Shown here: one piece after another, positions 1 to 64,000 of the stretch
How positions within the stretch are numbered: position 1 is the first letter of the stretch
How the letters are laid out: every line of letters starts with the position of its first letter
NCBI GenBank assembly: GCA_030429235.1
Contig: JAUIDB010000002.1
Coordinates: 176,769 to 240,768, forward strand
Source: Thermoanaerobaculia bacterium
GTDB lineage: Bacteria; Acidobacteriota; Thermoanaerobaculia; Multivoradales; JAIOJS01
Reading direction: 5' to 3'
Length of the DNA: 64,000 bases
Made by a program: the position numbers and the translations under genes
The notes under the pieces: generated by a model
What the model saw: the letters and a program-made list of their open reading frames with translations, nothing else
Databases searched by the model: none
What the model was told of the DNA's origin: nothing

Positions 1-1419
1 GGGGGTCCCCAGGACCATGGCGACTTCACCGTCCCGCAAGAGCATGGTCGGGGACATCGAGGAGAGCATCCGCTTTCCCGGTTCGATGGCGTTGGCTTCG
101 GCTCCGACGACGCCGTAGAAGTTGGGCACCCCCGGTTTGGCGCTGAAATCGTCCATCTCGTTGTTGAGGAGGAAACCACCCTTTTCGACCACGACTCCGC
201 TGCCAAAGCTGGCGTTGAGCGTGTAGGTGTTGGACACGGCGTTACCGTGGGCGTCGACGATCGAGAAGTGCGTGGTCTCGGGGCTTTCGGGGAGTCCGGG
301 GTGGACGCCCTCGAGGGCCGAGATCGCTTGCAGATCGACCTCGCTGGCCCGTCGCTGTGCGTAGGTCTCGTCGACCAGTTGGTCGATCGGGACGGTGACG
401 AAGTCGGGATCTCCCAGGTATTCGGCCCGATCCGCGAACACCCGCTTTTCCATCTCGGCGACGAGATGAACGTATCGCCCCGAATTGTGGGGCAACCCAG
501 CGAACTCCGGAGTGAGGCTCTCCTTCATCTCGAGGAGCTGAATCACCGCGAAACCACCCGAACTCGGAGGTGGCGCCGAGAGGATCTCGAACTGACGCCA
601 GGAACTGGTCACCGGGTCGCGCCAGACGGGCCGGTAGTTGGCCAGATCCGTGGCCGAGATCAGACCACCGCCCCGTTCCATCTCGTCGATCAGAAGATCC
701 GCGGTCTGGCCGTGGTAGAAGCCGTCTCGCCCCGAGGCGGCGATGCGCTCGAGCGTATGGCCGAGGTCGGGCTGCCGAAACCGCTGGCCCGTGGTGACCC
801 CTCCGAAGGTGGCGTCGAAGTTCGTACGGCCGGCGAGGCTGGCGCTCTTCTTGGCGATGTGCTCGATCAGCAGCGGAGGAGCTTCGAAGCCTTGGTAGGC
901 GAGCTCGACGGCCGGTGCGACGAGTCGCTCCCAGTCCAAGGTGCCGTAGCGGCGGTGCGCCTCCCACAAACCAGCCACCGTACCCGGCACTCCCGAGCCG
1001 AGATGACCGACGAGGCTGAGGTCGGGAATGACCGCTCCCTCCTCGTCGAGGTACATGTCCCGGCTCGCCGCGGCGGGCGCGACTTCGCGGTAGTCGAGAA
1101 AACTCGCCTCGCCATCGACGTAGCTCAGCAGGAAACCACCACCGCCGAGATTCCCCGCCTCGGGCAGGGTGACGGCGAGAGCGAAGGCCGTGGCGACCGC
1201 GGCATCGATGGCGTTGCCTCCCTCGCGTAGAACGGCCTCGGCGACGTCGGCCGCGTGGGGCTCGGGGATCGCCAGCGCGGCACGAGAAGGGGAGTGAGCC
1301 GTGGTTGCCGTGGGCTCCGAGTCGATCCGGCAGCCACCGAGGAGGAGCGAGACCAGGACGAGAGAGACGACGAGGGTGCGAGCACCGCCTCGTCTTTGGG
1401 GGGCGTGGTGTTCCGACAT
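1..1419 (-). CDS. ggt: Gamma-glutamyltranspeptidase, lipoprotein precursor; the 3' end runs off the left edge so the C-terminal ~100 aa are missing. The six-frame track omits it because the ORF has no stop inside the window.
   Basis: Reverse-complement of 253..276 reads TTHFSIVD, the GGT Thr-nucleophile motif. The same frame reads back to ATG (complement of 1417..1419) giving MSEHHAPQRRGGARTLVVSLVLVSLLLGGC..., a signal peptide with an LGGC lipobox. Downstream residues include DAHGNAVS...GSGVVV and GFLLNNEMDDFS. Confidence 0.8.
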   Translation of the reverse strand, partial: MSEHHAPQRRGGARTLVVSLVLVSLLLGGCRIDSEPTATTAHSPSRAALAIPEPHAADVAEAVLREGGNAIDAAVATAFALAVTLPEAGNLGGGGFLLSYVDGEASFLDYREVAPAAASRDMYLDEEGAVIPDLSLVGHLGSGVPGTVAGLWEAHRRYGTLDWERLVAPAVELAYQGFEAPPLLIEHIAKKSASLAGRTNFDATFGGVTTGQRFRQPDLGHTLERIAASGRDGFYHGQTADLLIDEMERGGGLISATDLANYRPVWRDPVTSSWRQFEILSAPPPSSGGFAVIQLLEMKESLTPEFAGLPHNSGRYVHLVAEMEKRVFADRAEYLGDPDFVTVPIDQLVDETYAQRRASEVDLQAISALEGVHPGLPESPETTHFSIVDAHGNAVSNTYTLNASFGSGVVVEKGGFLLNNEMDDFSAKPGVPNFYGVVGAEANAIEPGKRMLSSMSPTMLLRDGEVAMVLGTP

Positions 1420-1473
1420 TCCCGGCAGTATAAGCGGAACGGGTGGAGCTGCTGCCTCTCGGAGGTGGCGAGA

Positions 1474-1750
1474 TCAGCCGGCGTCGGCTCGGCGCCGGGC
1501 CTTGTGGCGATACATCGACCGGTCGGCCAGGTCGACCAGTTCGGCGGGCGATCCTGCCTCCGAGGAGAGCGCGAATCCGACGCTCACGCCGACCTCGAGC
1601 GGTCCGGAGTCGTGGTCGATGGGGGTGGTCATCGCCCCGACGATGCGACTCGACAGTTCGGCCGCCACGCCGCGACGATCGATGGTTCGAGCCAGGACCT
1701 GGAACTCGTCGCCCCGCAGCCGCTGGATCAGGTCCCCGGCACGGCAGCAC
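1474..1750 (-). pseudogene. Remnant of a diguanylate cyclase (GGDEF) C-terminus, cut off by an in-frame TAG 10 codons upstream of the RLRGDEF motif. Degraded N-terminal TM-like fragments may continue to about 2125.
   Basis: Minus-strand frame reads *CCRAGDLIQRLRGDEFQVLARTIDRRGVAAELSSRIVGAMTTPIDHDSGPLEVGVSVGFALSSEAGSPAELVDLADRSMYRHKARRRADAG, i.e. RxGDEF ... SIG ... ADxxMYxxK. It has no intact upstream DxDxFKxxND region, unlike the intact paralog at 15740..16993. The short minus ORFs at 1728..1952 and 1880..2125 are hydrophobic and TM-like. Confidence 0.5.
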
Positions 1751-2190
1751 TAGACGGCCGGCAGAGTCGAGGCTGAAGATTGAGGTCGTGGCCGCCAGGA
1801 AGAAAGCCTGGCCTTGGATCGTGGCCAGGTCGGTTCCGAGGAGCCACCGCACGGCTACCCACAGAGCCACAGAGGGTCGTCAGGCCGATCGTGAACCACC
1901 GGTTCGAAGCGGAGAAGCAGGGGAACGCGACGATGGCCAGACTGATGAACACGAGGTAGAGGTCGTGGTCAGGGTACTGGCCTGGGCGACGACGAAGGCC
2001 AGAGCGAGCGCGGGCTCCGCCCAGGGCGGGTCTACTCTACGCCCGCGGCCAGACTGCCGCTGCTGGGACGTGGAAAGCGTGTGCATCGCCGCAGACGGTG
2101 CCCTTCGTTGGCGCCAACATCGCACTGGGCATCGCTGACCTCCCTGATCGAATCTCAGGGCGCCAGGTCGGCAAACTCCTGCTTGTCAGA

Positions 2191-3354
2191 CTACGGCGCG
2201 TCCCATCCGCTGGTATCCCCGGACTCGAACCCATCGAAGAACACGGGCACGGCATAGTCCCAGTCGGCCAGACTAGAAAGGGAGACTACTAGTGGACCGG
2301 CTGGATTGAGGTTGGGATCGAACTGAACGCTGTAGTTCCAGGCCAAGAGTGGGTTCTGGGGGTACGAGTAGCCGATCTCCTGGTTCTGGCAGAGCCCTAG
2401 GTTGGGTGACATCCCGTAGCGAACTCTGAGGTCGTGAGCGTTGGTCCCGCATTCGCCCACATACTGCAGGGTCAGAGTGTAGTCGTCGGCAGTTCCTGCC
2501 AACCGATCGGCTCCGGTACGGGCCATTTTGATCATGTTGACATCATCAGCAGACAGCCCTGAGAAGAACTGGCCTGCGGTGGCGCCTGAGTACATTACCG
2601 ACTGGGCCTTGGCGTAGCCAAGGTGAAGGCCTACGAAACGGTTGGCGTTGGCTCCTCTGCGGTCCCCGGATGGATGGGAGGAGCGGGCGCTGGAGTAGGT
2701 GTCACGATCAATGAGCGTCGAGTCCAAGACAAACGGGTCATTGTCGCTCGTGCGAAACCATGAGACTGAGAGTGCCTCCTCCCCCATCGCGTCGATATGA
2801 AGGTCGTCTGCGGTCCCACGGATACCGTCGACGCCAGGAGAGATGCCGTTGGCAGCAGCGACCACTCCGAGAGATCTGGTAAAGCTCGTTTCCTCGAAGA
2901 CTCCATCCCATCCAACATCCCAGGGCCGATTCGGATGGCCAAGTCCAACCGCGCAATGACCTAGTTCGTGTAGGAGCACGGTCGCTGCAAACTTAGGTCC
3001 AGATGGGAAGGGAGTGTCCTCCCACGGATGGCACCCATGGCAGTTCCGAGGAACTGCGACTGCTTCGTTCCAGATCTTGATCGACCACTCGAGACCGGGA
3101 AGCAGTTCCATGGCATCGGAATCGAGGCAGATCCGGAGGTTGAGTGCATTCTGCGTTCCGTCGTAGCCCAGAGGGTGCACCACTGCAAAGGGCGTAACGG
3201 GGCAAGCTGGGCATTGAGCGGCCGGATTCGCCGGGAGGCTTTCTTGGCAGCCCAAGGTACTATTACAATCCGCAACATCAACATACGAGCCGCCGCTGCT
3301 AGGACTTGTCGCCACGAGCGTCCCTAAGATCAAAGCGCTGAGAAACTTCATCAC
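2191..3354 (-). CDS. Secreted metzincin-type zinc metalloprotease (HExxHxxGxxH) carrying the C-terminal DGFESGDTSGW tail.
   Basis: N-terminal signal peptide MMKFLSALILGTLVATS and motif LLHELGHCAVGLGH. C-terminus reads ...VPVFFDGFESGDTSGWDAP*. The coding sequence sits inside the low-GC islet. Confidence 0.8.
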   Translation of the reverse strand: MMKFLSALILGTLVATSPSSGGSYVDVADCNSTLGCQESLPANPAAQCPACPVTPFAVVHPLGYDGTQNALNLRICLDSDAMELLPGLEWSIKIWNEAVAVPRNCHGCHPWEDTPFPSGPKFAATVLLHELGHCAVGLGHPNRPWDVGWDGVFEETSFTRSLGVVAAANGISPGVDGIRGTADDLHIDAMGEEALSVSWFRTSDNDPFVLDSTLIDRDTYSSARSSHPSGDRRGANANRFVGLHLGYAKAQSVMYSGATAGQFFSGLSADDVNMIKMARTGADRLAGTADDYTLTLQYVGECGTNAHDLRVRYGMSPNLGLCQNQEIGYSYPQNPLLAWNYSVQFDPNLNPAGPLVVSLSSLADWDYAVPVFFDGFESGDTSGWDAP

Positions 3355-3965
3355 TGATTCTCACTGCTTTCGAAGATCGCCCGGAGAGCTGACACGAGCA
3401 ACACGAGACCCTCGGGCTGTCTCAGCTGTGGAGTCCGCTCGGCCTGTTCCCACGGGTCCACGATCGAATATTCGACTACAAGAGGGCCCAGAGCTGCTTC
3501 ATGCGTGAGGTAGCTTGCACGGAGCTGAACGACTATGGCGTCGGCAGAATCCGACCTGTTGTTTCCGATGGACTCCCGAAACTCTGACTCCGAAACAGCG
3601 GCCATGTTGGCGGAACTCACCAGGTCCATCAGCGTGAGGATCTGACTCCTATCGATCGTGTGTTCTTGACGGTCAAGTGGCTGATCCCGGTGTGCCTGAT
3701 TCACTTCGAGACGTACAACCCGACCGTCCCCGTAGAGGTAATACTCCGGAACGTTGGTTCCGAGGCCACCATGCCAGGTGAGAAACAGGATCTCATCATC
3801 GCCGTGATTGCTGACCACGAACGGCAGACTCGCTTCATCGGGTTGCTCGATCATGGCCAGGGCGCTCACAACTATGCCGATAGACAGGGCGACTGCCAGC
3901 ACGAGCAACTGTGTTCGCCTCACGCTGGGGCGCAAAGTCCGACTACTAGAACTCTTCACCACCAT
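3351..3965 (-). CDS. Hypothetical membrane-anchored protein; its stop overlaps the start of the metalloprotease, so the two look like an operon.
   Basis: A 204-aa ORF with an N-terminal TM helix (LLVLAVALSIGIVVSALAM). The 4-nt overlap with 2191..3354 suggests translational coupling. It lies in the low-GC islet. Confidence 0.5.
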   Translation of the reverse strand: MVVKSSSSRTLRPSVRRTQLLVLAVALSIGIVVSALAMIEQPDEASLPFVVSNHGDDEILFLTWHGGLGTNVPEYYLYGDGRVVRLEVNQAHRDQPLDRQEHTIDRSQILTLMDLVSSANMAAVSESEFRESIGNNRSDSADAIVVQLRASYLTHEAALGPLVVEYSIVDPWEQAERTPQLRQPEGLVLLVSALRAIFESSENQ

Positions 3966-4561
3966 CTCTTCTCCCCTGGAGCATTACTCGTATTCCAATA
4001 CTAGATAGTTACCTGTTCCAGTGCAACTGTACCGTGCCGCCTTTCGGCCTAGCCCTGGTCCTGGTTCAGGCAGCGGCGCTTGCCACCCACTCCCCAAAAC
4101 CGCGGATTGAACCCCATCTCGACCGTCCGCTCTTCAACCGTCCGCCCCGTCACCTACAAGTTCCCCTCCGCCGTCGCCCTCCCCCGCGACAGCGTCTAGA
4201 TCGCAGAGGGCACGCCGGTCATGGCGTTCGTCCCGCTCACCTTGTCCAATGGATCATTCGGCGTCGACCCATTCGTGTGGTGCACCAGCACCAAAGCGAT
4301 CCCCCTTCTTTTCGGCTGGGCTTCTCTTCATCACGGCGGCCGCCAGCGGATCAGTGGCCAGGCTACAGCGGAACTGTAGGGACTCACAGCTCGATTCTAG
4401 CGAAGGTCCGGTCGACGAACCGATCCTGGCGGGCAGAGGAGAGCGCTGCCTTCGAGGCACGTCAACTAGCGGCGACTCCCGGGGCTCGACTCTGGGCCCT
4501 AGATCGGACTGCCGACCCGCGGCGGTAACCTTTGGCCGCGCATTTCGTTAATACCATCGTG

Positions 4562-7201
4562 ATGTTTCAGTGCCGCGTTGTTGCCGTGGGATCGCTCTGT
4601 GCTTTCCTGATCGTCCCTCTCTTCGCCCAGGACCAGTCTTCGCGAACCTACGATACGCGGAGGATCGAGACTCGTCCGGTGATCGATGGTGCGCTCGACG
4701 ATGTGGCGTGGCAGGGCGGGGAGTGGACGGGTGGGTTCATCCAGCGGGAGCCGGTTGACGGCGACCCGCCGAGCGCCGAGACGGAGTTCAAGGTCGTCTA
4801 CGACGACGATGCGCTCTACCTCGCCTTTCGGGCCTATGACGATCCGACGCAGCTCTCCAGCATTCTGGCGCGGCGGGACCGATTCCCAGGCGACTGGGTC
4901 GAAGTCAATATCGACAGCTACCTCGATCGGCGGACGGCGTTCTCGTTCACGCTGAGTCTGTCCGGGACCCGGGGCGACGAGTTCATCTCGGAGAACGGCG
5001 ACAACTGGGACGAGCGCTGGGATCCCATTTGGGATGGCGCCACGGCAGTCGACGACGAGGGCTGGACGGCGGAGATGCGGATTCCCCTCTCGCAGTTGCG
5101 GTTCGACGCCGCCGACCAACAGACCTGGGGCCTGCAGGTACAGCGTCGCATCTACCGGCTGGAAGAGCGCTCGACCTGGCAACCGATTCCTCAGGACGTG
5201 GAAGGGTGGGTCAGCAACTTTGGCCAACTCTCAGGCCTCGAAGGACTGGAGCCGAAGCGGAAGATCGAAGTCGTGCCCTACGCCGTGGGTCGGGCCGAAG
5301 TGGCTCCCGAGGTGGCGGGAAATCCGTTTCAGACGGGTGGAGAGGAGACCCTCGAGGGAGGGATCGACGGCAAGATCGGAGTCACCTCCAGCCTGACCTT
5401 CGACTTCACGGTCAATCCGGACTTCGGCCAAGTCGAGGCCGACCCCTCTGAGGTCAACCTGACCGCGTTCGAGAGCTTCTTCGAGGAACGTCGCCCCTTT
5501 TTCATCGAGCGGCAGGACATCTTCGATCTCCGACTGGCGCCAGCGATCACCGGCGGAGCCTTCAGTCGCGACAGCCTGTTTTACTCGCGGCGGATCGGCA
5601 GACCTCCGACGTTCTTTCCCGAACTCGCCGACGGCGCCTACGCCGACCGACCCGACGCCACGACGATCCTCGGGGCGTTCAAGTTGACTGGCAAGACGCC
5701 CGGCGGGCTGGCGATCGGGATCCTCGATGCCGTAACCGACGAGGAGACAGCTCGAATCGATGACCGCGGGGTCCGATCCTCGGCTACGGTCGAGCCCCTG
5801 ACCAACTACTTCGTCGGTCGGTTGCAGCAGGACTTTCGCGACGGGGATACGCAGCTGGGTGGGATGATCACCTCGGTACATCGGGATCTCGATGGCCCGA
5901 TCGAGAACGCTCTGCGCCGCGAGGCCTACTCCGGTGGAATCGACTTCTCGACCCTCTTCCACGACCGAGACTATCGGTTCGAAGCCAGCCTGTTCGCCAG
6001 CGAGATTCGGGGTACCGAAGAGGTGATCGCCGACGCACAACGGTCTTCGGCGCGCTACTACCAGCGGCCGGACAACGACTCGGCCCGGTTCGACCCGACC
6101 CGGACCTCGTTATCGGGACACGCCGGGTCGCTGCGGTTCCAGCGGACCAACAACCACGACATCCGTTTCCAGACCGGGGTCGCTTGGCGCTCCCCGGGCT
6201 TCGAGATCAACGATGTTGGTTTCATGCGCCGAGCGGACGAGATCAACCAGTTCACCTGGGTGGGCTACCGCAAACGCAACTTCGGGCCGGTGGACCGCTG
6301 GAACCTCAACTTCAATCAGTGGCTCGATTGGGATTCGAGTGGCAACTTCCTCGGCGCTCGGTTCAACGTGAACACCAACTTTCAACTGTCGAGCAAGTGG
6401 AACACGGGTGCCTCCCTCGGTCGCGAGCAGGAGTACCTCTCCAACACCCAGCTGCGCGGCGGCCCCGCCTCGCGCTGGCCGGGGGGCTGGGACGGCGAGG
6501 TGTGGGTCAACAGCGACGACCGCAAGGTCCTGTCGTTCGGCGCGGGCATCTACCGCGATCAGGCCGACAGCGGAGCCGGATACTCGCAGTCGCAGTGGTT
6601 CGAAGTACGCTGGCGACCGAGCAGTTCGCTCCGGGTCACGGTGGAGCCGGTGTTGCGCACGTCCGAGAGGGAGATGCAGTACATCCGCACGCTCGACCTC
6701 GAGGGAGAGTCCCGCTACCTCTTCGGCCATCTCGACCAGGATACCCTGTCGCTCGAGGTTCGGGTCGACTACGCGCTCACTCCCAATCTGACGATCCAGT
6801 ACTACGGCGAGCCGTTCGCAGCGCGGGGGCGCTATTCCGAACTGAAGCGTATCGTCGACCCGAGAGCCGATCGCTACCGCGACCGCTGGGCTGCCTACTC
6901 TCCCACGCAGTTGGCGTACGACGCCACGACCCAGCAGTACCGTCTCGACGAAGACCGAGACGGGACCGTCGACGCCGTGATCTCGGACCCCGATTTCGAC
7001 TTTCGCGCACTCAACTCGAACCTCGTGGTCCGCTGGGAGTTTCAGCCGGGTTCGACCCTGTTCGTCGTCTGGTCCGAGTCCAGGATCGACACCGAGCTGC
7101 TTCCGGGTTCGTTGGATGCGGGGCGAGACTTCGAGCAGATCTTCTCGTCGGAACCGACCGACGCCTTTCTGATCAAGGTCAGCAAATGGCTCTCCTTCTG
7201 A
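4562..7201 (+). CDS. Outer-membrane protein with a CBM9-like N-terminal domain and a DUF5916-like β-barrel.
   Basis: Signal peptide MFQCRVVAVGSLCAFLIVPLFAQ and a long ORF. The layout and residue patterns (RIETRPVIDGALDDVAWQ..., FRAYDD) match the CBM9/DUF5916 family. Confidence 0.55.
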   Translation: MFQCRVVAVGSLCAFLIVPLFAQDQSSRTYDTRRIETRPVIDGALDDVAWQGGEWTGGFIQREPVDGDPPSAETEFKVVYDDDALYLAFRAYDDPTQLSSILARRDRFPGDWVEVNIDSYLDRRTAFSFTLSLSGTRGDEFISENGDNWDERWDPIWDGATAVDDEGWTAEMRIPLSQLRFDAADQQTWGLQVQRRIYRLEERSTWQPIPQDVEGWVSNFGQLSGLEGLEPKRKIEVVPYAVGRAEVAPEVAGNPFQTGGEETLEGGIDGKIGVTSSLTFDFTVNPDFGQVEADPSEVNLTAFESFFEERRPFFIERQDIFDLRLAPAITGGAFSRDSLFYSRRIGRPPTFFPELADGAYADRPDATTILGAFKLTGKTPGGLAIGILDAVTDEETARIDDRGVRSSATVEPLTNYFVGRLQQDFRDGDTQLGGMITSVHRDLDGPIENALRREAYSGGIDFSTLFHDRDYRFEASLFASEIRGTEEVIADAQRSSARYYQRPDNDSARFDPTRTSLSGHAGSLRFQRTNNHDIRFQTGVAWRSPGFEINDVGFMRRADEINQFTWVGYRKRNFGPVDRWNLNFNQWLDWDSSGNFLGARFNVNTNFQLSSKWNTGASLGREQEYLSNTQLRGGPASRWPGGWDGEVWVNSDDRKVLSFGAGIYRDQADSGAGYSQSQWFEVRWRPSSSLRVTVEPVLRTSEREMQYIRTLDLEGESRYLFGHLDQDTLSLEVRVDYALTPNLTIQYYGEPFAARGRYSELKRIVDPRADRYRDRWAAYSPTQLAYDATTQQYRLDEDRDGTVDAVISDPDFDFRALNSNLVVRWEFQPGSTLFVVWSESRIDTELLPGSLDAGRDFEQIFSSEPTDAFLIKVSKWLSF

Positions 7202-7347
7202 GGCACTGGGACCGTTTCGTTCCGGGCGTTGGGAGAGCGTAGTCGGCGGGAGAGCGGGGTGGCCGGGGGACGGCCTCGAGTGGCCGGCCACGATGCGGTG
7301 AGGTGACCGGTTGACCGTGGGCGCTCCGATCACGATAGGATCGCGCC

Positions 7348-9870
7348 ATGCAACAGGGCCCCCGGGAGTCGCGCCTGGTCGGGCGCCAACTGGGTCACTA
7401 TCGGATCTTGAAGGAGATTGGGCGTGGTGGCATGGGGGTGGTGTGTCTCGCCGAAGACACTCACCTCGGACGCAAGGTCGCCCTCAAGGTGCTCCCTGCG
7501 TCGATCGCCGAGGATCGCAAACGGCTCGACCGTTTCCGACGGGAAGCCAAGGCGCTCGCCTCGTTGTCCCACCCGGGGATCGTGACCCTCTACTCGGTCG
7601 AGGAGGAGGATTCTGTCCACTTCCTGACCATGGAACTGGTCGAAGGGCCGACCCTGGGCGACCTGATCCGGGAGGGCGAGCTGACGCTGGAGCGTTGTCT
7701 CGAGATCGGCATCGCCTTGGCCAGCGCCCTTCAGGCGGCCCATGAGCATGGGATCCTGCACCGCGACATCAAGCCCAGCAACGTCATGATCGGGCAGGGC
7801 AACTGGGTCAAGCTGCTGGACTTTGGACTGGCCAAGCTCTCGCCATCGATCGAGCTGACATGGGCGGATGGCAAGATGGTGGAGTCGGCCCTGACCCAGG
7901 AGGGAAGCGCCGTCGGCACCCTGGGCTACATGGCGCCGGAGCAACTCGTGGGTCGGCCGGCCGACGAGCGTTCCGACCTCTTCTCGCTCGGTTTGGTTCT
8001 CTACGAGATGCTGACCGGGGCCGCACCCTTCGCCGGCGAGACGTCGGCGGCGCGGGTTGCCGCGGTGTTGCGCGACGAACCCACTTCCCTGAGGGAACGA
8101 CGCGGCGACCTGCCGCGGGAGCTCGTGAGGACGGTCGAGAAGTGCCTCTGCAAAGCGCCCGAGAAGCGGTTCGCCAGCGCGGCGGAACTGCTCGAGGCGT
8201 TGGAGGAGGCACAGCGGGGACTGGAGATCGAGAAGCTACGGCGCTCGGACCCGAGCTTGGCCCGCGCCCAGCGAGATCCGAAGCACAGACTCGCCCTGGG
8301 CGGGCTGCTGGCCGCTGGCTTTGCGGTCGTGTTGATCGGTCTGGTCTGGATGAACCGTCCGGGAGAGCCCGCTGGTCCGCCAGAGTCGGGACCGGGAGCA
8401 CCGGCTTTGGGTTTGCTGTCCGCGAGCGCAGGGGCGAGCGCGAGCGCCGACGCGGTCGAGGCGCGTCCCGTGCTCGCGGTGCTGCCGCTGAGCAACCTGA
8501 CCGGCGACCCCGAGTACTTCGTCGAAGGCATGACCGACGCTCTGATCGGTTCTCTCTCTCGCAGCGGGACCTTGACGGTGATCTCGCGACAGTCCGCCAT
8601 GCGGTTCCGGGGTTCGAGTCTGCCGCTCGCCGAGATCGCGTTGCAACTGGGAGCCGAGTACCTGGTCGAGGGGACCGTGGCCCGCACGGGGGAGAACGTC
8701 CACCTGCAAGCGAGAGTGGTGCGACCGAGCCCCGAAGAGCAAGTGTGGGCCAAGGTCTACGACCGGCCGATCGAGGAGGTCTTCACCATGCACGACGAGA
8801 TCGCAGGCAGCGTGGCCGCCGCGCTCGGGGTGCCGCCTGCGACCGGCTTCGTCAGTCGCGCCAACCAGCGCAACGCCGTCGATCCGATGGCCTACGAGGC
8901 CTATCTGAAGGGACGGTACTGGGGGTCACGGTACTCCGAAGCAGATCTACGGAAGTCACAAGGGTACTTCGAGCAGGCCGTGGCCATCGACGACGGCTTC
9001 GCGCGCGGGTGGGCCGGGTTGGCCGAGTCGTTGCTGTCCCTGGCGGCACTCCATAGTGATGCAAACGAGACCCTGGCGCTGGCCGAGGCGGCGGCGCAAC
9101 GAGCCGAGCAGCTGGATCCCAGCCTTCCCGAAGCCCATGCCTTGCTGGGGGATCTTAGCCTTCAGCGCTGGCGTTGGGCAGAGGCCGAGCAGCGGATCAC
9201 CCAAGCGTTGGAGCTGGACTCCAACTCCGCCGTGGCGCAACGACGGTACTGGATGTTGCTCGCCTGTCAACAGCGTTTCAGCGAGTCGCGCCGCGCGGTC
9301 GAGGCTGCCCACCGGTTGGACCCCCTCTCCGCCCCAACTCTGGCCAACGTCGGGATCCAGCATCTGTTCGAGGGCCGAACCGAGCAGGCGGAGCGCGTAC
9401 TGCTCGAGGTACTCGAGGAGTCTCCCGACTACGCTCTGGCCCACGCCTATCTGTGGCTCCTCTACCATGATCAAGGAGTCGATCCGGCCCGCGGTCAAGC
9501 TCTAGCGGCCTACCTCGCGGGATTCGGCTACGCAGAGGTCGCGCAAGGAGTGCGGGACCGACTGGATCAGGAGGGCTACGACAAGGCGTTGGTCTGGGCT
9601 GCCGACCAGGTCGCACGACGCGAGGATCCGCAGGGGAAGTTCTCTGCGGTCGCCGCCGGCCTGCTCGCGGCCTCCGGACAGTCGGAACGGGCGATGCGTT
9701 GGCTCAACGCCGCCTACGAAGGGCGCGTGTGGGACCTGGCCTGGGTCGGGGTCTCGCTCGACTACGCGAGCCTCTGGAGCCGCGAGGACTTTCGTGATCT
9801 CCTCGCCCAGGTCGGCGTGCCGGCTCCGCGAGCCGCCGAGCCCGCTAGTCGAACTGCGTCCGAATCATGA
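7348..9870 (+). CDS. Ser/Thr protein kinase with a TM segment and a C-terminal TPR-repeat domain.
   Basis: GRGGMGVVCLAEDTHLGRKVALK (G-loop and Lys), HRDIKPSNVMI, DFGLAK and APE motifs. TM helix LALGGLLAAGFAVVLIGLVW. C-terminal TPR-like repeats. Confidence 0.85.
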   Translation: MQQGPRESRLVGRQLGHYRILKEIGRGGMGVVCLAEDTHLGRKVALKVLPASIAEDRKRLDRFRREAKALASLSHPGIVTLYSVEEEDSVHFLTMELVEGPTLGDLIREGELTLERCLEIGIALASALQAAHEHGILHRDIKPSNVMIGQGNWVKLLDFGLAKLSPSIELTWADGKMVESALTQEGSAVGTLGYMAPEQLVGRPADERSDLFSLGLVLYEMLTGAAPFAGETSAARVAAVLRDEPTSLRERRGDLPRELVRTVEKCLCKAPEKRFASAAELLEALEEAQRGLEIEKLRRSDPSLARAQRDPKHRLALGGLLAAGFAVVLIGLVWMNRPGEPAGPPESGPGAPALGLLSASAGASASADAVEARPVLAVLPLSNLTGDPEYFVEGMTDALIGSLSRSGTLTVISRQSAMRFRGSSLPLAEIALQLGAEYLVEGTVARTGENVHLQARVVRPSPEEQVWAKVYDRPIEEVFTMHDEIAGSVAAALGVPPATGFVSRANQRNAVDPMAYEAYLKGRYWGSRYSEADLRKSQGYFEQAVAIDDGFARGWAGLAESLLSLAALHSDANETLALAEAAAQRAEQLDPSLPEAHALLGDLSLQRWRWAEAEQRITQALELDSNSAVAQRRYWMLLACQQRFSESRRAVEAAHRLDPLSAPTLANVGIQHLFEGRTEQAERVLLEVLEESPDYALAHAYLWLLYHDQGVDPARGQALAAYLAGFGYAEVAQGVRDRLDQEGYDKALVWAADQVARREDPQGKFSAVAAGLLAASGQSERAMRWLNAAYEGRVWDLAWVGVSLDYASLWSREDFRDLLAQVGVPAPRAAEPASRTASES

Positions 9871-10057
9871 CGCCCGGTTCGACCGCGCCGAGGTAGTCCT
9901 TGAGTTTCGTATCGTCACCGGCCTCCAGCAGCTCGGCCTCCTCGGAGGTGAGATCGTATTCGTCGGCCACAGCCTTGGGGTCTTCGGAGAGACGCCGCTG
10001 CAGGGCGCGGGACGCCGAAAGGTCGATCAGAAGCCTGGTCAGGGATGACTTGGACAT
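9845..10057 (-). CDS. Small 70-aa Nif11/NHLP- or LigA-like protein with a strong RBS.
   Basis: MSKSSLTRLLIDLSASRALQRRLSEDPKAVADEYDLTSEEAELLEAGDD... matches the Nif11/LigA helical pattern (LQxxLxxDPxAxxxEYDLTxEE). Minus-strand RBS GAAGGAGGAAC lies 6 nt upstream of the ATG. Confidence 0.55.
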   Translation of the reverse strand: MSKSSLTRLLIDLSASRALQRRLSEDPKAVADEYDLTSEEAELLEAGDDTKLKDYLGAVEPGVMIRTQFD

Positions 10058-10162
10058 CGAGAGTTCCTCCTTCGTAAGGGATTCGAACCGTAAGGGATGA
10101 CCGCATCGTAGATCGGGTCAGGTAGAAGTTTCAACGCTCGGTAGGCGGCAGGAGGAAGTTCG

Positions 10163-10954
10163 ATGAAACAAGCGGGGGTTCGGCCGGGCTCCCTGACCGT
10201 CATCGGTACCGGAATGTCGGGGGCGGGACAGGTGACGGCCGAGGCACACTCGGCGCTCAGGGATGCCGAGCGGATCTTCTACCTGGTGCAGGATGCCGTG
10301 ACTCGGGCCTGGCTTCAGCAGTTCGAAGCCCCGATGGAGTCGCTCTTCGAACACTACCAGCCGGGGCGGGACCGGTCGGAGACCTACGAGAGGATCGTTA
10401 CGACCCTGGTCGAAGCGGTGCTGCGGGGCCAGCGGGTGTGCGCGGCCTTCTACGGTCATCCCGGTGTCTTCGTATCTCCCGGTCACGAGGCGGTGCGTCG
10501 GGTGCGAGCGGCTGGATTCCAAGCCGAGATGCTGCCTGGAGTCTCGGCGGTGGATTGTCTAGTGGCCGACCTGGGGTTTGATCCAGGGAGTCGAGGTACC
10601 CAGAGCTTCGAGGCGACCGATTTTCTCCTGCGGCATCGCGTCTTCGATCCGACGAGTCACTTGATCCTGTGGCAGATCGGTGGCATCGGGGTCCGCGACT
10701 ACCGTTCCGAAGCCCTGTGGAGCCGCCGGGGATTGGAGCACCTGGTCGACGTACTGACCGTGAGTTATCCCGACGATCACCAGGTAGTGGTCTACGAAGC
10801 CGCTCCGTTTCCACCGTTGACACCGCAGGTGGAACGCTGCCGGTTGGTTGATCTGGTCCACGGAGCGGTGACCGTGCGGTCGACGTTGTGGGTGCCACCC
10901 TTGGAGGACCGGGCGACCGATCGAGCCCTGCTCGAGAGGCTGACCGGCGAGTAG
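10163..10954 (+). CDS. SAM-dependent methyltransferase with a tetrapyrrole-methylase (TP_methylase) fold.
   Basis: N-terminal LTVIGTGMSGAGQVT (the VxGxGxG of TP_methylases). RBS GGAGGAAG upstream. Divergently transcribed from the Nif11-like gene. Confidence 0.65.
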   Translation: MKQAGVRPGSLTVIGTGMSGAGQVTAEAHSALRDAERIFYLVQDAVTRAWLQQFEAPMESLFEHYQPGRDRSETYERIVTTLVEAVLRGQRVCAAFYGHPGVFVSPGHEAVRRVRAAGFQAEMLPGVSAVDCLVADLGFDPGSRGTQSFEATDFLLRHRVFDPTSHLILWQIGGIGVRDYRSEALWSRRGLEHLVDVLTVSYPDDHQVVVYEAAPFPPLTPQVERCRLVDLVHGAVTVRSTLWVPPLEDRATDRALLERLTGE

Positions 10955-11007
10955 CCGCTCCTCGGCGGAGGGAGAAACCCGATCGGTGGCGGCAGCGTAT
11001 CTGTGGC

Positions 11008-11895
11008 ATGCGCAGCAGAATCTCCAGGGTGTGTCTTCTGTCGGTTCTATTCGGATGGGGAGCCCCGACGACCGCTCCGGCCGACGAACTGCGCGTGCTG
11101 TTCAGCCGTCAACAGAACCGCCAGGACGACCTCCTATCGATCGATCTGGAGGGGCGCGATCTCCAACGGCACACCTCACACCGGGCCAAGGACAGCCATG
11201 GTGTGGTCAGCCCTGACGGTCAGCGGATCGTCTTCAACTCGGAGCGTCGCGGTTGGTGGAAGGTATGGATCAAGTCAGCGAGCGGCCCGCCAGAGGGAGG
11301 GGAGATCGTTCAGCTCACCGAGCCACCTTCCGGCGCCGACTACTTTCCCTCCTGGTCGCCGTCGGGAAAAGAAGTCCTCTTCGCTTCCAGCCGCTCGGGT
11401 GGCGGGGACCTCTACGTGGTGTCTGCGGACGGTACCGGGCTCAGGCGATTGACTGCCGACCCGGCCGGAGAGAATCATCCCGTCTGGTCGGACGACGGGA
11501 GGTGGATCGCGTTCTCGTCTGAGAGTTCAGGCGACTGGAAGGTCCACTTGATCCGTCCCGACGGTACCTCGGAGCGCGCCTTGAACGGATGTGAGGGACA
11601 GGCACTGGAGCCTGCCTGGTTCCCCGACAGCCGCCGAATCGCTTTTCAGTGTTTGCTCGGTGAGCGGTCAGGTCTCTACTGGCTCGACATCGAGAACGGT
11701 GACGGGGGAGCCCTGATCACGGCAGCCCACCAGGATGAGCGGCCCAACGTCTCTCCTGATGGTCGTTGGGTCGTGTTCGAATCGGACCGCAGCGGAGGGA
11801 GTCAGATCTTCCTCCTGCGCGTCGACGATGGCCATGTCGAGCAGCTGACCACAGAGGGGTACAACTACGGCCCCACCTTTTTCGTCGCTCGGTGA
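11008..11895 (+). CDS. Secreted TolB-like β-propeller (PD40/WD40-like repeat) protein.
   Basis: Signal peptide MRSRISRVCLLSVLFGWGAPTTAPA. Repeated SPDG..IVF, SPSGKEVLF, SDDGRWIAF and SPDGRWVVFESDRSG units. Confidence 0.7.
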   Translation: MRSRISRVCLLSVLFGWGAPTTAPADELRVLFSRQQNRQDDLLSIDLEGRDLQRHTSHRAKDSHGVVSPDGQRIVFNSERRGWWKVWIKSASGPPEGGEIVQLTEPPSGADYFPSWSPSGKEVLFASSRSGGGDLYVVSADGTGLRRLTADPAGENHPVWSDDGRWIAFSSESSGDWKVHLIRPDGTSERALNGCEGQALEPAWFPDSRRIAFQCLLGERSGLYWLDIENGDGGALITAAHQDERPNVSPDGRWVVFESDRSGGSQIFLLRVDDGHVEQLTTEGYNYGPTFFVAR

Positions 11896-11913
11896 GTCCT
11901 CACTCTTCTGGCA

Positions 11914-12654
11914 CTACTTGGTCCGAGCGGTACAGTGCTCGATGATTCCTCGCAGGGCCTGGTAGCCGTCCACCAGACGCGGGGAGGGGCGGCCGAGGAA
12001 CGCCTCGCTGATCGAGAAGACCTGACGCTGGGTCACGAACTCCGTGGCGGCGTACGCTGGATGGCGGTAGATCACGTCGGGTCGGTACTTTTCGACCTCC
12101 ACTCCGCACCAGGCGAGAATCAGGATATCGGGGTCGAGCGCAGCGAGTTCTGTGGGCTCGAGGGGACGGCTCGCGACCTCCTCGTCGAGTGCGTTGGTTC
12201 CTCCTGCTCGCTCGATCAAGCCATGAACCCAACTGAGACGACCCGGAAGGATCGGTGGTTTGGGCCACCACTGCACGGCGATTCTCGGGCGCGGTGTACC
12301 GCTGGGCGGAGCTTCGCCTTCCAGTGCCTCTGCCATCTGTCGCGCGACCTCACGCCCGCGATCGGGTAGGCCGAGGGAGTCAGCGATCTGGTGAATATCG
12401 GCGTAGACGTCGGCGAGGGAGGTCGGGGCCGGGGCCAGATAGGGCAGCCCCGTCTGGTCCAGCGCTTCCACCACGCGTTCGTGCCCAGGCACCGTGAGCG
12501 AAGCCAGCACGAGATCCGGTTCGAGGGCGACCACGGCGTCGAGGTCGATTCCAAGGTCCGGTCCGACCCGGGGCAGGCCGGCCAGAACTTCGGGGGGGTA
12601 GTCGCTGAAGTCGTCGACCCCCACCAAGAGATGTCCACAGCCGAGTGCAGCCAC
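11914..12654 (-). CDS. BtuF/TroA-like periplasmic binding protein homolog without a recognisable signal peptide; possibly 5'-truncated or decayed.
   Basis: RVVSLTCSNTEIVAALGCGHLLVGVDDFSDYPPEV follows the BtuF N-terminal pattern. An in-frame TGA lies about 25 codons upstream, and no ATG or signal peptide sits between it and the GTG start. Confidence 0.55.
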   Translation of the reverse strand: MAALGCGHLLVGVDDFSDYPPEVLAGLPRVGPDLGIDLDAVVALEPDLVLASLTVPGHERVVEALDQTGLPYLAPAPTSLADVYADIHQIADSLGLPDRGREVARQMAEALEGEAPPSGTPRPRIAVQWWPKPPILPGRLSWVHGLIERAGGTNALDEEVASRPLEPTELAALDPDILILAWCGVEVEKYRPDVIYRHPAYAATEFVTQRQVFSISEAFLGRPSPRLVDGYQALRGIIEHCTARTK

Positions 12655-12840
12655 GATCTCGGTATTGGAGCAGGTTAGGCTGACGACGCGGCTTGGAGCA
12701 TCAGAGCATGATCTGTTCAGCGGTGGTTTCCTCGGATTGCGTCACGGTTCGGGAGTCACGTGGTTGCGAGACTATCCGACCTCACACGACGAAGTCTCAG
12801 CTTCCTGTCATAGGATGCGCCGAGGAGGCTACAGATTGGA

Positions 12841-13368
12841 GTGAACGTGAAGAATCTCAGCTACCCGATCGGAAGGTGGAAGCAGCCCGTGGCCCTGACG
12901 GACGTCGAACGGGCGTCGGCGATCGAAACCCTCGCGGCCACACCAGCCGAGTTGCGGTCTGCCGTAGCGGGTCTCGACGACGAGCAGCTCGACACGACGT
13001 ACCGTCCCGACGGTTGGACCGTGCGTCAGGTCGTGCACCACCTTCCGGACAGTCACCTCAATGCCTACGTTCGCTTCAAACTGGGGGTCACTGAGGACCT
13101 CCCGACGATTCGTCCCTACCGTGAAGCCGCGTGGGCCGAACTCCCGGACTCGCAGGGTCCGATCGAGGTCTCTCTCCGTCTCCTCGACGCCGTGCACGAG
13201 CGGTGGGTCGGGCTACTGCTCCGCTTCTCGGACGCCCACTGGGAGCGCCAAATCGATCATCCGGAGATCGGTCGCCTCAGGCTCGATGCCCTTCTGTCGC
13301 AGTACGCTTGGCACGGCCCACACCACGTAGCGCACATCACTGCCCTCCGAGCGCGCATGGGGTGGTGA
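12841..13368 (+). CDS. DinB/YfiT-family metal-dependent hydrolase or thiol transferase.
   Basis: WTVRQVVHHLPDSHLNAYVRFK ... AWHGPHHVAHI, the His triad of the DinB_2 fold. Confidence 0.7.
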   Translation: MNVKNLSYPIGRWKQPVALTDVERASAIETLAATPAELRSAVAGLDDEQLDTTYRPDGWTVRQVVHHLPDSHLNAYVRFKLGVTEDLPTIRPYREAAWAELPDSQGPIEVSLRLLDAVHERWVGLLLRFSDAHWERQIDHPEIGRLRLDALLSQYAWHGPHHVAHITALRARMGW

Positions 13369-13596
13369 GTTCTTTTCTCAGGAGGTGGAAGAGGACCGGC
13401 CTGCTGTGTTGCCGCTCTCGAATCCGTCGCTGAAGGAGGGTACCGTGGCCCCGAGCTCGTCGGCTCGTCGGCACCCTTCCAGAGCCCGTGCGATCGGACT
13501 GGCTAGGGGTTCTTGCGCTTGCCGTTGCGAGCAGTCTTCATGGGTAGGCCACCTGGACGGCTCTACGCCAGCTCAGCATCCCGTTGGGTTCTCGTT

Positions 13597-15678
13597 CTAC
13601 CAGGCTGTGGTGTCGCCACTCTCGAAACCATCTGAGAAGATCCCGGAACAGAGCACGGGCGGAGTGTCGTCGGAGCGAAGGGTCACCCCATCGACTGCCG
13701 CCTCGATCACGTCGCCACCGCCGACGTCACCCGCCGTAAAGCGGATGCGGAGCTGGTTCGTGGTGGAGACGAAGTCTGCCACGCGGAAGGACTGGCGGAC
13801 CCAGGCTCCATCGACCCCGGGGCCGATGGTCTCGAGGGTCGTCCAGTTCGATCCATTGTCATCGGAGATCTCGACCAGGAAGGTGTCGTCGCTGGGGTCC
13901 CCTGGGCCGCCGTCGTCCCACCAGCGCCAGTAGGAGATCTCGGCATCGGGGTCGCCGCTGGCGTCGAGGGTGGGAGACACGAGACGTGTCGCTCCGCCGT
14001 CGACGTCGGTGTTGCCGCCGGCAGGGTCGGTCAAGAAGGCGAGTCCATCACCTTCCGTGTCGGCATCCCAGGGCGGGTCCTGACGGAAGCCATAGCCCGA
14101 CGGCAGGCCGCGCTCCCAGCTGCCCGCAGTCAGGCCCGGGTCGTCGTCGACGGTCCACCCCTGATCGGATTCGAAGGTGTCGCGGAAGAGGACGTCGTAG
14201 CCGAAGCCGACCCAACGACGGTACCGTCGGTCGGTGGTCGGGTCCGCCGCAAAGGGATGGGACACCGTGGTGCCGGTCGTCGACTCCGCGTCGATACGGA
14301 CGCTGACCTCCGTGCCGCAGCCGAGGGTCGGAAAGTCGGCCTGCCAGATCCCGCCACCCTGGGAAACGAGCGGCACGACCTGGTCGCCGGCGCCGGCATC
14401 GTAGGTGAAGGTCGCGGAGTTCAGCGCCGCCGGGCTGCCAGCCCGGTCGAGGATCGCCACCTGGAAGGTGCTGCCGTCCGGGGCGATGGGAGCCTCGAGC
14501 GGGCTGACGGCCTCGATGCGCAGTGGGCGCTGACCGTCGGTACAGACTCCCAACGGGTTGGCCAGGGCGTTCTGGACGGCCGCGAGATCGATGTTGGTTC
14601 CGTTGTTGGCTCCTCCGCCGGCGCTACAACCGGCGTGGGTGTGGATTCCGATCGCGTTCCCCGAAGCCTCGTCGATGACGGGTGATCCAGAGTCGCCGCC
14701 GGTGGTGTCCGTGGCGTACTGCAGATTGGACGGCGTGACGACGGTCAACGGCCCCACGTGGGTGGTCTGGACCTGGCTCCAGGAAAGAGGAGTCCCCTGT
14801 GTGCCCGTGGTGGTGCCGAAACCGGTGATCCGGATCTCGCTACCCAACGGAAGCCCGGAGGGGGAGGTGAGGACGTAGGTCGAACCCTGGACCTCCACCG
14901 GAGCGAGCTGGGACTGGCTGTTGGGGAAGGCGCCGAAGTAGGACCAGTCGTTGCCGATCCCTCCATCCGTTCCCTGGACGGAAGAGAGGTCCACCGGGTA
15001 CTGATCGATCGGGGCGGGGTGGTTGATGGTGCCATCGGCGTCGGAGAGGGGCACGTTGAACTCGACGACATGAAGACTGCCGCCCGAGATGCAATGGCCC
15101 GCCGTGAGGAAGCAGCCTTCGGCGTCGTCGATCAGCCAGACCGTACACCCCACCGGCACCACGCGGGCGTTGCGCGGGTCGGCGGCCAGGATTCGGTCGT
15201 CGGTAGGACCGCAGATCGACTCCGGGATGGCGGCCGGTTCGCCGACCATGAGTTCGGCGATGGCCAGACGGCTGGAGCCGGCTTCGGGGGGCGACAGGAT
15301 CTCCACCCGCACCTGGTCCCCGTTGAAGAAGGCGCTCGAGTTCTTCCATTGCGCCAGCGAGGTCGCATCGAGGGTCTGCACGGCACCGTCTTCGATCGAG
15401 GTCAGACGGATGATGGCGCCCTCGCCGTCGGCCACTGCGCCGAGCTCGGCCTGGGAGAAGAAGAGTCGGAGCCAGGGCGCTCCGTCGAACTGCACGGTCT
15501 CGTCGTAGATCACCTCGAGCCCTCCACCCTCGGTGGGATCGGAAGTTCGGGCCTGAACCTCGCCGGAATCGAGCTGGTACGCGACCATCCGGTGAGGCGT
15601 CGGTTGTTGGGCCCATAGGGACGCTCCGCAACAGGTGGCGAGCGCCAGAATCGACAGGGATCGCAGGGAGTGGGGCAT
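13597..15678 (-). CDS. Secreted multidomain trypsin-like (S1) serine protease carrying the C-terminal DGFESGDTTAW tail.
   Basis: Signal peptide MPHSLRSLSILALATCCGASLWAQQ. LTAGHCISGG (His), GNDWSYF and GGDSGSPVID (Ser) motifs. C-terminus reads ...CSGIFSDGFESGDTTAW*. Confidence 0.8.
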   Translation of the reverse strand: MPHSLRSLSILALATCCGASLWAQQPTPHRMVAYQLDSGEVQARTSDPTEGGGLEVIYDETVQFDGAPWLRLFFSQAELGAVADGEGAIIRLTSIEDGAVQTLDATSLAQWKNSSAFFNGDQVRVEILSPPEAGSSRLAIAELMVGEPAAIPESICGPTDDRILAADPRNARVVPVGCTVWLIDDAEGCFLTAGHCISGGSLHVVEFNVPLSDADGTINHPAPIDQYPVDLSSVQGTDGGIGNDWSYFGAFPNSQSQLAPVEVQGSTYVLTSPSGLPLGSEIRITGFGTTTGTQGTPLSWSQVQTTHVGPLTVVTPSNLQYATDTTGGDSGSPVIDEASGNAIGIHTHAGCSAGGGANNGTNIDLAAVQNALANPLGVCTDGQRPLRIEAVSPLEAPIAPDGSTFQVAILDRAGSPAALNSATFTYDAGAGDQVVPLVSQGGGIWQADFPTLGCGTEVSVRIDAESTTGTTVSHPFAADPTTDRRYRRWVGFGYDVLFRDTFESDQGWTVDDDPGLTAGSWERGLPSGYGFRQDPPWDADTEGDGLAFLTDPAGGNTDVDGGATRLVSPTLDASGDPDAEISYWRWWDDGGPGDPSDDTFLVEISDDNGSNWTTLETIGPGVDGAWVRQSFRVADFVSTTNQLRIRFTAGDVGGGDVIEAAVDGVTLRSDDTPPVLCSGIFSDGFESGDTTAW

Positions 15679-15739
15679 GGTGAGACTCCTTCGGGTTGGA
15701 AGCGAAGAGTCTACTCGATCGATGCGCTCGACCCGGAAC

Positions 15740-16993
15740 TCAGCCTGATCGAGCCTCTGAAAGGCGGTTGCGACCGTTGCGTTTGGCTCGATAGAGGGCC
15801 TGGTCGGCGGCCGCGAGCACCTCGTGGCTGGAGCTCAGAGCCGGGCCGGAGCGGGCAAGGCCGATGCTGACGGTGACCGGCAGACGCCTCTTCGTGCCGC
15901 GGACACCGAACGGGCTGTTGGCGATACGCTCACGTAGTCGTTCCAGGCGTGGCTCGCAGGCCTTGACGTGGCGGCCGCGGAAGACGATCACGAACTCCTC
16001 GCCACCGTAGCGGAAGGACCGGCCTCCTCGCACGCGGGCGAGATGGGCCGCCACCTTGGCGAGAACCTGGTCGCCGACATCGTGGCCGTGCCGGTCGTTC
16101 ACTCGCTTGAAGTGATCGACATCGACCATGGCGACGGCGAATCGACGACCCAGCTCCGCGAGTTCGCGATCGAGGGCTCGCCGCCCGGGAAGTCCCGTCA
16201 GGGGATCTCGAAACGAGAGAGCGTGGGCCTCGCTGAGCGTGCCGAGGATCCAGACTAATGCCACGGCCGCCAGGGAGAGACGCGACGGGACGGAGGCGAC
16301 CACGACTTCGCCGAGCCCGGCCGCGAGCACCGGCAGACTCCACAGGGCGGCCCGCAGCAGGGGGCTGGGTCGTCGCGTGAGGAACACCAGAACGAGCGCC
16401 GCCGCGATCGAGAATCCCCAGCTGTTCCACGCTTCGATCGGCGCCAGATGCTCCCCGATCTGGTCTTCGACCCGACGCGCCCAGGTCGTCTGGACGACCC
16501 AGCCCGCGGCCAGCAGGCCGACGAGCGCGGTGAGGTTACGCCGTCGCCACGGGTGTCGGGGCGGCAGGGCGGCGATCGCGGTGAGTAGAACCGGCACCAG
16601 AGCCACGCCCAGCGGTGGGCGTTCGGGAGAGAACGCCAGCCAGGCGAGCACCAGTGCCGTCAGCGCGACCCGCCCCTGTCTGAGCAGCAGGGCCAGGGCG
16701 ACCAGGAGGAGGAGCAGACCGACGACCAACTCGTCGTCTCGGCCCCGTAGCCAGGCCCACATCGGAGCCAGATCGAGGGCGACCGGCGGGTTGGCGAGCC
16801 GGGGACTCTGGCTCCCCCACAGCAGGAGAACGGTCAGTCCGGGAAGGCCGACGAACCTTCGGATCAGGCTCAGCGCCCGACCGAATCCGAGGGCGAGAGC
16901 CGGCTCGTCGCCGCGCGGAACCTGCTTGCGGCCGGCGGAGCGTCGTCTCTTTCGGGTGCCGGTTCCGCCTCCGCGGGTTCGTGAACGCGCCAT
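15740..16993 (-). CDS. Membrane-anchored diguanylate cyclase (GGDEF, GGEEF variant).
   Basis: Several N-terminal TM helices. DVDHFKRVNDRHGHDVGDQVL, RYGGEEFVIVF and LYRAKRNGRNR motifs. Confidence 0.8.
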   Translation of the reverse strand: MARSRTRGGGTGTRKRRRSAGRKQVPRGDEPALALGFGRALSLIRRFVGLPGLTVLLLWGSQSPRLANPPVALDLAPMWAWLRGRDDELVVGLLLLLVALALLLRQGRVALTALVLAWLAFSPERPPLGVALVPVLLTAIAALPPRHPWRRRNLTALVGLLAAGWVVQTTWARRVEDQIGEHLAPIEAWNSWGFSIAAALVLVFLTRRPSPLLRAALWSLPVLAAGLGEVVVASVPSRLSLAAVALVWILGTLSEAHALSFRDPLTGLPGRRALDRELAELGRRFAVAMVDVDHFKRVNDRHGHDVGDQVLAKVAAHLARVRGGRSFRYGGEEFVIVFRGRHVKACEPRLERLRERIANSPFGVRGTKRRLPVTVSIGLARSGPALSSSHEVLAAADQALYRAKRNGRNRLSEARSG

Positions 16994-17020
16994 GGGGCGC
17001 GAGGATAGCCGAAAGCCGGC

Positions 17021-18184
17021 CTAGTCGGCTGGCGGGAGAGCGACGCGAAACTCCAGGGTCGTGGCGACCGCTCCGGCCGGCTCGCCGGCATCGCCGACCG
17101 AGCCGTGGGTTGCGAGGTCGAAGACCCGGTCGATGCGATTCCCGGCGACGTCTTCGAGACCCGGGTCGATGCGAATCTCGTAGCGCCCCGGTAGCCACCC
17201 GGCGGCGGGGCGAAACCGAATCTGTGAGCTGGTCTGAACCTCCAGTGAACCAGCCACTGCGCCCTGCGGACCCGCGATCTCGAGGCTGCGCCGGATCAGA
17301 GCCGAGTCCACAGGTACCGTCGGGCGGATCGTCACCGCATCCCCCGCGTTCCGAGGGACTACGATCGTCCACTGCTGTGGGACCAGCTTCCGGCGCAAGG
17401 CGGGTCCGGCCTGGAATCGGTGTTCGAAGGTGGCCACCGGACGTCCGGAACGATCGACCAGGCCGGGTCCCACCTCCAGCCGGTACCACTGGCCCTCGCG
17501 CAGGGGAGGCCCCTGGACCTGGTGGGGGCCGACTCCGCGCTTGATGCGTCCCGGGTGCAGCAGGAGGGTGAGCCGCTGTCCGGATGGATCCCATAGGCCG
17601 GAGGGGATCTCCACGAAGGCATCAGGGACTTCGCTCCCGGTCACCGCGTCGACCAGCCGGATCGAGCGGTGCAGGTCGTGACCACGGATCGGCCGCGAGA
17701 ACTGAAGGTAGAAGCGCAGTAGGTTCTCGGGAAGTTGCTTCTCGGCTGGCTGCAGCTCGACCACCTGGGCCGGGGCCTGCGCGGGAGCAGCGGGGAGCTG
17801 CGCACTTCGGAGTGAGTCGTCGAGCAGACCCGGGAGGCCGAGATCCCGCGCCAGGCGACGGCCCCGAAACTCCATCGAGATCGGCAACTGAGCGGCCAGG
17901 GGGAACCGAGGCTCGAAGCGCATTCGGTCTGCCTCCAGCACGGTGCGCCCGAGAATGGGTGGGAGCTCGCCGCCCTCGTCCGCCACCCGAACGACGAGGT
18001 AGCGGGCCCCGTCGAGCGGTCCGTGGTCGCTCAGGCCCCGGACGATCGCGGGCGGTAGGGGTTCGACCACCACTTGGCCGAACCAGGGATGCTCGGGGTT
18101 GGTCTCCAGGCGCGGCTCGGCGGCGCCGAGGTGGGCCGGGAAGCAGAACAGGCTCCCGGCGAGCAGCAGGAGGAGCGCCCTCAA
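17021..18184 (-). CDS. Secreted hypothetical protein.
   Basis: Signal peptide MRALLLLLAGSLFCFPAHLGAAEP. A 4-nt overlap with the upstream ORF suggests an operon. Confidence 0.45.
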   Translation of the reverse strand: MRALLLLLAGSLFCFPAHLGAAEPRLETNPEHPWFGQVVVEPLPPAIVRGLSDHGPLDGARYLVVRVADEGGELPPILGRTVLEADRMRFEPRFPLAAQLPISMEFRGRRLARDLGLPGLLDDSLRSAQLPAAPAQAPAQVVELQPAEKQLPENLLRFYLQFSRPIRGHDLHRSIRLVDAVTGSEVPDAFVEIPSGLWDPSGQRLTLLLHPGRIKRGVGPHQVQGPPLREGQWYRLEVGPGLVDRSGRPVATFEHRFQAGPALRRKLVPQQWTIVVPRNAGDAVTIRPTVPVDSALIRRSLEIAGPQGAVAGSLEVQTSSQIRFRPAAGWLPGRYEIRIDPGLEDVAGNRIDRVFDLATHGSVGDAGEPAGAVATTLEFRVALPPAD

Positions 18185-19332
18185 AGGCGACGAACGCTCA
18201 TCGACACCAGGTCCAACGTGCCTCCGGGCAGCCGCTGCAGGGCGACGAGCATCTCGTCTCCGTAGCGATCGAGTTGCTGGATTCCATTGCCCGATCGAAT
18301 CTCGTAGCGCACGCCCTCGGTGTATCCCGGCGTCTCCCGCGTGATGCTGCCCTCGTAGGCCTCGATGTCACGCGGGTCCACCAGCATGAGCGGTAGATTG
18401 CTGTTGGCGATCGCGATCTTCTCGACTCCCTGGTTGCGGTAGACCACCATGTCGAGCGGATAGTTGCCGGAGCCGAACTCCGCCACGGTCCGACCCTTGA
18501 CGTGAGCTCCGGCCGCGAGCGAGGCGCTCTCGAACGTCACCAGGGGCGTACAGAGATAGGCCGCCAGCAGATGGTCTCGCCCTTCGAGTCGGTAGGGTAG
18601 GAAGGTGCGAATCGGTGCGTGCGTTTCGTACTCGCCGTGCGCTCCGTGGAAGATCTCGAGCGTCGAGGCAGTGGCCTGCCCGTCGAAGGGGTAGGGGAGC
18701 TTCCAGAGGGTCGACGCGAACTCCTCGTTCGACAGTCCACTGACGTAGACCGTCGCGTTCTGGATCGCGATGTCGGTGATGGTGTCGACCCGCAGACTCG
18801 TGCCCTGCTTCCAGCGGTGCTGCTTGTCGGGTGCGACCGGATTGGGGAGTCGGCCCGAGGTCCAGGTGACGGCGGAGAGCTCCACCGCCTCGAGCTGCCC
18901 GGCCGCGTCCACTCGGATCAGGAGCGTGGCATCGGTGAGATCGTTGGGCAGCTGCCAGCGGTTGTCCCAGGTCGATCGACCGCGGGACACGGCGAGGTAG
19001 ACATCGGCCGAGACGGGGTCCGTCGCCAGGTCGTGGATCAACACCTCGCTGGCTCGGGTGCCGAGCAAGGCGGCGATCTTGGTCTCGATGTCGGTGACCA
19101 CCAACCGTTCGCTCGGGGTGTGGGTTGGTCGCTCGCCGAGGTCGAGGGCCCAGATCGTGGCTGCCTTACTGTCTCCGACGAAGAGGGTGCCGTCGGCGGC
19201 GAAGGTCAGCACGCTCATCGACTGGATGCCGGGTTCCGCGCCGGCGTCGTCCTGGGCGTAGATCCCGGAGCAGAACCACAGAGCGAGGCAGACGAGGAGG
19301 GAGAGTCGAGGGGAGATACGGGGTCGAGACAT
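18181..19332 (-). CDS. Secreted hypothetical protein, possibly a β-propeller.
   Basis: Signal peptide LLVCLALWFCSGIYAQ. Overlaps the downstream ORF by 4 nt. Confidence 0.45.
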   Translation of the reverse strand: MSRPRISPRLSLLVCLALWFCSGIYAQDDAGAEPGIQSMSVLTFAADGTLFVGDSKAATIWALDLGERPTHTPSERLVVTDIETKIAALLGTRASEVLIHDLATDPVSADVYLAVSRGRSTWDNRWQLPNDLTDATLLIRVDAAGQLEAVELSAVTWTSGRLPNPVAPDKQHRWKQGTSLRVDTITDIAIQNATVYVSGLSNEEFASTLWKLPYPFDGQATASTLEIFHGAHGEYETHAPIRTFLPYRLEGRDHLLAAYLCTPLVTFESASLAAGAHVKGRTVAEFGSGNYPLDMVVYRNQGVEKIAIANSNLPLMLVDPRDIEAYEGSITRETPGYTEGVRYEIRSGNGIQQLDRYGDEMLVALQRLPGGTLDLVSMSVRRL

Positions 19333-19510
19333 GGTGTCGTCCTCTCTGGGATGGGGCCGGCCTGGCCGTTCTGGGGTACTGACGGGAGTAGGTACGGTGC
19401 TGGCCTATCCAGGGTTGCGCCCCGGAACTACCCGTTGGGGCGGTCTGCGCTGCGGGAAGCCGAGGTAGGGTTTCTCCAAACGGGGCGAACACCCACGCAG
19501 AGGAGGAGCG

Positions 19511-19774
19511 ATGCCGATACTCAGTTACCTCGCCTACCCGGCCGCCGGGCGCCAGGCCGAACTGAAGCACCAGCTGAACTCGCTGCCCGAGTGCACCGTG
19601 CACGCGCCGGAGGCAGGGGGCGGAGAGGTCCTCGTCCTGGTCACCGACACGCCGGACGAGAAGGCCGAGAAGGACCTGCGCGTGCGCCTCGAAGGGATCG
19701 AGGATCTTCAGTGCCTCGCTCTCGTCTTCGGGCATCGAGAAACCGACGGCGCAGCGGTCGAAGGGGAATTGTGA
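19511..19774 (+). CDS. napD: NapD, the chaperone for periplasmic nitrate reductase.
   Basis: An 87-aa ORF with a NapD-like pattern (ISSLVV-type N-terminus, EVH, GVL). Its TGA overlaps the napA ATG (tgATGg). Confidence 0.7.
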   Translation: MPILSYLAYPAAGRQAELKHQLNSLPECTVHAPEAGGGEVLVLVTDTPDEKAEKDLRVRLEGIEDLQCLALVFGHRETDGAAVEGEL

Positions 19775-22083
19775 TGGATCTGACGCGAAGGACGATGATT
19801 CGGGGGATGGCGGCGCAGGCGGCCATGTTGATGGCGGCACGGCTGGTACCCGGAGTCCGGTTCTCGGCGATCGCTGAGGCTCGGCCAGCTGCACTGCAGT
19901 GGAAGAAGGCTCCCTGCCGCTTCTGCGGTACCGGCTGTGGAGTGCTGGTCGGCATCGAAGGTGGGAGGGCGGTCGCCGTCAAGGGCGACCCCGACTCCCC
20001 CGTGAACCGGGGCCTGCTCTGCGTCAAGGGCTACCACGTGGTGCAGGCTCTTTACGGTGAGGATCGGCTGCAGAAAGCACTGGTACGACGCGACGGAAAG
20101 TTCGTCGAAGTTCCGATCCAGGAAGCGCTCGACCTGGTGGCGAGCAAGATGAAGGAGTCGATCGAGCAGCGCGGCAAGGACTCGGTGGCCGTCTACGGCT
20201 CGGGGCAATGGACGATCCCGGACGGCTACGTCGCCTCCAAACTCGTCAAGGGGTGCATCGGTACCAACAACCTCGAAGCCAACGCACGGCTCTGTATGGC
20301 GAGCGCGGTCACCGGCTTCCTGTCGAGTTTCGGCCTCGACGAACCGATGGGGTGCTACCAGGACATCGACCACGGCGACACCTTCGTGCTGTGGGGCAAC
20401 AACATGGCCGAGATGCACCCCGTGCTCTTCTCGCGGATTCTCGAGCGCAAACAGGCGGATCCCCGAGTCCGGATCATCGACCTGGCGACGCGATCGACGC
20501 GCACCAGCCTGGCCGCCGACCGGTCGATGCTCTTCAACCCGCAGACCGATCTGGCGATCGCCAACGCCATCTGTCAGGAACTGATCGCCCAGGACCGGAT
20601 CGACCAGGGCTTCATGGAGCGTTTCGTCTCGATCCATCGGGGCAAGACCGACATCGGCTACGGCCTCGAGGACGGGTTCTCCTTCTCCGACGAGGCGACG
20701 CCGGCCAGTTTCGAGGAGTTGGTCGAGTTCCTGGCGGACTACACGCCAGAGGCGGTGGCCGAGTTGAGCGGTATCTCCGCCAAGGACATCCGGTATCTCG
20801 CTTCGCTCTACGGTGACCCCAACCGCAACGTCGTCTCGTTCTGGTGCATGGGGGTCAACCAGCACACGCGGGGCACGTGGATGAACAACCTCATCTACAA
20901 CATCCACCTGCTGGTGGGCAAGATCTCTCGCCCCGGCAACAGCCCCTTCTCGCTCACCGGACAACCCTCGGCCTGCGGCACGGTGCGGGAGGTGGGTACC
21001 TTGACCCACAAGCTGCCCAAGGGCGTGGTGATGAACGAGGAGCACCGCCAGAAGGCGGCCGACATCTGGCAGGTTCCCGTCGAGAACATCCAGCCCAAGC
21101 CGACCTATCACACGGTCGAGATGTTCCGGGCCCTCGACCGCGGTGACATCACCTTCCTGTGGGTCCAGGTGACGAATCCGATGGTCACGATGCCCAAGCT
21201 GGGTCGCTATCGGAGCGGTGCCGAGAAGGAAGGCCGTTTCCTCGTCGTCTCCGACGTCTACCCGACCCCGACCACCGACGTCGCCGACGTGGTCTTGCCC
21301 TCCGCGATGTGGATCGAGCGGGAGGGGTTCTACGGCAACTCCGAGCGACGCACCCAGCACTTCGAACAGATGCTCGAGCCCCCCGGCGAGGCGATGTCGG
21401 ACACCTGGCAACTGATCGAGGTGGCGCGGCGTCTCGGCTACGAGAAGCAGTTCCCGTGGTCCGAGGAGGAGCACATCGAGTCGATCTGGAACGAATACCG
21501 CCGCTTCCACGCCGGGCCCAAGCACGAGATGGCGACCTACGAGATGCTGCGGGAACGGCCCGGCGTGATGTGGCCCTGTCCCGACGGCAAAGAGACGCTC
21601 TGGCGCTACAACGCCACCTACGATCCGGCCTGCGAGCAGGGACCCTTCGACTTCTACGGCAAACCCGACCACCGCGCCTGGCTCTGGTTGCGCCCCTACG
21701 AAGTACCGCCCGAGGTACCGGACGACGACTACCCGTTCTGGCTCGACACCGGGCGGGTACTCGAGCACTGGCATACCGGTTCGATGACGCGTCGAGTGCC
21801 GATCCTGCACCGGGCGATGCCCAAGGCCTACGCCGAACTGCATCCGGACGATGCCGCGCGGCTCGGGGTGCGGCACGGCCAGCGGGTGCGTCTGACGTCA
21901 CGGCGCGGAGCGTTGGAACTCGAGGCGAGTGTCGGTGGGCGTGGCAACCCCAGCCCGGGTCAGGTCTTCGTCCCGTTCTTCGACGAGGGCTTCCTGATCA
22001 ATGAGCTCACGCTCGACGCCTTCTGTCCGATCTCCAAGCAACCCGACTACAAGAAGTGCGCCGTCCGCGTGGAGAAGGTGTGA
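19774..22083 (+). CDS. napA: Periplasmic nitrate reductase catalytic subunit NapA (Mo-bisMGD, [4Fe-4S], TAT-exported).
   Basis: TAT signal MDLTRRTMIRGMAAQAAM and CRFCGTGCGV cluster motif. The track's 18619..22083 ORF is a run-on; the true start is the ATG at 19774, coupled to napD. Confidence 0.9.
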   Translation: MDLTRRTMIRGMAAQAAMLMAARLVPGVRFSAIAEARPAALQWKKAPCRFCGTGCGVLVGIEGGRAVAVKGDPDSPVNRGLLCVKGYHVVQALYGEDRLQKALVRRDGKFVEVPIQEALDLVASKMKESIEQRGKDSVAVYGSGQWTIPDGYVASKLVKGCIGTNNLEANARLCMASAVTGFLSSFGLDEPMGCYQDIDHGDTFVLWGNNMAEMHPVLFSRILERKQADPRVRIIDLATRSTRTSLAADRSMLFNPQTDLAIANAICQELIAQDRIDQGFMERFVSIHRGKTDIGYGLEDGFSFSDEATPASFEELVEFLADYTPEAVAELSGISAKDIRYLASLYGDPNRNVVSFWCMGVNQHTRGTWMNNLIYNIHLLVGKISRPGNSPFSLTGQPSACGTVREVGTLTHKLPKGVVMNEEHRQKAADIWQVPVENIQPKPTYHTVEMFRALDRGDITFLWVQVTNPMVTMPKLGRYRSGAEKEGRFLVVSDVYPTPTTDVADVVLPSAMWIEREGFYGNSERRTQHFEQMLEPPGEAMSDTWQLIEVARRLGYEKQFPWSEEEHIESIWNEYRRFHAGPKHEMATYEMLRERPGVMWPCPDGKETLWRYNATYDPACEQGPFDFYGKPDHRAWLWLRPYEVPPEVPDDDYPFWLDTGRVLEHWHTGSMTRRVPILHRAMPKAYAELHPDDAARLGVRHGQRVRLTSRRGALELEASVGGRGNPSPGQVFVPFFDEGFLINELTLDAFCPISKQPDYKKCAVRVEKV

Positions 22084-22751
22084 AGGAGGGCCGCCGCTAC
22101 GGCATCATCGGGATCGCGGTCTGCCTGATGGCTGCCGGCGTCTGGGTGGTCGGCGAGATCACCGGCCAGGCGACGAGCGCCGGGGTGACGGTGGCGGCGT
22201 CGGAGGCTGTGACCACCGCGCCCCTGAGCCACCAGGAGGGGCAGTTCATTCCGCTCGGCCAACCCCTGCGCACCGCCCCGAGTCCACGTTCGTCGCGCGA
22301 CTTCGACCGCTACTACGAGCTGCGGGCCTACGACGGTGCGCCACCCGCCATCCCCCACCCGGTCGCCACCGAACAAGCCGCCAACGACGGCTGTTCGGGT
22401 TGCCACCAGTACGGGGGCTGGGCTCCGGAGTTCGCGGCCGAGGCGCCGCGCACCCCTCATCCCGAGCTGAGCGCCTGCCGCCAGTGCCACGTGCCGCAGC
22501 GGACGGAGGAGCTCTTCCGGTCCACTACCTGGCAGCGGCGATCTCCCCCCGAGATCCACCTCGCCGCCCTGCCCACGAGCCCCCCTCCGATTCCGCACGA
22601 GTTGCAGATGCGCGAGAACTGCCTCGGCTGCCACGGGGCTTCGGCGGTACCGGAGCTGCGCACCACCCATCCCGAGCGCCCCGGGTGCCTGCAGTGTCAC
22701 GTGCCCCAGGCGCCGGCCGGTACCTGGTCCCGCGGCGGAGGTGCGCCATGA
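22080..22751 (+). CDS. NapC/NirT-family membrane tetrahaem cytochrome c (quinol dehydrogenase).
   Basis: Start is a GTG overlapping the napA stop, or alternatively the ATG at 22056. TM helix GIIGIAVCLMAAGVWVV. Four CxxCH sites: CSGCH, CRQCH, CLGCH, CLQCH. Confidence 0.7.
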   Translation: MKEGRRYGIIGIAVCLMAAGVWVVGEITGQATSAGVTVAASEAVTTAPLSHQEGQFIPLGQPLRTAPSPRSSRDFDRYYELRAYDGAPPAIPHPVATEQAANDGCSGCHQYGGWAPEFAAEAPRTPHPELSACRQCHVPQRTEELFRSTTWQRRSPPEIHLAALPTSPPPIPHELQMRENCLGCHGASAVPELRTTHPERPGCLQCHVPQAPAGTWSRGGGAP

Positions 22752-23353
22752 TCCGTCGTTCCCTCCTCCTGCTGCTGCCGGTCTTGCTCTTCTCCGGCTG
22801 TCACGGCCCTTCTCATCACGGAGTACGGGAACGGATCGACCACGAACAGAGCCCCGACCAGGTCGAGATCTCTGGAGTCGAGTATTGGCTCGACGGGCTG
22901 CGCTACGAGCCGTACGGGGAGGGGGACTTCTTCGTACGGACGCGAAGTGACCAGCTGGTGCAGTTTCCCTGTGCCCGCTGTCACGACCAGCCCGGTTTCG
23001 CGGCGAGTCGGACCGACGGCGACCTGCCCGAGAGTGCCCACCTGCAGATCCTGCAACCGCACGGAGTGGCCGAAGGACTGGCCTGTGCCCACTGCCACGA
23101 CGGGGAGGATCCGAGCCAGCTGGTGGGCCAGAAGGGGCCGGTCGACTTCGATCGAGTCTACGACCTTTGCGGGACCTGCCACTTCGAGCAACGACGCGAT
23201 TGGGAAGCCGGGGCTCACGGCAAGCGACTGGCGACCTGGAGCGGTCCGCGCGTGATCGAGAACTGCACCGGGTGCCACGATCCTCATGCGCCCCGGTTCG
23301 AGACCCGCTTGCCCACCACCATGTACCCGGGGAGCGAAGGAGCCCGTCGATGA
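22748..23353 (+). CDS. Periplasmic tetrahaem cytochrome c lipoprotein.
   Basis: Signal and lipobox MIRRSLLLLLPVLLFSGC. Four CxxCH sites: CARCH, CAHCH, CGTCH, CTGCH. Confidence 0.65.
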   Translation: MIRRSLLLLLPVLLFSGCHGPSHHGVRERIDHEQSPDQVEISGVEYWLDGLRYEPYGEGDFFVRTRSDQLVQFPCARCHDQPGFAASRTDGDLPESAHLQILQPHGVAEGLACAHCHDGEDPSQLVGQKGPVDFDRVYDLCGTCHFEQRRDWEAGAHGKRLATWSGPRVIENCTGCHDPHAPRFETRLPTTMYPGSEGARR

Positions 23354-24372
23354 GTGCACGTCTACCGATTCTGGGCCAGGAAGCTCCGAACCACGGCTGC
23401 GGCAGCGGAACCTGTGGCTGTTCGTCCGAGGCACCGCCGGTCGTCGAAGAGAGGCTCGACACCGATGTCTCCCGCCGGCAGTTCTTCGGTCTTTTTGGTT
23501 CCCTGACGGCGGGAGTGGCCGCCGTGGCTTCCAGTGGCTGCGGCACTAAGTCCGCAGAGGCGGCCGAGAAGGCCAGCCTCGACTGGGAGGAGTACTTCAA
23601 GGGCAACTACCAGGTGATGACCGACGAGGAGAAGCGGGCCACGGTCGAGCGCCTCGAGCGCCGTTGGGAACTCGAACATGGAAGTCGCGTCGAGATCTCC
23701 GACCAGAACGCCGTGCCCGGCGTGCTCTACGGCTACGCCTTCAACATCTCCAAGTGCCAGGGCTACATGGACTGCGTCGATGCTTGTGTGAAGGAGAACA
23801 ACCTCGACCGCGAGTCCGGCATGCAGTACATCCGGATCTTCGAGATGGACGAGGGCACGATGCAACTCGGGGACGGTGACGGCCGCTTTTACCACGAGGT
23901 GCCAGCGGCCGGACACTTCTACCTCGGCACCCAGTGTTTCCAGTGCGACAACCCGCCCTGTACCAAGGTCTGCCCCGTGGGAGCCACCTGGAAGGAACCA
24001 GACGGCATCGTGGTGGTCGACTACGACTGGTGCATCGGCTGCCGCTACTGTCAGGCTGCCTGTCCCTACTGGGCGCGCCGCTTCAACTGGCAGGAACCGT
24101 TCGTGCCCGAGGACGAGGTCAACCAGGAACAGCACTACCTGGGGAATCGGCTGCGCAAGAAGGGTGTGATGGAAAAGTGCACCTACTGCATCCAGCGGAC
24201 CCGCAAGGGGCGGAACCCGGCCTGTGCCGAGGCCTGCCCCACCGGTGCCCGGATCTTCGGAAACCTCCTCGACCCGGACAGCGAGATCCGCTGGGTGTTG
24301 GCCAACAAGAAGGTCTTCCGGCTGAAAGAGGACCTCGGGACCGAGCCGAAGTTCTGGTACTTCATGGACTGA
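23350..24372 (+). CDS. TAT-exported 4x[4Fe-4S] ferredoxin subunit of the NrfC/PsrB/DmsB family.
   Basis: TAT motif SRRQFFGLF. Cys clusters CFQCDNPPCTKVCP, CIGCRYCQAACP and CTYC...CAEACP. ATGA overlap with the previous gene. Confidence 0.8.
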   Translation: MSARLPILGQEAPNHGCGSGTCGCSSEAPPVVEERLDTDVSRRQFFGLFGSLTAGVAAVASSGCGTKSAEAAEKASLDWEEYFKGNYQVMTDEEKRATVERLERRWELEHGSRVEISDQNAVPGVLYGYAFNISKCQGYMDCVDACVKENNLDRESGMQYIRIFEMDEGTMQLGDGDGRFYHEVPAAGHFYLGTQCFQCDNPPCTKVCPVGATWKEPDGIVVVDYDWCIGCRYCQAACPYWARRFNWQEPFVPEDEVNQEQHYLGNRLRKKGVMEKCTYCIQRTRKGRNPACAEACPTGARIFGNLLDPDSEIRWVLANKKVFRLKEDLGTEPKFWYFMD

Positions 24373-24393
24373 CGGACGAGCGGAGGAAGCACG

Positions 24394-25695
24394 ATGTCAG
24401 CTCGAACCAAGGTCCACGACGAGAACCGCCCGCGGCTCGGACATCCGGCGCTCGGCCTGTTCCGCGACGCTCTCCGGGAGGTCACCACCGGCGGGCCGCT
24501 GTACCACCTGTGGATGGGGGCCCTCACCCTGCTGATGCTCGGGGGAACCTGGGCCTACGTGCAGCAATTGCGTCACGGTCTGGCGGTCACCGGCATGAAC
24601 GACCACGTCAGCTGGGGGCTCTACATCTCCAACTTCACCTTCCTGGTCGGGCTGGCCGCCGCCGCGGTCATGCTGGTGCTGCCGGCGTACGTCCTCCACG
24701 ACGAGGACTTTCCCCGCGCCGTGCTGATCGGGGAAGGGGTCGCCGTCTCGGCTCTCCTCATGTGTCTGGCCTTCGTGACCGTCGATATGGGGGGGCCGCA
24801 GCGGCTGTGGCACATGCTGCCGGGGATCGGCTACTTCAACTGGCCCGACTCGATGCTGACCTGGGATGTCATCGTCCTCAACGGGTATCTGGCCCTAAAC
24901 TTGTTGATCCCTGCCTACATTCTCTACAGTCGCTACTGCGGTCGGCAGCCGAACAAGCGGTGGTACGTCCCGTTCGTCTTCCTGTCGGTCGCCTGGGCCT
25001 TCGGCATCCACCTCGTCACGGCCTTCCTCTACGCCGCCCTTCCGGCCCGCCCCTTCTGGAACAACGCCCTGCTCGGGCCACGCTTTCTCGCTTCGGCCTT
25101 CTCGGCGGGGCCGGCGTTCATCATCGTCCTGCTGCTGATCATCCGCCGTCAGACGCCGTACTCGATACCGGACGACACCATCCGCAAGCTGGCTCTGATC
25201 ACCACGGTGGCGGCGCAGGTCAACCTGATCATGCTGATCTCGGAACTCTTCAAGGAGTTCTATCACCCGACACACCACAGCGAGAGCGCGATCTACCTCT
25301 TCTTCGGGCTCGACGGTCAGGGCAAGTTGATTCCCTGGATGTGGACCGCCATCGGGCTCAACATCCTCTGTACCGCCCTCTTGAGCTTCCACCCCGTACG
25401 GCGCAACCACCGGTTCCTGATGCCACTCTGCGTCCTGCTCTTCGGAGCCATCTGGGTGGAGAAGGGGATGGGACTCATCGTGCCTGGCTTCATTCCCTCG
25501 CCGCTCGGCGAAGTGGTCGAGTACGCCCCGACCGGGATCGAGATGATGATCACGGTGGCGATCTGGGCCATGGGACTGTTCGTGATGACGGTGCTGGTGC
25601 GGGCGGCGATTCCGATCGAGATGGGGGTGCTGCGCTGGCAGCCCTCCGAGGCTCCGTCCGCCGACAGCGACTCGAGCCACCTTCACAACATCTAG
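24394..25695 (+). CDS. NrfD/PsrC-family polytopic membrane quinol-interacting subunit.
   Basis: A 433-aa protein with about 8-10 TM helices and a family-like sequence (WGLYISNFTF..., NGYLALN). Confidence 0.75.
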   Translation: MSARTKVHDENRPRLGHPALGLFRDALREVTTGGPLYHLWMGALTLLMLGGTWAYVQQLRHGLAVTGMNDHVSWGLYISNFTFLVGLAAAAVMLVLPAYVLHDEDFPRAVLIGEGVAVSALLMCLAFVTVDMGGPQRLWHMLPGIGYFNWPDSMLTWDVIVLNGYLALNLLIPAYILYSRYCGRQPNKRWYVPFVFLSVAWAFGIHLVTAFLYAALPARPFWNNALLGPRFLASAFSAGPAFIIVLLLIIRRQTPYSIPDDTIRKLALITTVAAQVNLIMLISELFKEFYHPTHHSESAIYLFFGLDGQGKLIPWMWTAIGLNILCTALLSFHPVRRNHRFLMPLCVLLFGAIWVEKGMGLIVPGFIPSPLGEVVEYAPTGIEMMITVAIWAMGLFVMTVLVRAAIPIEMGVLRWQPSEAPSADSDSSHLHNI

Positions 25696-25709
25696 GGAGT
25701 GCAGTCGAT

Positions 25710-26972
25710 ATGACCCGATGGATACTGACGACGATCGTTCTGGGGAGTCTGGCCTCGGCAGGGTTGGCCCTGCCGTCTCTCGAACCTGGGGGGCAGCCGC
25801 CGACCGACGCGCCCACCGAGGAGGAGCCGCGGACCTGGATCGAGGCCCTCGGGGGAGGAGAGTTCAGCCTCAACCTCCGGTACCGCTTCGAACGGGTCGA
25901 AGACGATGGATTCGACGAGGACGCTCTGGCGTCCACCCTGCGCACGACGCTGGGGTATACGAGCGCACCCTGGCGTGGTCTATGGATGGGAGTGCAGGCC
26001 GAGAACGTGTCCGAGATCGGGTTCTCGGACGAGTACCGTAACGCGGGCGCCGGATCGCTTAGCAACGGCGTGACGGACCGCCCGACGGTGGCGGATCCGG
26101 GCGTCACCGAACTCAACCACGCCTATCTCGGCTTCCGGTTGGCGTCCGGGGCGATCAAGGTAGGACGGATCGAGGTCTCGATCGCCGACCAGCGCTTCGT
26201 GGGTTCGGTCGGCTGGCGGCAACACCACCAGACCTTCGACGGCGCCGTGTTGAATCTCGACCTGGCCGACGACGCCGTCGGAGTCACCTACCTCTATATC
26301 GACCGGGCGCATCGAATCTTTGGCGACCGCAAACCGATGAGCTCGCACGCGTTGGACGTCACCTGGACACCAGAAGGCCTTCCCGAGTTCGGCGCCTACG
26401 CCTACCTTCTCGACTACGACCGGCCCGGTGATCAGGCCTTGTCGACCTTGACGGTCGGCTTGAGGGCATCGGGCCAGGTCCCGGTGGGCACCGAGAGCAG
26501 TTTCGGGTGGAAGTTGCAGGCGGCGCAGCAGGAGGACGCGGCGGACAATCCGTTCTCGATCGATGCAACCTACCTGATGGGAGAGGGGTCTGTGCAGACG
26601 GGCGAGTGGACCTTTGGACTCGGCTTCGAAGAACTCGGAGGCGAGCCAGGCGACGGCAGGTTCACCACGCCGTTGGCCACACTCCACAAGTTCAACGGCT
26701 GGGCCGATCGTTTTCTCGGCACCCCGAGCCACGGACTCCAGGACCTGCAGGCCTTTGCCGCTTGGAAGAGCGGCTCCTGGGCCAGTCGAGTGGTCTACCA
26801 CCGCTTCGATCCGGCCTCGGGTTCCGGGCACTACGGCGACGAACTCGACGGGCAGGTCTCCTACAAGACCAGCCTGGGTCCGCAACTCCTGCTCAAAGGA
26901 GCGCTCTACGACGCTGACCAACACTCGGTCGACGTGACCAAGCTCTGGCTGCAGGCGGCCTGGGGTTTCTAA
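25710..26972 (+). CDS. Outer-membrane β-barrel protein (alginate-export/porin-like) ending in an aromatic residue.
   Basis: Signal peptide MTRWILTTIVLGSLASAGLA. Alternating amphipathic β-strand pattern. C-terminus ...LWLQAAWGF*. It is only the 3' part of the run-on track ORF 23934..26972. Confidence 0.55.
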   Translation: MTRWILTTIVLGSLASAGLALPSLEPGGQPPTDAPTEEEPRTWIEALGGGEFSLNLRYRFERVEDDGFDEDALASTLRTTLGYTSAPWRGLWMGVQAENVSEIGFSDEYRNAGAGSLSNGVTDRPTVADPGVTELNHAYLGFRLASGAIKVGRIEVSIADQRFVGSVGWRQHHQTFDGAVLNLDLADDAVGVTYLYIDRAHRIFGDRKPMSSHALDVTWTPEGLPEFGAYAYLLDYDRPGDQALSTLTVGLRASGQVPVGTESSFGWKLQAAQQEDAADNPFSIDATYLMGEGSVQTGEWTFGLGFEELGGEPGDGRFTTPLATLHKFNGWADRFLGTPSHGLQDLQAFAAWKSGSWASRVVYHRFDPASGSGHYGDELDGQVSYKTSLGPQLLLKGALYDADQHSVDVTKLWLQAAWGF

Positions 26973-27011
26973 AGGGGACGCGGCGTCGCGCCGAACGGCT
27001 AGACTCGGGCC

Positions 27012-28052
27012 ATGCGAGCGATCACCTTCCATGGTGCCGAAGAGGTACGGCTGGAGCAGGTGCCCGATCCCGGGCTGCTCGCGGCTACGGATGTCGTGCT
27101 GCGGGTCGTGGCGGCCGGGATCTGCGGCTCCGACCTCCACGTCTACCACGGACGCGAGTCCGGTCTGGACTCGGGCACGGTCTTGGGACACGAGGTGGTG
27201 GGCGAGGTGGTCGAGGCCGGGCCCGAGGTCCGACACCTGCGCCGAGGGGACCGGGTGGTGGCGCCGTTTACCACCAGCTGCGGCGACTGCTTCTACTGCG
27301 TGGCGGGACTTACCGCGCGCTGTGAACGGGGTGGTCTGTTCGGATGGGTGGAAAAGGGCCAGGGTCTCCACGGAGCGCAGGCCGAATACCTGCGCGTCCC
27401 CTGCGCCGACGCCACGCTGGTCAAGGTCCCCGAGGGGCTGGACGAGACGTTGGCGCTGCTGGCCGGCGACGTGCTGGCGACGGGACTGTTCGCGGCCGAC
27501 CTCGGCGGGGTGATGGTGGGGCAGACGGTAGCGGTCGTCGGCTGTGGCGCCGTCGGCCTGATGGCGGCGGTGGGAGCGCTCGAGCGCGGCGCCGAGCGCG
27601 TCTACGCGATCGATCCCCTGGAAGATCGTAGGGCACGCGCCGAGCGCTTCGGCGCTTTGGGCCTCGCCCCGGGGGAGGTGGCGGCACAGCTGGCCGAAGC
27701 CACCGCCGGACGGGGTGCCGATGTCGTGCTCGAAGCGGTCGGAAACGCGGCGGCCACGCGTTCGGCCTTCGACGCCGTACGCCCCGGGGGTACGCTGGCG
27801 GCGGTCGGGGTCCACACCGAACCCCATCTCGCGGTCAGTCCTGCCGAGCTCTACGACAAGAATCTGACCTATCGCGCCGGTCGCTGCTCGGCCCGACGCT
27901 TTGTCGAGCCCGGCCTGAGCCTGCTCGCTTCCCGTCGGCGCCCCTTCGAGGAAGTGGTATCGCATCAACTCCCTCTCGACGAGGGGGTCGAGGCCTACCG
28001 ACGGTTCGCGGCGCGCGAACCGGGCTGTTCGAAGATCGTCCTCAGACCCTGA
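27012..28052 (+). CDS. Zn-dependent alcohol dehydrogenase (MDR family).
   Basis: GICGSDLHVY, GHEVVGEVVEAG and VVGCGAVGLMA (Rossmann fold). Confidence 0.85.
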   Translation: MRAITFHGAEEVRLEQVPDPGLLAATDVVLRVVAAGICGSDLHVYHGRESGLDSGTVLGHEVVGEVVEAGPEVRHLRRGDRVVAPFTTSCGDCFYCVAGLTARCERGGLFGWVEKGQGLHGAQAEYLRVPCADATLVKVPEGLDETLALLAGDVLATGLFAADLGGVMVGQTVAVVGCGAVGLMAAVGALERGAERVYAIDPLEDRRARAERFGALGLAPGEVAAQLAEATAGRGADVVLEAVGNAAATRSAFDAVRPGGTLAAVGVHTEPHLAVSPAELYDKNLTYRAGRCSARRFVEPGLSLLASRRRPFEEVVSHQLPLDEGVEAYRRFAAREPGCSKIVLRP

Positions 28053-28061
28053 GTCGCAAAC

Positions 28062-28433
28062 TCAGGCCTCTGGGGGCTGGCGTGCGGTCGAGGCTCGCCC
28101 CCAGGCGTCCATGGTGCGGAGCACTGGCTCCAGGCTCCGACCGTGGGCAGTGAGTGAGTACTCGACCCGCGGCGGCACCTCGGGGTAGGCCCGCCGATGG
28201 ACGATGCCGTCGCGTTCGAGCTCCTTGAGTTGCCTTGCCAAAGTGCGGTGGGAGATGCCAGCCAGTAGGCGCTCGAGTTCGTTGAACCGCTTGGTACTCT
28301 CGAGTAGGTGGTAGAGCAGGGGGACCTTCCACTTGCCCCCGATGACCGCCAACGTGGCCTCGACCGGACAGCCGAAGTCCGCTTCGGAAGTGGGTTGGAC
28401 GACCTCTTCGGTCCTTGGATCCGATCCCGCCAT
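28062..28433 (-). CDS. HxlR-family winged-helix transcriptional regulator.
   Basis: [22 protein letters not shown]...[30 protein letters not shown]. Confidence 0.85.
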
Positions 28434-28518
28434 GCGTACAGCGACGATACCAGGTTACGTCGTTGTGCGTACTCGACGGGTGGAGAGTCGTCCCCTATTC
28501 TGGTCCGGAAAGGAGACG

Positions 28519-29457
28519 ATGATGACGAACAGCACGATGACGAACAGCACGATGACGGACGACAGGAGGACCGACCGGACGGAGAACCCCCAGAGCAAGG
28601 CCTGGCAGACCGTACGCAAGGGGCCCTCGCGGCACTGGGTCGGTGACGGCTTCCCGGTGGCTTCGGTGCTCTCGCCCCAGCCGGGGCGTGACGGCGTCGA
28701 TCCGTTCCTGCTCATGGACCATGCGGGCCCCGCGGAATTCGCGCCGGCCGAGCGACCGCGCGGGGTCGATTCCCATCCCCACCGCGGCTTCGAGACGGTG
28801 ACGGTCGTGTTCCAGGGCGAACTGGAGCACCGCGACTCCGCTGGCAACTCCGGAAGCATCGCAGCGGGTGACGTGCAGTGGATGACCGCCGGCTCGGGGG
28901 TGCTCCACGAAGAGAAACACTCGGCGGAGTTCACCCGGCAGGGTGGGGTGCTGGAGATGGTGCAGCTGTGGGTCAACCTGCCGGCCCGCGACAAGATGAC
29001 GAGCCCCCGCTACCAGGAGCTGCTGGCCGACGATATCCCGACCGTGCCGCTGGGCGACGGAGCCGGCCAGATCCGGCTCATCGCCGGTGCCTTCGGTGAG
29101 GTCCAGGGCGCGGCCACCACCGTCACTCCGGTGACGCTCTGGGACGTGCGGCTGGCCGCGGGGGGCCGGGCGTCGCTACCCTCGCCGGAGGGTCACAGCG
29201 CTGCCGTCTACGTGCGTCAGGGGGAACTGCGGCTGGCCGCGGACTCCACGGTGGCCGCCGGCGAGCTGGCGATCTTCGAACGCTCCGGTTCGCAGGTCGA
29301 CCTCGAGGCGCTCGCCGACAGTGAGTTCCTCTTCCTGGGAGGGGAGCCGCTCGACGAACCGATCGCCGCCCATGGACCGTTCGTGATGAACACCCGCCAG
29401 GAGATCGTGCAGGCGATCGACGACCTGCGAGCGGGTCGCTTCGGGACGCTCGGCTGA
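28519..29457 (+). CDS. Pirin-family protein (bicupin).
   Basis: HPHRGFETVTVVFQGELEHRDSAGN motif. RBS AAGGAG upstream. The N-terminus has a tandem MTNSTMTNSTMT repeat. Confidence 0.85.
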   Translation: MMTNSTMTNSTMTDDRRTDRTENPQSKAWQTVRKGPSRHWVGDGFPVASVLSPQPGRDGVDPFLLMDHAGPAEFAPAERPRGVDSHPHRGFETVTVVFQGELEHRDSAGNSGSIAAGDVQWMTAGSGVLHEEKHSAEFTRQGGVLEMVQLWVNLPARDKMTSPRYQELLADDIPTVPLGDGAGQIRLIAGAFGEVQGAATTVTPVTLWDVRLAAGGRASLPSPEGHSAAVYVRQGELRLAADSTVAAGELAIFERSGSQVDLEALADSEFLFLGGEPLDEPIAAHGPFVMNTRQEIVQAIDDLRAGRFGTLG

Positions 29458-29526
29458 GTGCCGGGTCTCCCAGGCTGAGACACCCTGGAGCCCTGCGGGT
29501 CGGCGTCAGCCGCCCGTGGGGTTCGT

Positions 29527-30010
29527 TCAGCCGGCGGCGACGAGTCGCTCGGGCTCGGTGATTCCGAAGATCTGGGCGAGCACGTCGTAGCGCCGAGCCA
29601 ATCCCACGATCTGATCGCCCCGTACCACCGGCACGGTGTGGAGATGCCGGTCGCACATCAGGAGCGCGATCTCGGCCACGGTCAGATCCTCTTCGATGGT
29701 GACCACGCGACGGCACATCACCTCCCGGGCGGGCGTCGTGCCGAGGTCCTCGCGACCATCGAGATGGTCCGAGTTGACGAACTCGCCGAAGAGCGACGGC
29801 GCCTTCGCCCGCGAGTGTGGCAGCCCCTTCTTCTTCAGGAAGAGGTCGGCGTCCGTCACGATCCCGAGAAGACGTCCCTCTTCGACGATCGGCAGGGCGC
29901 GCATCTGGTAGGTGTGGAACAGGCGCATGAGTTCGGTGACCGGCGCCTCGGGGCCGGCAGCGACGAAGTCGCGGTACATGATCTCTCGGGCGGTAGTGTT
30001 GTGGGCCACG
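29527..30010 (-). CDS. CBS-domain pair protein.
   Basis: Two CBS motifs (VTDADLF...; HLHTVPVVRGDQIVGLARRYDVL). Likely GTG start with a GGGAGAG RBS. Confidence 0.65.
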
Positions 30011-30240
30011 GTACTCTCCCTATGCGCAACGGGGGCCTGACGGCGCGGCCCGAAGTGCGCTAGCTGTGATCTCCCTGAAACTCGTCTCGGACGGGGGCGT
30101 CCAAAGTGCCCTTGGGTGACTCCGGACGGCGAGATTGTACCACGCAGGCACAAGCTTCGACACCCCCAGATCCTCGGTCATGGCGCCGTCGGTCGAATAA
30201 ACTGCAAGGCCCAGCCGTACCCCACCCGAAAGGTCAACCG

Positions 30241-30969
30241 ATGCAGGAATTCTTCACTCTCCTCACCACGTTCCCGGTCGTACTGTTCAGCGCGATCATG
30301 GCGGTCGTCTTTCTCTACTGGATCCTGGTGATCCTGGGGACTCTGGACGTCGATCTCTTCGATCTCGACGGGGTGACCGAGGCGATCGATGGGGCGCTCG
30401 ACGGTGCCCTGGACGGTGCCATCGAGGGCGGCCTCGAGGCGGCGGACGGACTGGAGGGGGGAGCCGAGGGCGCCGGCGAGGGTACACCGTCTGGGCTGGC
30501 GGGTGTGATCCATGCCGTCGGGTTGCACGGCGTGCCGCTGACGATCTCGCTCAGCATTCTCTTCGGCCTCGCCTGGCTGTTGTCGATGCTCCTGATCGAG
30601 GGCGTACGCCTCAAGGCTCCCGAGTGGGTCGCCAACATCCCACTGCAGTTCGCGGTCCTCTTGGTGACGCTCACCGTGGCGGGCTTCTTGACGGCCCGCA
30701 TCATCCGTCCGCTGCGGCCGGCCTTTGCCACCGTCACCGCGCCCTCTCGGGGCTCGTTCACGGGGCGGGTGTGCACGGTGGTCAGCACCCGGGTGGATGG
30801 TGACTTCGGTCGGGCCGAGATCGACGACGGGGGCGCCGGGCTCCTGGTCGACGTGCGGTGCGCCGAAGAGAACACGCTGTCCCGGGGCGACTACGCCCTG
30901 GTCTACGACTACGACCGCGAGGCGGATGTCTTTCTCGTCAAACCGGCCGAGGATGGATTGTCGGCCTGA
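30241..30969 (+). CDS. NfeD/YqiJ-like membrane protein; flotillin partner with a C-terminal OB fold.
   Basis: N-terminal TM helices, an acidic Gly/Ala-rich linker and a C-terminal β-rich domain. Sits immediately upstream of the flotillin gene. Confidence 0.65.
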   Translation: MQEFFTLLTTFPVVLFSAIMAVVFLYWILVILGTLDVDLFDLDGVTEAIDGALDGALDGAIEGGLEAADGLEGGAEGAGEGTPSGLAGVIHAVGLHGVPLTISLSILFGLAWLLSMLLIEGVRLKAPEWVANIPLQFAVLLVTLTVAGFLTARIIRPLRPAFATVTAPSRGSFTGRVCTVVSTRVDGDFGRAEIDDGGAGLLVDVRCAEENTLSRGDYALVYDYDREADVFLVKPAEDGLSA

Positions 30970-31009
30970 ACGGCCGTAACTCCAGCAACTGAAAGGAATA
31001 GGGGAACAG

Positions 31010-32992
31010 ATGGGTAACCTAGGATTTATAGCGATCGTTGGGGTCGTAGTCGTCGTTGCGCTCGGGATCTTCGCCGCGGTGGCGGTCGCCAAGTTCTACC
31101 GCAAGGTGGAGCAGGGCAAGGCGTTGATCGTCAACAAGATGAAGAAGGACCCCGAGGTCACCTTCACCGGGGCAGTGGTGTTGCCGATCATCCACAAGGC
31201 GGAGGTGATGGACATCTCGGTCAAGACGATCGAGATCGACCGCCGCGGCAAAGAGGGCTTGATCTGTCAGGACAACATCCGGGCCGACATCAAGGTCACC
31301 TTCTTCGTCCGGGTCAACAAGACCCAGGAGGACGTGATCAAGGTAGCGCAGGCGATCGGCTGCGCCCGCGCCTCGGACCAGAAGACCCTCGAGGAGCTGT
31401 TCAGCGCCAAGTTCTCGGAGGCGCTGAAGACGGTCGGCAAGAAGCTCGACTTCGTCGATCTCTACACCAAGCGCAACGAGTTCCGCGACTGGATCGTCGA
31501 GATCATCGGGCGCGATCTCAACGGCTACGTCCTCGAGGACGCGGCGATCGACTTCCTCGAGCAGACCCCCCTCAGCTCGCTCGACGAGAGCAACATCCTC
31601 GATGCCCAGGGTATTCGGAAGATCACCGAGCTCACCACCATCGAGCACGTGCGGACCAACGAGTACACCAACAACGAGCGCAAACTGATCAAGAAGCAGG
31701 ACGTCGAGGCCGAGGAGGCGATCCTCGAACTCGAACGGCAGCGCGCCGATGCCGAAGCCAAGCAGCAGCGCGAGATCCAGACCATGAAGGCGCGCGAGCA
31801 GGCCGAGATCGACAAGGTGGCGGCGGAAGAGCGGCTGCGGTCCGAGACCGCACGCATCGCCGCCGACGAAGAGCTCGAGATCGCCGAAGAGAACCGCAAG
31901 CGGCAGGTCGAGGTGGCGGAGAAGAACCGCGAGCGGGTGGTCGCCATCGAGACCGAACGGGTGGAGAAGGCCCGAGCCCTCGAAGAGGTCGACCGAACCC
32001 GTGAAGTCGAACTGCAGCGCATCGAGATGGAGAAGCAGCTCGAGGAGGAGCGGCGGCTGATCGCCGAGGTCACGCGCGAGAAGATCGCGGTCGAGAAGAC
32101 GGTGGCCGAAGAGGAGGAGCGGATCAAGGAGCTGCGGGTGGTCGAAGAGGCACGCCGCACCAAGGAAGCGACCGTGATCGCGGCCGAAGCCGAGGCCGAA
32201 GAGGTCTTGATCAAGGACATCAAGGCGGCCGAGGCCTCCGAGGCAGCGTCGAAGTTCAAAGCCAAGGAGCGCCTGGTCCTGGCCGAGGCCGAACTGGAGG
32301 CCGCCGACAAGGAGGCCAAGGCCAAGATCCGGCTCGCCGAGGGAATCCAGGCCCACGAAGCCGCCTCCGGCCTGGCGCAGGTCCGAGTACAGGATGCCAG
32401 CGCTGCCGCCGTCGAGAAGGTCGGTTTGGCCGAAGCGCGGGTGGTGCGCGAGAAGGGCGAGGCGGAAGCGGAAGCGACACGCTTGGCGATGACGGCCGAA
32501 GCGGCCGGCATCACCGAGAAGGCCGAGGCGATGAAGCTCCTCGACGAGTCGACCCGCGACCACGAGGAGTACCGTCTGCACCTCGAGAAGGACCGCGAGG
32601 TCGAGCTGGAGGCGATCAACGCCCACCGGGCGGTGGCCGAACAGCAGGCGATGGTGCTGGCGGAGGCTCTCAAGAACGCCAACATCGACATCGTGGGCGG
32701 CGAGAGCGTCTTCTTCGACAAGATCGTCAACGCGATCTCGATGGGCAAGTCGGTCGACAGCTTCATGGGGCGTAGCGAGACGGCCCAGGCCCTGGTCGGC
32801 GACTACCTGAGCGGGCAGGCCAACCTGCCCGACGACATCAAGGAGGTCCTGTCCAATCCGGCGCTTTCCGCCGGGGACGTGCAGAATCTTGCCATCTCGA
32901 CCTTGCTCGGCAAGCTGGCCCTGTCGAGCGGCGCCGACAAGCGGGACAAGCTCGAGAAGCTGATCGAGTCGGCTCGCGAGCTGGGCCTCTGA
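31010..32992 (+). CDS. Flotillin/SPFH (band-7) family protein, YqiK-like.
   Basis: N-terminal TM, then an SPFH domain (LIVNKMKKDPEVTFTGAVVLPIIHKAEVMDISVKTIEID). Long EA-repeat coiled coil. Confidence 0.85.
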   Translation: MGNLGFIAIVGVVVVVALGIFAAVAVAKFYRKVEQGKALIVNKMKKDPEVTFTGAVVLPIIHKAEVMDISVKTIEIDRRGKEGLICQDNIRADIKVTFFVRVNKTQEDVIKVAQAIGCARASDQKTLEELFSAKFSEALKTVGKKLDFVDLYTKRNEFRDWIVEIIGRDLNGYVLEDAAIDFLEQTPLSSLDESNILDAQGIRKITELTTIEHVRTNEYTNNERKLIKKQDVEAEEAILELERQRADAEAKQQREIQTMKAREQAEIDKVAAEERLRSETARIAADEELEIAEENRKRQVEVAEKNRERVVAIETERVEKARALEEVDRTREVELQRIEMEKQLEEERRLIAEVTREKIAVEKTVAEEEERIKELRVVEEARRTKEATVIAAEAEAEEVLIKDIKAAEASEAASKFKAKERLVLAEAELEAADKEAKAKIRLAEGIQAHEAASGLAQVRVQDASAAAVEKVGLAEARVVREKGEAEAEATRLAMTAEAAGITEKAEAMKLLDESTRDHEEYRLHLEKDREVELEAINAHRAVAEQQAMVLAEALKNANIDIVGGESVFFDKIVNAISMGKSVDSFMGRSETAQALVGDYLSGQANLPDDIKEVLSNPALSAGDVQNLAISTLLGKLALSSGADKRDKLEKLIESARELGL

Positions 32993-33013
32993 TCTCGGTT
33001 CCCGCCGGTCGGG

Positions 33014-33043
33014 GTCCGGCCCAGCGCAGGCCGGGCCGGACCT
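33014..33043 (+). terminator. GC-rich 10-bp inverted repeat hairpin (ggtccggccc...gggccggacc) between the flotillin and giant genes. It has no U-tract, so it may be an attenuator or RNA-processing site rather than a terminator.
   Basis: A perfect 10-bp stem with a 10-nt loop, read directly from the sequence. Confidence 0.3.
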
Positions 33044-33083
33044 CCCATTCGTCTCGAACTCCCTCTGGAGGAACCCACTGCCG

Positions 33084-36000
33084 ATGACCGATGTCGCTCC
33101 CACCGCTTCCTACGATCTGCTCCTGGCCCGCTTGGCCGAGCAGGCCGAGGGACTGGCCGAACGAGCCGAGGCCCTCAATCGTCGCAGGATCGAACTCTTC
33201 GGGGGTACCGAGAGTGAGATCCTCGGCACCGAGCGGCTGCGCACGGTCAACAACTGTGTTCCCCGTGACATCGTCGCCCTCGGCCACCGGTTCCTCTTTG
33301 GCTACAACGTCTTTCTCGGACTTCGGCAGACCACCGACGTCGACGACGTCTTCGCGGTGCACTCCCTGGTGGAGGAAGAGGGACAGATGCGGTTGGTCGA
33401 GGTGCCAGCTTCGGAGACCGAGGATCTTTTGGGAGGCGCGGAGTTCCGGCGCGACTTCGGTGAGCTCTTCAAGTACTACAAGGAAGCCAGGCTTCTCCAG
33501 CTCCGCAAGGTCGATGGCAAGTTGCTGGCGGTGTTCCAGACCGGGCAGCTGGTGGGCGATATCAAGGTCCTGCGCTGGTCGGTGGCTCCGGACGGTACCG
33601 CCACCTACATCGACAACCGCGGGGAACGCGACCACGTGTTTCCCCCCAGCCACGACTTCGAGTGGATCCGAGCCACGCGCGAGAACTTCGTCCTGGGACG
33701 ACACCCCCACGTGTCGATTCTCGACGAGGTGTTCGTGGAGGCGGTCGGCGGAGACCTGACGGTCAAGGTCGAGAACAACACCGAAGACGGACTGGGAATC
33801 TACCGCGAACCGGTCGACGATCCGGACCAGGGGCTGGACGACGGCGAGATCCGCTACGCCAAGCTCGGAGGGCTGATCCTCATCGAGGTCCTCCCCTTCG
33901 GGGAGACCCAGCGGCGCTACCTGGTCTTCGATACCCGTTCGCAGAGGGTCGAACGGATCGACGCCATCGCCCACGCCTGCCAACAGCTGCCCGAGGACCA
34001 CGGCATCGTCTTCCCCGGGGGCTACTTCCTCCAGACCGGGGTCTCCAAGCAGTTCGACGGTGAGGTACAGGGTCTCGAGTTCAGTCGGTCGATTCGCTCG
34101 CCGAACGGGGAGGATGTGCTCTACGTCTTCCATCGACGCGACGAGGGACGGTACCTCCTGTTGCCCTACAACCTGATCCGGCGGCAGGTGGATAACCCCA
34201 TCCACTGCCACGGCTACAGCCTGTTCGGCGACGGCCGTCTCCTGGTGTTCCGCTCGACCAGCGAGGAGCCCACCCGGGTGCACCCGGTCCAACTCTGGCA
34301 GACCCCGTTCGTCAGCGCGGAGCACGCGGCGCAGCAACCGAGTTCGGGCAGCTACCTCGAGGGTGTCGGCAACGCCGATCTGGTGCGAGGCATCAGCGAA
34401 GCGCTGGGCATCCGCCGGGAAGCCACCGAGGGAGAGCCGTCGCGCCACACCTACGAAGACCTGGTGGCGCAGACCACGCGGATGCTCGATGCCTTTCCCT
34501 GGCTGGGGCACGACGAGGTCGCCCTGGCCCCGGCGCTGCAGGAGATTCGGACCACCGCCGGTCTGGTGCTCGACGAGTACGAGAAGGTGGTCGTGCTCCG
34601 CGACGAGGCCGCGCAGGCGGTGGCGGCGGCGAGCCACGAGCTCGAAGAGCTGGTTCGGCACCTCCAGCCCGATGCCTGGCACGAGGTGGAGCCGTTCGTC
34701 GACGCCCTCTCGTCCCTGCGGCGCCAGCGCGGACATCTGATTTCGCTCCGTGACCTGCGGTACGTCGATCTCGAGCGAGTGGACGAACTCGAAGCGGAGA
34801 CGGTCCGACGCTTCGAGGAATTGAGCGGCGATACCGTCGGCTACCTGCTGCAACCGGATGCCCTGAAGCCCTATCGCGAGCGGATTCTGGCCCTCGAGGA
34901 ACGGGTCGGGGCGGTCGAGAAGAACACCGAGCTGCGGGAGATCCTCACCGAGATCGAATCGACGGGCGACGCTCTGGAACTGCTCACCGAGGTGGTGGGC
35001 ACGCTGGAGATCGACGACGCCACCCAGCGTACCGATATCCTGGAGGCGATCTCCGAGGCCCTGGCGAGTCTCAATCGGACCCGAGCCCTGGCCACCGCCC
35101 GCCGCAAGGAACTCTTTCGCCACGAGGGAGTGGCCGAGTTCGCGGCCCAGTTCAAGGTGTTCGGGCAGACCGTAGCCAGTGCCCTGGCGCTCGCCGACAC
35201 TCCCGACAAGTGTGACGAGCAGCTGGCGCGCTCGATGATCCAGCTCGAAGAGTTGGAGGGCCGCTTCTCGGAACTCGACGAGTTCCTGGAACAGCTCGCC
35301 ATCAAGCGCGAGGAGGTGTACGAGGCCTTCGAGGCCCGTAAGCAGCAGTTGCGGGACGAGCGGGGGCGGCAAGCCGAGCACGTCAATCGGGCGGCAGATC
35401 GGATCCTGCAGGCCATGGTCCGGCGGGCCGGCAGTCTGGGGTCGATCGACGAACTCAACAGTTACTTCGCCGCCGATCCGATGGCGGTCAAGGTTCGCGA
35501 CCTGGTCGCACGGCTGCGGACGCTCGAAGAGCATGTTCGGGCCGACGAACTCGAGGCTCGCCTCAAGGCCAGCCGCGAGGAAGCGACGCGCTCCCTGCGC
35601 GACCGCCTCGACCTGTTCGAGGATGGAGCCGCGGTCCTCAAACTCGGCCGCCACCGGTTCGCCGTCAACACCCAGCCGCTAGAGCCTTCGCTGCTGCCTC
35701 GAGACGAGGGACTGGTATTCCATCTCGCGGGCACCGACTACTTCGATCCCGTGCCGGAGGGGATGCTCGACGCCGATTCCAGTCTCTGGCAGCAGACCCT
35801 GGTGTCCGAGACTCCCGACGTTTACCGGGGCGAGTACCTGGCGTCCGAGATCCTCGCCGCGGCCGGTTCCTCGGCGGGGGCGGCGACGCGCGAAGAGCTC
35901 CGCCGGGCTGCCCTGGACGACGGAGGGCTGCTCGAGCGGGTGCGGAAGTTCGCACTCGAGCGTTACGACGAGGGGTACGAACGGGGCGTGCACGACGCCG

Positions 36001-38582
36001 ACGCCGCGTTGATCCTCGAGAAGATCCTGGGTCTGGAAGAGACCGCCGATCTGTTGGCCTACGCCCCGTCGGTGCGGGCCGCGGCGCTGCTGTACTGGGC
36101 CTACGAAACGGACAGCAACCAGCGACGATCGTGGGTGCGCCAGGCCGAGAGCCTCGGGCGCCTGCGCCAGACCTTCGAGCGCGCTCCGGCCGCGCTGGCG
36201 TTCGAGCGCCAGTTGGCCACGAAGATCGCAGCGTTCCATCGCGACGTGGTGGGGCGAGAGCTGGACGAAGGTCTGTCGACATCGGGCGGTCGCTACCTCT
36301 TCGAGGAACTCGCCCGGGGTGGGCGCCGATTCGTCGTTTCCGGGCCGGCGGAGGCCCTGCGGAGTGCGCTCTGGTCCCATCTCGAGGCCGAAGACCTGGC
36401 GCGCGGGCTGCAAGAGGACCTGCGCAATCTGCGCGAGGACCTGGCGGCCAGTGTCCGTCTGGCGTCGGCCTGGGTCGAGGGGTTCGTGGCGCGCAGCGAC
36501 TCCTCTCCGGGAGAGGAAGCACCCTACGTCGACGAGGTGATCGCTCTGCTACTGGTCGAGGGGCGCCAGGAGGTCGAAGTCTCGAACGCCCTGACCGAGG
36601 TCGAAATCGAAGGACTGTTGGGACAACATCCCCGCATCGAGGGCGGCACGATGCCCTTGCGTCTGGCCGAGTTTCTGACCCGACTCGACCACTTCCGGTC
36701 CCACCAGGTACCGCAGTTCCGGGCCTACCTGGACGCTCGCCGCAAGGTGTTGCACGCCGAGCGCGATCGACTCCGCCTGGCCGAGCTGCAACCACGGGTG
36801 ATGACGTCGTTCGTCCGCAACCGCCTGATCGACGAGGTCTACCTTCCCCTCATCGGCAACAACCTCGCCAAGCAGATCGGTTCCCTGGGCGAGGGCAAAG
36901 TCTCGGATCGCTCGGGTCTGCTCCTGTTGGTCTCGCCTCCCGGCTACGGAAAGACCACCCTGATGGAGTATTTGGCCAGTCGGCTGGGACTCGTCTTCGT
37001 CAAGGTCAACGGTCCGGCCCTCGGCCACGCCGTGACTTCGCTCGACCCGGCCGAAGCGCCCAACGCCACGGCACGGCAGGAGGTCGAGCGGATCAACTTC
37101 GCCTTCGAGATGGGCAACAACGTGCTGCTCTACCTCGACGACATCCAGCACACCCATCCCGAGCTGCTGCAGAAGTTCATCAGTCTCTGCGACGCGCAGC
37201 GCCGCGTCGAAGGGGTCTGGAAGGGGCGGACGAGGACCTACGATCTGCGGGGTAAGCGCTTCGCGGTCTGCATGGCGGGCAATCCGTACACCGAGTCGGG
37301 AGAGCGGTTCCAGGTTCCCGACATGCTGGCGAACCGCGCCGATATCTACAACCTGGGGGACGTCCTCGAGGGCAAGGACGAGCTCTTTGCGTTGAGCTAC
37401 CTCGAGAATTCATTGACCGCGAACTCCGCCCTGGCCACGCTGGCCAGCCGCGGGCCCGAGGACGTGCTACCGCTGATCCAGATGGCGCAAGGCCGGGACA
37501 TCTCGCCGGATCAACTGACCCACAGCTACTCCGCGGTGGAACTCGAGGAGATTCAGTCGGTCCTGAGTCAGCTCCTCGTGGTGCAGGAGCTGCTGCTGGT
37601 GGTCAACCAGCAGTACATCGCCTCGGCGGCCCAGGACGACGCCTACCGCACCGAACCGGCCTTCCTGCTCCAGGGCAGCTACCGCAACATGGTCAAGATC
37701 GCGGCCCAGGTGGTGCCCGCCATGAACGCGGAAGAGCTGCAGTCGGTGATCACCGACCATTACGTGGGCGAAGCCCAGACGTTGACCAGCGGCGCGGAAG
37801 CGAACCTGCTCAAGCTGGCGGAGTTGCGGGGGCGATCGACGCCGGAGGAAGCGGCGCGCTGGCAGAGCATCCGGACCGAGTATCGTCGCCGCCAGCTGGT
37901 CGGGGGTTCCGACGACGACCCCACCACCCGGATCGTCGGTGGACTGAGTGCGCTCTCGGAGAGAGTCGGTGGCATCGGCAAGGCCCTCGTCGAAGCGCAG
38001 GAGCAGGCCCGAACCCAGGCTGGCGCGTCGGACTCCGAGGCGGAAGCAGCGCACCGAGCGTCTCTCCTGAAGACGGTCGAGAAGGTCGGCAGGTCGCTGG
38101 CGGCCCAGAAGAAGCAGCCGATCGCACTGACTCTGCCCACGGAGCTGGAAGAGCAGCTCCCTCGGCTGATCGCAGGGGTCGAGGCAGTGGCGGCAGGGGT
38201 CTCCGCCACCGCGGCCACGGCCGGTGGGGCTCGTTCGGAGACGAGCCAGGAACTCGGCCCGTACCTGGAGAAGCTCGAGTCGGTCCTCGGGCAGATGGCG
38301 GCCCACATCGCGGCGGCTCCCAGTCAGGTCGCCGGCACCCGCGTGGTGCAGACGCTCTCTCCGGGGGTCCACGACTTGATGCGAAAGCTGGTCGACTCGA
38401 TCTCCAAGGGACTGATCCCCAGCGTGCGGGGAGTGGAGAAAGAACTCGCCAAGCAGGGTGTCGAGCCGGGCAAGCGCCTGAGCGATCTGATGGATCGCTC
38501 GCTCAAGGATCTCGACCTGTTGCGCGATCTGGTGGAGGCCTTGAAGAAGATTGATACCGGTCGCCTCGAGACCTCGGACTAG
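33084..38582 (+). CDS. Giant 1832-aa protein with a MoxR/AAA_5-like AAA+ ATPase domain near residues ~1270-1450. The rest has no domain I recognise.
   Basis: RBS GGAGGAAC upstream. Walker A LLLVSPPGYGKTTLMEY, Walker B VLLYLDDIQ, and AVCMAGNPYTESGERFQVPDMLANRADIY typical of MoxR-like AAA+. One uninterrupted ORF. Confidence 0.7.
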   Translation: MTDVAPTASYDLLLARLAEQAEGLAERAEALNRRRIELFGGTESEILGTERLRTVNNCVPRDIVALGHRFLFGYNVFLGLRQTTDVDDVFAVHSLVEEEGQMRLVEVPASETEDLLGGAEFRRDFGELFKYYKEARLLQLRKVDGKLLAVFQTGQLVGDIKVLRWSVAPDGTATYIDNRGERDHVFPPSHDFEWIRATRENFVLGRHPHVSILDEVFVEAVGGDLTVKVENNTEDGLGIYREPVDDPDQGLDDGEIRYAKLGGLILIEVLPFGETQRRYLVFDTRSQRVERIDAIAHACQQLPEDHGIVFPGGYFLQTGVSKQFDGEVQGLEFSRSIRSPNGEDVLYVFHRRDEGRYLLLPYNLIRRQVDNPIHCHGYSLFGDGRLLVFRSTSEEPTRVHPVQLWQTPFVSAEHAAQQPSSGSYLEGVGNADLVRGISEALGIRREATEGEPSRHTYEDLVAQTTRMLDAFPWLGHDEVALAPALQEIRTTAGLVLDEYEKVVVLRDEAAQAVAAASHELEELVRHLQPDAWHEVEPFVDALSSLRRQRGHLISLRDLRYVDLERVDELEAETVRRFEELSGDTVGYLLQPDALKPYRERILALEERVGAVEKNTELREILTEIESTGDALELLTEVVGTLEIDDATQRTDILEAISEALASLNRTRALATARRKELFRHEGVAEFAAQFKVFGQTVASALALADTPDKCDEQLARSMIQLEELEGRFSELDEFLEQLAIKREEVYEAFEARKQQLRDERGRQAEHVNRAADRILQAMVRRAGSLGSIDELNSYFAADPMAVKVRDLVARLRTLEEHVRADELEARLKASREEATRSLRDRLDLFEDGAAVLKLGRHRFAVNTQPLEPSLLPRDEGLVFHLAGTDYFDPVPEGMLDADSSLWQQTLVSETPDVYRGEYLASEILAAAGSSAGAATREELRRAALDDGGLLERVRKFALERYDEGYERGVHDADAALILEKILGLEETADLLAYAPSVRAAALLYWAYETDSNQRRSWVRQAESLGRLRQTFERAPAALAFERQLATKIAAFHRDVVGRELDEGLSTSGGRYLFEELARGGRRFVVSGPAEALRSALWSHLEAEDLARGLQEDLRNLREDLAASVRLASAWVEGFVARSDSSPGEEAPYVDEVIALLLVEGRQEVEVSNALTEVEIEGLLGQHPRIEGGTMPLRLAEFLTRLDHFRSHQVPQFRAYLDARRKVLHAERDRLRLAELQPRVMTSFVRNRLIDEVYLPLIGNNLAKQIGSLGEGKVSDRSGLLLLVSPPGYGKTTLMEYLASRLGLVFVKVNGPALGHAVTSLDPAEAPNATARQEVERINFAFEMGNNVLLYLDDIQHTHPELLQKFISLCDAQRRVEGVWKGRTRTYDLRGKRFAVCMAGNPYTESGERFQVPDMLANRADIYNLGDVLEGKDELFALSYLENSLTANSALATLASRGPEDVLPLIQMAQGRDISPDQLTHSYSAVELEEIQSVLSQLLVVQELLLVVNQQYIASAAQDDAYRTEPAFLLQGSYRNMVKIAAQVVPAMNAEELQSVITDHYVGEAQTLTSGAEANLLKLAELRGRSTPEEAARWQSIRTEYRRRQLVGGSDDDPTTRIVGGLSALSERVGGIGKALVEAQEQARTQAGASDSEAEAAHRASLLKTVEKVGRSLAAQKKQPIALTLPTELEEQLPRLIAGVEAVAAGVSATAATAGGARSETSQELGPYLEKLESVLGQMAAHIAAAPSQVAGTRVVQTLSPGVHDLMRKLVDSISKGLIPSVRGVEKELAKQGVEPGKRLSDLMDRSLKDLDLLRDLVEALKKIDTGRLETSD

Positions 38583-38670
38583 TCCCCTTCGGACCGGCTT
38601 CCCGACCCGACCGGAGAGGAACCGAACGGTTCAGGTACAATCCGCCAGAATTTTCTCTGGAGGGATAGCG

Positions 38671-39198
38671 ATGCTGCGATCTGTCAAGCGTACTCCGGGC
38701 CTGTGGCTAGGCCTTCTTCTCTGGTGCCTTCCTCTAGGCGCTCAGCCTCCGGCCGAGACCTGTGGTGTTGGCGATTCCCTGGGCGGAACCGACATGTTGC
38801 CCTTCCTCGGATCGCTGAACGTCACCGGCGACGACTTCACGATGACGGGTACCGGGTGCACCGAGCAGGGAGAGGACCACGTGACCTGTCTGACCCCGGC
38901 CAATTCCTGCACCGTCAACGCGACCTGCCGCGACGGTTTCTCGAAACCCGAGACTTCGGGGCTGCAGGTGGCGGTCAATGCCTTCCAGGGTTCTTGTAGC
39001 ACCTCTCCGGCGAGCTGTCTGGATAGCGACGGCGGAACCGGGTCGGGGACCATCAGCGGACTCGCGCTCACCGCCGGCGTGACCTACTGTTTCGTCTGCG
39101 AAGCGGGGACGGGGCTGGATCTGGAACTCGAGATCAACGCCGTGGCCAGCAGCTGTGGCGCTCTTCCGGTGGAACTCGAGACCTACTCCGTCGACTGA
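38671..39198 (+). CDS. Small secreted Cys-rich hypothetical protein.
   Basis: Signal peptide MLRSVKRTPGLWLGLLLWCLPLGAQP with RBS GGAGGGA. About 14 Cys residues. Confidence 0.5.
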   Translation: MLRSVKRTPGLWLGLLLWCLPLGAQPPAETCGVGDSLGGTDMLPFLGSLNVTGDDFTMTGTGCTEQGEDHVTCLTPANSCTVNATCRDGFSKPETSGLQVAVNAFQGSCSTSPASCLDSDGGTGSGTISGLALTAGVTYCFVCEAGTGLDLELEINAVASSCGALPVELETYSVD

Positions 39199-39214
39199 TC
39201 GACCCGGTCGCGCG

Positions 39215-40153
39215 TCACCAGTTCGTCGAGTCGCCGCTCTCGAAACCATCGGCGAACAGCAAGTCGCCGTCCGCCGCGGCGAAGAGCACCGCGTTGACCA
39301 GGATCTGAAAGTTCGGTCCGCCGGGACCGAGAGCGTGGGGTTCGTGCTCGCCCGGTTGGTACATCAGCACGATGCCATCCCACTCGGGGCGCCGCTGCAC
39401 GTAGCCCAGGAGGTGGGTGCCAGAGTCGTAGTCGCTGGCGAACAGGGGTTCGATCAGACCGCCGCCCGGGAGCAGGTCGAGGTTCGGATACCGTTCGTCG
39501 GGAGTGTTGTTGAACATCGGGTAGTTGGCCAGGGGGATGCCGTTCGCCGGATCTTCGTACAGCACCGAGTCCCCGTAGGCGACTCCGTAGGCAGCGACGA
39601 AGTGCTGCGGCGCGACGGCGATGACGTTCTGCCCTTCGACGGTGTTCCAGGGCACGGCTCCGGTGGCCTCGGCCCCGAGCAAAGCTTGCATCGCCTCCTT
39701 GCCCGCCGTGCGGTAGATCCCGTGGTGGAAGGAGAGGACGCTGCCTCCGTCCGTCAGGAACTGATCGACCGCGGCCACGAAGTCCGCCTGCCGCTGGGCC
39801 GCGTCGGCGCCGTTGGGGATTCGGTGGGCGAAGTAGATCAGCACGTCGTAGGCCAGAGGGTCTCCCGGGGGAAGTTCCAGCCAGGCGGTGGCGAGTTCCA
39901 GGCTGTCAGTCGGGATCTCCAACACGGGGTCGGGCCCGGCGAGCTGGAGCCCGCTCAAGGCGAGGAGGGCCGTCGAGATCTCGCCGGGCTGGGTCAAGTC
40001 CGCCGGAGGCAGCCCGTGGGGGTTGACCTCGTCGCTCACGATCAGGATCCGCAGAGGGGCGTGCGGGGCGACCGTCTGAGCACCGAGTGGTGCGACCGAG
40101 CTCGAGACGATCAAGAAGGCCGAAGCCAGGAAAGCAGCCGAGAAGTGCGCCAT
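39215..40153 (-). CDS. Secreted ThuA-like (class-I glutamine-amidotransferase-like) protein carrying the C-terminal DGFESGDSTNW tail.
   Basis: Signal peptide MAHFSAAFLASAFLIVSSSVAPLGAQ. C-terminus reads ...GDLLFADGFESGDSTNW*. Confidence 0.55.
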   Translation of the reverse strand: MAHFSAAFLASAFLIVSSSVAPLGAQTVAPHAPLRILIVSDEVNPHGLPPADLTQPGEISTALLALSGLQLAGPDPVLEIPTDSLELATAWLELPPGDPLAYDVLIYFAHRIPNGADAAQRQADFVAAVDQFLTDGGSVLSFHHGIYRTAGKEAMQALLGAEATGAVPWNTVEGQNVIAVAPQHFVAAYGVAYGDSVLYEDPANGIPLANYPMFNNTPDERYPNLDLLPGGGLIEPLFASDYDSGTHLLGYVQRRPEWDGIVLMYQPGEHEPHALGPGGPNFQILVNAVLFAAADGDLLFADGFESGDSTNW

Positions 40154-40268
40154 GCCGCACACTCTATCGCGCTACCCCCTGCGGCGGGGCGCCGGGGCTT
40201 TCGGGCGGTCGAGCTACAATCAGACGGTGTCGAAGTGCTTTTGATCGATCGACCTTCAAGGTCCTCAC

Positions 40269-41924
40269 ATGACGAACGCCGGTGCCGAGCCCCCTGAGTT
40301 TGGAGCGTCCCGAGCTGCCGACGGTGGGCTGCCGCAAGAGCAGCTGGAGGCGCTCTGGGAGATCGCGCGCCTCGCCAATGAGGATCTCGAACTCCAACCG
40401 ATGATGCAACGCATCACGGACGGCCTGGCCCGACGCTTCGGCTGGGACCTCGTGGCCCTGGTTCGCATTCTTCCCGAAGAGAATCGCTTCGAGTGCCAGG
40501 CGGTGACGACGCACCTCGATACCCCGGTACGGGCGGGGTACTCCCGTCCTCTGGGCAGCGGAGTGGTCGGTCGGGTGGCGTTGACCGGCGAGACGATCTG
40601 TCTCGACGACGTCAGCGAGTTCTCCGGTTTCGTGGAGACCCTGAATCGGACGGCATCGGAGATCTGCGTGCCGGTGCGTCACCAGGGTCGGGTGGTGGCG
40701 GTACTCAACGCCGAGAGTTCGCAGCCGGCCCATTTTGCGGGACAGCAGCTCCTGTTCGAAGCGGTGGCCGAGCAGATCTCGGGCGCCGTGGCCCGAGGGT
40801 TGCTCTACGAGCAGGTGCGCGCCCGGTCCGAGGTCCTCGAGACCCTGGCCGAGGTCTCTCGCCGGGTCGTAGACGGTCGGGCGCTGCAGGACCGACTCGA
40901 GGATCTGGTCGACTACCTTCGCTCTCGCTTCGAACTACTGCTGGCCGCGGTGATGGTCTCGGACGACGAGGGCCAGTATTGGCAGGAACGTGCGATCTCC
41001 ATGATTCCGAGGGTGCCGATCCATCGTCGACAGTGGCCGATCGGCGCCGGCATCGTCGGTCGGGCCGTGACCCAGGGACGGACGGTGGTGGTCGAGGATG
41101 TGCGGGAGGATCCCGAGTACATCGCCCTCAACGACGAGACCCGCGCCGAGGTCGTCGTGCCGCTGAAGTTCGGCGGGCGCGTGTTGGGCGCCCTCAACGT
41201 CGAGATGGGGGACGCAACCCATCTGTCGGAGGCCAGTATCGGCACCTTCGAGGCGATCGCCAACCAGGTCGCCGGCGCGATCGAACTCGCGGTTTCGAAT
41301 CGGCGTTTGAGCGAGAAGGAACGCCAGCTGGCCGACGCCAACCGAGAGCTCAGTCTGGTCAACGAGGAACTCAGTCGGCTGGCCGGTGTCGACGAACTGA
41401 CCAGCCTGGCCAATCGCCGGCGTCTGGACCGCTGCCTCGCCGACGAATCCCGCCGAGCCCAGCGGCACGGCGAGGTGTTGACGCTGGCCCTGCTCGATGT
41501 CGACTTCTTCAAGGCGTTCAACGACACCTACGGCCACCCCGCGGGTGACGAGTGTCTGAGGAGGGTCGCCTCCTGCTTGCGATCCCACGCCGTCCGCGCC
41601 GGGGAACTCGTGGCCCGCTACGGCGGCGAGGAGTTCGCCTTCGTCATGCCCCGTCTTCCGCTCGAGGAAGCGGAGGCCTTCATCGACCGCACCCGGCGAG
41701 CGGTGACCGAACTGGAGATCCCTCACGCCAGTTCGACGGTGTCGGAGTTCGTGACCCTGAGTGCCGGCGTGGCCTCGCTCAGGCCCGCCGAGGACAACGA
41801 GGTCAGCGACCTCCTCGCGCGGGCCGATCGGGCGCTGTACCAGGCGAAGGAGAGTGGGCGCAACCGCACCTGTCGGTGGACGCCTCAGCTCACGGAACCG
41901 CGAGCTACCGAGCCTGAGACTTGA
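40269..41924 (+). CDS. GAF-GAF-GGDEF diguanylate cyclase.
   Basis: Two GAF-like regions, then GGDEF (RYGGEEFAFVM; ...ALYQAKESGRNR). Confidence 0.85.
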   Translation: MTNAGAEPPEFGASRAADGGLPQEQLEALWEIARLANEDLELQPMMQRITDGLARRFGWDLVALVRILPEENRFECQAVTTHLDTPVRAGYSRPLGSGVVGRVALTGETICLDDVSEFSGFVETLNRTASEICVPVRHQGRVVAVLNAESSQPAHFAGQQLLFEAVAEQISGAVARGLLYEQVRARSEVLETLAEVSRRVVDGRALQDRLEDLVDYLRSRFELLLAAVMVSDDEGQYWQERAISMIPRVPIHRRQWPIGAGIVGRAVTQGRTVVVEDVREDPEYIALNDETRAEVVVPLKFGGRVLGALNVEMGDATHLSEASIGTFEAIANQVAGAIELAVSNRRLSEKERQLADANRELSLVNEELSRLAGVDELTSLANRRRLDRCLADESRRAQRHGEVLTLALLDVDFFKAFNDTYGHPAGDECLRRVASCLRSHAVRAGELVARYGGEEFAFVMPRLPLEEAEAFIDRTRRAVTELEIPHASSTVSEFVTLSAGVASLRPAEDNEVSDLLARADRALYQAKESGRNRTCRWTPQLTEPRATEPET

Positions 41925-41950
41925 CAGGGCGCGCTGCGGGCGACGGCGAC

Positions 41951-42919
41951 TCAGGGAACCGCGGTGAACTCGAGGGTGAAGACCCCGGTTTCGGGCAGGG
42001 GGAGTACCTCCTGGCCGCGTCCGATCCACAGCAGGACGGTACCGGTTGGGTGCCGCTGCTCTAGGATCCAGTCGAGGTTGGTCGTCACCTCGCGGGCTTC
42101 GAAGCCGGGATCCTCGGGAAGCTCCCCAGCCCGGATCTGTTCGAGTGTGAGAAAGGTCGGCACGTTGTCGAGCAGCTGTTGTTCGAACCTCACGCGGGCC
42201 TCGCCGTGCCGGGCCACGAGAACCTGCCGCTGGCGCGTGAAGGCTTCGGCCAGGCGCTCGTAGGCGGCCGCAGCCCGCTTCCGATCGTCGGCAGAGGCCC
42301 GGCTCAGGCGCTCGGTGCCACCGAACGCCTGCCGGAATTCGTCCAGGATCGGGGCGGGGAGTGCGTCGCCGAGGAACTCCTCGAGGTGATCGGGGTAGAG
42401 GGACTTGCCCACGGCGTGGAAACGGCAGAGGGTCCCCAGGACTTCGAGGTCGGTCTCGGTGCCGAGGGTCCGGAGCAGGGTCAGGAAGGCAGGGTCCTCG
42501 CGCCACACCCGGTAGACCGTGCGGGCCGCCTCTTCGGGGGGAGCTCCGCGGCGCAGGGATCGATCGATCCAGTGGCCCTCGAAGATCCCGACGGGAAGGA
42601 GGAGTGCTTCGAGATCGACGGCGCGCTCCAGTGCCACTACCAACCGCCGGTGGGCCGTGAAGTCGGCCTCACCCCGCACCGCGATGATCCGATGGCGGCC
42701 CGCCTCGGAGAGAAGCTCGGCGAGGGGAGGGGGCGGGGAGCGGTCCTCCCAACTCGCGTCGACCACGATGCCGTTCGCAGCGACCCGGGGAGAGTCCGAG
42801 GCCAGGGACGACGTGGCCCAGAGGCTGATCAGAAGGGTGGCGAAGGGCCGGCGCCACCGGCGGGTCGATGTGAAGCGCTGGGCCCCGTCCGGCTTCGGCC
42901 GCGGGGGTGCGTAGGGCAT
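41951..42919 (-). CDS. Hypothetical protein, possibly exported.
   Basis: A 322-aa ORF with a hydrophobic N-terminal region. No confident family assignment. Confidence 0.4.
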   Translation of the reverse strand: MPYAPPRPKPDGAQRFTSTRRWRRPFATLLISLWATSSLASDSPRVAANGIVVDASWEDRSPPPPLAELLSEAGRHRIIAVRGEADFTAHRRLVVALERAVDLEALLLPVGIFEGHWIDRSLRRGAPPEEAARTVYRVWREDPAFLTLLRTLGTETDLEVLGTLCRFHAVGKSLYPDHLEEFLGDALPAPILDEFRQAFGGTERLSRASADDRKRAAAAYERLAEAFTRQRQVLVARHGEARVRFEQQLLDNVPTFLTLEQIRAGELPEDPGFEAREVTTNLDWILEQRHPTGTVLLWIGRGQEVLPLPETGVFTLEFTAVP

Positions 42920-43068
42920 GGGTCTTGTACGGTCCTCGCGTGCTGGAGGTTGCCGGCCAGGCGGACTTGGGTTCCGGCGCGTGAGCCGCTACAGTGGTGC
43001 CACCTTCAGATTGTCGAATGCCCGCGGGGTCCACGATCAGGTGGTGATCCGCTGGGTGGGAGAAAACG

Positions 43069-46000
43069 ATGAGCGCACCAGCCCGGGTGACGGGATCCGA
43101 CGTGGTACTGGTCAAACTACGCCCCTCGGCGCAACGGGCGGCCCGTCCCTCGCGGGTCGAACTCGAACCCCTCCACCGCTCGTCGGGTCCCGCAGCGGAG
43201 TTCGGCCTGGACGAAACCCCGCGCTGGTACCTCGCTCATGCGATCGAGGCGGCGGAGTCGCCCTGGGATCAGGCCCACGGTCGCGTGGCCCGCCAGCTCG
43301 GAGTGGCGGCGGAGGATCTGCTCTTCGTCGAGCCCGATCTGGTGCACTCGGTCTTCGTCGCCCCGGACGAGATCGGAGGACGAGACGCCGATCGACGAGC
43401 GGTGGGTGGGGACTGTACTCCTCGACCTCAGGATGGGAGGAACCGCAAGGCGAAGGGACCCGACGAGTTCGCCTGGCACCTGGGACGGCGCTACAGCGAT
43501 CTGGGCCGTGCCCGCGAGGCGGTCTCCTTCGCCGCGCCTCGCACCCGGATCGCTCACATCGACACCGGCTACTATCCGAGCCACGAGACGGCCCCGAGGC
43601 ACGCGCTGCCTTCGCTGGAGCGCAACTTCGTGGCCCGGGATTTCGATCCGTCGTCGGCCAGCGATCCCGACAACTGGCGGCTGCTGCTCGACAATTCGGG
43701 GCACGGAACCGGGACCCTCTCCATCCTGGCCGGGGGCGCGGTCTCCGCCCACGACGACTTCGTCATGGGCGGTGCCCCCGAGGCCGAGGTGGTGCCGATT
43801 CGGGTCAGCGACAGCGTCGTCCTCCTCCGAACCAGCTCCCTGGCCCGCGGCTTGCGCTACGCCGGCGAGAGCGGGTGTGCCGTGGCGACGCTGAGCATGG
43901 GGGGAGTTCCCACCCGAGCCTGGGGAGATGCCGTAGACGAGGCCTACGAACTCGGGCTCTGTCTGGTGGCGGCGGCTGGGAACCATGTCGGCAACCTGCC
44001 ACCCCGCAAGCTGGTCTACCCGGCCCGCTACCAGCGCGTGATCGCAGTGTGTGGAGTGATGGCGGATGGTCGCCCCTACAAGGACCTCGGAGGGCGCGCC
44101 CTCGAGGGCTGTTTCGGCCCCAAGTCGGCGATGCGCTTCGCCTTGGCGGCCTACACCCCGAACATCCCCTGGGCTCGTTTCGGCTGCCCCGAAGCGGTCC
44201 GCCTCAACGGTGAGGGCACCTCCAGTGCCACGCCGCAGGTGGCGGCGGCCGCTGCGCTCTGGATCGAGAAGTACAAGGATCTGCTGCCGAGCGACTGGCG
44301 TCGGGTCGAGGCGGTGCGGCACGCCCTCTTTACGAGCGCCAAGACCAAGGCGAAGACTCGCTACTTCGGCCAGGGCATCCTGCAGGCCCATCGCGCGCTG
44401 TCGGTGCGGCCCGACCTGACCCGACCCAAGTCGGCGCGCAGCGACAGCTCCTTCGGGTTTCTCCGCGTACTCACCGGCCTGGGGCTCGACGGTCGCACCA
44501 CCCGGGAGGAGATGTTCAACCTGGAACTCGCGCAGCGTTGGTTGCTCAGCGAGACCCTGCAAGAGATCGTGCCGGATCCGGAAGTCGCGCGGGACCTGCC
44601 GCGAGCCCGGCTGGCGCAGTTCGCCGAGGCGGTGATCGAGGACCCGGCGGCCTCTCGGGCGCTGCGTCGCCATCTGCTGAAGCGCTACGCGGTCTTGACC
44701 GGACGCAGACCGCCGCGCGGCCCCGAAGTGGAGAGCCTGCGGCCCGAGCCGCCTCCGGTCGCGGTGGCCCGGCCAGAGATTCCGACGCCGGCCCACCGGC
44801 GAATTCGGGTCTACGCCACCGATCCTGGTCTGTCGGCGGCCTTCGAGACGGCCGCGGTGGGAGAGGTGACGCTGCGGGTGCGCTGGGAGAACCTGCGCAA
44901 GGGTCCGGTGGGGGAATACCTGGCGGTCGAGGACACGGGGCCACGGCGGTACGAGGGAGTCAACCTCAACCACCGCAGTCTCTTGGCGCAGGACGGTTGG
45001 ACGCCCTCGGAAGGCAACCCTCAGTTCCACCAGCAGATGGTCTATGCCGTGGCGATGAAGACGATCGAGCACTTCGAAGGAGCGCTGGGGCGTCCGATCC
45101 TCTGGCGGCCTCGGCCGCGGCCCGACGACCCGAATGACGACAGCGAGTTCGTGCGTCGGCTGACCGTCCATCCCCACGCCCTGGAGGAGGCCAACGCCTA
45201 CTACAGTCCGCAGCAGATCGCTCTGCTCTTTGGCTACTTCGAACCCTCGGAGGCTCGGGGACGAGCCCGGAACGCGCCGGTCTACACCTGTCTGTCGCAC
45301 GACATCATCGTGCACGAGACGACGCACGCGATTCTCGATGGGATGCACCGTCGGTTCAACGAACCTTCGAACTTCGACGTCCTGGCCTTCCACGAGGGGT
45401 TTGCCGACCTGGTGGCGTTGCTCCAACACTTCACGATCCCAGAGCTTCTGGAGTACGAGATCGGACGCACCCGGGGCGATCTCGAGGCGGAAACGCTGCT
45501 CGGCAAGCTGGCGGTTCAGTTCGGCCGCGGCATCGGTAGCCGCGAGGGGCTCCGCAGTGCCATCGGCACCGTGCGGGATGGCGAGTGGGAACGTTCGACA
45601 CCCGATCCGGGAGCGCTCGACCGGCAGACGACGCCCCACGGCCGCGGTGGGGTGTTGGTGGCTGCGGTCTTCGACGCCCTGCTGGCGATCTATCGGCGCC
45701 GCATCGCCGACCTCCTGCGGATCGCCACCGGGGGTACCGGGGTCCTCCCCAGTGGAGCGATCCACCCCGACCTGGTCAAGCGCCTGGCGGCCGAGGCCTC
45801 GAAGGCCGCGGGCCATGTGCTGGGCATGTGCGTGCGGGCGCTGGACTACCTGCCGCCGGTCGACGTGACCTTCTTCGACTTCTTGCGCGCCCTGATCACG
45901 GCCGACTTCGAGATCGTGCCGGACGACCGCCGGGACTACCGCGTCGCTTTTGTCGAGGCGTTCAGTCGTCGCGGCATCCGGCCGGGGGAACACGACGAGC

Positions 46001-46629
46001 ACTCCGACGCGGCGGCGGCCCTGTCGGTCGACACTCTGCGCTGGCCGGGCTTCGACCGGTCTCGGATCGCCGCCGAGGAGCGCGACGAGATCCTAGGCCA
46101 CTACGGCAGGATGGTGGAGCAACTCAAGGAGTACGCCGACCGCTGCCTCTACCTCGGGGACCGGGAGGAGCTGTTCCAGGAGACCCGTCGGCAGCGCATC
46201 GTGCTCCACGCCCGCCTGCAGAAGGCGTTTGCGGCGGCGCCTGGCTTCGCCCGTTCGTTGGGGCTCGACGCCGAGCGTGGCTTCGAGGTGCACTCCCTCC
46301 GCCGCGCCCTGCGGTTCCGTCTGGATGGACGGGCGATGCCGCAGGTTTTCGTGTCGGTGACCCAGTCCGAGACGGTGGCGGCCGAACCCGATCGCGGCGT
46401 ACCCCGTCATACCCTGCGGGGAGGTGCCACGCTCGTGCTGGATCTAGCTGAACCGGACGAGCCTCGCTACCTGATCGGCAAGCAGCTGCGGAACTTCCGT
46501 CGTCGACGGGCCGTGGCTGAGTTCCACCGCCAGGTCCAGGCTGATCCGTTGCGCCGACTCTTCTTCGCGGCCCACCGACTCGAGCCCTTCGCGGCACTGC
46601 ACGACCTGGCGGAACACGATCGATCCTGA
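43069..46629 (+). CDS. Cytoplasmic 1186-aa fusion protein: an N-terminal S8 subtilase domain plus a C-terminal HExxH gluzincin-like metalloprotease domain.
   Basis: No signal peptide. S8 triad contexts AHIDTGY (Asp), DNSGHGTGT (His) and GTSSATPQVAAAAAL (Ser). Then IVHETTHAILDG...AFHEGFADL (HExxH plus downstream Glu). Confidence 0.75.
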   Translation: MSAPARVTGSDVVLVKLRPSAQRAARPSRVELEPLHRSSGPAAEFGLDETPRWYLAHAIEAAESPWDQAHGRVARQLGVAAEDLLFVEPDLVHSVFVAPDEIGGRDADRRAVGGDCTPRPQDGRNRKAKGPDEFAWHLGRRYSDLGRAREAVSFAAPRTRIAHIDTGYYPSHETAPRHALPSLERNFVARDFDPSSASDPDNWRLLLDNSGHGTGTLSILAGGAVSAHDDFVMGGAPEAEVVPIRVSDSVVLLRTSSLARGLRYAGESGCAVATLSMGGVPTRAWGDAVDEAYELGLCLVAAAGNHVGNLPPRKLVYPARYQRVIAVCGVMADGRPYKDLGGRALEGCFGPKSAMRFALAAYTPNIPWARFGCPEAVRLNGEGTSSATPQVAAAAALWIEKYKDLLPSDWRRVEAVRHALFTSAKTKAKTRYFGQGILQAHRALSVRPDLTRPKSARSDSSFGFLRVLTGLGLDGRTTREEMFNLELAQRWLLSETLQEIVPDPEVARDLPRARLAQFAEAVIEDPAASRALRRHLLKRYAVLTGRRPPRGPEVESLRPEPPPVAVARPEIPTPAHRRIRVYATDPGLSAAFETAAVGEVTLRVRWENLRKGPVGEYLAVEDTGPRRYEGVNLNHRSLLAQDGWTPSEGNPQFHQQMVYAVAMKTIEHFEGALGRPILWRPRPRPDDPNDDSEFVRRLTVHPHALEEANAYYSPQQIALLFGYFEPSEARGRARNAPVYTCLSHDIIVHETTHAILDGMHRRFNEPSNFDVLAFHEGFADLVALLQHFTIPELLEYEIGRTRGDLEAETLLGKLAVQFGRGIGSREGLRSAIGTVRDGEWERSTPDPGALDRQTTPHGRGGVLVAAVFDALLAIYRRRIADLLRIATGGTGVLPSGAIHPDLVKRLAAEASKAAGHVLGMCVRALDYLPPVDVTFFDFLRALITADFEIVPDDRRDYRVAFVEAFSRRGIRPGEHDEHSDAAAALSVDTLRWPGFDRSRIAAEERDEILGHYGRMVEQLKEYADRCLYLGDREELFQETRRQRIVLHARLQKAFAAAPGFARSLGLDAERGFEVHSLRRALRFRLDGRAMPQVFVSVTQSETVAAEPDRGVPRHTLRGGATLVLDLAEPDEPRYLIGKQLRNFRRRRAVAEFHRQVQADPLRRLFFAAHRLEPFAALHDLAEHDRS

Positions 46630-46647
46630 GTCTGCTATCTTGGGTAG

Positions 46648-47178
46648 ATGAAACGAAACCACCTCTCGGCGCTGATCCTCGGAACTGCCTGCTTCTTCGG
46701 GGCGCTGGCGGCCCAGGCCGAGCGCCCCGCGGTCGGTGACTCGGCACCGGCCCTCGAACTCGTCGACACCGACGGGGTGTCGCATACCCTGAGCGAGGCC
46801 GGGGAGGGACCGCGGATCATCATCTTCTTTCGGGGCTCCTGGTGACCGCACTGCCGCAAGCAGCTAGTTGAGCTGCAGGCAGTGAAGGATCAGTTGGACG
46901 CCCTCGGGGCGGAGATCTGGACGGTCGCTCCCGACGACCCGACCAAGCTCGGCCAGCTGCGGGAGAGCGAGGGACTCGACTTCCCGGTTCTGGTCGATCC
47001 GGACTGTGGGGTGATTCGCGCCTGGGGTCTGCTCAACGAAGCTTCCGGCAAGGTGCCCCATCCGAGGGCCGTTGTGGTCGACCGCGAGGGCGTCATCCGC
47101 TATCTGCGCGTCGACGAGGACTACAGGGTCCGACCCCGAGCGGAGGAACTCGTCGAGGCCGTCCGCGACCTGCCCTGA
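46648..47178 (+). CDS. Secreted thioredoxin-fold (AhpC/TSA-redoxin-like) selenoprotein with an in-frame UGA (Sec) at 46843..46845 in a U-x-x-C active site.
   Basis: Track ORFs 46648..46845 and 46882..47178 are in the same frame (both ≡1 mod 3), separated only by a TGA that falls at the first position of the redox motif: ...IIIFFRGSW[U]PHCRKQLVELQ..., the canonical WCPxC of redoxins. Signal peptide present. Candidate SECIS hairpin immediately downstream. Confidence 0.6.
46851..46882 (+). promoter_or_regulatory. Candidate bacterial SECIS stem-loop, 6 nt downstream of the UGA.
   Basis: CUGCC-GCAA-GCAGCU-AGUUG-AGCUGC-A-GGCAG: an extended stem with an internal bulge, and an apical loop AGUUG (G/U present) 21-25 nt after the UGA. 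Confidence 0.5.
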
Positions 47179-47214
47179 GGGGGTGATCGGTCGCAGCGAC
47201 CGTCAGGAGCGCGC

Positions 47215-47436
47215 ATGGAACGGGCGATCACCGGCTACCACCAGGACGACGAAGGGCACTGGGTGGCGCAGCTCGAGTGTGGTCACCACCAGCACGTGCG
47301 ACACGATCCGCCCTGGACCCTGCGGCCGTGGGTGGTCACCGCCGCCGGGCGCCGCGACAAACTCGGCTTGCTCCTGGACTGCCTGAAGTGCGACCGGGGC
47401 GAACCGCGGGACCGGCCGCTCGCCGAGCCGGTCTAG
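47215..47436 (+). CDS. DUF3565-like small protein.
   Basis: ITGYHQDDEGHWVAQLECGHHQHVRHDPPW pattern. A 73-aa ORF. Confidence 0.5.
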   Translation: MERAITGYHQDDEGHWVAQLECGHHQHVRHDPPWTLRPWVVTAAGRRDKLGLLLDCLKCDRGEPRDRPLAEPV

Positions 47437-47440
47437 CTCC

Positions 47441-49110
47441 CTACAGCTCGAAGGCTATGAACCGGCCCCAGCAGGAGGCGAGCTCCATGCCGCGCTGCAG
47501 GAACGCCGCGATGTAGTAGCGGCCGGTCGAAGCCTCGGCGATCGCCCCGCCGAGGTTCTCGGCGTGGACGATGCCCTTGGGGAAAAGGTTGAGGTGCATG
47601 TCCTGGTAGTACTGGTCCAGGGGATACATGCTGTCCCAGTCCTGACCGAACTGATCGATCAGCTTCTGGTTGGCCTCGGCGAAGGTCTTCGGGTGCATAC
47701 GCCGTTGGATGGTGTTCATCGGGTGCTCCATGGCCACGCAGTCGATGCCGAGCCAGCGCACCTGCCGCTCGATACACCAGGCGGCGAAGTCGGGAGACGG
47801 ACCGGGGTGCCGGATCATGTAGCGGAACTCGTCCGAGTCGGGGCTGTTCCAACCGAAGCGGTGCCAACCCGTCTTGATCAGCAGGATGTCGTGCGGTCGC
47901 ACCTCGATCCGATCCTCGATCATCTGCGGGGTGTAGACACTGCAGTCGCTGACCTCCTCGGAGATGTCGACGATGACTCCTTCGCCGTGCCAATGGTCGA
48001 GCGGTACCTCACCGAGGGTACGGCCCGCGGCCCAGAAGTGCTTTTCGCCGTCCATGTGCGTCGCGAGGTGGAAGCTAGCGCGGCAGTGGGCGTTGTTGCG
48101 CCCGAGGCCGAAATCGAGGCCGCCGACGCGCTTGGTGTACTTCAAACTCAACGGCTCGTAGTTGGCCCACTGCGGCGTCTGGACGCTGAAGGGCAGGGTC
48201 AGGTCCATCGCCTCGCAGTGGTCGAGATCGCCGTAGAACGACTCCTCGTCGTGGTCGTCGGGAGGCGTCAGCGCTACCACCCGGCACCAGGCTGACTCGA
48301 CCTCCATGAAGGGGATCGGCTGCACCATGACCCAGGCCCGGCGGCTGCCCAGGTTGGCGAGGTCACCGCCGAGGGACTCGGCCAGCAGCAGCCCGGCCTT
48401 GGGCAGCGTGGTGTGGGTGAGGCGCTGGTATTCGTGGGGCGGAAAGACCTCCTCCCAACTCTGGCCGGTCGCAGCGCGCAATGCGGCTTCGGCCTTGTCG
48501 AACTCGTTCGGATGCAGGAAGCGGAGGTTGGTGTTCATCGGATGCTCGGCGCTGCCGCAGTCGACGGCCACGAGCTTGAGCTTCCGCTCCAGGGCCCAGG
48601 GGAAGAAGTCGGGAGAGGGGCCGGGGTGGCGCAGGTAGTAGCCGAACTCCTTGTTCTCGACCCCTCCCTGGGCCTTGGGGTTGGCGACGTCGGGATGATC
48701 CCAGGTGTAGCGGTGGTAGCCGGTGTTGATGACCAGGATGTCGCCTTCGCGCACCTCGACCCGTTGTTCGATCATCTCGGGGGTGTAGAAACCGTAGTCC
48801 GAAACCGCGTCCGAAAGATCGACGATCGCGGTCGGGCCGCAGAGCCGGTCGAGCGAGATCTCCGCGATCGACTCGCAGCCCGAGTGGAAGGCGCGCGGCC
48901 CTACCAGGTGCGTACCGGTGTTGTTCGACCATTCGATCAGCTGCCCGTTGGCTCCCTGTCCGCCTCCCCACGATCCCGTCAGGCGCTTGAAGAAGTGAAC
49001 CTGCAACGGCATCTCGCCGGGCCAGGGTGGGGTGAAGATGCTGAGCGGTTGGGTGAGGTCGTGCCAGTGGGCTCGCGTCAACGGATGGGGGGTAGTCGCT
49101 GATTCGTTCA
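47441..49110 (-). CDS. Tandem double cyclase-family (kynurenine-formamidase-like) protein.
   Basis: Two repeats of about 270 aa, each with an HxGTHxD-type motif (SNNTGTHLVGPRAFH and FHLATHMDGEKHF) and the conserved stretch RHPGPSPDF. Confidence 0.65.
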
Positions 49111-49308
49111 TGGGGTCTCCGAGGTCATGAGTGCCGATTCTACGGCGTACGTTCCCTGAGGCGAGTTGGCCCGGTCCGAGAAGCCCGGCCGAGGGTGGAT
49201 CTCCGTAACAAATGCCGCCTGCGACCGTCTCGAAGTCGCTATCCTGAAGCCACAACGTAGCGAACCAGCGACGAGGTACCAGCAAGTGGGGTGGGGGGTG
49301 AAAAGAAG

Positions 49309-50827
49309 CATGGTCGGTGATCGATTGGAGTGCCGTTTCGAGGTCTGCCCGCGGATCGGGCGGGGCGCGGTGCGGACGAACCTGCTGCTCGCCTTGCTAC
49401 TGTTACTCGCCGGTCCTTCCGGGGCCCAGAGCGAAGTCCGGGCGGACCTGCCCGCGTCCGCGGTCGATCTCCACACCCACGTCTTCAACGCGGGGTACCT
49501 CCCCGTGGAGGGGATCATGGTGTCCCGGGGCGTGCCGAAGGTGGTGGCTCGGCTGCTGGCTCGCTTCCTCGAGTCGCGGGTCGAATTCGCCGACCTCTCG
49601 CAGAGCCGCGACGAACTGTTTGCCGCCGACCTGCTCAATCCGCTCGAACTCAGTGAAGCGCAGGCCAAGGCCGAGCTGTTCAACCGCGGCGACCTGCCCG
49701 ACCTGACTTCACGGCAGCGCCGCCAACTGCGCCGCTACCTGCTCGAGGCCAGTCCCGAGGCGGATCAGGACCTCGATCGTCTCTCCGACGAAGAGCTGGT
49801 CGCCCGCGGGCTCGAGGAGGCGCCGTTGACGGCCGACGGAGGTAAGAACACCTTCCGCTTCCTGCTGTTACTGCTGCGGGACGAGGTCACCATCGTGCGG
49901 ACTTTGCGGGACGAGTACCCGATCGGGCGTTTCGTCCACCACATGATGGACCTGGAGAAGGCCTACGACGACCGGCCGATCCTGGAGTTCCGCGACGAGC
50001 AGATTCCGCGCATGCAGGCATTGGGCGAGATCTTCCCCGACGAACTGGTCTGGTTCGTCGCCTTCGATCCCTTCCGACGCGATCAGTCACTCGAGATCGT
50101 CAAGGCCGCAGTCCGGGGCGGGGCCGCGGGGATCAAGTTCTATCCCCCCAGCGGTTACCGCGCGGCGAACAACGACATCCCGAAGAAACCGCGCTGGTAC
50201 CAACGCGCGAAGAGGAAGCAGTGGAAGTCCCGCTATCGTGATCTGAGGGACGCGGACCTCGACCGGATCAACGACCGGCTCTTCGCCTGGGCCGCCGAGC
50301 GAGGGGTCCCGATCCTCACCCACTGCACCCCCGCCGGGTTCGAGGCCTCCAAGGGGTACGGGAAGATGAGCGACCCGGACCACTGGAAACCGGTCCTCGA
50401 CAAGTACCCGAACCTTCGCATCGCCTTTGGGCACGGGGGCGGGGGAGAGGGGTGGTTCGCCGAGGCGCCTTGGGACCTCGCACGTCCGGCGACCTACGGC
50501 GAGAAGGTCTACGCCCTGGTCACCCAGTACGAGAATGCCTACCTCGGGGTCGGCTACTGGGACGAGATCCTCGACGGCGACCCCGCGAAGGACTACCGCG
50601 GCCACCTGCAGCGCCGGCTGGAGCGGTTGATCGACCGTTCCGGCGACCCCTACCGCCTCGGCGACAAGATGCTCTACGGCACCGACTGGCACATGGTGTC
50701 GAAGCTCGACGACCGCCGCCGCCTGCTCACGGAGTTCCTCGACCTCTTCGATCAGCCGCAACTCCGCCCGTGGCGTGACCGGCTCTTCGTGGGCAATGTC
50801 GAGCGCTTTTTGAACCTGACCGAATGA
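49309..50827 (+). CDS. Secreted amidohydrolase-superfamily (TIM-barrel metallo-hydrolase) protein.
   Basis: Signal peptide LLLALLLLLAGPSGAQS and a DLHTHVF metal-binding motif. Confidence 0.65.
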
Positions 50828-50854
50828 CCTAGCTCAACCCAGGAGGTCCCATCG

Positions 50855-52507
50855 ATGAAGAAGCAACGACTCTCTCTCCCGACGCTCTCGACCCTCCCGA
50901 CCCGGACGAACCGAAGCAGGCTGCGTTTCGGGCCGACCCTACTGCTTCTCACCTTGGCCAGCTCGCTGGTGGCGGCGCAGACCCGTGGTCAGGCTCCGAA
51001 CCTGTTCGAGTTCCTCGATGCCGGTGACGTGCAACTGACCGAGGACCAGACCGGCCGGCTGCAGGCGTTCGAGGAGGACCCGACTGCCGGCGACGTCCAA
51101 CTCGTGTTGATCGACCTCGGACTGGCCGACATGGCGGACTCGATGAATCTGAATCTCATTCCCGGTCACGAGATTCCCCTGACTACCACCCGTCGCGATG
51201 AGCGGAAGGCCGGCGACTACAGTTGGTTCGCCGAGGACCGAGACAGCGGGAGTTCGGCCATGTTGGTGGTGCAGGGCGACGAGATCGTGGGCACCGTGCG
51301 GTCCTCCGGGCAACTCTTCCAGGTGCGCCCCCTGGGGGACGGCATCCACGCGGTGATCGAGGTCGAGCAGGACAAACTGCCGCCGGACCACCCGGAGGAG
51401 TACGACGAGCTGGACCCACAGCAGATGGACCCGGGGCCGGCGGGTGATCAAGGGGACGCGGCGATGGCGGACGCCTGTTCACCGATCGACGTCATCGTGG
51501 CCTATACCCCGGTCGCCGAAGCGCAGGCCGGCAACATCGGCGGTCTCATCCAGCTGGCGATCGACGAAACCAACCTCTCGTACGCCAACAGTGCCATCCA
51601 ACCCCGTCTGAACCTGGTCCACAGCTACGAGACCAACTACACCGAGTCCGGCAGCATGAGCCAGGATCGTGACCGCTTCCGCATCGTAGGGGATGGCCAC
51701 ATGGACGAGATCCACGGATTGCGAGATACCCACGGCGCCGATGTCGCGGTGTTGGTCACAGGGCGGGGCGGCTTCTGTGGCATCGCCGCCGACATCGGTG
51801 CCGTGGCCTCGACCGCCTTTGCGGTGGTGGGCCAGAACTGCGCCACCGGCTACTACTCCTTCGGCCACGAGATCGGGCACCTACAGGGTGCACGACACAA
51901 CCCGGAGGCCGATCCCACTCCTACCCCCTTCCCGTTTGGTCACGGCCTGTTCCACGCCCCCGACAGCTGGCGTACCGTGATGTCCTACAACTGCCCCGGC
52001 GGTTGTACGCGCGTCACGCAGTGGTCGAATCCCGATGTCGACTACCAGGGTACGCCCACCGGGACGGTGGCGGGGAACGACAACGCCCGAGTCCTCGACG
52101 AGACCGCGTGCACGATCGCAGGGTTCAGGAGCACGGCGCTGGCCGGGATCACGGTCACGCTGGCGCCCGACAGCCTCTCCCTGGGCTCCTCGGAGAGCGC
52201 GACGGTGGTGGCCACGGTCTTCGACGGTGGGAGTCCTCTGGCCGGGGAGTCGGTCTCCTTCTCCAGTGGAGATCCCGGCGTGGCGACGGTGACGGCGATG
52301 GGCACGACGGATGCCAGCGGACGTGCCTCCGGGACCGTGGAGGCGGTCGGCAAGGGTGAGACCGCGGTCGAGGCCTCGATCCAGGGGAGTACGGCTCGGT
52401 CGGAGGTCGAGGTCGTACCCGGCGCGTCCCTGGTCAGCCTGTCGCTGGGGCTGCTACTGGCCCTGCTCTTCCTGTGGAGGCGGGACCAGACGCTCGCGGC
52501 GCGATGA
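50855..52507 (+). CDS. Secreted metzincin (M72/reprolysin-like) protease with Ig-like (Big_2-like) repeats and a PEP-CTERM-like sorting tail.
   Basis: Signal peptide. GHEIGHLQGARH (HExxHxxGxxH). C-terminus reads EVEVVPGASLVSLSLGLLLALLFLWRRDQTLAAR*: a short motif, a hydrophobic helix, then an Arg cluster. Confidence 0.75.
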   Translation: MKKQRLSLPTLSTLPTRTNRSRLRFGPTLLLLTLASSLVAAQTRGQAPNLFEFLDAGDVQLTEDQTGRLQAFEEDPTAGDVQLVLIDLGLADMADSMNLNLIPGHEIPLTTTRRDERKAGDYSWFAEDRDSGSSAMLVVQGDEIVGTVRSSGQLFQVRPLGDGIHAVIEVEQDKLPPDHPEEYDELDPQQMDPGPAGDQGDAAMADACSPIDVIVAYTPVAEAQAGNIGGLIQLAIDETNLSYANSAIQPRLNLVHSYETNYTESGSMSQDRDRFRIVGDGHMDEIHGLRDTHGADVAVLVTGRGGFCGIAADIGAVASTAFAVVGQNCATGYYSFGHEIGHLQGARHNPEADPTPTPFPFGHGLFHAPDSWRTVMSYNCPGGCTRVTQWSNPDVDYQGTPTGTVAGNDNARVLDETACTIAGFRSTALAGITVTLAPDSLSLGSSESATVVATVFDGGSPLAGESVSFSSGDPGVATVTAMGTTDASGRASGTVEAVGKGETAVEASIQGSTARSEVEVVPGASLVSLSLGLLLALLFLWRRDQTLAAR

Positions 52508-54579
52508 CCAAGGCCGGCCCTCGACCCGCCCCCGAGTGGCGCCGTTTCGCTTTGGTGGTAGGGCCGGTGACCCTCGCCCTGGTCGGGCTCTACCTGGCCC
52601 GGGTCGAGCTGCCGTTCCTGGCTCCGCTGGGCGTGGCGACGGCCGAGATCGCCGGCCGGATCCTCGCGCTGTCGGGGATCGAGACGTTGCGAGCGGGCGA
52701 CGTTCTCAGCCACCCTTCCGGGTTCGGCTATCAGGTCGCCTACTCCTGTACCGGGCTCTTCCAGTGGGTCTTTCTGGTGGCTGGCCTCCTCGGGCTCCGC
52801 TTGACGGGGCGCTCGCGCTGGCTTCGTCTGCTGGTGGGCACGGGAGTTCTCGCGGCCGTCAATCAGCTGCGCCTGGTGGTTCTCTTCTGGCTCGGGTTGT
52901 TCGCTCCCCACTGGTTCGATTTCGCGCACGAGGTCCTCTTTCGGTCCTTGATGCTGGCAGTGGTGCTCCTGGTCTGGTTCTGGCGTCCCGCGCCGCCGCC
53001 GACAGACGCCGCGGTCACTTCGCCCCCAGGGGTCGGTTCCGAGAGTCGATCGTGGGGGCAATCGATGGCGTGCCTCGGGATGCTCCTGTCGGTGCTTTTG
53101 GCCGCCCCGGCCTGCGCGCAACCCCAGGAGACCACCGCCTCGGAGCAGGCCGAGCGCGAGCTCATCTCTCTGGAACGCGTGCAGAGTGAAGTAGCGGTCG
53201 AGCTCCGCCAACGCAGTCTGGAACGGGTCGACGGAGCCGTCTTTCAGGCCCTGACCGAGGCCGTGTCGCGAGAGCAGATCCTCTCCCAGGTGCCACTGGA
53301 TCGGGCCGAGGTCGGGGGATTCTTCGATTCGGCGGAGGGTTTGCAGGTCCTGGCCATTCTGCAGGATCCGGCGGTGTCGGAGTTGCAGCTGGTGCGAGCG
53401 GACCTCGCGGCGCTCCGCGAGCCGTCGGGGTTGATCGAAGAGCGGGACCTCGGCAATACCGCCAGCCTGCTGGGATTCGAGGTTCTCGACCCCCGATTCT
53501 CGGCCGTCGACGACCACACCGTGGCCTGGCAGGGTTCGTTGGCCGGCGAGAACGACGGCGATCTCGTACTGGTGGTGGACGAGGCGGGGGTCTCCGGCTT
53601 GATCCGGCGCGGCTCCACCCTCTACTCGGTGGTGCCGATGGGTCGTGAACTGCACGCCATCACTAGCTCCGAGCCCGCGGTCGGACTGCGCTCGCTCGAC
53701 GACGCTGGACCGCCCGGCGGCGAGGCGGGCGATGTCGACTCTGGAGATCAGGCCGAGACTCCGCCCGGCGAGAATGGGGCGGGGGCCGAGGCCACCGCAC
53801 CGGACGATGAAGGAGACGAGGCCCCGGTGGCGGACGATGCGCCCGATCTCTGCGCGGCCGGCTGGGTCGGCCCACCAGTGGAGATCGAGATTCTGGTCGG
53901 CGCGACTGCGCTCGCTCGAGAGCAGGCCCGCCGCCGAGGACGCCACCTCGACACCTTGATCCAGCTGGCCAAGTTCGTCGCCGACACCACCTTCAGCAAC
54001 AGCGAGATCCCGGTCACCGTCCGCCTCGTCGGGATCGAATCGGTCGACTACGAGGAAGAGTGCTCCCAGCTCTTCCAGTGCGCGCGGGACCTCGCACGAC
54101 CGGTCGAGAGCCTGGAGAATCTCATCGAGCGACGTCGCGAGACCAAGGCCGACGTGGTGATCCTGGTCCTTCACGAGGAGGACGACACCAACTGTGGCTG
54201 GGCCTCGGGGATCGGGGTCGAGGCCGGTCAGGCCCTGGCTGTCGTCAACTGGCAGTGCCTCAATGATCGCTTCTCGTTCATCCACGAAGTCGGTCACCTC
54301 ATCGGGGCCTGGCACAACCAGGAAGCGATCACCAGTCCGTTGCCCAAGGACCCGCGGTTCGCCCACGGCTTCGTCGATTGCTCGGAGAACCCGTTCTCGA
54401 CCGTGATGGGCGCTTCGAACTCCTGTCCGGGCGGCGTGGGACGACTGCTCGCCTGGTCCAACCCGGCGGTGCCCCACGCCGGACGCGCCACCGGCGTCAA
54501 GGAGAGTAGCGATGTCGCCTGTCTTTGGTCGTTGCGCGCTCGAGAGGTGGCGGGGTTCGGGGAACAGCTGACCCACTAA
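52504..54579 (+). CDS. Fusion protein: an N-terminal exosortase/archaeosortase-like polytopic membrane core (~170 aa) plus a C-terminal periplasmic metzincin domain paralogous to the previous gene.
   Basis: ATGA start/stop overlap with 50855..52507. N-terminus has four predicted TM helices, a Cys in AYSCTGLF and NQLR about 40 aa later, consistent with the Cys/Asn/Arg signature of exosortases. C-terminus has FIHEVGHLIGAWH and CPGG...WSNP, as in the neighbour. Confidence 0.55.
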   Translation: MTKAGPRPAPEWRRFALVVGPVTLALVGLYLARVELPFLAPLGVATAEIAGRILALSGIETLRAGDVLSHPSGFGYQVAYSCTGLFQWVFLVAGLLGLRLTGRSRWLRLLVGTGVLAAVNQLRLVVLFWLGLFAPHWFDFAHEVLFRSLMLAVVLLVWFWRPAPPPTDAAVTSPPGVGSESRSWGQSMACLGMLLSVLLAAPACAQPQETTASEQAERELISLERVQSEVAVELRQRSLERVDGAVFQALTEAVSREQILSQVPLDRAEVGGFFDSAEGLQVLAILQDPAVSELQLVRADLAALREPSGLIEERDLGNTASLLGFEVLDPRFSAVDDHTVAWQGSLAGENDGDLVLVVDEAGVSGLIRRGSTLYSVVPMGRELHAITSSEPAVGLRSLDDAGPPGGEAGDVDSGDQAETPPGENGAGAEATAPDDEGDEAPVADDAPDLCAAGWVGPPVEIEILVGATALAREQARRRGRHLDTLIQLAKFVADTTFSNSEIPVTVRLVGIESVDYEEECSQLFQCARDLARPVESLENLIERRRETKADVVILVLHEEDDTNCGWASGIGVEAGQALAVVNWQCLNDRFSFIHEVGHLIGAWHNQEAITSPLPKDPRFAHGFVDCSENPFSTVMGASNSCPGGVGRLLAWSNPAVPHAGRATGVKESSDVACLWSLRAREVAGFGEQLTH

Positions 54580-54598
54580 CCGCGAGAGGAGAGGAACG

Positions 54599-55702
54599 GT
54601 GACGGAAGCAGAGAGTTCGAGATCGGATCGGCAACGGACTAGGTTTGCAGTGGGTCTGACCGCATTGGCCTTGATCGGAGTGTCCTTGGGAGGTCGGGCT
54701 GCGGCGGGAGAGGCCGCTCGTTCCGACCTCTCGGCGACGCCGTCCCTCGCCGCCGTCGAGTGTCTCACCTACTCGCAAGAGCGCGGACTCTTCTCGCAGC
54801 TCGGCACGGCCTACGAGGTGCTGGACGACCAGTTCGCACGCAGCGATGCGATCGTGGCTTCGGAGATCGTCTTCGGGGCCGACAGCCGATTGGTGTTCCC
54901 CCGGATGGAGTACTCCAAACGGGGACCCTCCCACTGCGCCGATCTCTATTTCGTGGTGGCGGATCGGTTGACCAGCGACGAGGCGGCTGCGGCCACCATC
55001 ACCTGGGATCGGGCGTTCCCGGCCGATCCTCCGCTCGACCGTGGCTGGGCGCCGGCGGGAGCGGGAGGCGTGGCTCCGGGCGAGGACGGCAGCGACGGCT
55101 CTCCCGGAGGGCCCGGCAACGCGGGCCGCGACGGCGCGCACGCGCCCAATCTCCTGGTCATCCTGGGGGAGCTCACAGGCCCGCTAAGCCTCGACTTGCG
55201 GGGACAGGATGGAGGCACCGGAGGAGTGGGGCAGAGCGGTGGCCCGGGTGGAGCTGGGGCCAGCGGCCGCGCGGCGGTCCCCGGATTGCTCGACTGCCGG
55301 AAAGGACCGGGGGCGGGAGGCGACGGTGGTGACGGCGGCCTAGGAGGCCGCGGGGGTCGCGGTGGCAACGGCGGTTTGGGGGGCACGGTGATCGTGATCG
55401 CTCCCGAAGAGCAGGCGGCGACCATCGATGAACTGCTCGACGTGACCGTCGATGGCGGGGCCGCGGGCGAAGGCGGCGCGCCAGGCATTGGGGGCACGGA
55501 AGGACGTGCCGGACGAGAAGGCAGAGCCACGCCCCCGTGCCGATCGGCTCGTCGCGATGGAAAGACCGGGCAGAGGGGGGGCGACGGGGTGGAAGGGGAG
55601 GATGGTGACCCCGGAGAGTCGGGGGACTACTACCTGCTTCCCCTACCGGCCGAGCAGTTCGAGGAAGTTCTCGGGGCGGCCTTTGGTCGAGCCGCCGAGT
55701 GA
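54599..55702 (+). CDS. Secreted Gly-rich protein with collagen-like G-X-X triplet runs.
   Basis: GEDGSDGSPGGPGNAGRDGAH, GQDGGTGGVGQSGGPGGAGASG and GKTGQRGGDGVEGEDGDPGESGD are perfect G-X-X repeats. Hydrophobic N-terminus. Confidence 0.5.
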   Translation: MTEAESSRSDRQRTRFAVGLTALALIGVSLGGRAAAGEAARSDLSATPSLAAVECLTYSQERGLFSQLGTAYEVLDDQFARSDAIVASEIVFGADSRLVFPRMEYSKRGPSHCADLYFVVADRLTSDEAAAATITWDRAFPADPPLDRGWAPAGAGGVAPGEDGSDGSPGGPGNAGRDGAHAPNLLVILGELTGPLSLDLRGQDGGTGGVGQSGGPGGAGASGRAAVPGLLDCRKGPGAGGDGGDGGLGGRGGRGGNGGLGGTVIVIAPEEQAATIDELLDVTVDGGAAGEGGAPGIGGTEGRAGREGRATPPCRSARRDGKTGQRGGDGVEGEDGDPGESGDYYLLPLPAEQFEEVLGAAFGRAAE

Positions 55703-56688
55703 AGACGGGGGCCGTACTGCTCGTGTTCTGGCTGGCGCCCACCGTCCTGTGGGCGCAGCCCGAGGACGAAGTCGCCTACCTGGCGGAGCTGCTGCTGCAG
55801 GCTTCGGAGCTGCCGAAGCGCGCCCTGGTGGTAGGGGTGGAGAGCTACGATGACCTCCCCGACGTGACCAACGCCACCAGCGATGCGACGAGAGTCTCGC
55901 TGGCGCTCAAGGACCTCCAGTTCGCGGTCACCCCGGCCACCGACCTCAACCGGCGCCAGTTCTTCGAACACCTCGACGACTTCGTCGATCGCTCGCTCGC
56001 CGTCTCGCTTCCCGAACAGGCGGTGGTGGTCTTCTACTTCTCCGGCCACGGCTTTCGCTTCGGGGACGACAACATGCTGGTACCGGCCGATGCCGCAGCG
56101 ACTGGCGAGAGCCTGGTCGACAAGGCCGTGCCCCTCTCCCACGTGGTGCAGCGGATCGTGGACAAGAACGTGGCCCTGGCCCTTTTCTTCATCGATGCCT
56201 GCCGCACCGAGCTCACTAGTTTGCAGGAACTCGAACTCGAGGTCGGCTTCGCGGAGCCGCTGGTGCGGCACAACACCTACTACGGCTTCGCCAGCGGCTA
56301 CGGCAAACCCTCCTTCAGTTTCGTGCGGGAGGGGGACGCCAACAGTCCCTTTGCGAGGTCGCTGGCCACTCGGTTGACGATGCCGGGGGTCGAACTCCAC
56401 AGTCTCTTCGAAGGGGTCCGTCAGGAAGTGGCCAACCTCAGCGAGCAGCGTCAGGTGCCCCACGAACACAAGGACTTCTTCGGTGACTACTACTTTGCCT
56501 TGACGCCCCAGCATCGGAACGCTCTCAGGGGACAACTGTCTACGGCCCTCATTCTCGCCGCCCTGCGTGGACCGGGGTGCGTGCGCTCGTATCTCGCTTC
56601 CGATCCCGCGAGTGAGTTTTCGACCGCCGCCCGCGCCTGGCTTCTGGACCAGAACGAGCCGCTGAAAGGTAGCGTCCATTGCGAGTGA
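55699..56688 (+). CDS. Secreted caspase-like (peptidase C14) domain protein.
   Basis: Signal peptide MKTGAVLLVFWLAPTVLWAQP. RALVVGVESYDD, FYFSGHG (His) and LFFIDACR (Cys) dyad contexts. Confidence 0.65.
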   Translation: MKTGAVLLVFWLAPTVLWAQPEDEVAYLAELLLQASELPKRALVVGVESYDDLPDVTNATSDATRVSLALKDLQFAVTPATDLNRRQFFEHLDDFVDRSLAVSLPEQAVVVFYFSGHGFRFGDDNMLVPADAAATGESLVDKAVPLSHVVQRIVDKNVALALFFIDACRTELTSLQELELEVGFAEPLVRHNTYYGFASGYGKPSFSFVREGDANSPFARSLATRLTMPGVELHSLFEGVRQEVANLSEQRQVPHEHKDFFGDYYFALTPQHRNALRGQLSTALILAALRGPGCVRSYLASDPASEFSTAARAWLLDQNEPLKGSVHCE

Positions 56689-57536
56689 TGGGACCGCTTT
56701 CCCAGGTGCGGCTGCGCGGTGGCCTCGGCTGGCTGCTGCTGGTGGCGTTGACCGCTCCGGCCGGCGCCGAATCGGAACCGATCGCCAAGGCCCGGCAGAT
56801 GGCGCGCGAGAACCTAGAACCCAAGATCGTCTTGGGGGAACCGGTCCCTCTGGAAGAGCGCCCCTGGCAGGTAGCTCTGGTGCTTTCGGAGCTGACGGAC
56901 GACTACCGAGGGCAGTTTTGCGGTGGAACCCTGATCGTTCCGGACTGGGTGTTGACCGCGGCCCACTGCGTCGACGGCGACACCACCACCGAGGAGGTCG
57001 AGGTCCTCTTCGGGAGCGCGACGCTGGATCAGAGCGGCAATCGGATCGCCGTTCGTCAGATCCGCCTCCATCCGGCCTGGAACCCCGCCACCCGAGACCA
57101 CGACGCGGCGCTACTCCAACTCTCGGGCGCCGTCCGCAGCCAACCCCCGCTCGCGCTGGCCGCCTTAGAGCAGCTGACCGCGGCCGAAACCCTGGAGGTG
57201 TCCGGCTGGGGCAAGACGGACGAGTTCGTCGTCTTCAAGTCCCGGGGCCTTCTGCAGGTGCAGCTCCCCCTGGTCAGCCACGAGGACTGCACCCAACCCG
57301 ACAGCTACGGCCAGGCGATCACCCCGGCGATGTTCTGCGCCGGTCGCCGCGAGGGAGGGGAGGACGCCTGTCGCGGTGATAGCGGGGGCCCCGCCACGGT
57401 CACCGTCGAGGGGGAGGAGCGGTTGGCCGGCATCATCAGTTGGGGCGAAGGCTGTGGCCGGGCCAAGAAGTACGGCGTCTACACCACGGTGCCCCAGGTC
57501 GCCGACTGGATCCGCTCCGTGCTGTCGTCAGGGTAG
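56688..57536 (+). CDS. Secreted trypsin-like (S1) serine protease.
   Basis: LTAAHC, DAALLQL and GDSGGP triad. Signal peptide. ATG overlaps the upstream stop (tgATG). Confidence 0.85.
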   Translation: MGPLSQVRLRGGLGWLLLVALTAPAGAESEPIAKARQMARENLEPKIVLGEPVPLEERPWQVALVLSELTDDYRGQFCGGTLIVPDWVLTAAHCVDGDTTTEEVEVLFGSATLDQSGNRIAVRQIRLHPAWNPATRDHDAALLQLSGAVRSQPPLALAALEQLTAAETLEVSGWGKTDEFVVFKSRGLLQVQLPLVSHEDCTQPDSYGQAITPAMFCAGRREGGEDACRGDSGGPATVTVEGEERLAGIISWGEGCGRAKKYGVYTTVPQVADWIRSVLSSG

Positions 57537-57713
57537 AGCTGGCGAGGCCTCAGGCAGAGCTGGCGAGGCTTCAGCCGTTTCGCAGGGATCGATCGACTTT
57601 CCCGAGACCTCAGCCGTTTCGCGGGGTTCGATCCCGTGCCTCCATCACGAACGGCTCGCGGAGCGGACTCCTGCTATCCTCCGCGGCGTCGGAACCAAAC
57701 CAGACGATCCACG

Positions 57714-59039
57714 ATGCGAGCACGCAACCACCACCGACGACACCGTCCGCTTCTCTTGGCCGCCTCGCGGGTGGCCGTGGGTGTGGCTCTGCTGTCGGCC
57801 GCGGCAGCGGCCCCCGCCGCGGCCTCGCCGCTCGGACCCGGTACCGAACTCTGGATCACCCTCGGCGCTGATGCCTTCGATCTTCTGGCCGGTCAGGCCG
57901 ACCACCAGGGCCTGGAGCGCCTCGAGGAGCAGGACGGGGTGGTGCTGACGCAGGTCCGATTCGGGGATCTAGCGGGTCTCTCGGCCTCGCTCCACGAATC
58001 GACCGGCCGCTGCGCCGGGTTCCTGGCTCACCGCACGCTGGCGCAGGCCCGCGCCGCCCTGGCGGTACCGCGCACCAGGAGCTCCCTGGCGGGTGGCGTG
58101 TCGTACTCGATCAACCAGACCGAATGGGTCACGAGTCTCGAGGCCGATCTGGACAAACCCTCGATCCTGGCCACCATCGATCACCTGTCGACTGCCTACC
58201 ACAACCGATACCACGCCTACTCTTCGGGGGCCGAGGCGGCGGAGTGGATCCGCGACCTCTGGCGGAGTTACGCAGAGACGCGACCCGAGGTCACGGTGGA
58301 ACTGGTGTCCCACCCCGGCATCAATCAGCCGTCAGTGGTGTTGACGATCCCCGGTTCGACCTTCCCCGATCAGCACGTGGTGCTGGGAGGACATCTCGAC
58401 TCCGTCAGTCCGGGGACCAGCAACCCGAACTTCCTGGCGCCGGGGGCCGACGACAACGCCTCCGGCATCGCTGTGCTCGGCGAGATCGCGCGCGTCGTCC
58501 TGGCGGCGGACTTCCGACCCCAGAGGACGGTCCAGATCATGGGCTACGCGGCGGAGGAGATCGGTCTGGTGGGATCGCAAGATATCGCCGACGGCTACGA
58601 GGCGGCCGGCCGCGACGTGGTGGCGGTGCTGCAGTTCGACATGACCGACTACTTCGGATCGGTGGAGGACATGGCCTTCCTCAGCGACTACACCAACGCC
58701 GATCTCACCGCCTTTCTCGGGCAGCTGGTCGACACCTACCAACCGGTACTCGCCTGGACCACCAGCGCCTGTGGGTACGGCTGCTCGGACCACGCGGCCT
58801 GGCATCGGGCCGGCTATCCCGCCTCTATGTCGGCCGAAGCCCGCTTCGGGCAGCACAACCCCGCCATCCACTCCACCTCCGACACGTTGGCGACGCTCGG
58901 CCACAACGTGGACCACGCCTTCAAGTTCGCCCGCCTGGGTCTCTCCTTCCTGATCGAAATCGGCAATCCGGAACGGTTCCTCTTCCGGGATGGTTTCGAG
59001 ACGGGATCGACCGAGGCCTGGTCCCAGTCGGTGCCTTGA
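57714..59039 (+). CDS. Secreted M28-family zinc aminopeptidase carrying the C-terminal DGFETGSTEAW tail.
   Basis: HLDSV, ADDNASGIAVLGE, GYAAEEIGLVGS and DM..DY metal-ligand motifs. C-terminus reads ...ERFLFRDGFETGSTEAWSQSVP*. Confidence 0.85.
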   Translation: MRARNHHRRHRPLLLAASRVAVGVALLSAAAAAPAAASPLGPGTELWITLGADAFDLLAGQADHQGLERLEEQDGVVLTQVRFGDLAGLSASLHESTGRCAGFLAHRTLAQARAALAVPRTRSSLAGGVSYSINQTEWVTSLEADLDKPSILATIDHLSTAYHNRYHAYSSGAEAAEWIRDLWRSYAETRPEVTVELVSHPGINQPSVVLTIPGSTFPDQHVVLGGHLDSVSPGTSNPNFLAPGADDNASGIAVLGEIARVVLAADFRPQRTVQIMGYAAEEIGLVGSQDIADGYEAAGRDVVAVLQFDMTDYFGSVEDMAFLSDYTNADLTAFLGQLVDTYQPVLAWTTSACGYGCSDHAAWHRAGYPASMSAEARFGQHNPAIHSTSDTLATLGHNVDHAFKFARLGLSFLIEIGNPERFLFRDGFETGSTEAWSQSVP

Positions 59040-59052
59040 CCGAGGTCCCCCG

Positions 59053-59760
59053 ATGACGGATCGGAGCCACGCTCCGCAATGCTCCGGTCGACGGAGCCCG
59101 CCCAATCGCTGGGTCCAGGTCCAAGCCGAGAAGATGATCGGTCAACACGGTTTCCTCGGCGTGCCGCGGGAGACCTTCCAGGAGGGCGGATCGGCCCACT
59201 TTCAGCGGCTCCTGGCCCACGGGTTAGGCCCCGATTCGAAGGTCCTGGACATCGGCTGTGGTGTCCTCCGGATCGGCAGCTGGTTGATTCGCTTTCTCGA
59301 ACCTGGTGGTTACGCGGGGATCGAACCCGCCCGCGACCGGGTGGAACTCGGCTGTCGGTACCTACTGAGCCCGGAACTCCTGGCCGAAAAGAGACCCCGC
59401 TTCGACCACAACGCCGTCTTCGACAGCTCGGGGTTCGAGGATCAGTTCGACTTTTTCCTCGCCTGCTCGATCTGGACGCACTGTGGCAAGGCGCAGATCG
59501 CCACCCAGCTCGAGGGGTTTGCCCGCCATACCGGGCCGAGCGGAGTGTTCCTAGCCTCCTACCTCCCGGCGACCGACCCGGAGGAGGACTACCAGGGGGA
59601 TCACTGGGTGGGAACTAGCCACGAGTCGACCATCCCCGGGATCGTGCGCCACTCGCTGGATTGGATCCGTTCTGCCTGCGTTCACCATCAGCTCCGTGTG
59701 ACCGAGCTGCCGGGGATCGATTGCGACAGTCAGTACTGGCTCCGCGTGGACAAGTCCTGA
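59053..59760 (+). CDS. Class-I SAM-dependent methyltransferase.
   Basis: VLDIGCGVLRIGSWL (motif I). Confidence 0.65.
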   Translation: MTDRSHAPQCSGRRSPPNRWVQVQAEKMIGQHGFLGVPRETFQEGGSAHFQRLLAHGLGPDSKVLDIGCGVLRIGSWLIRFLEPGGYAGIEPARDRVELGCRYLLSPELLAEKRPRFDHNAVFDSSGFEDQFDFFLACSIWTHCGKAQIATQLEGFARHTGPSGVFLASYLPATDPEEDYQGDHWVGTSHESTIPGIVRHSLDWIRSACVHHQLRVTELPGIDCDSQYWLRVDKS

Positions 59761-59787
59761 CGACAGGCCGTGCGCGGCCGCTGCCCG

Positions 59788-61590
59788 TCAGTCCTCCGAG
59801 ACCGACGCGAGATTGGCACGGAACACCGACAGGTAGCCCTCGGGGTCGCCGGCCGCCTCGGTGAGTTCTATCGCTTTGGCGTACATCGACCGCGCCTCGG
59901 CGGTGCGACCGGCGGCCTTGAGGCCGTCGCCGAGCGAGTCGTAGACGTTGGCGCTCTCCGGGTAGAGATCACGGTTGAGCTCGAACACCGTCACCGCGCG
60001 CTCGGGCTGGCCGGTCTGGAGGTATTCGTAGCCCAGGTTGTTGAGCTCCGAGGGGTCGAGGTTCACGCTTTCGGGGCCCAGCTCTCGCGCCTCCTGCCAG
60101 CGTGCCTGGGCGGCTTCGGTCCCGTTGCTCTCCAGCGCCTCGCGGACCCAGGCCGCGATCGACGGTCGGGCCATCTGGGTCGCCAGGGCCTCGAGCGCGG
60201 CGTCGAACTCGGCCTTCCGGTGCACGCGACCGTCGGCGACCACGGCGCGGATCTCGCGAACGTTTTCGATGTCGTCGAGCGGGTCGCCGTCCAACAGCAC
60301 GAGATCCGCCAGTTTCCCGACCTCCACCGTCCCGAGTTCGGCCTCCCGGTCGAAGAAGGTGGCGGGGGCCAGGGTAGCGGCCTGGAGTGCGGCCAGCGGG
60401 GTCAGGCCCGCCTCCACCAGCAGGGCGAGTTCATCGTGCAGGCCCGAGCCGGGGAACGCCCACGGGTTCGGGGTGTCGGATCCCGCCAGGATGGGAACAC
60501 CGACCTCGGCCATCAGCCCCACCAGTTTCATCTCGTGGGCGTAGAAGGCATGAGCGGCGGCGATCTCGGCTTCGGGGTGTTCGTACCCCGGGGGCGGATA
60601 CCAGGAGAGGGTGTCGGACGAGGCGAGGTAGCGCAGACGCTCGTCGCCGGCCGCGGCGAGTTCCTCGAAGAAGGCGTTTCCGCGCAGAGTGATGAGCGTT
60701 GGCACCTGCCAGACCTCCCGTTCTCGCAGGAGCTCGAACAGGGCGCGGCAAGTCGGCTCGTCATGCCCTGCTCGAACTCGATCGAGCAACCCTCGCTGCC
60801 CGGCGGAGCGGTCGGAGCGGTAATAGGCAGACCAGGCTTCCTGCAGTTCCGCCGGTTCGGTGGTGCAGGCCTCGGCGATCTGGGTCAGGTGTTCGACCGA
60901 CCGCTGACCGGCCTCGGCCGCTTCCTCCACGGTCACGGCCAAGGGGATATGCCCAGCGAAAGGGATCCCGAGTTCTTTGGTGCGCTCGGCGATGGCGAAG
61001 TACGCCTCGCGCGAGAGTTTGGCGTAGACCTTGATGAAGGGGGACCCGTCGGCGTGCAGCTGGTCGACCAGAGCGCGGGCCTCTTCGGCATCGGCGGCCA
61101 CGTTCGAGCCGGGCCACACTGGATTCGGGCCGTCGACCAGGTTGCCCGCGATCACCCTCCGCGGTGGTCCGAGCACCTCCCCCCGGGCGATCTCGTCCGC
61201 CCGGCTGCGATCGAACCGCAGGTTGCCCCAGGTGTCGCGGATCCCCGTGACGCCGTGGGCGAGGAGCTGCAGGTAGTACGACTCCAGCCACTGCGTCGAC
61301 GCTGCGTGCACGTGGGAGTCCCATAGCCCGGGGATCAGGAAACCACCCGCTCCGTCGACTACCTCGTCGGCTCGCACCACGTGGCTCGGATCCGTGGGGA
61401 CGATGGCGGTGATCTTGCTGCCGTCGATGACGACCGTCTGATGTGGCAGCCGGCTGCCATCCCGGGTGTCGATCACGGTGGTGTCGGCGATGACCACGTC
61501 GCCGGTCAGCTCGACGGGTTCGGGGCCACAGCCAAGGACGAGGCTACCGGCGAGGATCAGGGTTGCGAAGAGTGGAATGGGTCGGCGCAT
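59788..61590 (-). CDS. Amidohydrolase-family lipoprotein with a C-terminal TPR region.
   Basis: Lipoprotein signal MRRPIPLFATLILAGSLVLGC with RBS GGGAGAC. HVHAAS...H metal motifs and a TPR-like C-terminus. Confidence 0.7.
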   Translation of the reverse strand: MRRPIPLFATLILAGSLVLGCGPEPVELTGDVVIADTTVIDTRDGSRLPHQTVVIDGSKITAIVPTDPSHVVRADEVVDGAGGFLIPGLWDSHVHAASTQWLESYYLQLLAHGVTGIRDTWGNLRFDRSRADEIARGEVLGPPRRVIAGNLVDGPNPVWPGSNVAADAEEARALVDQLHADGSPFIKVYAKLSREAYFAIAERTKELGIPFAGHIPLAVTVEEAAEAGQRSVEHLTQIAEACTTEPAELQEAWSAYYRSDRSAGQRGLLDRVRAGHDEPTCRALFELLREREVWQVPTLITLRGNAFFEELAAAGDERLRYLASSDTLSWYPPPGYEHPEAEIAAAHAFYAHEMKLVGLMAEVGVPILAGSDTPNPWAFPGSGLHDELALLVEAGLTPLAALQAATLAPATFFDREAELGTVEVGKLADLVLLDGDPLDDIENVREIRAVVADGRVHRKAEFDAALEALATQMARPSIAAWVREALESNGTEAAQARWQEARELGPESVNLDPSELNNLGYEYLQTGQPERAVTVFELNRDLYPESANVYDSLGDGLKAAGRTAEARSMYAKAIELTEAAGDPEGYLSVFRANLASVSED

Positions 61591-61730
61591 GGTCGGGTCT
61601 CCCAGGGGCTGGGGCTGTTCCGAGGGCCTCGGAGTTGGGGAGCTACCTGAGGAGGCCAGGTCAGGTCGCTCCAAAGCGGCTTCGGCTCGGCTGGCCGACG
61701 GTCGCCACGCACTGGTGGCTTGACACGGGA

Positions 61731-63242
61731 TCAAGGGTTGGAGTTCCAGGCTGAGAGCGTACCGCTTTCGAAGCCGTCGGCGAAGAGGGGTTTGCAGCTG
61801 GGAAAGGAGGCGGCAGTGACCGAGGTGGCCCAGTTCCAGTGCACAGCAGGGGGAAGATCTTTGCTGTAGATCCCGGCGTACCAGAAGGTAGTGCCCGCGG
61901 GATCGATCGTCATCCCCGTGGACTCACCCCAGCGATTGGGGTTGCGGTACGGAGTCTCTCCCGGTTGGACCAGGATCTCTGGTCGCAGTGTGCCCGGGGC
62001 ATCAGTGGCCAGCCTTCCGGCCACGGCCGTCGAGGGGAACTCTGAGGGTGAGAATCGCGTGTATCCAAGGGCGACGTTGCCACAGGCGTCGACGGCCAGA
62101 TCCCCATAGGCCCTCGAGCTGTCTTCGCTCCCGAAGACTCCAGCCTCGATCGCCGTCCGAGTGGCCAGCTCGATCTTCGCCCACTGCAAGCAGTTCATCG
62201 GAAGCCCGTTTTGATCGCAGGCCGCGTGGTTGACGGTCCACCCATAGCCGTGGCGGTACTCGAAGTCGGTGAGGCGGGAATCGCCCCCCGAGATCGGGCC
62301 GGTCCCTCCTGCTTGAGGGTTGTCGAGAGGGGGAGAGAGGCTGATGCCGTGGAGAGCCTCGAGGTCGAGGTTGGTCTGGAGGCTCAGGATGTTGCTACCG
62401 AAGGGATCGGTCCAGCTGATGATCCCCAAGTCGCTAGGGGAATCCACGGATGGAATCAGCAGGAAGTAGTGTTGGTCGCCTTCCGGCCAGCTACCGTCCC
62501 GCCATCCGTGGAGATGCAGGGGCACCGGGAAGTCCGTGGTCGAGCGGATCTCCTTCTGCACCCAGCTCGCTGGGTCCCCGGCGTACATCTCCTCTTTGTC
62601 GAAAGCAAAGACGGCGGGGCGGCCAGCCGATAGATCGATACCAGCCATGAATATGGCCTCGGTACCGATTCCCGCTCTCATCAACTCCCAGTAGCCTTCG
62701 GCGAAGGGAAAGACGTAGCCGTACCAGGTCGCGGTAGGGTCCGAGGTCGCGGTCACGGCCATGCAGTAGAAGTCTCCGGCCGAGGCGCCGACTACGAATC
62801 GATCACTGCGTTCGTCGTAGAGGGCCTCGGGAAAACTGTGGTTCTGGCAGGGAGGCGCCCCAAAGAAGAGCCCCGGTAGGTCGGTCGAGAGCAGGGGCTC
62901 TCCATCGGTCGAGAAGACCTCGACCGAGCGCACTGTCGTCACCACGACGTGGTTCGGACCGACCGCGATGTCGGGTTGGCTGGGACTGGAACCACCGGGT
63001 CCGGGGCAGCAGGTCTCGGCGTCGGCTGCTGGAAAGCTCGTTTCGATTTCTAAGTTCATGCCGGCACCTCCGAGGAGAACAGGCTCTGATTCGCCGATGC
63101 TTTGCCCAGGGGCCGGGCCGGTGAGTGCAGCCAGCCAACTCGGACCCAGAAGGAGCAGGCCAAGGCCCAGCCCGGTACGAACCTCGGTACGTAGGCGGTC
63201 GAAGGACAGTGTGAAGGTGGAATCTATACAGCGGTGGACCAT
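61731..63242 (-). CDS. Secreted hypothetical protein carrying the C-terminal DGFESGTLSAW tail.
   Basis: Signal peptide. C-terminus reads ...CKPLFADGFESGTLSAWNSNP*. Confidence 0.5.
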   Translation of the reverse strand: MVHRCIDSTFTLSFDRLRTEVRTGLGLGLLLLGPSWLAALTGPAPGQSIGESEPVLLGGAGMNLEIETSFPAADAETCCPGPGGSSPSQPDIAVGPNHVVVTTVRSVEVFSTDGEPLLSTDLPGLFFGAPPCQNHSFPEALYDERSDRFVVGASAGDFYCMAVTATSDPTATWYGYVFPFAEGYWELMRAGIGTEAIFMAGIDLSAGRPAVFAFDKEEMYAGDPASWVQKEIRSTTDFPVPLHLHGWRDGSWPEGDQHYFLLIPSVDSPSDLGIISWTDPFGSNILSLQTNLDLEALHGISLSPPLDNPQAGGTGPISGGDSRLTDFEYRHGYGWTVNHAACDQNGLPMNCLQWAKIELATRTAIEAGVFGSEDSSRAYGDLAVDACGNVALGYTRFSPSEFPSTAVAGRLATDAPGTLRPEILVQPGETPYRNPNRWGESTGMTIDPAGTTFWYAGIYSKDLPPAVHWNWATSVTAASFPSCKPLFADGFESGTLSAWNSNP

Positions 63243-63391
63243 GAGGAAGCTCTCTGGATGGAGATGGGAAGTACCTGGTCATTGAAACGTCCGGCGAGCC
63301 CAAACCGCACACGCGGTGCCTTGGATAGACTCGGATCGATGCGCACCGAGAGGGAGCCTGCCTTGGGATCAGGTGGTCGAGGAAGGAGCTG

Positions 63392-64000
63392 ATGGCGGCC
63401 CTCGGCGCGAGCCCGCGCATCGTGGTGGTGGGGGCAGGGATCCTCGGCCTGTGGACGGCGCGCCAGCTGCAGCTGCGCGGGGCCGAGGTGACGTTGGTCG
63501 ACGCTCGAGGACCGGGCAACGACCTCGGTAGTTCCGGAGACTCGACGCGTATCTGGCGCACGGTCTACGGCGGCGACCGCCTCTACCAGGAGCTCGCCCA
63601 GCGCGCGAAGCCCGCCTGGCTGGCGCTCGACTCGTCGACGTCGACTCCGCTGTTTCGTCCCACCGGTGTCCTCTGGTTGCTCCGGGCCGAAGGGGAGAAG
63701 TACCTCGGCCGGGCGCGGGCCGTGGGGATCGAGGAGGCCACCCGGCTGGAGGAGCTCTCGCTCCCTGAGGCCCGGCGGCGTTGGCCGGCCCTCGACCTAT
63801 CCGACGTGTCGCGGGTGGTCTTCGAGCCCGAGGCCGGCGTGCTCGCAGCGCGGGACTGTTGCCTGCAACTCTTCGCCCAGTTGGAGGCCGCGGGTGGAAG
63901 ATACCACCAGGCGTCGGTGCAACCCGGCGCCTGGGTAAGGGGCCGGCTCCGAGAGGTGGTAGAACGCGACGGGACCGCGCTGTCGGCGGACGCCTTCGTC
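63392..64000 (+). CDS. FAD-dependent oxidoreductase (DadA/glycine-oxidase-like); 5' part only, running off the right edge.
   Basis: RBS GGAAGGAG. MAALGASPRIVVVGAGILGLWTARQL (a GxGxxG Rossmann fold). Confidence 0.6.
   Translation, partial: MAALGASPRIVVVGAGILGLWTARQLQLRGAEVTLVDARGPGNDLGSSGDSTRIWRTVYGGDRLYQELAQRAKPAWLALDSSTSTPLFRPTGVLWLLRAEGEKYLGRARAVGIEEATRLEELSLPEARRRWPALDLSDVSRVVFEPEAGVLAARDCCLQLFAQLEAAGGRYHQASVQPGAWVRGRLREVVERDGTALSADAFV

Follow-up and report, generated by a model that had tools for sequence, protein, structure and literature searches.

The window, by which we mean the whole stretch of 64,000 nucleotides analysed, contains five otherwise unrelated ORFs whose products end in a common tag, F-x-D-G-F-E-[ST]-G-x4-W, with at most five more residues between the Trp and the stop codon (Table 1). 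The earlier note had claimed such a C-terminal motif for five ORFs between 2191 and 63242. The translations and the quoted ends could all be reproduced, while the motif formula had to be corrected because four residues, not three, separate Gly from Trp. As had been stated, all five N-termini look signal-peptide-like when read from the sequence, and the 0-5 residues behind the Trp are mostly polar, leaving no transmembrane segment there. The carriers are indeed unrelated to each other: in an all-vs-all BLASTP comparison, similarity at E<0.05 is limited to the 14-17 C-terminal residues. Two of the tags stop at the Trp and thus lack the S-x-T-V-P tail described below; the other three run past it.

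Table 1. Tags and tag-related features in the window.
Feature	Position	Strand	Sequence	Remark
Tag of 387-aa HExxH-type metalloprotease-like exoprotein (ORF 2191-3354)	2194..2241	-	FFDGFESGDTSGWDAP	
Decayed tag copy	13381-13434	-	FSDGFESGNTAGR / FSDGFESGNTAGRSSSTS	Trp replaced by Arg; in spacer 3' of S1 protease gene
Tag of 693-aa S1 (Trypsin_2) protease (ORF 13597-15678)	13600..13638	-	FSDGFESGDTTAW	
Internal related first-strand motif in S1 protease	14155..14187	-	FRDTFESDQGW	opens jelly-roll domain
Tag of 312-aa exoprotein (ORF 39215-40153)	39218..39256	-	FADGFESGDSTNW	
Tag of 441-aa M28 (LapA-like) aminopeptidase (ORF 57714-59039)	58983..59036	+	FRDGFETGSTEAWSQSVP	
Tag of 503-aa exoprotein (ORF 61731-63242)	61734..61784	-	FADGFESGTLSAWNSNP	

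The fold labels originally given to the carriers held in part. Trypsin_2 and Peptidase_M28 are well founded; the body of the "metzincin" matches no Pfam family, although an HExxH-type motif is present, and the ThuA match of the 312-aa exoprotein is sub-threshold (E=0.16). A family search with the 503-aa exoprotein gave no match. The gene for the metalloprotease-like protein lies, as reported, on a low-GC islet (GC 0.57-0.60 at 2100-4200 versus 0.66 for the whole window).

The S1 protease region is more complex. Its tag is followed immediately by the stop codon, and a decayed sixth copy, absent from the original list of five, occurs in frame with it 68 codons downstream, behind two stop codons. 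The order is thus tag, stop, about 55 decayed codons and relic tag, and the read-through translation is collinear with two intact two-motif proteins (P0283, P0294). The internal jelly-roll domain of the protease has a weak similarity to choice-of-anchor J (MAM-like) domains (NF038128, residues 505-647, E=0.015, below the cut-off).

Six matches to a degenerate DNA pattern encoding DGFE[ST]G lie in the window, compared with 0.00 expected from 100 dinucleotide-preserving shuffles, and in a six-frame translation DGFE is found solely within the context of the tag motif. The codons vary synonymously between copies (Ser as TCC, AGT or AGC; Gly as GGG, GGT, GGA or GGC) and the DNA around the copies shows no likeness. 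The conservation is therefore at the level of the peptide and does not reflect a DNA repeat, and the synonymous variation indicates selection on the tag peptide. The sequence GATGGTTTCGAGAG, common to three of the copies, had raised the idea of an artefact, be it a DNA repeat, mis-called gene ends or a common upstream domain, but no support for this was found. An artefact can be practically dismissed: in addition to the unrelated flanks and the variable synonymous sites, upstream similarity is absent, the stop codon lies 0-5 codons past the tag in more than 100 independent genomes, and the same tagged proteins are called in independent assemblies.

Beyond the window, a search with a tag profile retrieved representatives of 7,626 protein clusters at E<=1e-3, a number that combines C-terminal tags with the domain starts discussed below. 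In a genome scan, the tag was mostly encountered in MAGs from Acidobacteriota (Thermoanaerobaculia, Holophagae), several of which have 3-5 tag loci each, and 101 of the 131 genomic hits are located at most 8 residues from the stop. The consensus is [ILV]-F-A-D-G-F-E-S-G-D-T-S-A-W-S-x-T-V-P-COOH, with a tail that reads more exactly S-[AS]-T-V-P. F1, F5 and W13 and the acidic residues D3, E6 and D9 show little or no variation, although the search pattern itself had preset several of them. Of 217 tags, 73% extend exactly 5 residues beyond the Trp, and Pro is the last residue of 78%; conservation upstream of the tag is limited to a hydrophobic residue at -1 and linkers rich in Pro/Gly. Pfam assignment distributes 84 carriers over 58 families, with cargo that includes FG-GAP, S8, M14, M28, M36, PKD, beta-helix and cytochrome proteins, and 61 of 82 complete carriers have a signal peptide by a crude test. 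The tag is a self-contained peptide module, about 13-19 residues long, which is joined to its carriers by a short, unconserved linker. It is not confined to this genome, and its description as a modular, lineage-enriched C-terminal element on heterogeneous exported proteins has been borne out. It also agrees with the failure to recognise any named sorting signal that no Pfam or NCBIfam model covers the tag, neither with whole proteins nor with tails at E values up to 10. In the literature, we found no paper that describes it.

Further information came from proteins in which the motif is not terminal. Judged by profile alignment, the tag equals the opening beta-strand, as far as the first turn, of a ConA-like jelly roll of about 200 residues (PF14099-like, here called D) that occurs elsewhere as a complete domain at the C-terminus of secreted proteins. 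The motif opens a domain of about 200 aa in 25 of the 131 genomic hits, and in multi-motif proteins the spacing between motifs peaks at about 192-226 aa. Tags align to positions 1-17 of an HMM for D. One protein, P0289, scores 31.9 bits against PF14099, above the gathering cut-off of 29.9, and its alignment to the profile starts at position 1 with the DGFE of the motif. In Acanthopleuribacter pedis (L111), the motif including W-S-S-S-T-P runs on into a full domain, and it likewise continues into a full domain in many proteins from Chloroflexota and Actinomycetota. The same F-x-D-G-F-E-S-G-D-x-S-x-W is found in ConA-like domains (PF14099 Polysacc_lyase; CBM_4_9, choice-of-anchor J/MAM-like, NTTRR-F1). 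The window proteins differ from these in lacking the remaining 185 or so residues, as they stop 0-5 residues past the Trp, and the tag has its own conserved tail, S-x-T-V-P-COOH. A scan of the window with the D-domain HMM matched nothing beyond the tags, and in all five carriers the stop follows the first strand.

The earlier note had considered that the motif might turn out to be the conserved C-terminal strand of a known larger domain lying upstream of it. The situation is the reverse: it is the conserved first strand of a ConA-like domain, the rest of which is missing downstream. The tag does not close an upstream fold, as the residues ahead of it are not conserved (217 tags) and it is unstructured in the AlphaFold model of the M28 aminopeptidase, where the body has pLDDT values above 90 while residues 420-441 are at 54-63 and have no secondary structure. 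Orthologues of this enzyme with 50-69% identity have kept the tag.

The tag might also be a vestige of little or no function, left by repeated truncation of a C-terminal ConA-like domain and retained only as an innocuous end of a linker or because a Pro-capped terminus resists the organism's own carboxypeptidases. That truncation does occur is illustrated by the S1 protease gene with its collinear two-motif relatives and by relic tags in spacers, both downstream of this gene and at another locus (L038), and a terminal Pro is frequent. We nevertheless consider this reading very unlikely. About 10 positions are near-invariant over thousands of proteins, and also in orthologues at 50% identity, which is not neutral behaviour; it is implausible that more than 58 families were truncated independently at an identical position, and protection of a terminus does not call for an invariant core of 13 residues.

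The main rival explanation is a sorting or secretion signal that is read after Sec export by a dedicated lineage-specific machine, such as an outer-membrane translocon, a processing peptidase or a transpeptidase. The cargo would be carried across the outer membrane or attached to it, perhaps with subsequent cleavage of the tag, which would make the tag a functional analogue of the T9SS CTD and of PEP-CTERM with another recognition principle. Of the attributes that Haft lists for small C-terminal sorting domains (10.1101/2023.06.07.544157), the tag displays numbers 1, 2, 3 and 6: it lies near the C-terminus, is present in many copies per genome, has at least three invariant residues and is carried by proteins with N-terminal signal peptides. 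Attributes 4 and 5 are absent, as there is neither a TM helix nor a basic cluster. The range of cargo resembles that of known signals and the taxonomic range is restricted. A sorting receptor or a protease that reads the terminus would select for such a fixed distance between Trp and terminus, together with the frequent terminal Pro, and this counts against the docking function proposed below. On the other hand, clustering of the neighbouring genes at 118 tag loci revealed no recurring candidate for a sorting enzyme beside the tagged genes, and two of the window tags do without the tail. Moreover, tags occur in tandem with a spacing of 20-24 residues, some copies (P0352, P0034) directly follow the signal peptide, and polytopic inner-membrane proteins can carry tag-like ends, which one would not normally expect of a terminal signal that is cleaved off. 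We regard a sorting signal as possible, if slightly less likely than docking.

A family of small secreted proteins, called S, corresponds to D minus strand 1 (25 clusters, 210-241 aa). These proteins match the D-domain HMM from position 18 to the end, straight after the signal peptide, and consist of the signal peptide, strands 2 to last, and the end FDEFESFRTLAP-COOH. An AlphaFold model of S is confident (pLDDT 87) and has 13 strands; Foldseek places it among ulvan lyases, alginate lyases and legume lectins. The S genes sit in exopolysaccharide gene clusters. Tag-like ends are encoded by 8 of 35 genes adjacent to S compared with 2 of 98 non-adjacent genes (Fisher p=3.5e-4). The tagged neighbours are mutually unrelated (a conserved partner called T, a cytochrome c-like protein, a beta-helix protein and a polytopic membrane protein), but six of the eight cases are the orthologous T-S pair, so that they amount to about four independent events.

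There is some evidence that the tag may be better understood as a binding or docking module than as a cleaved secretion signal, namely the tandem tags, the N-terminal copies, the tag-like ends of polytopic membrane proteins and the linkage to a strand-less candidate acceptor. We tentatively propose that it acts as a docking tag by strand complementation onto an acceptor which lacks that strand, a reading that we regard as plausible rather than probable. The tag would stay flexible after export until it meets its acceptor and would then insert by beta-strand complementation or augmentation. The acceptor would be the jelly roll D with strand 1 missing, with the S family as the example found. Docking would tether tagged hydrolases to a cell-surface glycan or matrix, which seems probable because of the lectin/polysaccharide-lyase fold of the acceptor and its exopolysaccharide gene clusters. 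The more far-reaching version is a split-domain system, widespread in Acidobacteriota, in which strand-1 tags on many exported enzymes are taken up by a separately secreted S-like acceptor that accepts any of them and tethers the exo-enzymes; this we consider possible rather than probable.

The distribution of S bears on this proposal. S is a small family whose members come mostly from sediment metagenomes, with an NCBI MAG in only one of the 25 clusters; this Thermoanaerobaculia MAG (CAZMEL01) also has a tag locus. Since S is rare in NCBI Acidobacteriota MAGs and tagged proteins are plentiful there, a recognisable S is probably absent from most tag-rich genomes. An S-like or strand-less D protein was not found in the 64-kb window, and for the Thermoanaerobaculia organism from which it derives we only infer an acceptor. 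In addition, the model of S folds confidently without strand 1, so S may not need to be complemented. As S and the tag share ancestry, their co-occurrence could also be due to a shared lineage or to gene fission and not to interaction.

Docking could also do without a protein acceptor. The tag may be a miniature binding module, a beta-hairpin with an aromatic face (F/F/W) and acidic residues (D/E/D) that directly binds a non-protein ligand such as exopolysaccharide, LPS or Ca2+ and so keeps the enzymes at the cell surface. The near-invariance of exactly these residues, albeit with several preset by the search pattern, would fit, as would the origin from a carbohydrate-binding or lyase-type fold and a tolerance of position and tandem repetition that is reminiscent of choline-binding or GW-type repeats. 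However, AlphaFold shows no hairpin, 13-19 residues are very few for autonomous ligand binding, and the first strand of ConA-like folds is a structural strand of the sheet and not the sugar site. As the linkage to S is also left unexplained, we judge such a module to be unlikely.

Among known systems, the beta-signal of outer-membrane proteins, in which a beta-barrel domain is closed by a terminal aromatic residue, was rejected, as three of the five tags extend past the Trp, carriers such as the M28 and S1 enzymes are soluble, and the consensus terminus is Pro. The T9SS CTD (TIGR04183/Por_Secre_tail) is likewise C-terminal, free of a TM segment, restricted to a lineage and present on many unrelated Sec-exported hydrolases and adhesins, with multiple carriers clustered in the genome. 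It is, however, a folded beta-sandwich of 70-100 residues from Bacteroidota, while the tag from Acidobacteriota is, as the earlier note had said, far shorter (13-19 residues) and is unstructured in the model; TIGR04183 and PF18962 remained unmatched in the Pfam/NCBIfam searches.

With the tripartite signals (LPXTG, PEP-CTERM/exosortase, GlyGly-CTERM, MYXO-CTERM), the tag shares its shortness, its position and copy number (5 intact copies in 64 kb; 101 of 131 near the stop), an invariant signature motif and heterogeneous "choice-of-anchor"-type cargo with signal peptides, and the putative partner S is found in exopolysaccharide loci, as are exosortases. It lacks two defining elements of the class, the hydrophobic segment of TM length and the C-terminal Arg cluster; tandem and N-terminal copies of it occur, and a candidate intramembrane protease was not found.

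The logic proposed here resembles that of dockerin and cohesin, where a small C-terminal module on many enzymes has a common surface acceptor. The dockerin is a Ca-binding, duplicated EF-hand-like fold of about 70 residues without relation to the tag in sequence or fold, and neither the five window proteins nor the 84 carriers have Dockerin or Cohesin Pfam matches; binding of the tag would instead complete a split beta-sheet. In this it would be analogous to donor-strand complementation in chaperone-usher and type V pili, with SpyTag/SpyCatcher as an engineered analogue, where a free strand fills a beta-sandwich. The pili are homopolymeric fibres of Ig-like pilins, and chaperone/usher genes were not seen here, while the tag would represent one type of strand on many enzymes that fits a ConA-like jelly roll. 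If true, this would join the principle of dockerin and cohesin to donor-strand complementation, and a whole set of exo-enzymes would be held at the exopolysaccharide or the cell surface.

The five carrier ORFs translate exactly as the earlier note gave them, with the C-termini ...FFDGFESGDTSGWDAP, ...FSDGFESGDTTAW, ...FADGFESGDSTNW, ...FRDGFETGSTEAWSQSVP and ...FADGFESGTLSAWNSNP, and we also read all five N-termini as the signal peptides that had been claimed. The regular expression proposed for the shared tag was one residue too short: the true core is F-x-D-G-F-E-[ST]-G-x4-W, and the canonical peptide is LFADGFESGDTSAWSSTVP. The carriers had been described as differing in fold. Pfam supports two of the assignments (Trypsin_2 and Peptidase_M28) and assigns no significant family to the remaining three carriers. 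When the carriers are compared among themselves by BLASTP, only the last 14-17 residues match at E<0.05. DGFE occurs six times in a six-frame scan of the window, each time within the tag motif, and DGFE[ST]G, searched as a degenerate DNA pattern, matches 6 times where 0.00 are expected (100 shuffles). Since the DNA flanking the tags is unrelated and the Ser and Gly codons vary among the copies, it is the tag peptide that is under selection. A DNA-level repeat or a mobile 3′ cassette is ruled out by the unrelated flanks and the varying synonymous sites.

The sixth copy is a relic, which lies in the same frame as the tag of the S1 protease, 68 codons downstream of it and behind two stop codons. 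If the protease gene is read through its stop, the tag is followed by about 55 decayed codons and then by the relic. This arrangement is collinear with two-motif proteins such as P0283 and P0294, where one motif occupies a loop, flanked by Cys, of a CBM4_9-like domain, with the second at the terminus. A nonsense mutation right behind the first motif seems to have truncated the S1 protease gene and, because of this collinearity, its present tag is probably a former internal copy that the mutation exposed. A related first-strand motif, FRDTFESDQGW, opens a jelly-roll domain within the same protease. Two Cys flank the motif both in P0283 and in the read-through of the S1 protease, which gives the impression of a motif presented on a disulfide loop.

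A low-GC stretch had been noticed around one carrier and is indeed present (GC 0.57-0.60; window mean 0.66). The peptidases of the peptidase-dense neighbourhood all lack the tag. One M12B protease has at its end a hydrophobic helix and then a basic patch, which looks like a classical tripartite sorting signal and is matched by none of the PEP-CTERM models; the organism may thus use a second type of anchor.

Features of the window discussed in the text
Feature	Position	Strand	Remark
Low-GC stretch	about 2100-4200		covers the tagged HExxH-type protein and the adjacent 204-aa ORF
Tagged HExxH-type protein	2191-3354	-	
204-aa ORF	3351-3965		no family match
Ser/Thr kinase and ECF sigma factor recurrence	7348-9870		
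Relic (sixth) tag copy	13381-13434	-	FSDGFESGNTAGR; six-frame scan; in the spacer (up to 13599) 3′ of the S1 protease gene
Tagged S1 protease	13597-15678	-	
Tagged protein	39215-40153	-	
Peptidase-dense neighbourhood	43069-57536		S8 subtilase (1186 aa), two M12B reprolysin-like proteins, caspase-like C14 protein
Reprolysin-like M12B protease with Big_1 domain	50855-52507	+	C-terminus VPGASLVSLSLGLLLALLFLWRRDQTLAAR
Predicted trypsin-like ORF	56679-57536		directly upstream of the tagged M28 gene
Tagged M28 protein	57714-59039	+	
Tagged protein	61731-63242	-	
Cys before tag	61785-61800		'SCKPL'

The tag is genuine, and its occurrence reaches far beyond what the window alone would suggest. An artefact is hardly to be believed. 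A profile built from the five window tails (last 43-49 residues) has more than 1,000 matches among 5.8 billion proteins; in the matches listed, [ILV]FADGFESGDTSAWSxTVP is the C-terminal end, and the named sources are mostly Acidobacteriota MAGs. Scanning one genome per species with a DNA pattern gave at least 118 loci. Among the matches listed, these are overwhelmingly from Thermoanaerobaculia, Holophagae, 'Multivoradales', Sulfomarinibacteraceae and unclassified Acidobacteriota MAGs, with a few labelled Deltaproteobacteria or Polyangiaceae. Also among the matches listed, 101 of the 131 in-frame motif matches are at most 8 residues from the stop, and in 66 of the 131 the stop follows exactly five residues past the Trp. 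Over 217 tags, a 5-residue tail after the Trp is found in 73% (consensus S-[AS]-T-V-P), the last residue is Pro in 78%, and position -1 is I, L or V, preceded by a Pro/Gly-rich but otherwise unconserved region; the invariance of the core is partly by construction, as the search pattern fixed several of its positions. A profile of 112 tags, run against 1.84 billion cluster representatives, retrieves 7,626 proteins at E<=1e-3, a figure that mixes orphan tags with domain starts and comes from a ranking in which multi-motif proteins and short fragments predominate.

The carriers are diverse. Among the matches listed, 84 of them fall into 58 different Pfam families, including FG-GAP, InhA-like MAM, S8, beta-helix, BNR, M14, M28, M36, PKD, cytochrome c and GH8, and a crude test finds a signal-peptide-like N-terminus in 61 of 82 complete carriers. 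Almost all LapA-type M28 orthologues (50-69% identity) retain the tag immediately behind the final helix of their catalytic domain, while a minority have long FN3-containing extensions in its place.

In 25 genomic matches, among those listed, the motif is not terminal and opens a domain of about 200 residues, here called D. These proteins come from Chloroflexota, Actinomycetota, Armatimonadota, a Bathyarchaeon and Acidobacteriota, including the cultured Acanthopleuribacter pedis. The proteins that lead the census have 2-6 motifs, with distances between motifs that peak at about 192-226 residues (D repeats), about 285-295 and 20-24 (tandem tags). D has weak matches to Polysacc_lyase (PF14099), CBM_4_9 and Laminin_G_3; P0289, one of the D proteins, scores above the PF14099 gathering threshold, with an alignment that starts inside the motif at profile position 1. 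Orphan tags align to positions 1-17 of the D HMM. By these alignments, the tag is strand 1 of a ConA-like jelly roll from which the remainder of the domain is missing. That it might be merely a vestige of such a domain, or a terminus cap, we consider quite improbable. According to the earlier note, the signal would fall if the motif were the C-terminal strand of a larger upstream domain. It is not such a strand, but the mirror image holds, as it corresponds to the first strand of a ConA-like domain. An upstream last strand is ruled out by the AlphaFold model of the window M28 protein (96 aligned homologues), in which the enzyme body has a pLDDT mostly above 90 and residues 420-441, the tag end, have a pLDDT of 54-63 and no secondary structure.

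The complementary part of the domain also exists as a separate protein. Locus L096 has a tagged cytochrome c-like gene and, next after it, an ORF of 221 residues that consists of a signal peptide and D from HMM position 18 to its end, i.e. D without strand 1. A secreted family of this kind, called S, comprises 25 clusters of 210-241 residues with one common architecture; 21 of the 25 end in FDEF ES[FY]R and a short TLAP-like tail, and four stop at the Arg. The AlphaFold model of S has 13 strands and a pLDDT of 87, and its Foldseek neighbours are ulvan lyases, alginate lyases and legume lectins. Glycosyltransferases, sulfatase-family proteins and methyltransferases surround the S genes, and the loci look like EPS-type loci.

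Among twenty-eight further S loci, taken from metagenomes, a conserved secreted protein of about 260 residues (T) directly precedes S in 6 and is two genes away in a seventh. T ends in C-x-D-[VL]-[IL]-F-F-D-N-F-G-[TS]-G-D-x-x-[RQ]-W-x-x-x-x-G-[SG]-COOH, a variant of the tag (LFFDGFEDGAINRWSAD in L137). At other loci, an unrelated tag-ended protein adjoins S, namely a beta-helix protein (L127) or a polytopic membrane protein (L140/L141). Counted by gene, tag-like ends are found in 8 of 35 S-adjacent and in 2 of 98 non-adjacent genes (p=3.5e-4); since the T-S pairs are orthologous, the 8 cases represent about four independent events. The S protein P0258 lies in a Thermoanaerobaculia MAG (CAZMEL01) that is also the source of a tag locus.

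Some further features of these loci were observed. The T-S pair is preceded by genes for an ECF sigma factor, a putative anti-sigma factor with Cys pairs and a LiaI/LiaF-like membrane protein, and a GT2 glycosyltransferase and sulfatases come after it (L142 199-3789; syntenic in L135, L136 and L139); it looks like a conserved operon under envelope-stress control. In several S loci, the sulfatase-family proteins share an extreme C-terminus, L-[RKE]-A-L-G-Y-[ILV]-x-COOH (e.g. DRLRALGYVD, LEALGYL; L124, L131, L132, L135, L138, L143, L147, L151), which is a second recurrent C-terminal motif. A Cys is often found 3-6 residues before the first Phe of the tag, as in one window carrier, in P0006, P0016, P0030 and P0037, and in the T family.

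The most economical reading, which we hold tentatively and at less than an even chance, is that the tag serves as a docking strand. Once exported, it would be flexible and would complete, or add to, the sheet of an acceptor of the same fold that lacks strand 1. Because the acceptor would resemble a lectin or lyase, with its gene in EPS loci, the surface glycan would be where the tagged enzymes are retained. As the tag is identical with the first strand of a ConA-like domain and is linked to a form of that domain lacking the strand, the proposed mechanism is concrete and testable; the function itself is inferred.

Several carriers bear on this choice. Tandem double tags occur in P0285, P0306, P0322 and others, and tag-like ends are also found on inner-membrane proteins. 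P0352 (238 aa) has a complete tag, including SATVP, immediately after its signal peptide, and P0034 (46 aa) consists of a signal peptide and a tag and nothing else; both are rare non-C-terminal uses of the tag module. Tandem tags, tags after a signal peptide and inner-membrane carriers are more easily explained by a binding module than by a terminal signal that is cleaved off. Nevertheless, a fixed five-residue tail ending in Pro is what a receptor that reads the terminus would select. This counts against a docking strand and favours a dedicated sorting or secretion signal, which we regard as possible but somewhat doubtful. The docking strand has other serious weaknesses: we only infer that S binds the tag, S is rare among the NCBI Acidobacteriota MAGs, where tags are common, and neither an S-like protein nor a strand-less D occurs within the window. 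Moreover, S is predicted with confidence to fold by itself. It is unlikely that the tag is a ligand-binding mini-hairpin. The probability left by these five readings is reserved for something not considered.

Acidobacteriota are among the most abundant bacteria of soil and sediment and are mostly uncultured; to our knowledge, the export and positioning of their many hydrolases is poorly known. One undescribed tag that marks thousands of their exoproteins offers a handle for secretome prediction in these lineages, and allows the matching machinery or acceptor to be sought by phylogenetic profiling. If strand complementation were true, it would be a new bacterial route to assembling enzymes on the cell surface, and the natural pair of short peptide and protein could serve as a tagging tool.

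All-against-all clustering of the neighbours in the 118 listed tag loci gave no candidate that is sortase-like or a peptidase; the one pairing that recurs beside tags is that of Ser/Thr kinases with ECF sigma factors, and these are probably just abundant paralogues of these genomes. Kinase genes are near tags in 14 loci and ECF sigma factor genes in 9 (L055, L063, L065, L069, L075, L080, L093, L116, L119 and the window are examples), and in several loci the two adjoin. The window itself codes for proteases, GGDEF proteins and a DUF5916/CBM9 protein, with no secretion or sorting genes.

Searches of Pfam and NCBIfam with whole proteins and isolated tails, at E up to 10, gave no model that covers the tag, which can guide annotation where both at present have none. 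The PDB, searched by sequence, has no usable match for the tag profile, the S profile or one D-domain protein, and literature searches by motif strings and by topic returned nothing relevant. Within the libraries and papers searched, the tag is undescribed. Its size, its fold and the model searches exclude a T9SS C-terminal domain. Of the seven attributes that Haft gives for small C-terminal sorting domains (10.1101/2023.06.07.544157), the tag has four, namely position, multiplicity, an invariant motif and signal peptides, but lacks the two that define the tripartite class, the TM helix and the Arg cluster. The tag is thus of a known general kind, a C-terminal tag shared by exoproteins, yet it breaks the defining rules of every named class.

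What the first reader, a model, noticed from the sequence alone, without database searches (positions are those of the whole stretch)
30241..38582. Giant 1832-aa MoxR-like AAA+ protein immediately downstream of an NfeD-flotillin pair
A YqiJ-like NfeD protein and a flotillin (SPFH) gene are followed by a single 5.5-kb ORF, with a stable hairpin at 33014..33043 in the 92-nt gap.

The only domain I recognise in the big ORF is a MoxR/AAA_5-type ATPase near its C-terminal third (Walker A SPPGYGKTT; AVCMAGNPYTESGERFQVPDMLANR). The N-terminal ~1250 aa are large and look unannotated.

A flotillin-microdomain-associated mega-ATPase would be a new functional link. The size and AAA+ content also resemble components of defence or membrane-remodelling systems.
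Basis: partly seen in the sequence, partly recalled or inferred. Interest (0 to 1): 0.6.

Follow-up and report, generated by a model that had tools for sequence, protein, structure and literature searches.

The report
Flotillin operon with giant AAA+ ATPase
This is a real three-gene membrane operon (small YqiJ/NfeD-like membrane protein, flotillin, 1832-residue AAA+ ATPase) that is conserved across many bacterial phyla. The gene link is already published and matches the Pseudomonas aeruginosa bac envelope-stress operon, so it is a new member of a known but mechanistically unsolved system.

Summary
ORFs 30241-30969 (242 aa), 31010-32992 (660 aa) and 33084-38582 (1832 aa) lie on one strand. A GC-rich hairpin at 33013-33042 sits in the 91-nt gap before the big gene.

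The big protein is not unannotated. It matches Pfam DUF3686 (E 7.5e-201), DUF7902 and a weak AAA/AAA_5 domain. Structure prediction gives an N-terminal propeller-like beta domain, a long helical region, and an AAA+ core closest to the MoxR ATPases NorQ and CbbQ.

In 78 of 80 related loci from five or more phyla, a flotillin gene lies upstream on the same strand. It is directly adjacent in 77, and the other two loci lack upstream sequence. The YqiJ-like gene was detected in 69.

In Gammaproteobacteria the trio is extended by DUF2170 and PspA genes upstream and by PLD or rhomboid genes downstream. Ravi et al. 2024 (PMC11237479) described exactly this association. Primer mapping equates it with P. 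aeruginosa bacABCDEF (PMC10948618). PA3728-PA3732 are induced by phage infection (PMC12041424).

The best reading is a Psp-related envelope-stress module. In it the ATPase would remodel flotillin/NfeD assemblies or their clients. That mechanism is inferred, not shown. Defence and DNA-repair readings are not supported.

The parts
30241..30969 (+). YqiJ/YuaF-type (short NfeD-like) membrane protein, 242 aa. It has an N-terminal TM segment, an acidic Gly/Asp/Glu-rich linker, 2-3 further TM segments and a C-terminal beta-rich soluble domain of about 70 aa.
   Evidence: ORF. The same product is called independently. TM segments. Orthologues lie directly upstream of flotillin in 69 of 80 loci. Alignment. 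Family assignment is weak: 3 of 25 orthologues hit YqiJ_N and 1 hits NfeD, and the window protein has no direct Pfam or PDB hit.
31010..32992 (+). Flotillin-type SPFH protein, 660 aa. It has an N-terminal TM anchor (residues 1-31), an SPFH/Band_7 domain (residues 32-175, nt 31103-31534), a long Glu/Ala/Lys/Arg-rich coiled coil and a conserved C-terminal region.
   Evidence: Band_7, 45.5 bits; one TM segment; 62% E+A+K+R in residues 230-520. Homologues lie upstream of the ATPase gene on the same strand in 78 of 80 loci.
33013..33042 (+). GC-rich stem-loop 21 nt after the flotillin stop codon, with no clear U-tract. It is a candidate leaky terminator, attenuator or 3' stabiliser inside the operon.
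   Evidence: z -5.1, 0 of 20 shuffles as stable. In 25 of 62 related loci with a gap of 45-500 nt, the best hairpin beats all 20 shuffles. In lower-GC lineages it is followed by a T-run (L050, L064, L066, L069).
33067..33072 (+). Shine-Dalgarno-like GGAGGA, 11 nt upstream of the ATG of the giant gene.
33084..38582 (+). Giant soluble AAA+ ATPase, 1832 aa, of the DUF3686/DUF7902/AAA family. Databases name it 'DNA repair ATPase' or 'AAA family ATPase'. It is the orthologue of P. aeruginosa BacE (PA14_16190, PA3728).
   Evidence: more than 5800 homologues; no TM segment; primer mapping to bacD-bacE.
33153..34496 (+). DUF3686 region (residues 24-471). It comprises an N-terminal helix (10-39), a beta domain of about 26 strands (45-406) that resembles beta-propellers, and the start of a helical bundle.
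34353..35633 (+). Long helical/coiled-coil region (residues about 424-850), including DUF7902 (residues 592-676, nt 34857-35111).
   Evidence: composition; helices 424-519. A weak LmuB-like coiled-coil hit probably explains the 'DNA repair ATPase' name (inference).
35631..36803 (+). Middle region (residues about 850-1240). It has a small beta domain (850-895, GRHRFAVNTQP) and a helical domain with the conserved motif RYDEGYERGVHDADAALILEK (960-980). It matches no known family.
   Evidence: AF2 model with pLDDT 86.1. Invariant columns. Motif positions.
36909..37343 (+). AAA+ core (residues 1276-1420). Features: Walker A GYGKTT (1287-1292, nt 36942-36959); Walker B LYLDD (1349-1353, nt 37128-37142; DD instead of DE); a pre-sensor-1 beta-hairpin (about 1374-1387); the sensor-1 strand MAGN (N1400); a candidate arginine finger, R1418.
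   Evidence: Pfam AAA, AAA_5 and AAA_22 at about 28 bits. These residues are invariant in 16 and 60 homologues. Model. Foldseek best matches are NorQ and CbbQ2 (MoxR), then RuvB and MCM.
38001..38579 (+). Variable, low-complexity C-terminal tail (residues about 1640-1832) ending in a conserved helix. Actinobacterial orthologues (about 1600-1680 aa) lack it.
   Evidence: lengths and hit extents.
38697..38714 (+). Terminator-like hairpin 115 nt after the ATPase stop codon; a possible end of the operon.
   Evidence: This is a pattern match only, and the number of such sites in the region is no higher than in shuffles.

Best explanation
The three genes form one conserved operon that encodes a membrane-maintenance module related to the phage-shock (Psp) response. 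Two membrane proteins build a flotillin (SPFH) scaffold on the cytoplasmic face of the inner membrane. These are the flotillin itself and its small YqiJ/NfeD-type partner.

The 1832-residue protein is soluble. It carries a MoxR-like AAA+ motor at the end of a long helical arm, with a propeller-like N-terminal head.

I propose the following mechanism. The protein oligomerises through the AAA+ ring. It docks on the flotillin/NfeD assembly through the propeller and coiled-coil part. It then uses ATP hydrolysis to assemble, disassemble or remodel the flotillin scaffold, and PspA polymers where those are encoded alongside, or to act on client proteins held in it during envelope stress. This would resemble FtsH inside HflK/C cages, or Vps4 acting on ESCRT-III.

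The hairpin just after the flotillin stop codon most likely acts as a leaky terminator or RNA stabiliser. It would let the scaffold be made in excess over the motor.

Shown here: the gene content, the conserved order, the domain folds, the conserved ATPase motifs, and the association with Psp genes in Gammaproteobacteria. From the literature: co-transcription and stress induction in P. aeruginosa. Inferred: physical docking, the substrate, and the role of the hairpin.
For: Conserved order and strand:
- A flotillin homologue lies upstream of the ATPase gene on the same strand in 78 of 80 loci from Myxococcota, Actinomycetota, Gammaproteobacteria, Planctomycetota and Acidobacteriota. It is directly adjacent in 77; in L032 it lies 6.5 kb upstream.
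- The YqiJ-like gene is found in 69 of 80.
- Neighbouring genes outside the trio are not conserved across phyla.
- Distance matrices of flotillin and ATPase correlate at r=0.94.
- In many actinobacterial loci the first possible ATPase start overlaps the flotillin stop.

Extended forms:
- In Gammaproteobacteria the trio is preceded by DUF2170 and a PspA-like gene and followed by a PLD or rhomboid gene.
- On plasmid pQBR103 it follows yjfKLMC-like genes.

Literature:
- Ravi et al. 2024 describe the same operon in the context of PspA.
- bacA-F are co-transcribed, and BacB-F rise together in a bacA mutant.
- The PA14 RT-PCR primers map onto the flotillin 3' end and the giant-gene 5' end of the Pseudomonas loci. 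The implied amplicon of 541-576 bp fits the reported 557 bp.
- PA3728-PA3732 are up-regulated on phage infection.

ATPase:
- Walker A, Walker B, sensor 1 and R1418 are invariant.
- The fold is closest to the MoxR remodellers NorQ and CbbQ.
- The giant protein has no TM segment, whereas both partners do.

Hairpin.
Against: - No interaction between the ATPase and flotillin has been shown, here or in the papers read.
- Operon conservation and correlated distances also follow from shared inheritance alone.
- MoxR-type ATPases normally work with a VWA-domain partner, and none is present here.
- The Walker B motif is DD rather than DE, so catalytic competence is assumed.
- The window holds no DUF2170, PspA, PLD or rhomboid gene by tblastn. 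It also has no sigma-54 site upstream. The Psp link for this particular organism is therefore by analogy.
- The hairpin lacks a U-tract, and in the region scan terminator-like sites are not enriched.
- Single and multiple deletions of P. aeruginosa SPFH (paFlo) genes, which include paFlo3, gave no pronounced phenotypes (PMC13086221).
Confidence: 0.55

Rival explanations
1. The ATPase is a MoxR-type maturation chaperone for a specific client. It would not act on the scaffold itself. Instead it would use the flotillin platform only as a workplace to insert a cofactor into, or activate, another membrane complex. NorQ/NorD does this for nitric-oxide reductase and CbbQ/CbbO does it for Rubisco.
For: The best structural matches are NorQ and CbbQ2. 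There is an AAA_5 hit, and the sensor-1 'NP...G...P..L.NR' motif is typical of this clade (motif knowledge is mine). Flotillins are reported to stabilise unfolded clients (PMC11222466 abstract).
Against: No VWA/MIDAS partner and no conserved client gene lies next to the trio in any phylum. The only universally co-conserved genes are flotillin and the YqiJ-like gene.
Confidence: 0.22
2. The trio is an anti-phage defence system. A membrane sensor platform would be coupled to a large ATPase that triggers abortive infection or membrane sealing.
For: PA3728-PA3732 are induced in all phage-infected samples. The large AAA+/coiled-coil protein gives a weak LmuB-like hit. Copies occur on megaplasmids.
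Against: PADLOC hits are at noise level (E 2.6e-4 to 1.3e-3, short or coiled-coil stretches). The core has no nuclease, toxin or other effector domain. The flanks hold housekeeping-type genes, not defence islands. There are no phage-borne copies. Induction by phage is the classical behaviour of Psp envelope-stress systems.
Confidence: 0.08
3. It is a DNA repair ATPase, as the database name says. It would be an SMC/SbcC/RecN-like protein that happens to sit next to flotillin.
For: The Pfam description of DUF3686 ('ATPase involved in DNA repair') and the NCBI names. Long coiled coils are present.
Against: The nucleotide-binding domain is a single AAA+ fold at residues 1276-1420, not split ABC-type heads. 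No DNA-binding or nuclease domain was found. Linkage is to membrane proteins in 78 of 80 loci. No paper in the library links the family to DNA repair.
Confidence: 0.03
4. It is mainly a structural tether. The propeller and coiled-coil arm would link flotillin domains to another cellular structure, with the AAA+ domain acting only as a nucleotide-regulated switch.
For: About 1200 residues are non-catalytic, long and helical. The Walker B motif is DD.
Against: All catalytic AAA+ residues are invariant across phyla. That argues for a working motor.
Confidence: 0.07

Closest known systems
PspA-associated band-7/flotillin + YqiJ/YuaF + AAA+ ATPase operons described by Ravi et al. 2024 (mSystems, PMC11237479)
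   Same: [quoted passage not shown] The paper explicitly notes 'abbreviated operons' with only these genes, widely distributed. My 80 loci reproduce this.
   Different: The window has the abbreviated form. It lacks CesT/Tir (DUF2170), PspA and PLD genes. The paper gives no structure, no AAA+ clade and no mechanism for the ATPase.
Pseudomonas aeruginosa bacABCDEF operon (PA3732-PA3727 region; PA14_16140-16200; Wallart et al. 2024, PMC10948618)
   Same: BacC, BacD and BacE correspond to the YqiJ-like protein, the flotillin (PaFlo3, PMC13086221) and the giant ATPase. The published RT-PCR primers map to the matching places in the Pseudomonas loci. The genes are co-transcribed and co-regulated.
   Different: The Pseudomonas operon has BacA (DUF2170) and BacB (PspA) upstream, a sixth gene downstream and a proposed sigma-54 promoter. 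None of these is found in the window. The window protein is only about 48-50% identical to the Pseudomonas orthologues.
MoxR-family AAA+ ATPases (NorQ, CbbQ, RavA)
   Same: The fold of the ATPase core is the same (TM-score to target 0.55-0.63). A pre-sensor-1 hairpin is present, as is the sensor-1/arginine motif pattern.
   Different: MoxR proteins are about 250-500 aa, hit Pfam AAA_3 and work with a VWA-domain partner. This protein is 1832 aa with a unique 1250-aa N-terminal extension. It gives no AAA_3 hit, has no VWA partner and has a DD Walker B.
HflK/C-FtsH and prohibitin-m-AAA protease complexes (SPFH cage plus AAA+ machine)
   Same: An SPFH scaffold is genetically or functionally coupled to an AAA+ ATPase at the membrane (established knowledge; cited in PMC13086221).
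   Different: FtsH is membrane-anchored, belongs to the classical AAA clade and carries a protease domain. The protein here is soluble, MoxR-like and has no protease domain.
E. coli yqiJK and B. subtilis yuaF-floT operons (NfeD2-SPFH2, Hinderhofer et al. 2009, PMC2636767)
   Same: A two-gene core of a small NfeD-like TM protein followed by a flotillin.
   Different: Those operons have no giant ATPase gene as described in that paper.

Membership tests
DUF3686-DUF7902-AAA giant ATPase family ('DNA repair ATPase', BacE-like) | N-terminal DUF3686 (PF12458) domain | tested here: met
   E 7.5e-201, residues 24-471, full profile coverage.
DUF3686-DUF7902-AAA giant ATPase family ('DNA repair ATPase', BacE-like) | DUF7902 plus a C-terminal AAA+ module with the GYGKTTLM and MAGNPYTE motifs; total length about 1600-1900 aa | tested here: met
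   (these two peptides were the scan patterns).
DUF3686-DUF7902-AAA giant ATPase family ('DNA repair ATPase', BacE-like) | Encoded directly downstream of a flotillin gene and a YqiJ-like gene | tested here: met
   The window arrangement matches 78 of 80 (flotillin) and 69 of 80 (YqiJ-like) loci.
MoxR AAA+ family | AAA+ core of the pre-sensor-1 hairpin superclade with closest structural similarity to MoxR proteins | tested here: met
   Foldseek top hits are NorQ (9qh4) and CbbQ2 (6l1q), followed by RuvB and MCM. A hairpin at about 1374-1387 lies before the sensor-1 strand.
MoxR AAA+ family | Match to the MoxR sequence model (Pfam AAA_3) and a compact size of about 300-500 aa | tested here: not met
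   Only AAA, AAA_5, AAA_22 and RuvB_N matched, at about 16-29 bits; there was no AAA_3 hit. The protein is 1832 aa.
MoxR AAA+ family | Adjacent VWA/MIDAS-domain partner gene | tested here: not met
   No VWA hit in the protein or in its neighbours. None appears among the flanking gene clusters conserved across the 80 loci.
Flotillin / SPFH2 family | N-terminal membrane anchor plus SPFH (Band_7) domain | tested here: met
   TM segment at residues 1-31. Band_7 at 45.5 bits against a cut-off of 23.6, on residues 1-229.
Flotillin / SPFH2 family | Long Glu/Ala-rich coiled coil and a flotillin-type C-terminal region | tested here: inconclusive
   Composition is 62% E+A+K+R in residues 230-520, and the C-terminus is conserved across loci. 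No Pfam flotillin C-terminal model matched, and there was no PDB sequence hit.
NfeD / YqiJ-YuaF family | Sequence match to NfeD (PF01957) or to the YqiJ models | tested here: inconclusive
   The window protein has no hit. Of 25 orthologues, 3 hit YqiJ_N (best E 8.3e-5) and 1 hits NfeD (E 0.021). A profile search against PDB found nothing.
NfeD / YqiJ-YuaF family | Multi-TM N-terminal part, C-terminal small beta domain, and a gene directly upstream of an SPFH gene | tested here: met
   The OB fold of the C-terminal domain was not modelled.
Psp-linked six-gene operon (DUF2170-PspA-YqiJ-flotillin-ATPase-PLD; bacABCDEF) | DUF2170/CesT-Tir and PspA genes upstream; PLD gene downstream | tested here: not met
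   tblastn of the gammaproteobacterial DUF2170, PspA-like, PLD and rhomboid proteins found nothing in the 64-kb window. The neighbours are CBS, pirin, ADH and GGDEF genes. The window has the abbreviated form.
Known anti-phage defence systems (PADLOC) | Significant match of any of the three proteins to a defence-system model | tested here: not met
   Only LmuB (E 2.6e-4, coiled-coil region), mad8 and IetA (Walker A only) matched. The other two proteins gave nothing.
SMC/SbcC/RecN-type DNA repair ATPases | ABC-type ATPase head split between the N- and C-termini, separated by a coiled coil | tested here: not met
   There is a single Walker A, at residue 1287, inside a contiguous AAA+ fold. The N-terminus is a beta domain.

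The most novel reading that the evidence does not exclude
The giant protein is the dedicated AAA+ motor of bacterial flotillin assemblies, a counterpart of FtsH in HflK/C cages or of Vps4 on ESCRT-III. It would dock through a non-canonical propeller on a long coiled-coil arm and drive flotillin (and PspA) turnover during envelope stress. A leaky terminator hairpin after the flotillin gene, recurrent across phyla, would set the scaffold-to-motor ratio. That would give flotillin microdomains an energy-dependent remodelling cycle, which has not been shown in bacteria.
Probability: 0.35. Interest if true: 0.65.

Novelty: new member of a known kind. Interest (0 to 1): 0.3.

Why it matters
How bacterial flotillins work is still debated, and no energy-consuming partner specific to them has been characterised. 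This ATPase family is the obvious candidate. It is found in at least 571 species representatives and in more than 5800 protein clusters at 90% identity, and it is almost always fused into one operon with flotillin.

The gene link is already in the literature, and a tractable model exists in P. aeruginosa bacE/PA3728. The window therefore adds a further, acidobacterial-type example rather than a discovery.

What this analysis adds:
- the AAA+ clade (MoxR-like);
- the evidence that the N-terminal beta domain is only loosely propeller-like;
- the equation of BacE with this family;
- the recurrent hairpin or terminator between the flotillin and ATPase genes.

The database name 'DNA repair ATPase' is probably misleading and worth correcting.

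Tried and rejected
- PDB sequence searches found nothing useful. The full flotillin, its SPFH part and a 25-sequence profile of the YqiJ-like protein gave no hit. The giant protein hit only Walker A stretches of classical AAA proteins at E>=0.005.
- NCBIfam gave nothing beyond a RuvB Walker A match.
- A sigma-54 promoter like the one proposed for bacA was sought and not found upstream of 30241. The window has 35 matches at up to 2 mismatches against 43 expected, and none lies in the 87-nt upstream intergenic region 30154-30240.
- No sigma-70-like promoter was found in 29400-39400.
- DUF2170, PspA, PLD and rhomboid homologues were sought in the window by tblastn and not found. This is a weak test for divergent PspA.
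- The exact-sequence context look-up for P0001 was not on record.
- Literature searches for 'DUF3686', for 'flotillin' with 'DNA repair ATPase', and for 'flotillin' with 'MoxR' gave nothing relevant.
- The downstream ORFs 38551-39198 and 39155-40297 were considered as operon members and rejected. They have no Pfam hit and are conserved in 0 of 80 loci.
- The defence and DNA-repair readings were rejected for the reasons given under the rival explanations.

Full report
**Observation**

The window (about 66% G+C) carries three co-directional ORFs: 30241-30969 (242 aa), 31010-32992 (660 aa) and 33084-38582 (1832 aa). The public protein collection holds exactly these three products from a 267-kb NCBI contig, so an independent gene caller agrees on the boundaries.

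The flotillin-ATPase gap is 91 nt. It contains the stem GGTCCGGCC/GGCCGGACC at 33013-33042 and a GGAGGA ribosome-binding site 11 nt before the ATG. The hairpin is more stable than all 20 dinucleotide shuffles of the gap (z -5.1).

**What the three proteins are**

*Giant protein.* It matches Pfam DUF3686 over the whole model (residues 24-471, E 7.5e-201) and DUF7902 (592-676). It also matches AAA, AAA_5 and AAA_22 weakly at 1276-1404. The N-terminal 1250 aa are therefore catalogued, but only as domains of unknown function. It has no predicted TM segment.

*Middle protein.* It has one N-terminal TM segment. It matches Band_7/SPFH at 45.5 bits when the Glu/Ala-rich coiled coil is removed. The full-length protein gives no hit, which is a technical trap.

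*First protein.* It has 3-4 TM segments, an acidic linker and a C-terminal beta-rich domain. It has no direct Pfam or PDB match. Of 25 orthologues, 3 hit YqiJ_N and 1 hits NfeD. The YqiJ/NfeD label is therefore plausible but weakly supported by sequence.

**Structure**

A model of residues 850-1640 (pLDDT 86.1) shows a small beta domain, a helical domain and an AAA+ core. The best PDB matches to that core are the MoxR ATPases NorQ and CbbQ2 (TM-score to target 0.55-0.63), followed by RuvB, MCM, ClpA and Lon. A beta-hairpin at about 1374-1387 precedes the sensor-1 strand. Walker A (GYGKTT), Walker B (LYLDD), N1400 and R1418 are invariant in 16 and 60 homologues. The protein nevertheless fails MoxR family criteria: no AAA_3 hit, no VWA partner, and six times the usual size.

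**Distribution and synteny**

More than 5800 clusters at 90% identity match the full protein, nearly all with the same Pfam architecture. They are named 'DNA repair ATPase', 'AAA family ATPase' or 'MoxR-like ATPase'. The closest (72-73%) include a Thermoanaerobaculia MAG protein.

Among 1.84 billion 50%-identity representatives, only 754 carry the N-terminal domain. In full-length proteins it is at the N-terminus.

A scan of one genome per species found at least 571 species with the gene. I kept 80 loci, from Myxococcota, Actinomycetota, Gammaproteobacteria, Planctomycetota, Acidobacteriota and others.

In 78 of 80 loci a flotillin homologue lies upstream on the same strand. The two exceptions have fewer than 100 bp of upstream sequence, and in one locus (L032) about 6.5 kb intervenes. 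The YqiJ-like gene was detected in 69 of 80. None of the window's other neighbours is conserved with the trio (0-2 of 80). Pairwise distances of flotillin and ATPase correlate at r=0.94. This fits transfer as a unit but does not prove interaction.

The gene also occurs on 13 plasmid or chromid records and on no phage.

**Extended forms**

In 12-13 gammaproteobacterial loci two further genes precede the trio on the same strand: DUF2170 (E 6e-46) and a PspA-like protein. A PLD-like or rhomboid gene follows it. On plasmid pQBR103 the trio follows DUF2491, DUF350, DUF1190 and glutathionylspermidine-synthase genes. I recognise these as yjfKLMC-type (the naming is my own knowledge, supported).

**Literature**

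Ravi et al. 2024 (PMC11237479) describe exactly this. [quoted passage not shown] They also describe 'related abbreviated operons' without PspA that are more widely distributed. The window has the abbreviated form.

Wallart et al. 2024 (PMC10948618) show that P. aeruginosa bacABCDEF (PA14_16140-16200) is one transcript. They propose a sigma-54 promoter. BacB-F proteins rise 6- to 13-fold in a bacA mutant, and bac mutants affect biofilm, rhamnolipids and virulence.

Their RT-PCR primers map, with 0-3 mismatches, to the 3' end of the flotillin gene in my Pseudomonas loci. They map with 5-6 mismatches to the conserved N-terminal NNC motif region of the giant gene. The implied amplicons are 541-576 bp against the reported 557 bp. 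So BacD is the flotillin (PaFlo3 in PMC13086221) and BacE is the giant ATPase.

PA3728-PA3732 are up-regulated in all phage-infected samples (PMC12041424). PA3728 ('ATPase') is listed among genes mutated in three cystic-fibrosis adaptation studies (PMC8190622). No paper in the library mentions DUF3686. None gives a mechanism for the ATPase.

**The hairpin**

Among 62 related loci with a flotillin-ATPase spacing of 45-500 nt, 25 have a hairpin better than all 20 shuffles; about 3 would be expected by chance. It usually starts within about 20 nt of the flotillin stop. In lower-GC genomes it is followed by a T-run, like an intrinsic terminator (L050, L064, L066, L069). In high-GC genomes, as here, there is no clear T-run.

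Transcription reads through into bacE in Pseudomonas. I therefore read the hairpin as a leaky terminator or 3' stabiliser that lowers ATPase expression relative to the scaffold. This is inference.

**Mechanism**

The best-supported reading is a Psp-related envelope-stress module in which a soluble MoxR-like motor on a long arm acts on the flotillin/YqiJ-like assembly, or on clients held by it. The closest functional analogies are FtsH within HflK/C cages and Vps4 with ESCRT-III/PspA-type polymers. Docking, substrate and ATPase activity have not been tested.

Rival readings, with my confidence in each:
- client-specific MoxR chaperone: 0.22;
- defence system: 0.08;
- structural tether: 0.07;
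- DNA repair: 0.03.

**Verdict**

The finding is a new member of a published, experimentally touched but mechanistically unsolved system. Interest is modest (0.3). The open question it points to, what the flotillin-linked motor does, is worthwhile and is testable in P. aeruginosa.

Noticed in passing
L048:5851-6966, L055:15954-16658, L050:15207-15770 (and L056, L059, L060, L067, L069-L075): In Gammaproteobacteria the trio is preceded by DUF2170 and a PspA-like gene. It is followed by a PLD-like (PLDc_2, E 7e-33) or rhomboid (E 4e-19) gene on the same strand.
   Followed up: partly
L081 (pQBR103, NC_009444.1 86551-103335): On this 425-kb Pseudomonas plasmid the trio sits directly after DUF2491, DUF350, DUF1190 and glutathionylspermidine-synthase genes (yjfKLMC-like). 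This joins two PspA-associated gene sets in one string.
   Followed up: no
Proteins P0242, P0264, P0192: Two representative proteins are single ORFs in which a flotillin C-terminal part runs into the giant ATPase. In P0242, flotillin residues 508-644 are followed by the ATPase from residue 9. In P0264, flotillin residues 191-584 are followed by the ATPase from residue 213. P0192 has an N-terminal extension whose VFVIDSPGG motif I read (from memory, untested) as a ClpP/SppA-type protease like that of long NfeD proteins, followed by sequence that looks out of frame. These are either real fusions or gene-calling or assembly artefacts.
   Followed up: partly
window 37128-37142 (residues 1349-1353): The Walker B motif is LYLDD, invariant across the family, instead of the usual hhhhDE. 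The consequences for hydrolysis are unknown.
   Followed up: no
window 31010-32992: The full-length flotillin gives no Pfam hit at all, while its first 229 residues hit Band_7 at 45.5 bits. I infer that the Glu/Ala-rich coiled coil suppresses the match. An automatic annotation could miss this gene.
   Followed up: yes
L032:3548-9911: In one Myxococcales locus about 6.5 kb lies between the flotillin gene and the ATPase gene, instead of the usual 0-500 nt. The inserted content was not examined.
   Followed up: no
L009-L011, L015-L021 and other actinobacterial loci: Actinobacterial orthologues are about 1600-1680 aa and lack the C-terminal tail of about 190 aa. Their first possible start codon often overlaps the flotillin stop by 4 nt, which suggests translational coupling instead of a hairpin-containing gap.
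   Followed up: partly
window 13597-15678(-), 43069-46629(+), 50855-52507(+), 52474-54579(+), 57636-59039(+): The window is rich in large predicted peptidases: one trypsin-like, one S8 subtilase (1186 aa), two reprolysin-like M12 and one M28. They are unrelated to the operon.
   Followed up: no
window 38551-40297 and 40269-41924: Two ORFs downstream of the ATPase gene (215 and 380 aa) have no Pfam match and are not conserved with the operon. They are followed by a GAF-GAF-GGDEF diguanylate cyclase gene. A terminator-like hairpin at 38697-38714 lies inside the first ORF, which may therefore not be real.
   Followed up: no

What the first reader, a model, noticed from the sequence alone, without database searches (positions are those of the whole stretch)
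46648..47178. Redoxin-family selenoprotein: in-frame UGA replaces the first Cys of the CxxC motif, with a SECIS-like hairpin just downstream
Two adjacent same-frame ORFs are separated only by a TGA at 46843..46845. Read through, they give one signal-peptide thioredoxin-fold protein whose active site becomes W-[U]-P-H-C, with the UGA exactly where the redox Cys normally sits.

An extended stem-loop at 46851..46882 with apical loop AGUUG begins 6 nt after the UGA, as expected for a bacterial SECIS. Standard ORF calling would annotate two fragments.
Basis: partly seen in the sequence, partly recalled or inferred. Interest (0 to 1): 0.65.

Follow-up and report, generated by a model that had tools for sequence, protein, structure and literature searches.

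The report
Exported peroxiredoxin-like selenoprotein gene (UxxC)
This is one gene, not two: it encodes a small secreted thioredoxin-fold redox enzyme whose active-site residue is selenocysteine, written as an in-frame UGA followed by an RNA hairpin, and it is a genuine but ordinary member of a selenoprotein family described about twenty years ago that gene callers routinely split.

Summary
Window 46648-47178 (+) is one 176-codon gene with an in-frame TGA at 46843-46845. Read through, it gives an AhpC/TSA-fold protein with a signal peptide and the motif W-U-P-H-C.

- **Conserved TGA:** the same codon is TGA in 63 distinct homologs (33-58% identity), including three Thermoanaerobaculia/Acidobacteriota genomes. 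More distant relatives have TGC/TGT (Cys) there.
- **Hairpin:** 20 nt after the UGA lies a hairpin that meets every published bacterial SECIS criterion. Its apical helix covaries at synonymous sites across the family. Its loop G (G46867) is invariant in 63/63 Sec forms but present in only 2/12 Cys forms sharing the same peptide motif.
- **UGA is otherwise a stop:** it terminates 21 of 30 genes in the window, so there is no code reassignment.

Caveats:
- In the window alone the hairpin is weak evidence; 33% of synonymous recodings give the upper stem.
- The window's lower stem is not conserved.
- No selA/B/C/D lies in the 64 kb, and the rest of the genome could not be reached.

This matches the known "Prx-like thiol:disulfide oxidoreductase / Prx-like 1" UxxC selenoprotein family, so it is a new member of a known kind.

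The parts
46648..47178 (+). Complete selenoprotein gene: 176 codons including the Sec codon, plus the terminating TGA at 47176-47178.
   Evidence: sequence and translation. (AhpC-TSA E = 8.5e-28 over residues 29-152, spanning the TGA). tblastn matches of homologs run across the TGA in one frame.
46648..46719 (+). Signal-peptide coding part (residues 1-24, MKRNHLSALILGTACFFGALAAQA, predicted cleavage after A-Q-A). This is inferred; no predictor was run.
   Evidence: The sequence shows a basic n-region, a hydrophobic core and an AxA site. 51 of 55 homologs with complete N-termini have a hydrophobic 12-mer ahead of the domain.
46843..46845 (+). Sec codon UGA (residue 66), the first position of the U-P-H-C redox motif.
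   Evidence: TGA at the same codon in L001, L003, L004, L005 and L021 and in 68 of 80 metagenomic loci; TGC/TGT in the others. Aligns to the first Cys of the ResA WCxxC motif.
46852..46854 (+). Codon for Cys69, the resolving partner in UxxC. It aligns with the peroxidatic Cys of Bcp-type peroxiredoxins.
   Evidence: Invariant in 57/57 Sec forms. PDB alignments to ResA and Bcp.
46860..46876 (+). Conserved bSECIS core: upper stem GCAGCU/AGCUGC (46860-46865 / 46871-46876) and apical loop AGUUG (46866-46870). The family-invariant loop G is at 46867. The loop starts 20 nt after the UGA.
   Evidence: fold. (86.6% of cells paired, 4 of 7 pairs with compensatory changes, 0/500 shuffles reach the covariation score). 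(G25 in 63/63 Sec forms against 2/12 Cys forms, p = 8e-11). (covariation at synonymous sites). Criteria taken from PMC13188914.
46849..46884 (+). Full local hairpin, including a 7-bp lower stem (CACUGCC/GGCAGUG) that is specific to this sequence.
   Evidence: -19.3 kcal/mol, z = -2.75. The lower helix is paired in only 44% of cells across 63 homologs, so it is not a conserved feature.

Best explanation
Window 46648-47178 is a single gene for a Sec-containing, exported, peroxiredoxin-like thiol:disulfide oxidoreductase with a UxxC motif.

Mechanism:
1. During translation the ribosome meets UGA66. A SelB-type factor carrying Sec-tRNA(Sec) is tethered by the mRNA hairpin whose apical loop (AGUUG, G46867) begins 20 nt downstream. 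Selenocysteine is inserted instead of terminating, and translation runs on to the ordinary TGA stop at 47176. This step is inferred from comparative evidence; the machinery itself was not seen.
2. The 176-aa precursor carries a type-I signal peptide and is exported to the periplasm or cell envelope. This is inferred from the sequence and its conservation in the family.
3. The mature thioredoxin-fold protein, about 152 aa, uses Sec66 as the attacking nucleophile at the position of the first Cys of ResA/TlpA W-C-x-x-C. Cys69 acts as resolving partner, and the pair cycles through a selenenylsulfide to reduce an oxidised envelope substrate (a disulfide, sulfenate or possibly a peroxide). The position is shown by alignment; the chemistry, substrate and reductant are inferred.

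The gene has no conserved operon partner. It belongs to the already described 'Prx-like thiol:disulfide oxidoreductase / Prx-like 1' selenoprotein family.
For: - **One domain across the TGA:** Pfam AhpC-TSA E = 8.5e-28 and Redoxin E = 1.1e-22.
- **TGA conserved at the identical codon:** in a 54%-identical homolog, in three Thermoanaerobaculia/Acidobacteriota genomes at 46-58% identity, and in 68 of 80 metagenomic relatives. That is 63 distinct sequences in all.
- **Sec/Cys pairing:** 12 metagenomic relatives and about 50 Firmicutes/Bacteroidota genomes have TGC/TGT there. One of them, L066, is 53% identical to the window protein and keeps the hairpin.
- **Database signature:** 27 of the top 30 and 46 of the top 63 representatives in an exhaustive search are fragments that start just after the Sec site.
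- **bSECIS criteria from PMC13188914 are all met:** loop of 5 nt, upper stem of 6 bp, G at loop position 2 followed by U, spacing of 20 nt, MFE -19.3 kcal/mol.
- **Apical helix across the family:** 86.6% of cells paired, 4 of 7 pairs compensatory, 0/500 shuffles reach the score, and slid controls pair in 45% of cells or fewer.
- **Covariation at synonymous sites:** Q72 CAA with L76 UUG, p = 1.3e-5; L73 UUR with codon-75 NAA, p = 1.9e-8.
- **Loop G invariant** in 63/63 Sec forms although the codon encodes G, V or A; present in 2/12 Cys forms with the same CR[KR]QL motif, p = 8e-11.
- **UGA is the normal stop** of 21 of 30 window genes, including this one.
- **Sec aligns to the first Cys** of ResA WCxxC.
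- **Signal-peptide-like N-termini** in 51 of 55 homologs.
- **The family is described in the literature**, and Sec use in Acidobacteria is recorded.
Against: - No selA, selB or selD, and no tRNA-Sec, in the 64-kb window or in any flank held. The rest of the genome could not be searched, so Sec-decoding capacity of this organism is inferred, not shown.
- In this window alone the upper stem would arise in 33% of synonymous recodings of the peptide.
- Hairpin energies of Sec forms and matched Cys forms are similar (-13.9 against -12.9 kcal/mol).
- Covariation statistics ignore phylogenetic relatedness.
- The metagenome scan used patterns derived from Sec forms (WxP[HF]CR[KMR]QL and YLRVDEDY). The Sec:Cys ratio and the invariance of R70/Q72/L73 are therefore partly ascertainment effects.
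- Export, substrate, direction of electron flow and reductant are untested.
- No structure model could be made.
Confidence: 0.88

Rival explanations
1. The TGA is a real stop. The locus is a broken gene (pseudogene) or two independent small ORFs, and the hairpin is a by-product of the peptide Q-L-V-E-L-Q encoded with GC-rich codons.
For: - Gene callers produce two products.
- UGA is the commonest stop in the window.
- The upper stem arises in 33% of synonymous recodings.
- No Sec machinery in the window.
Against: - The TGA sits at exactly the same codon in 63 distinct homologs down to about 33% identity, with the reading frame and domain conserved on both sides. Independent nonsense mutations cannot explain this.
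- The codon aligns with a catalytic Cys.
- The downstream 'ORF' would start at GTG 46882, inside the conserved helix, and would lack the active site.
- Compensatory synonymous changes and the invariant loop G are specific to the TGA forms.
Confidence: 0.02
2. The UGA is recoded through the hairpin, but not to selenocysteine. A tRNA(Sec)-like opal suppressor inserts Cys or Ser instead. Candidates are a selC*-type tRNA(Cys)UCA with a SelB paralog, or an acidobacterial allo-tRNA.
For: [quoted passage not shown]
- The closest genomic relatives of this gene are Acidobacteriota.
- The machinery of this genome was not seen.
Against: - In the cited work, all selC*-containing genomes also had a complete Sec system.
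- The site, motif (UxxC) and family are those of an established selenoprotein family.
- If Cys were wanted, a TGC/TGT codon suffices, as in the Cys homologs. Long-term retention of UGA plus the hairpin is best explained by a benefit of Se.
- Sec use is documented in Acidobacteria.
Confidence: 0.04
3. Functional rival: the protein is a true peroxidase (a Bcp/PrxQ-like peroxiredoxin using Sec to attack peroxide) rather than a thioredoxin-like thiol:disulfide oxidoreductase.
For: - The best Pfam family is AhpC-TSA.
- The best, though sub-threshold, NCBIfam model is thioredoxin-dependent thiol peroxidase (48.4 bits).
- Bcp structures are among the top PDB matches and align over the whole domain.
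- Sec is intrinsically reactive with peroxides (general selenoenzyme chemistry).
Against: - The peroxiredoxin active-site signature P-x-x-x-T/S-x-x-C is absent. Sec sits where the catalytic Thr/Ser would be, and Arg62 where the Pro would be.
- The residue aligned with the catalytic Arg (R140 here) is Ala/Thr/Ser/Gly in most family members.
- The motif is a thioredoxin-type W-C-x-x-C, and ResA is the best PDB hit.
- The literature classes this family as UxxC 'thioredoxin-like', distinct from the TxxU Sec-peroxiredoxins.
Confidence: 0.15

Closest known systems
Prx-like thiol:disulfide oxidoreductase, also called 'Prx-like 1': a bacterial selenoprotein family (PF00578, UxxC; Kryukov/Zhang/Gladyshev lineage of papers; PMC1088965, PMC1794560, PMC2398784, PMC13188914)
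   Same: AhpC/TSA (PF00578) domain. Sec is the first residue of a thioredoxin-like UxxC motif. Cys-containing homologs carry CxxC at the same site. A bSECIS lies directly downstream of the UGA.
   Different: - Direct similarity to the named type member (WP_010940744.1, Geobacter) was not tested.
- This clade is defined by W-U-P-[HF]-C-R-[KR]-Q-L, is mostly Sec-containing in the sample obtained, and almost always carries a signal peptide.
- Its nearest genomes are Thermoanaerobaculia/Acidobacteriota rather than the delta-proteobacteria in which the family was first listed.
ResA / TlpA / CcmG(DsbE) extracytoplasmic thiol-disulfide oxidoreductases
   Same: Exported thioredoxin fold. The W-C-x-x-C motif aligns residue for residue (ResA variant 3c71, E = 1.4e-9), with Sec on the N-terminal nucleophilic Cys. 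A conserved Pro (P139, 89%) sits where the cis-Pro loop is expected.
   Different: Scores far below the NCBIfam ResA cut-off (45.8 against 170 bits). Sec replaces Cys. There is no cytochrome-c-maturation or ccdA/dsbD neighbour.
Bcp/PrxQ peroxiredoxins and the Sec-containing peroxiredoxins (TxxU)
   Same: Same Pfam family and overall fold. Cys69 aligns with the peroxidatic Cys of Bcp.
   Different: The catalytic Thr/Ser position is occupied by Sec, and the catalytic Arg is not conserved. Sec lies three residues upstream of the position used in TxxU Sec-peroxiredoxins.
Consensus bacterial SECIS (bSECISearch model; E. coli fdhF SECIS as the experimental paradigm)
   Same: Lies in the coding sequence immediately 3' of the UGA. 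Small apical loop with G followed by U in the first two positions. Upper stem of 4-16 bp. Spacing of 16-37 nt (here 20). MFE below -7.5 kcal/mol.
   Different: No sequence resemblance to fdhF was tested, and Rfam has no matching model. Binding to SelB is untested. A subclade of the family uses a register-shifted hairpin, GGCC-AGUCU-GGCC.

Membership tests
Prx-like UxxC selenoprotein family (Prx-like 1 / Prx-like thiol:disulfide oxidoreductase) | AhpC/TSA (PF00578) domain | tested here: met
   E = 8.5e-28, 97.2 bits against a cut-off of 26, residues 29-152.
Prx-like UxxC selenoprotein family (Prx-like 1 / Prx-like thiol:disulfide oxidoreductase) | In-frame UGA as the first residue of a UxxC redox motif | tested here: met
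   W-[TGA]-P-H-C at 46840-46854.
Prx-like UxxC selenoprotein family (Prx-like 1 / Prx-like thiol:disulfide oxidoreductase) | Cys-containing homologs with Cys aligned to the UGA (a Sec/Cys pair) | tested here: met
   12 metagenomic and about 50 genomic homologs have TGC/TGT at the aligned codon. ResA Cys aligns to the site. Full-length WCPxC representatives were found.
Prx-like UxxC selenoprotein family (Prx-like 1 / Prx-like thiol:disulfide oxidoreductase) | UGA conserved in orthologs of other organisms | tested here: met
   63 distinct TGA-containing sequences at 33-58% identity.
Prx-like UxxC selenoprotein family (Prx-like 1 / Prx-like thiol:disulfide oxidoreductase) | Direct sequence similarity to the published type member (WP_010940744.1) | not tested
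   The sequence was not obtainable with the tools. Family assignment rests on domain, motif and published family definitions.
Bacterial SECIS (consensus bSECIS model) | 3-9-nt apical loop; 4-16-bp upper stem; G in the first two loop positions; 16-37 nt from the UGA; MFE <= -7.5 kcal/mol | tested here: met
   Loop AGUUG (5 nt), 6-bp upper stem, G at loop position 2 followed by U, 20-nt spacing, -19.3 kcal/mol. Criteria quoted from PMC13188914.
Bacterial SECIS (consensus bSECIS model) | Structure conserved by compensatory change in homologs | tested here: met
   Apical helix: 86.6% of cells paired, 4 of 7 pairs with double changes, 0/500 shuffles reach the score. Synonymous-site covariation p = 1e-5 to 2e-8. 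The lower stem is not conserved (44% paired).
Bacterial SECIS (consensus bSECIS model) | Binds SelB and directs Sec insertion | not testable with these tools
   Needs a reporter assay or a binding experiment.
Sec-decoding organism | selA, selB, selC (tRNA-Sec) and selD present in the genome | not testable with these tools
   Within the 64-kb window none is present: ARAGORN finds 0 tRNAs, Rfam finds nothing, Pfam of 40 ORFs shows none, and tblastn with E. coli SelA/B/D gives no hit.
Canonical peroxiredoxin (Bcp/PrxQ/AhpC) | P-x-x-x-T/S-x-x-C active-site motif and a conserved catalytic Arg | tested here: not met
   Sec occupies the Thr/Ser position and Arg62 the Pro position (alignment). The residue aligned to the catalytic Arg is A/T/S/G in most of the 57 family members. 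NCBIfam peroxidase models score 16-48 bits against cut-offs of 140-456.
ResA / DsbE / TlpA thiol-disulfide oxidoreductases | Reaches the curated family score | tested here: not met
   ResA 45.8 against 170 bits; DsbE 17.6 against 123; StoA 29.5 against 210. It works like these (WCxxC alignment, export) but is not a member.
SelL-related redox protein (NF040769) | Reaches the curated family score | tested here: not met
   47.8 against 120 bits.

The most novel reading that the evidence does not exclude
The conserved UGA plus hairpin in this Acidobacteriota-like lineage might be read not by the canonical Sec system but by a tRNA(Sec)-like opal suppressor that delivers Cys or Ser at residue 66. 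Candidates are a selC*-type tRNA(Cys)UCA with a SelB paralog, or one of the allo-tRNAs reported from Acidobacteria. That would make this family a natural target of SECIS-guided non-Sec recoding.

A milder and likelier novelty: the W-U-P-[HF]-C-R-[KR]-Q-L clade, with invariant R62, D117 and R162, nearly always exported, and covered by no curated NCBIfam model, may be a functionally distinct periplasmic selenoenzyme with an unknown substrate.
Probability: 0.03. Interest if true: 0.6.

Novelty: new member of a known kind. Interest (0 to 1): 0.27.

Why it matters
**Annotation.** The locus should be one selenoprotein gene, not a 65-aa plus a 98-aa fragment. The problem is systematic: in an exhaustive search of 1.84 billion representatives, 27 of the 30 closest proteins are truncated fragments that begin just after the Sec site. 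No NCBIfam model reaches its cut-off. A curated HMM or selenoprotein rule for the W-U-P-[HF]-C-R-[KR]-Q-L clade would repair many records.

**Biology.** It adds an exported UxxC selenoprotein to Thermoanaerobaculia-like Acidobacteriota and implies that these organisms decode Sec. It also gives a clean example of a coding-region SECIS whose constraint is visible as covariation at synonymous sites and as an invariant loop G that is lost in Cys forms. It does not change what is known about selenoproteins.

Tried and rejected
1. **DUF3565 gene 36 nt downstream (47215-47436) as a functional partner.** Rejected: no DUF3565 homolog in any other locus, 0 of 41 Sec loci with at least 800 nt downstream.
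2. **Any conserved neighbour.** All-against-all clustering of flanking ORFs of the Sec loci found only small clusters (5 loci or fewer) within one soil subclade, some of them antisense artefacts.
3. **tRNA-Sec or sel genes in the flanks of 142 related loci.** None found.
4. **Other selenoprotein genes in the window as indirect evidence of the Sec trait.** A scan for same-frame TGA junctions with coding-like GC3 on both sides found only this one. The other two hits are a gene boundary and an antisense frame.
5. **Rfam.** Nothing at gathering thresholds on the window, and only a chance 12-bit viral pseudoknot hit at E = 7.3 on 46800-46940.
6. **Hairpin free energy as a discriminator between Sec and Cys forms.** Not informative: -13.9 against -12.9 kcal/mol for motif-matched Cys forms.
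7. **The window's extended lower stem as a family feature.** Rejected: 44% paired.
8. **Genome-wide UGA reassignment.** Rejected: 21 of 30 genes end in TGA.
9. **Structure prediction of the read-through product.** No fold search was therefore done.
10. **Local sigma-70 promoter or intrinsic terminator.** None found. The gene sits 18 nt after the S8-peptidase gene and may be co-transcribed with it.
11. **The first word-indexed protein search.** It returned only two hits, both C-terminal fragments, so the DNA-level scans were needed.

Full report
**1. The observation.**
The sequence is as described. An ATG at 46648, directly after an in-frame TAG, opens a frame that meets TGA at 46843-46845 and continues in the same frame to TGA at 47176-47178. 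ORF listing splits this into 46648-46845 (65 aa) and a second ORF called from GTG 46882 (98 aa). A public assembly of the same DNA carries exactly these two gene calls.

Read through, the product is 176 aa: MKRNHLSALILGTACFFGALAAQA/ERP...IIIFFRGSW-U-PHCRKQLVELQ...DLP. With Cys in place of the stop, Pfam gives AhpC-TSA (E = 8.5e-28, residues 29-152) and Redoxin (E = 1.1e-22). A single domain therefore spans the TGA.

**2. Is the TGA a coding position?**
- The word-indexed protein search returned only two proteins. Both were C-terminal fragments: the window's own, and a 54%-identical one. The DNA of the second (L001) has TGA at the identical codon...VLIFFRGTW*PFCRMQL..., with the upstream frame conserved.
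- A scan of one genome per species found three close relatives at 46-58% identity. All are Thermoanaerobaculia/Acidobacteriota MAGs, all have TGA at that codon, and all have an N-terminal signal peptide. About 50 distant Firmicutes and Bacteroidota homologs have TGC/TGT.
- A metagenome scan gave 80 further relatives at 33-58% identity: 68 with TGA and 12 with TGC/TGT. Altogether there are 63 distinct TGA-containing sequences.
- An exhaustive HMMER search with the C-terminal 110 residues found that 27 of the 30 closest and 46 of the 63 closest representatives (E <= 1e-10) are fragments of about 75-120 aa starting just after the Sec position. Full-length relatives carry W-C-P-x-C.
- UGA is otherwise the ordinary stop in this DNA (21 of 30 Pfam-supported genes, including this gene's own terminator). 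This rules out a reassigned code.

A caveat on ascertainment: the metagenome patterns (WxP[HF]CR[KMR]QL and YLRVDEDY) came from Sec forms. The Sec:Cys ratio therefore describes this motif-defined clade only, and the invariance of R70/Q72/L73 is partly built in.

**3. The hairpin.**
RNAfold gives a lower stem at 46849-46855/46878-46884, an upper stem GCAGCU/AGCUGC at 46860-46865/46871-46876, and a loop AGUUG at 46866-46870. The energy is -19.3 kcal/mol with z = -2.75; in 58 nt of context it is -24.1 kcal/mol with z = -2.4.

The published bSECIS model (PMC13188914) asks for a 3-9-nt loop, a 4-16-bp upper stem, G in the first two loop positions (usually followed by G or U), 16-37 nt between UGA and loop, and MFE <= -7.5. 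The window meets all of these: 5-nt loop, 6 bp, A-G-U..., 20 nt, -19.3.

Taken alone, this is weak evidence. The stem is encoded by K-Q-L-V-E-L-Q, and recoding that peptide with the window's codon usage gives the 6-bp upper stem in 33% of trials, or 4.7% with the lower stem as well.

The decisive evidence is comparative. It comes from an ungapped alignment of the 63 Sec forms (A3):
- The apical helix (columns 18-24/28-34) is paired in 86.6% of cells, and 4 of 7 pairs show double compensatory changes. No shuffle out of 500 reaches the covariation score, and slid registers pair in 45% of cells or fewer. RNAalifold independently predicts its 5-bp core.
- The changes are at synonymous sites. Gln72 CAA goes with Leu76 UUG (8 of 10, against 5 of 53 for CAG; p = 1.3e-5). 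Leu73 UUR goes with an A-ending codon 75 (12 of 19 against 0 of 44; p = 1.9e-8). These p-values ignore shared ancestry.
- The loop base G46867 (column 25) is G in 63/63 Sec forms although its codon encodes Gly, Val or Ala. It is G in only 2 of 12 Cys forms that share the CR[KR]QL motif (p = 8e-11).
- The window's lower stem is not conserved (44% paired).
- Fifteen Sec forms do not keep all five core pairs in this register. Most belong to an LA[SG]LA subclade that instead has a register-shifted hairpin, GGCC-AGUCU-GGCC, which also has G then U in the loop.
- Rfam has no matching model.

**4. What the protein is like.**
- The best solved relatives are ResA (E = 1.4e-9) and Bcp-type peroxiredoxins.
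- Sec66 aligns with the first, nucleophilic Cys of ResA's W-C-x-x-C. Cys69 aligns with the peroxidatic Cys of Bcp. Sec therefore occupies the position of the peroxiredoxin catalytic Thr/Ser.
- Among 57 Sec forms, F60, R62, W65, U66, P67, C69, D117 and R162 are invariant. P139, the likely cis-Pro, is 89% conserved. The residue aligned with the peroxiredoxin catalytic Arg (R140 here) is mostly Ala/Thr/Ser/Gly.
- This is therefore a thioredoxin-type UxxC site on an AhpC/TSA scaffold, not a canonical peroxidase site.
- 51 of 55 complete N-termini have a hydrophobic, signal-peptide-like segment. Here it is MKRNH-LSALILGTACFFGALAA-QA|E. Export is inferred.
- No NCBIfam model reaches its cut-off: thiol peroxidase 48 against 140 bits, SelL-related 48 against 120, ResA 46 against 170.

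**5. Surroundings.**
The gene lies 18 nt after a 1186-aa S8-subtilase gene and 36 nt before a DUF3565 gene. No promoter-like or terminator-like site lies between them.
- Neither neighbour, nor any other gene, is conserved next to the homologs.
- Pfam annotation of 40 window ORFs shows proteases, GGDEF proteins, a molybdopterin-oxidoreductase cluster and a large DUF3686 ATPase, but no SelA, SelB or SelD.
- ARAGORN finds no tRNA. tblastn with E. coli SelA/B/D finds nothing in the window or in any flank held.
- No second read-through candidate exists in the window.
- Sec use in Acidobacteria is on record: 3 families and 4 selenoproteins in the 2006 survey (PMC1794560).

**6. Comparison with what is known.**
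- 'Prx-like 1 (pfam00578, UxxC)' had 225 selenoproteins and 2,740 Cys homologs in GOS (PMC2398784).
- 'Prx-like thiol:disulfide oxidoreductase' is listed in genome surveys (PMC1794560; PMC5029168). The 2026 review lists it as PF00578, UxxC/UxxU, 'predicted with high confidence' (PMC13188914).
- The window's gene meets every defining feature I could test: domain, UxxC, Sec/Cys pairs, conserved UGA and bSECIS. Direct similarity to the named type member was not tested.
- It works like ResA/TlpA but does not reach those families' scores. It is not a canonical peroxiredoxin.

**7. Rivals.**
- A pseudogene or two separate ORFs is excluded by the conservation of the TGA (confidence 0.02).
- SECIS-guided insertion of Cys or Ser by a tRNA(Sec)-like suppressor is documented elsewhere, and allo-tRNAs occur in Acidobacteria (PMC5389517). 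It cannot be excluded without the genome, but it is unlikely (0.04).
- Peroxidase rather than disulfide-reductase chemistry remains a live functional alternative (0.15).

**8. Verdict.**
This is a real selenoprotein gene, correctly read by the first stage. It is a new member of a known kind. Its value is mainly for annotation, plus a clean example of SECIS covariation at synonymous sites. Interest is about 0.27.

Noticed in passing
L021:3109 and L021:2564 (Bacillus sp. DJP31, NZ_JBMERO010000037.1): A Bacillus genome carries a TGA-containing homolog (LRGTW*PSCRKQLVQLRE) with its own hairpin, GCAACU-AGUUC-AGUUGC. A Cys paralog (FRGSWCPACVQDL) lies 545 nt upstream. Selenoproteins are uncommon in Bacillales.
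   Followed up: partly
L081, L083, L085-L087, L089, L091, L092, L098, L104, L108, L110 (about +21 to +36 nt after their TGA): A soil subclade with the peptide ...CRKQLA[SG]LA... does not keep the family's hairpin register. It has a shifted one instead, GGCC-AGUCU-GGCC, again with G then U in the loop. This points to SECIS turnover within one protein family.
   Followed up: partly
P0006 (192 aa): A full-length homolog has Arg at the Sec position and a disturbed motif (FFRGLW-R-PFRRCQL). This is possibly a TGA-to-CGA change, or a decayed copy.
   Followed up: no
L066:1174: A Cys form (TGC) that is 53% identical to the window protein keeps the full apical hairpin GCAGCUC-GGC-GAGCUGC. It looks like a recent Sec/Cys switch.
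   Followed up: no
window 18601-25692 (+): A four-gene respiratory-type cluster: a molybdopterin oxidoreductase (domains begin at about residue 433 of the open frame), a NapB-like cytochrome c, a 4Fe-4S protein and an NrfD-type membrane subunit. No in-frame TGA was seen in the molybdoenzyme.
   Followed up: partly
window 30980-38579 (+): A 670-aa ORF with no Pfam match is followed by a 1872-aa protein with DUF3686 ('ATPase involved in DNA repair', E = 8e-201), DUF7902 and AAA domains. Function unknown.
   Followed up: no
window 43069-46629 and 50828-59036 (+): The selenoprotein gene sits in a protease-rich stretch: an S8 subtilase (1186 aa), two reprolysin-like M12B proteins, a caspase-family C14 protein, a trypsin and an M28 peptidase. 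The C14 and trypsin genes overlap.
   Followed up: no
window 47215-47436 (+): A DUF3565 gene (73 aa, Cys/His-rich) lies 36 nt downstream of the selenoprotein gene. The pairing is not conserved in any related locus.
   Followed up: yes
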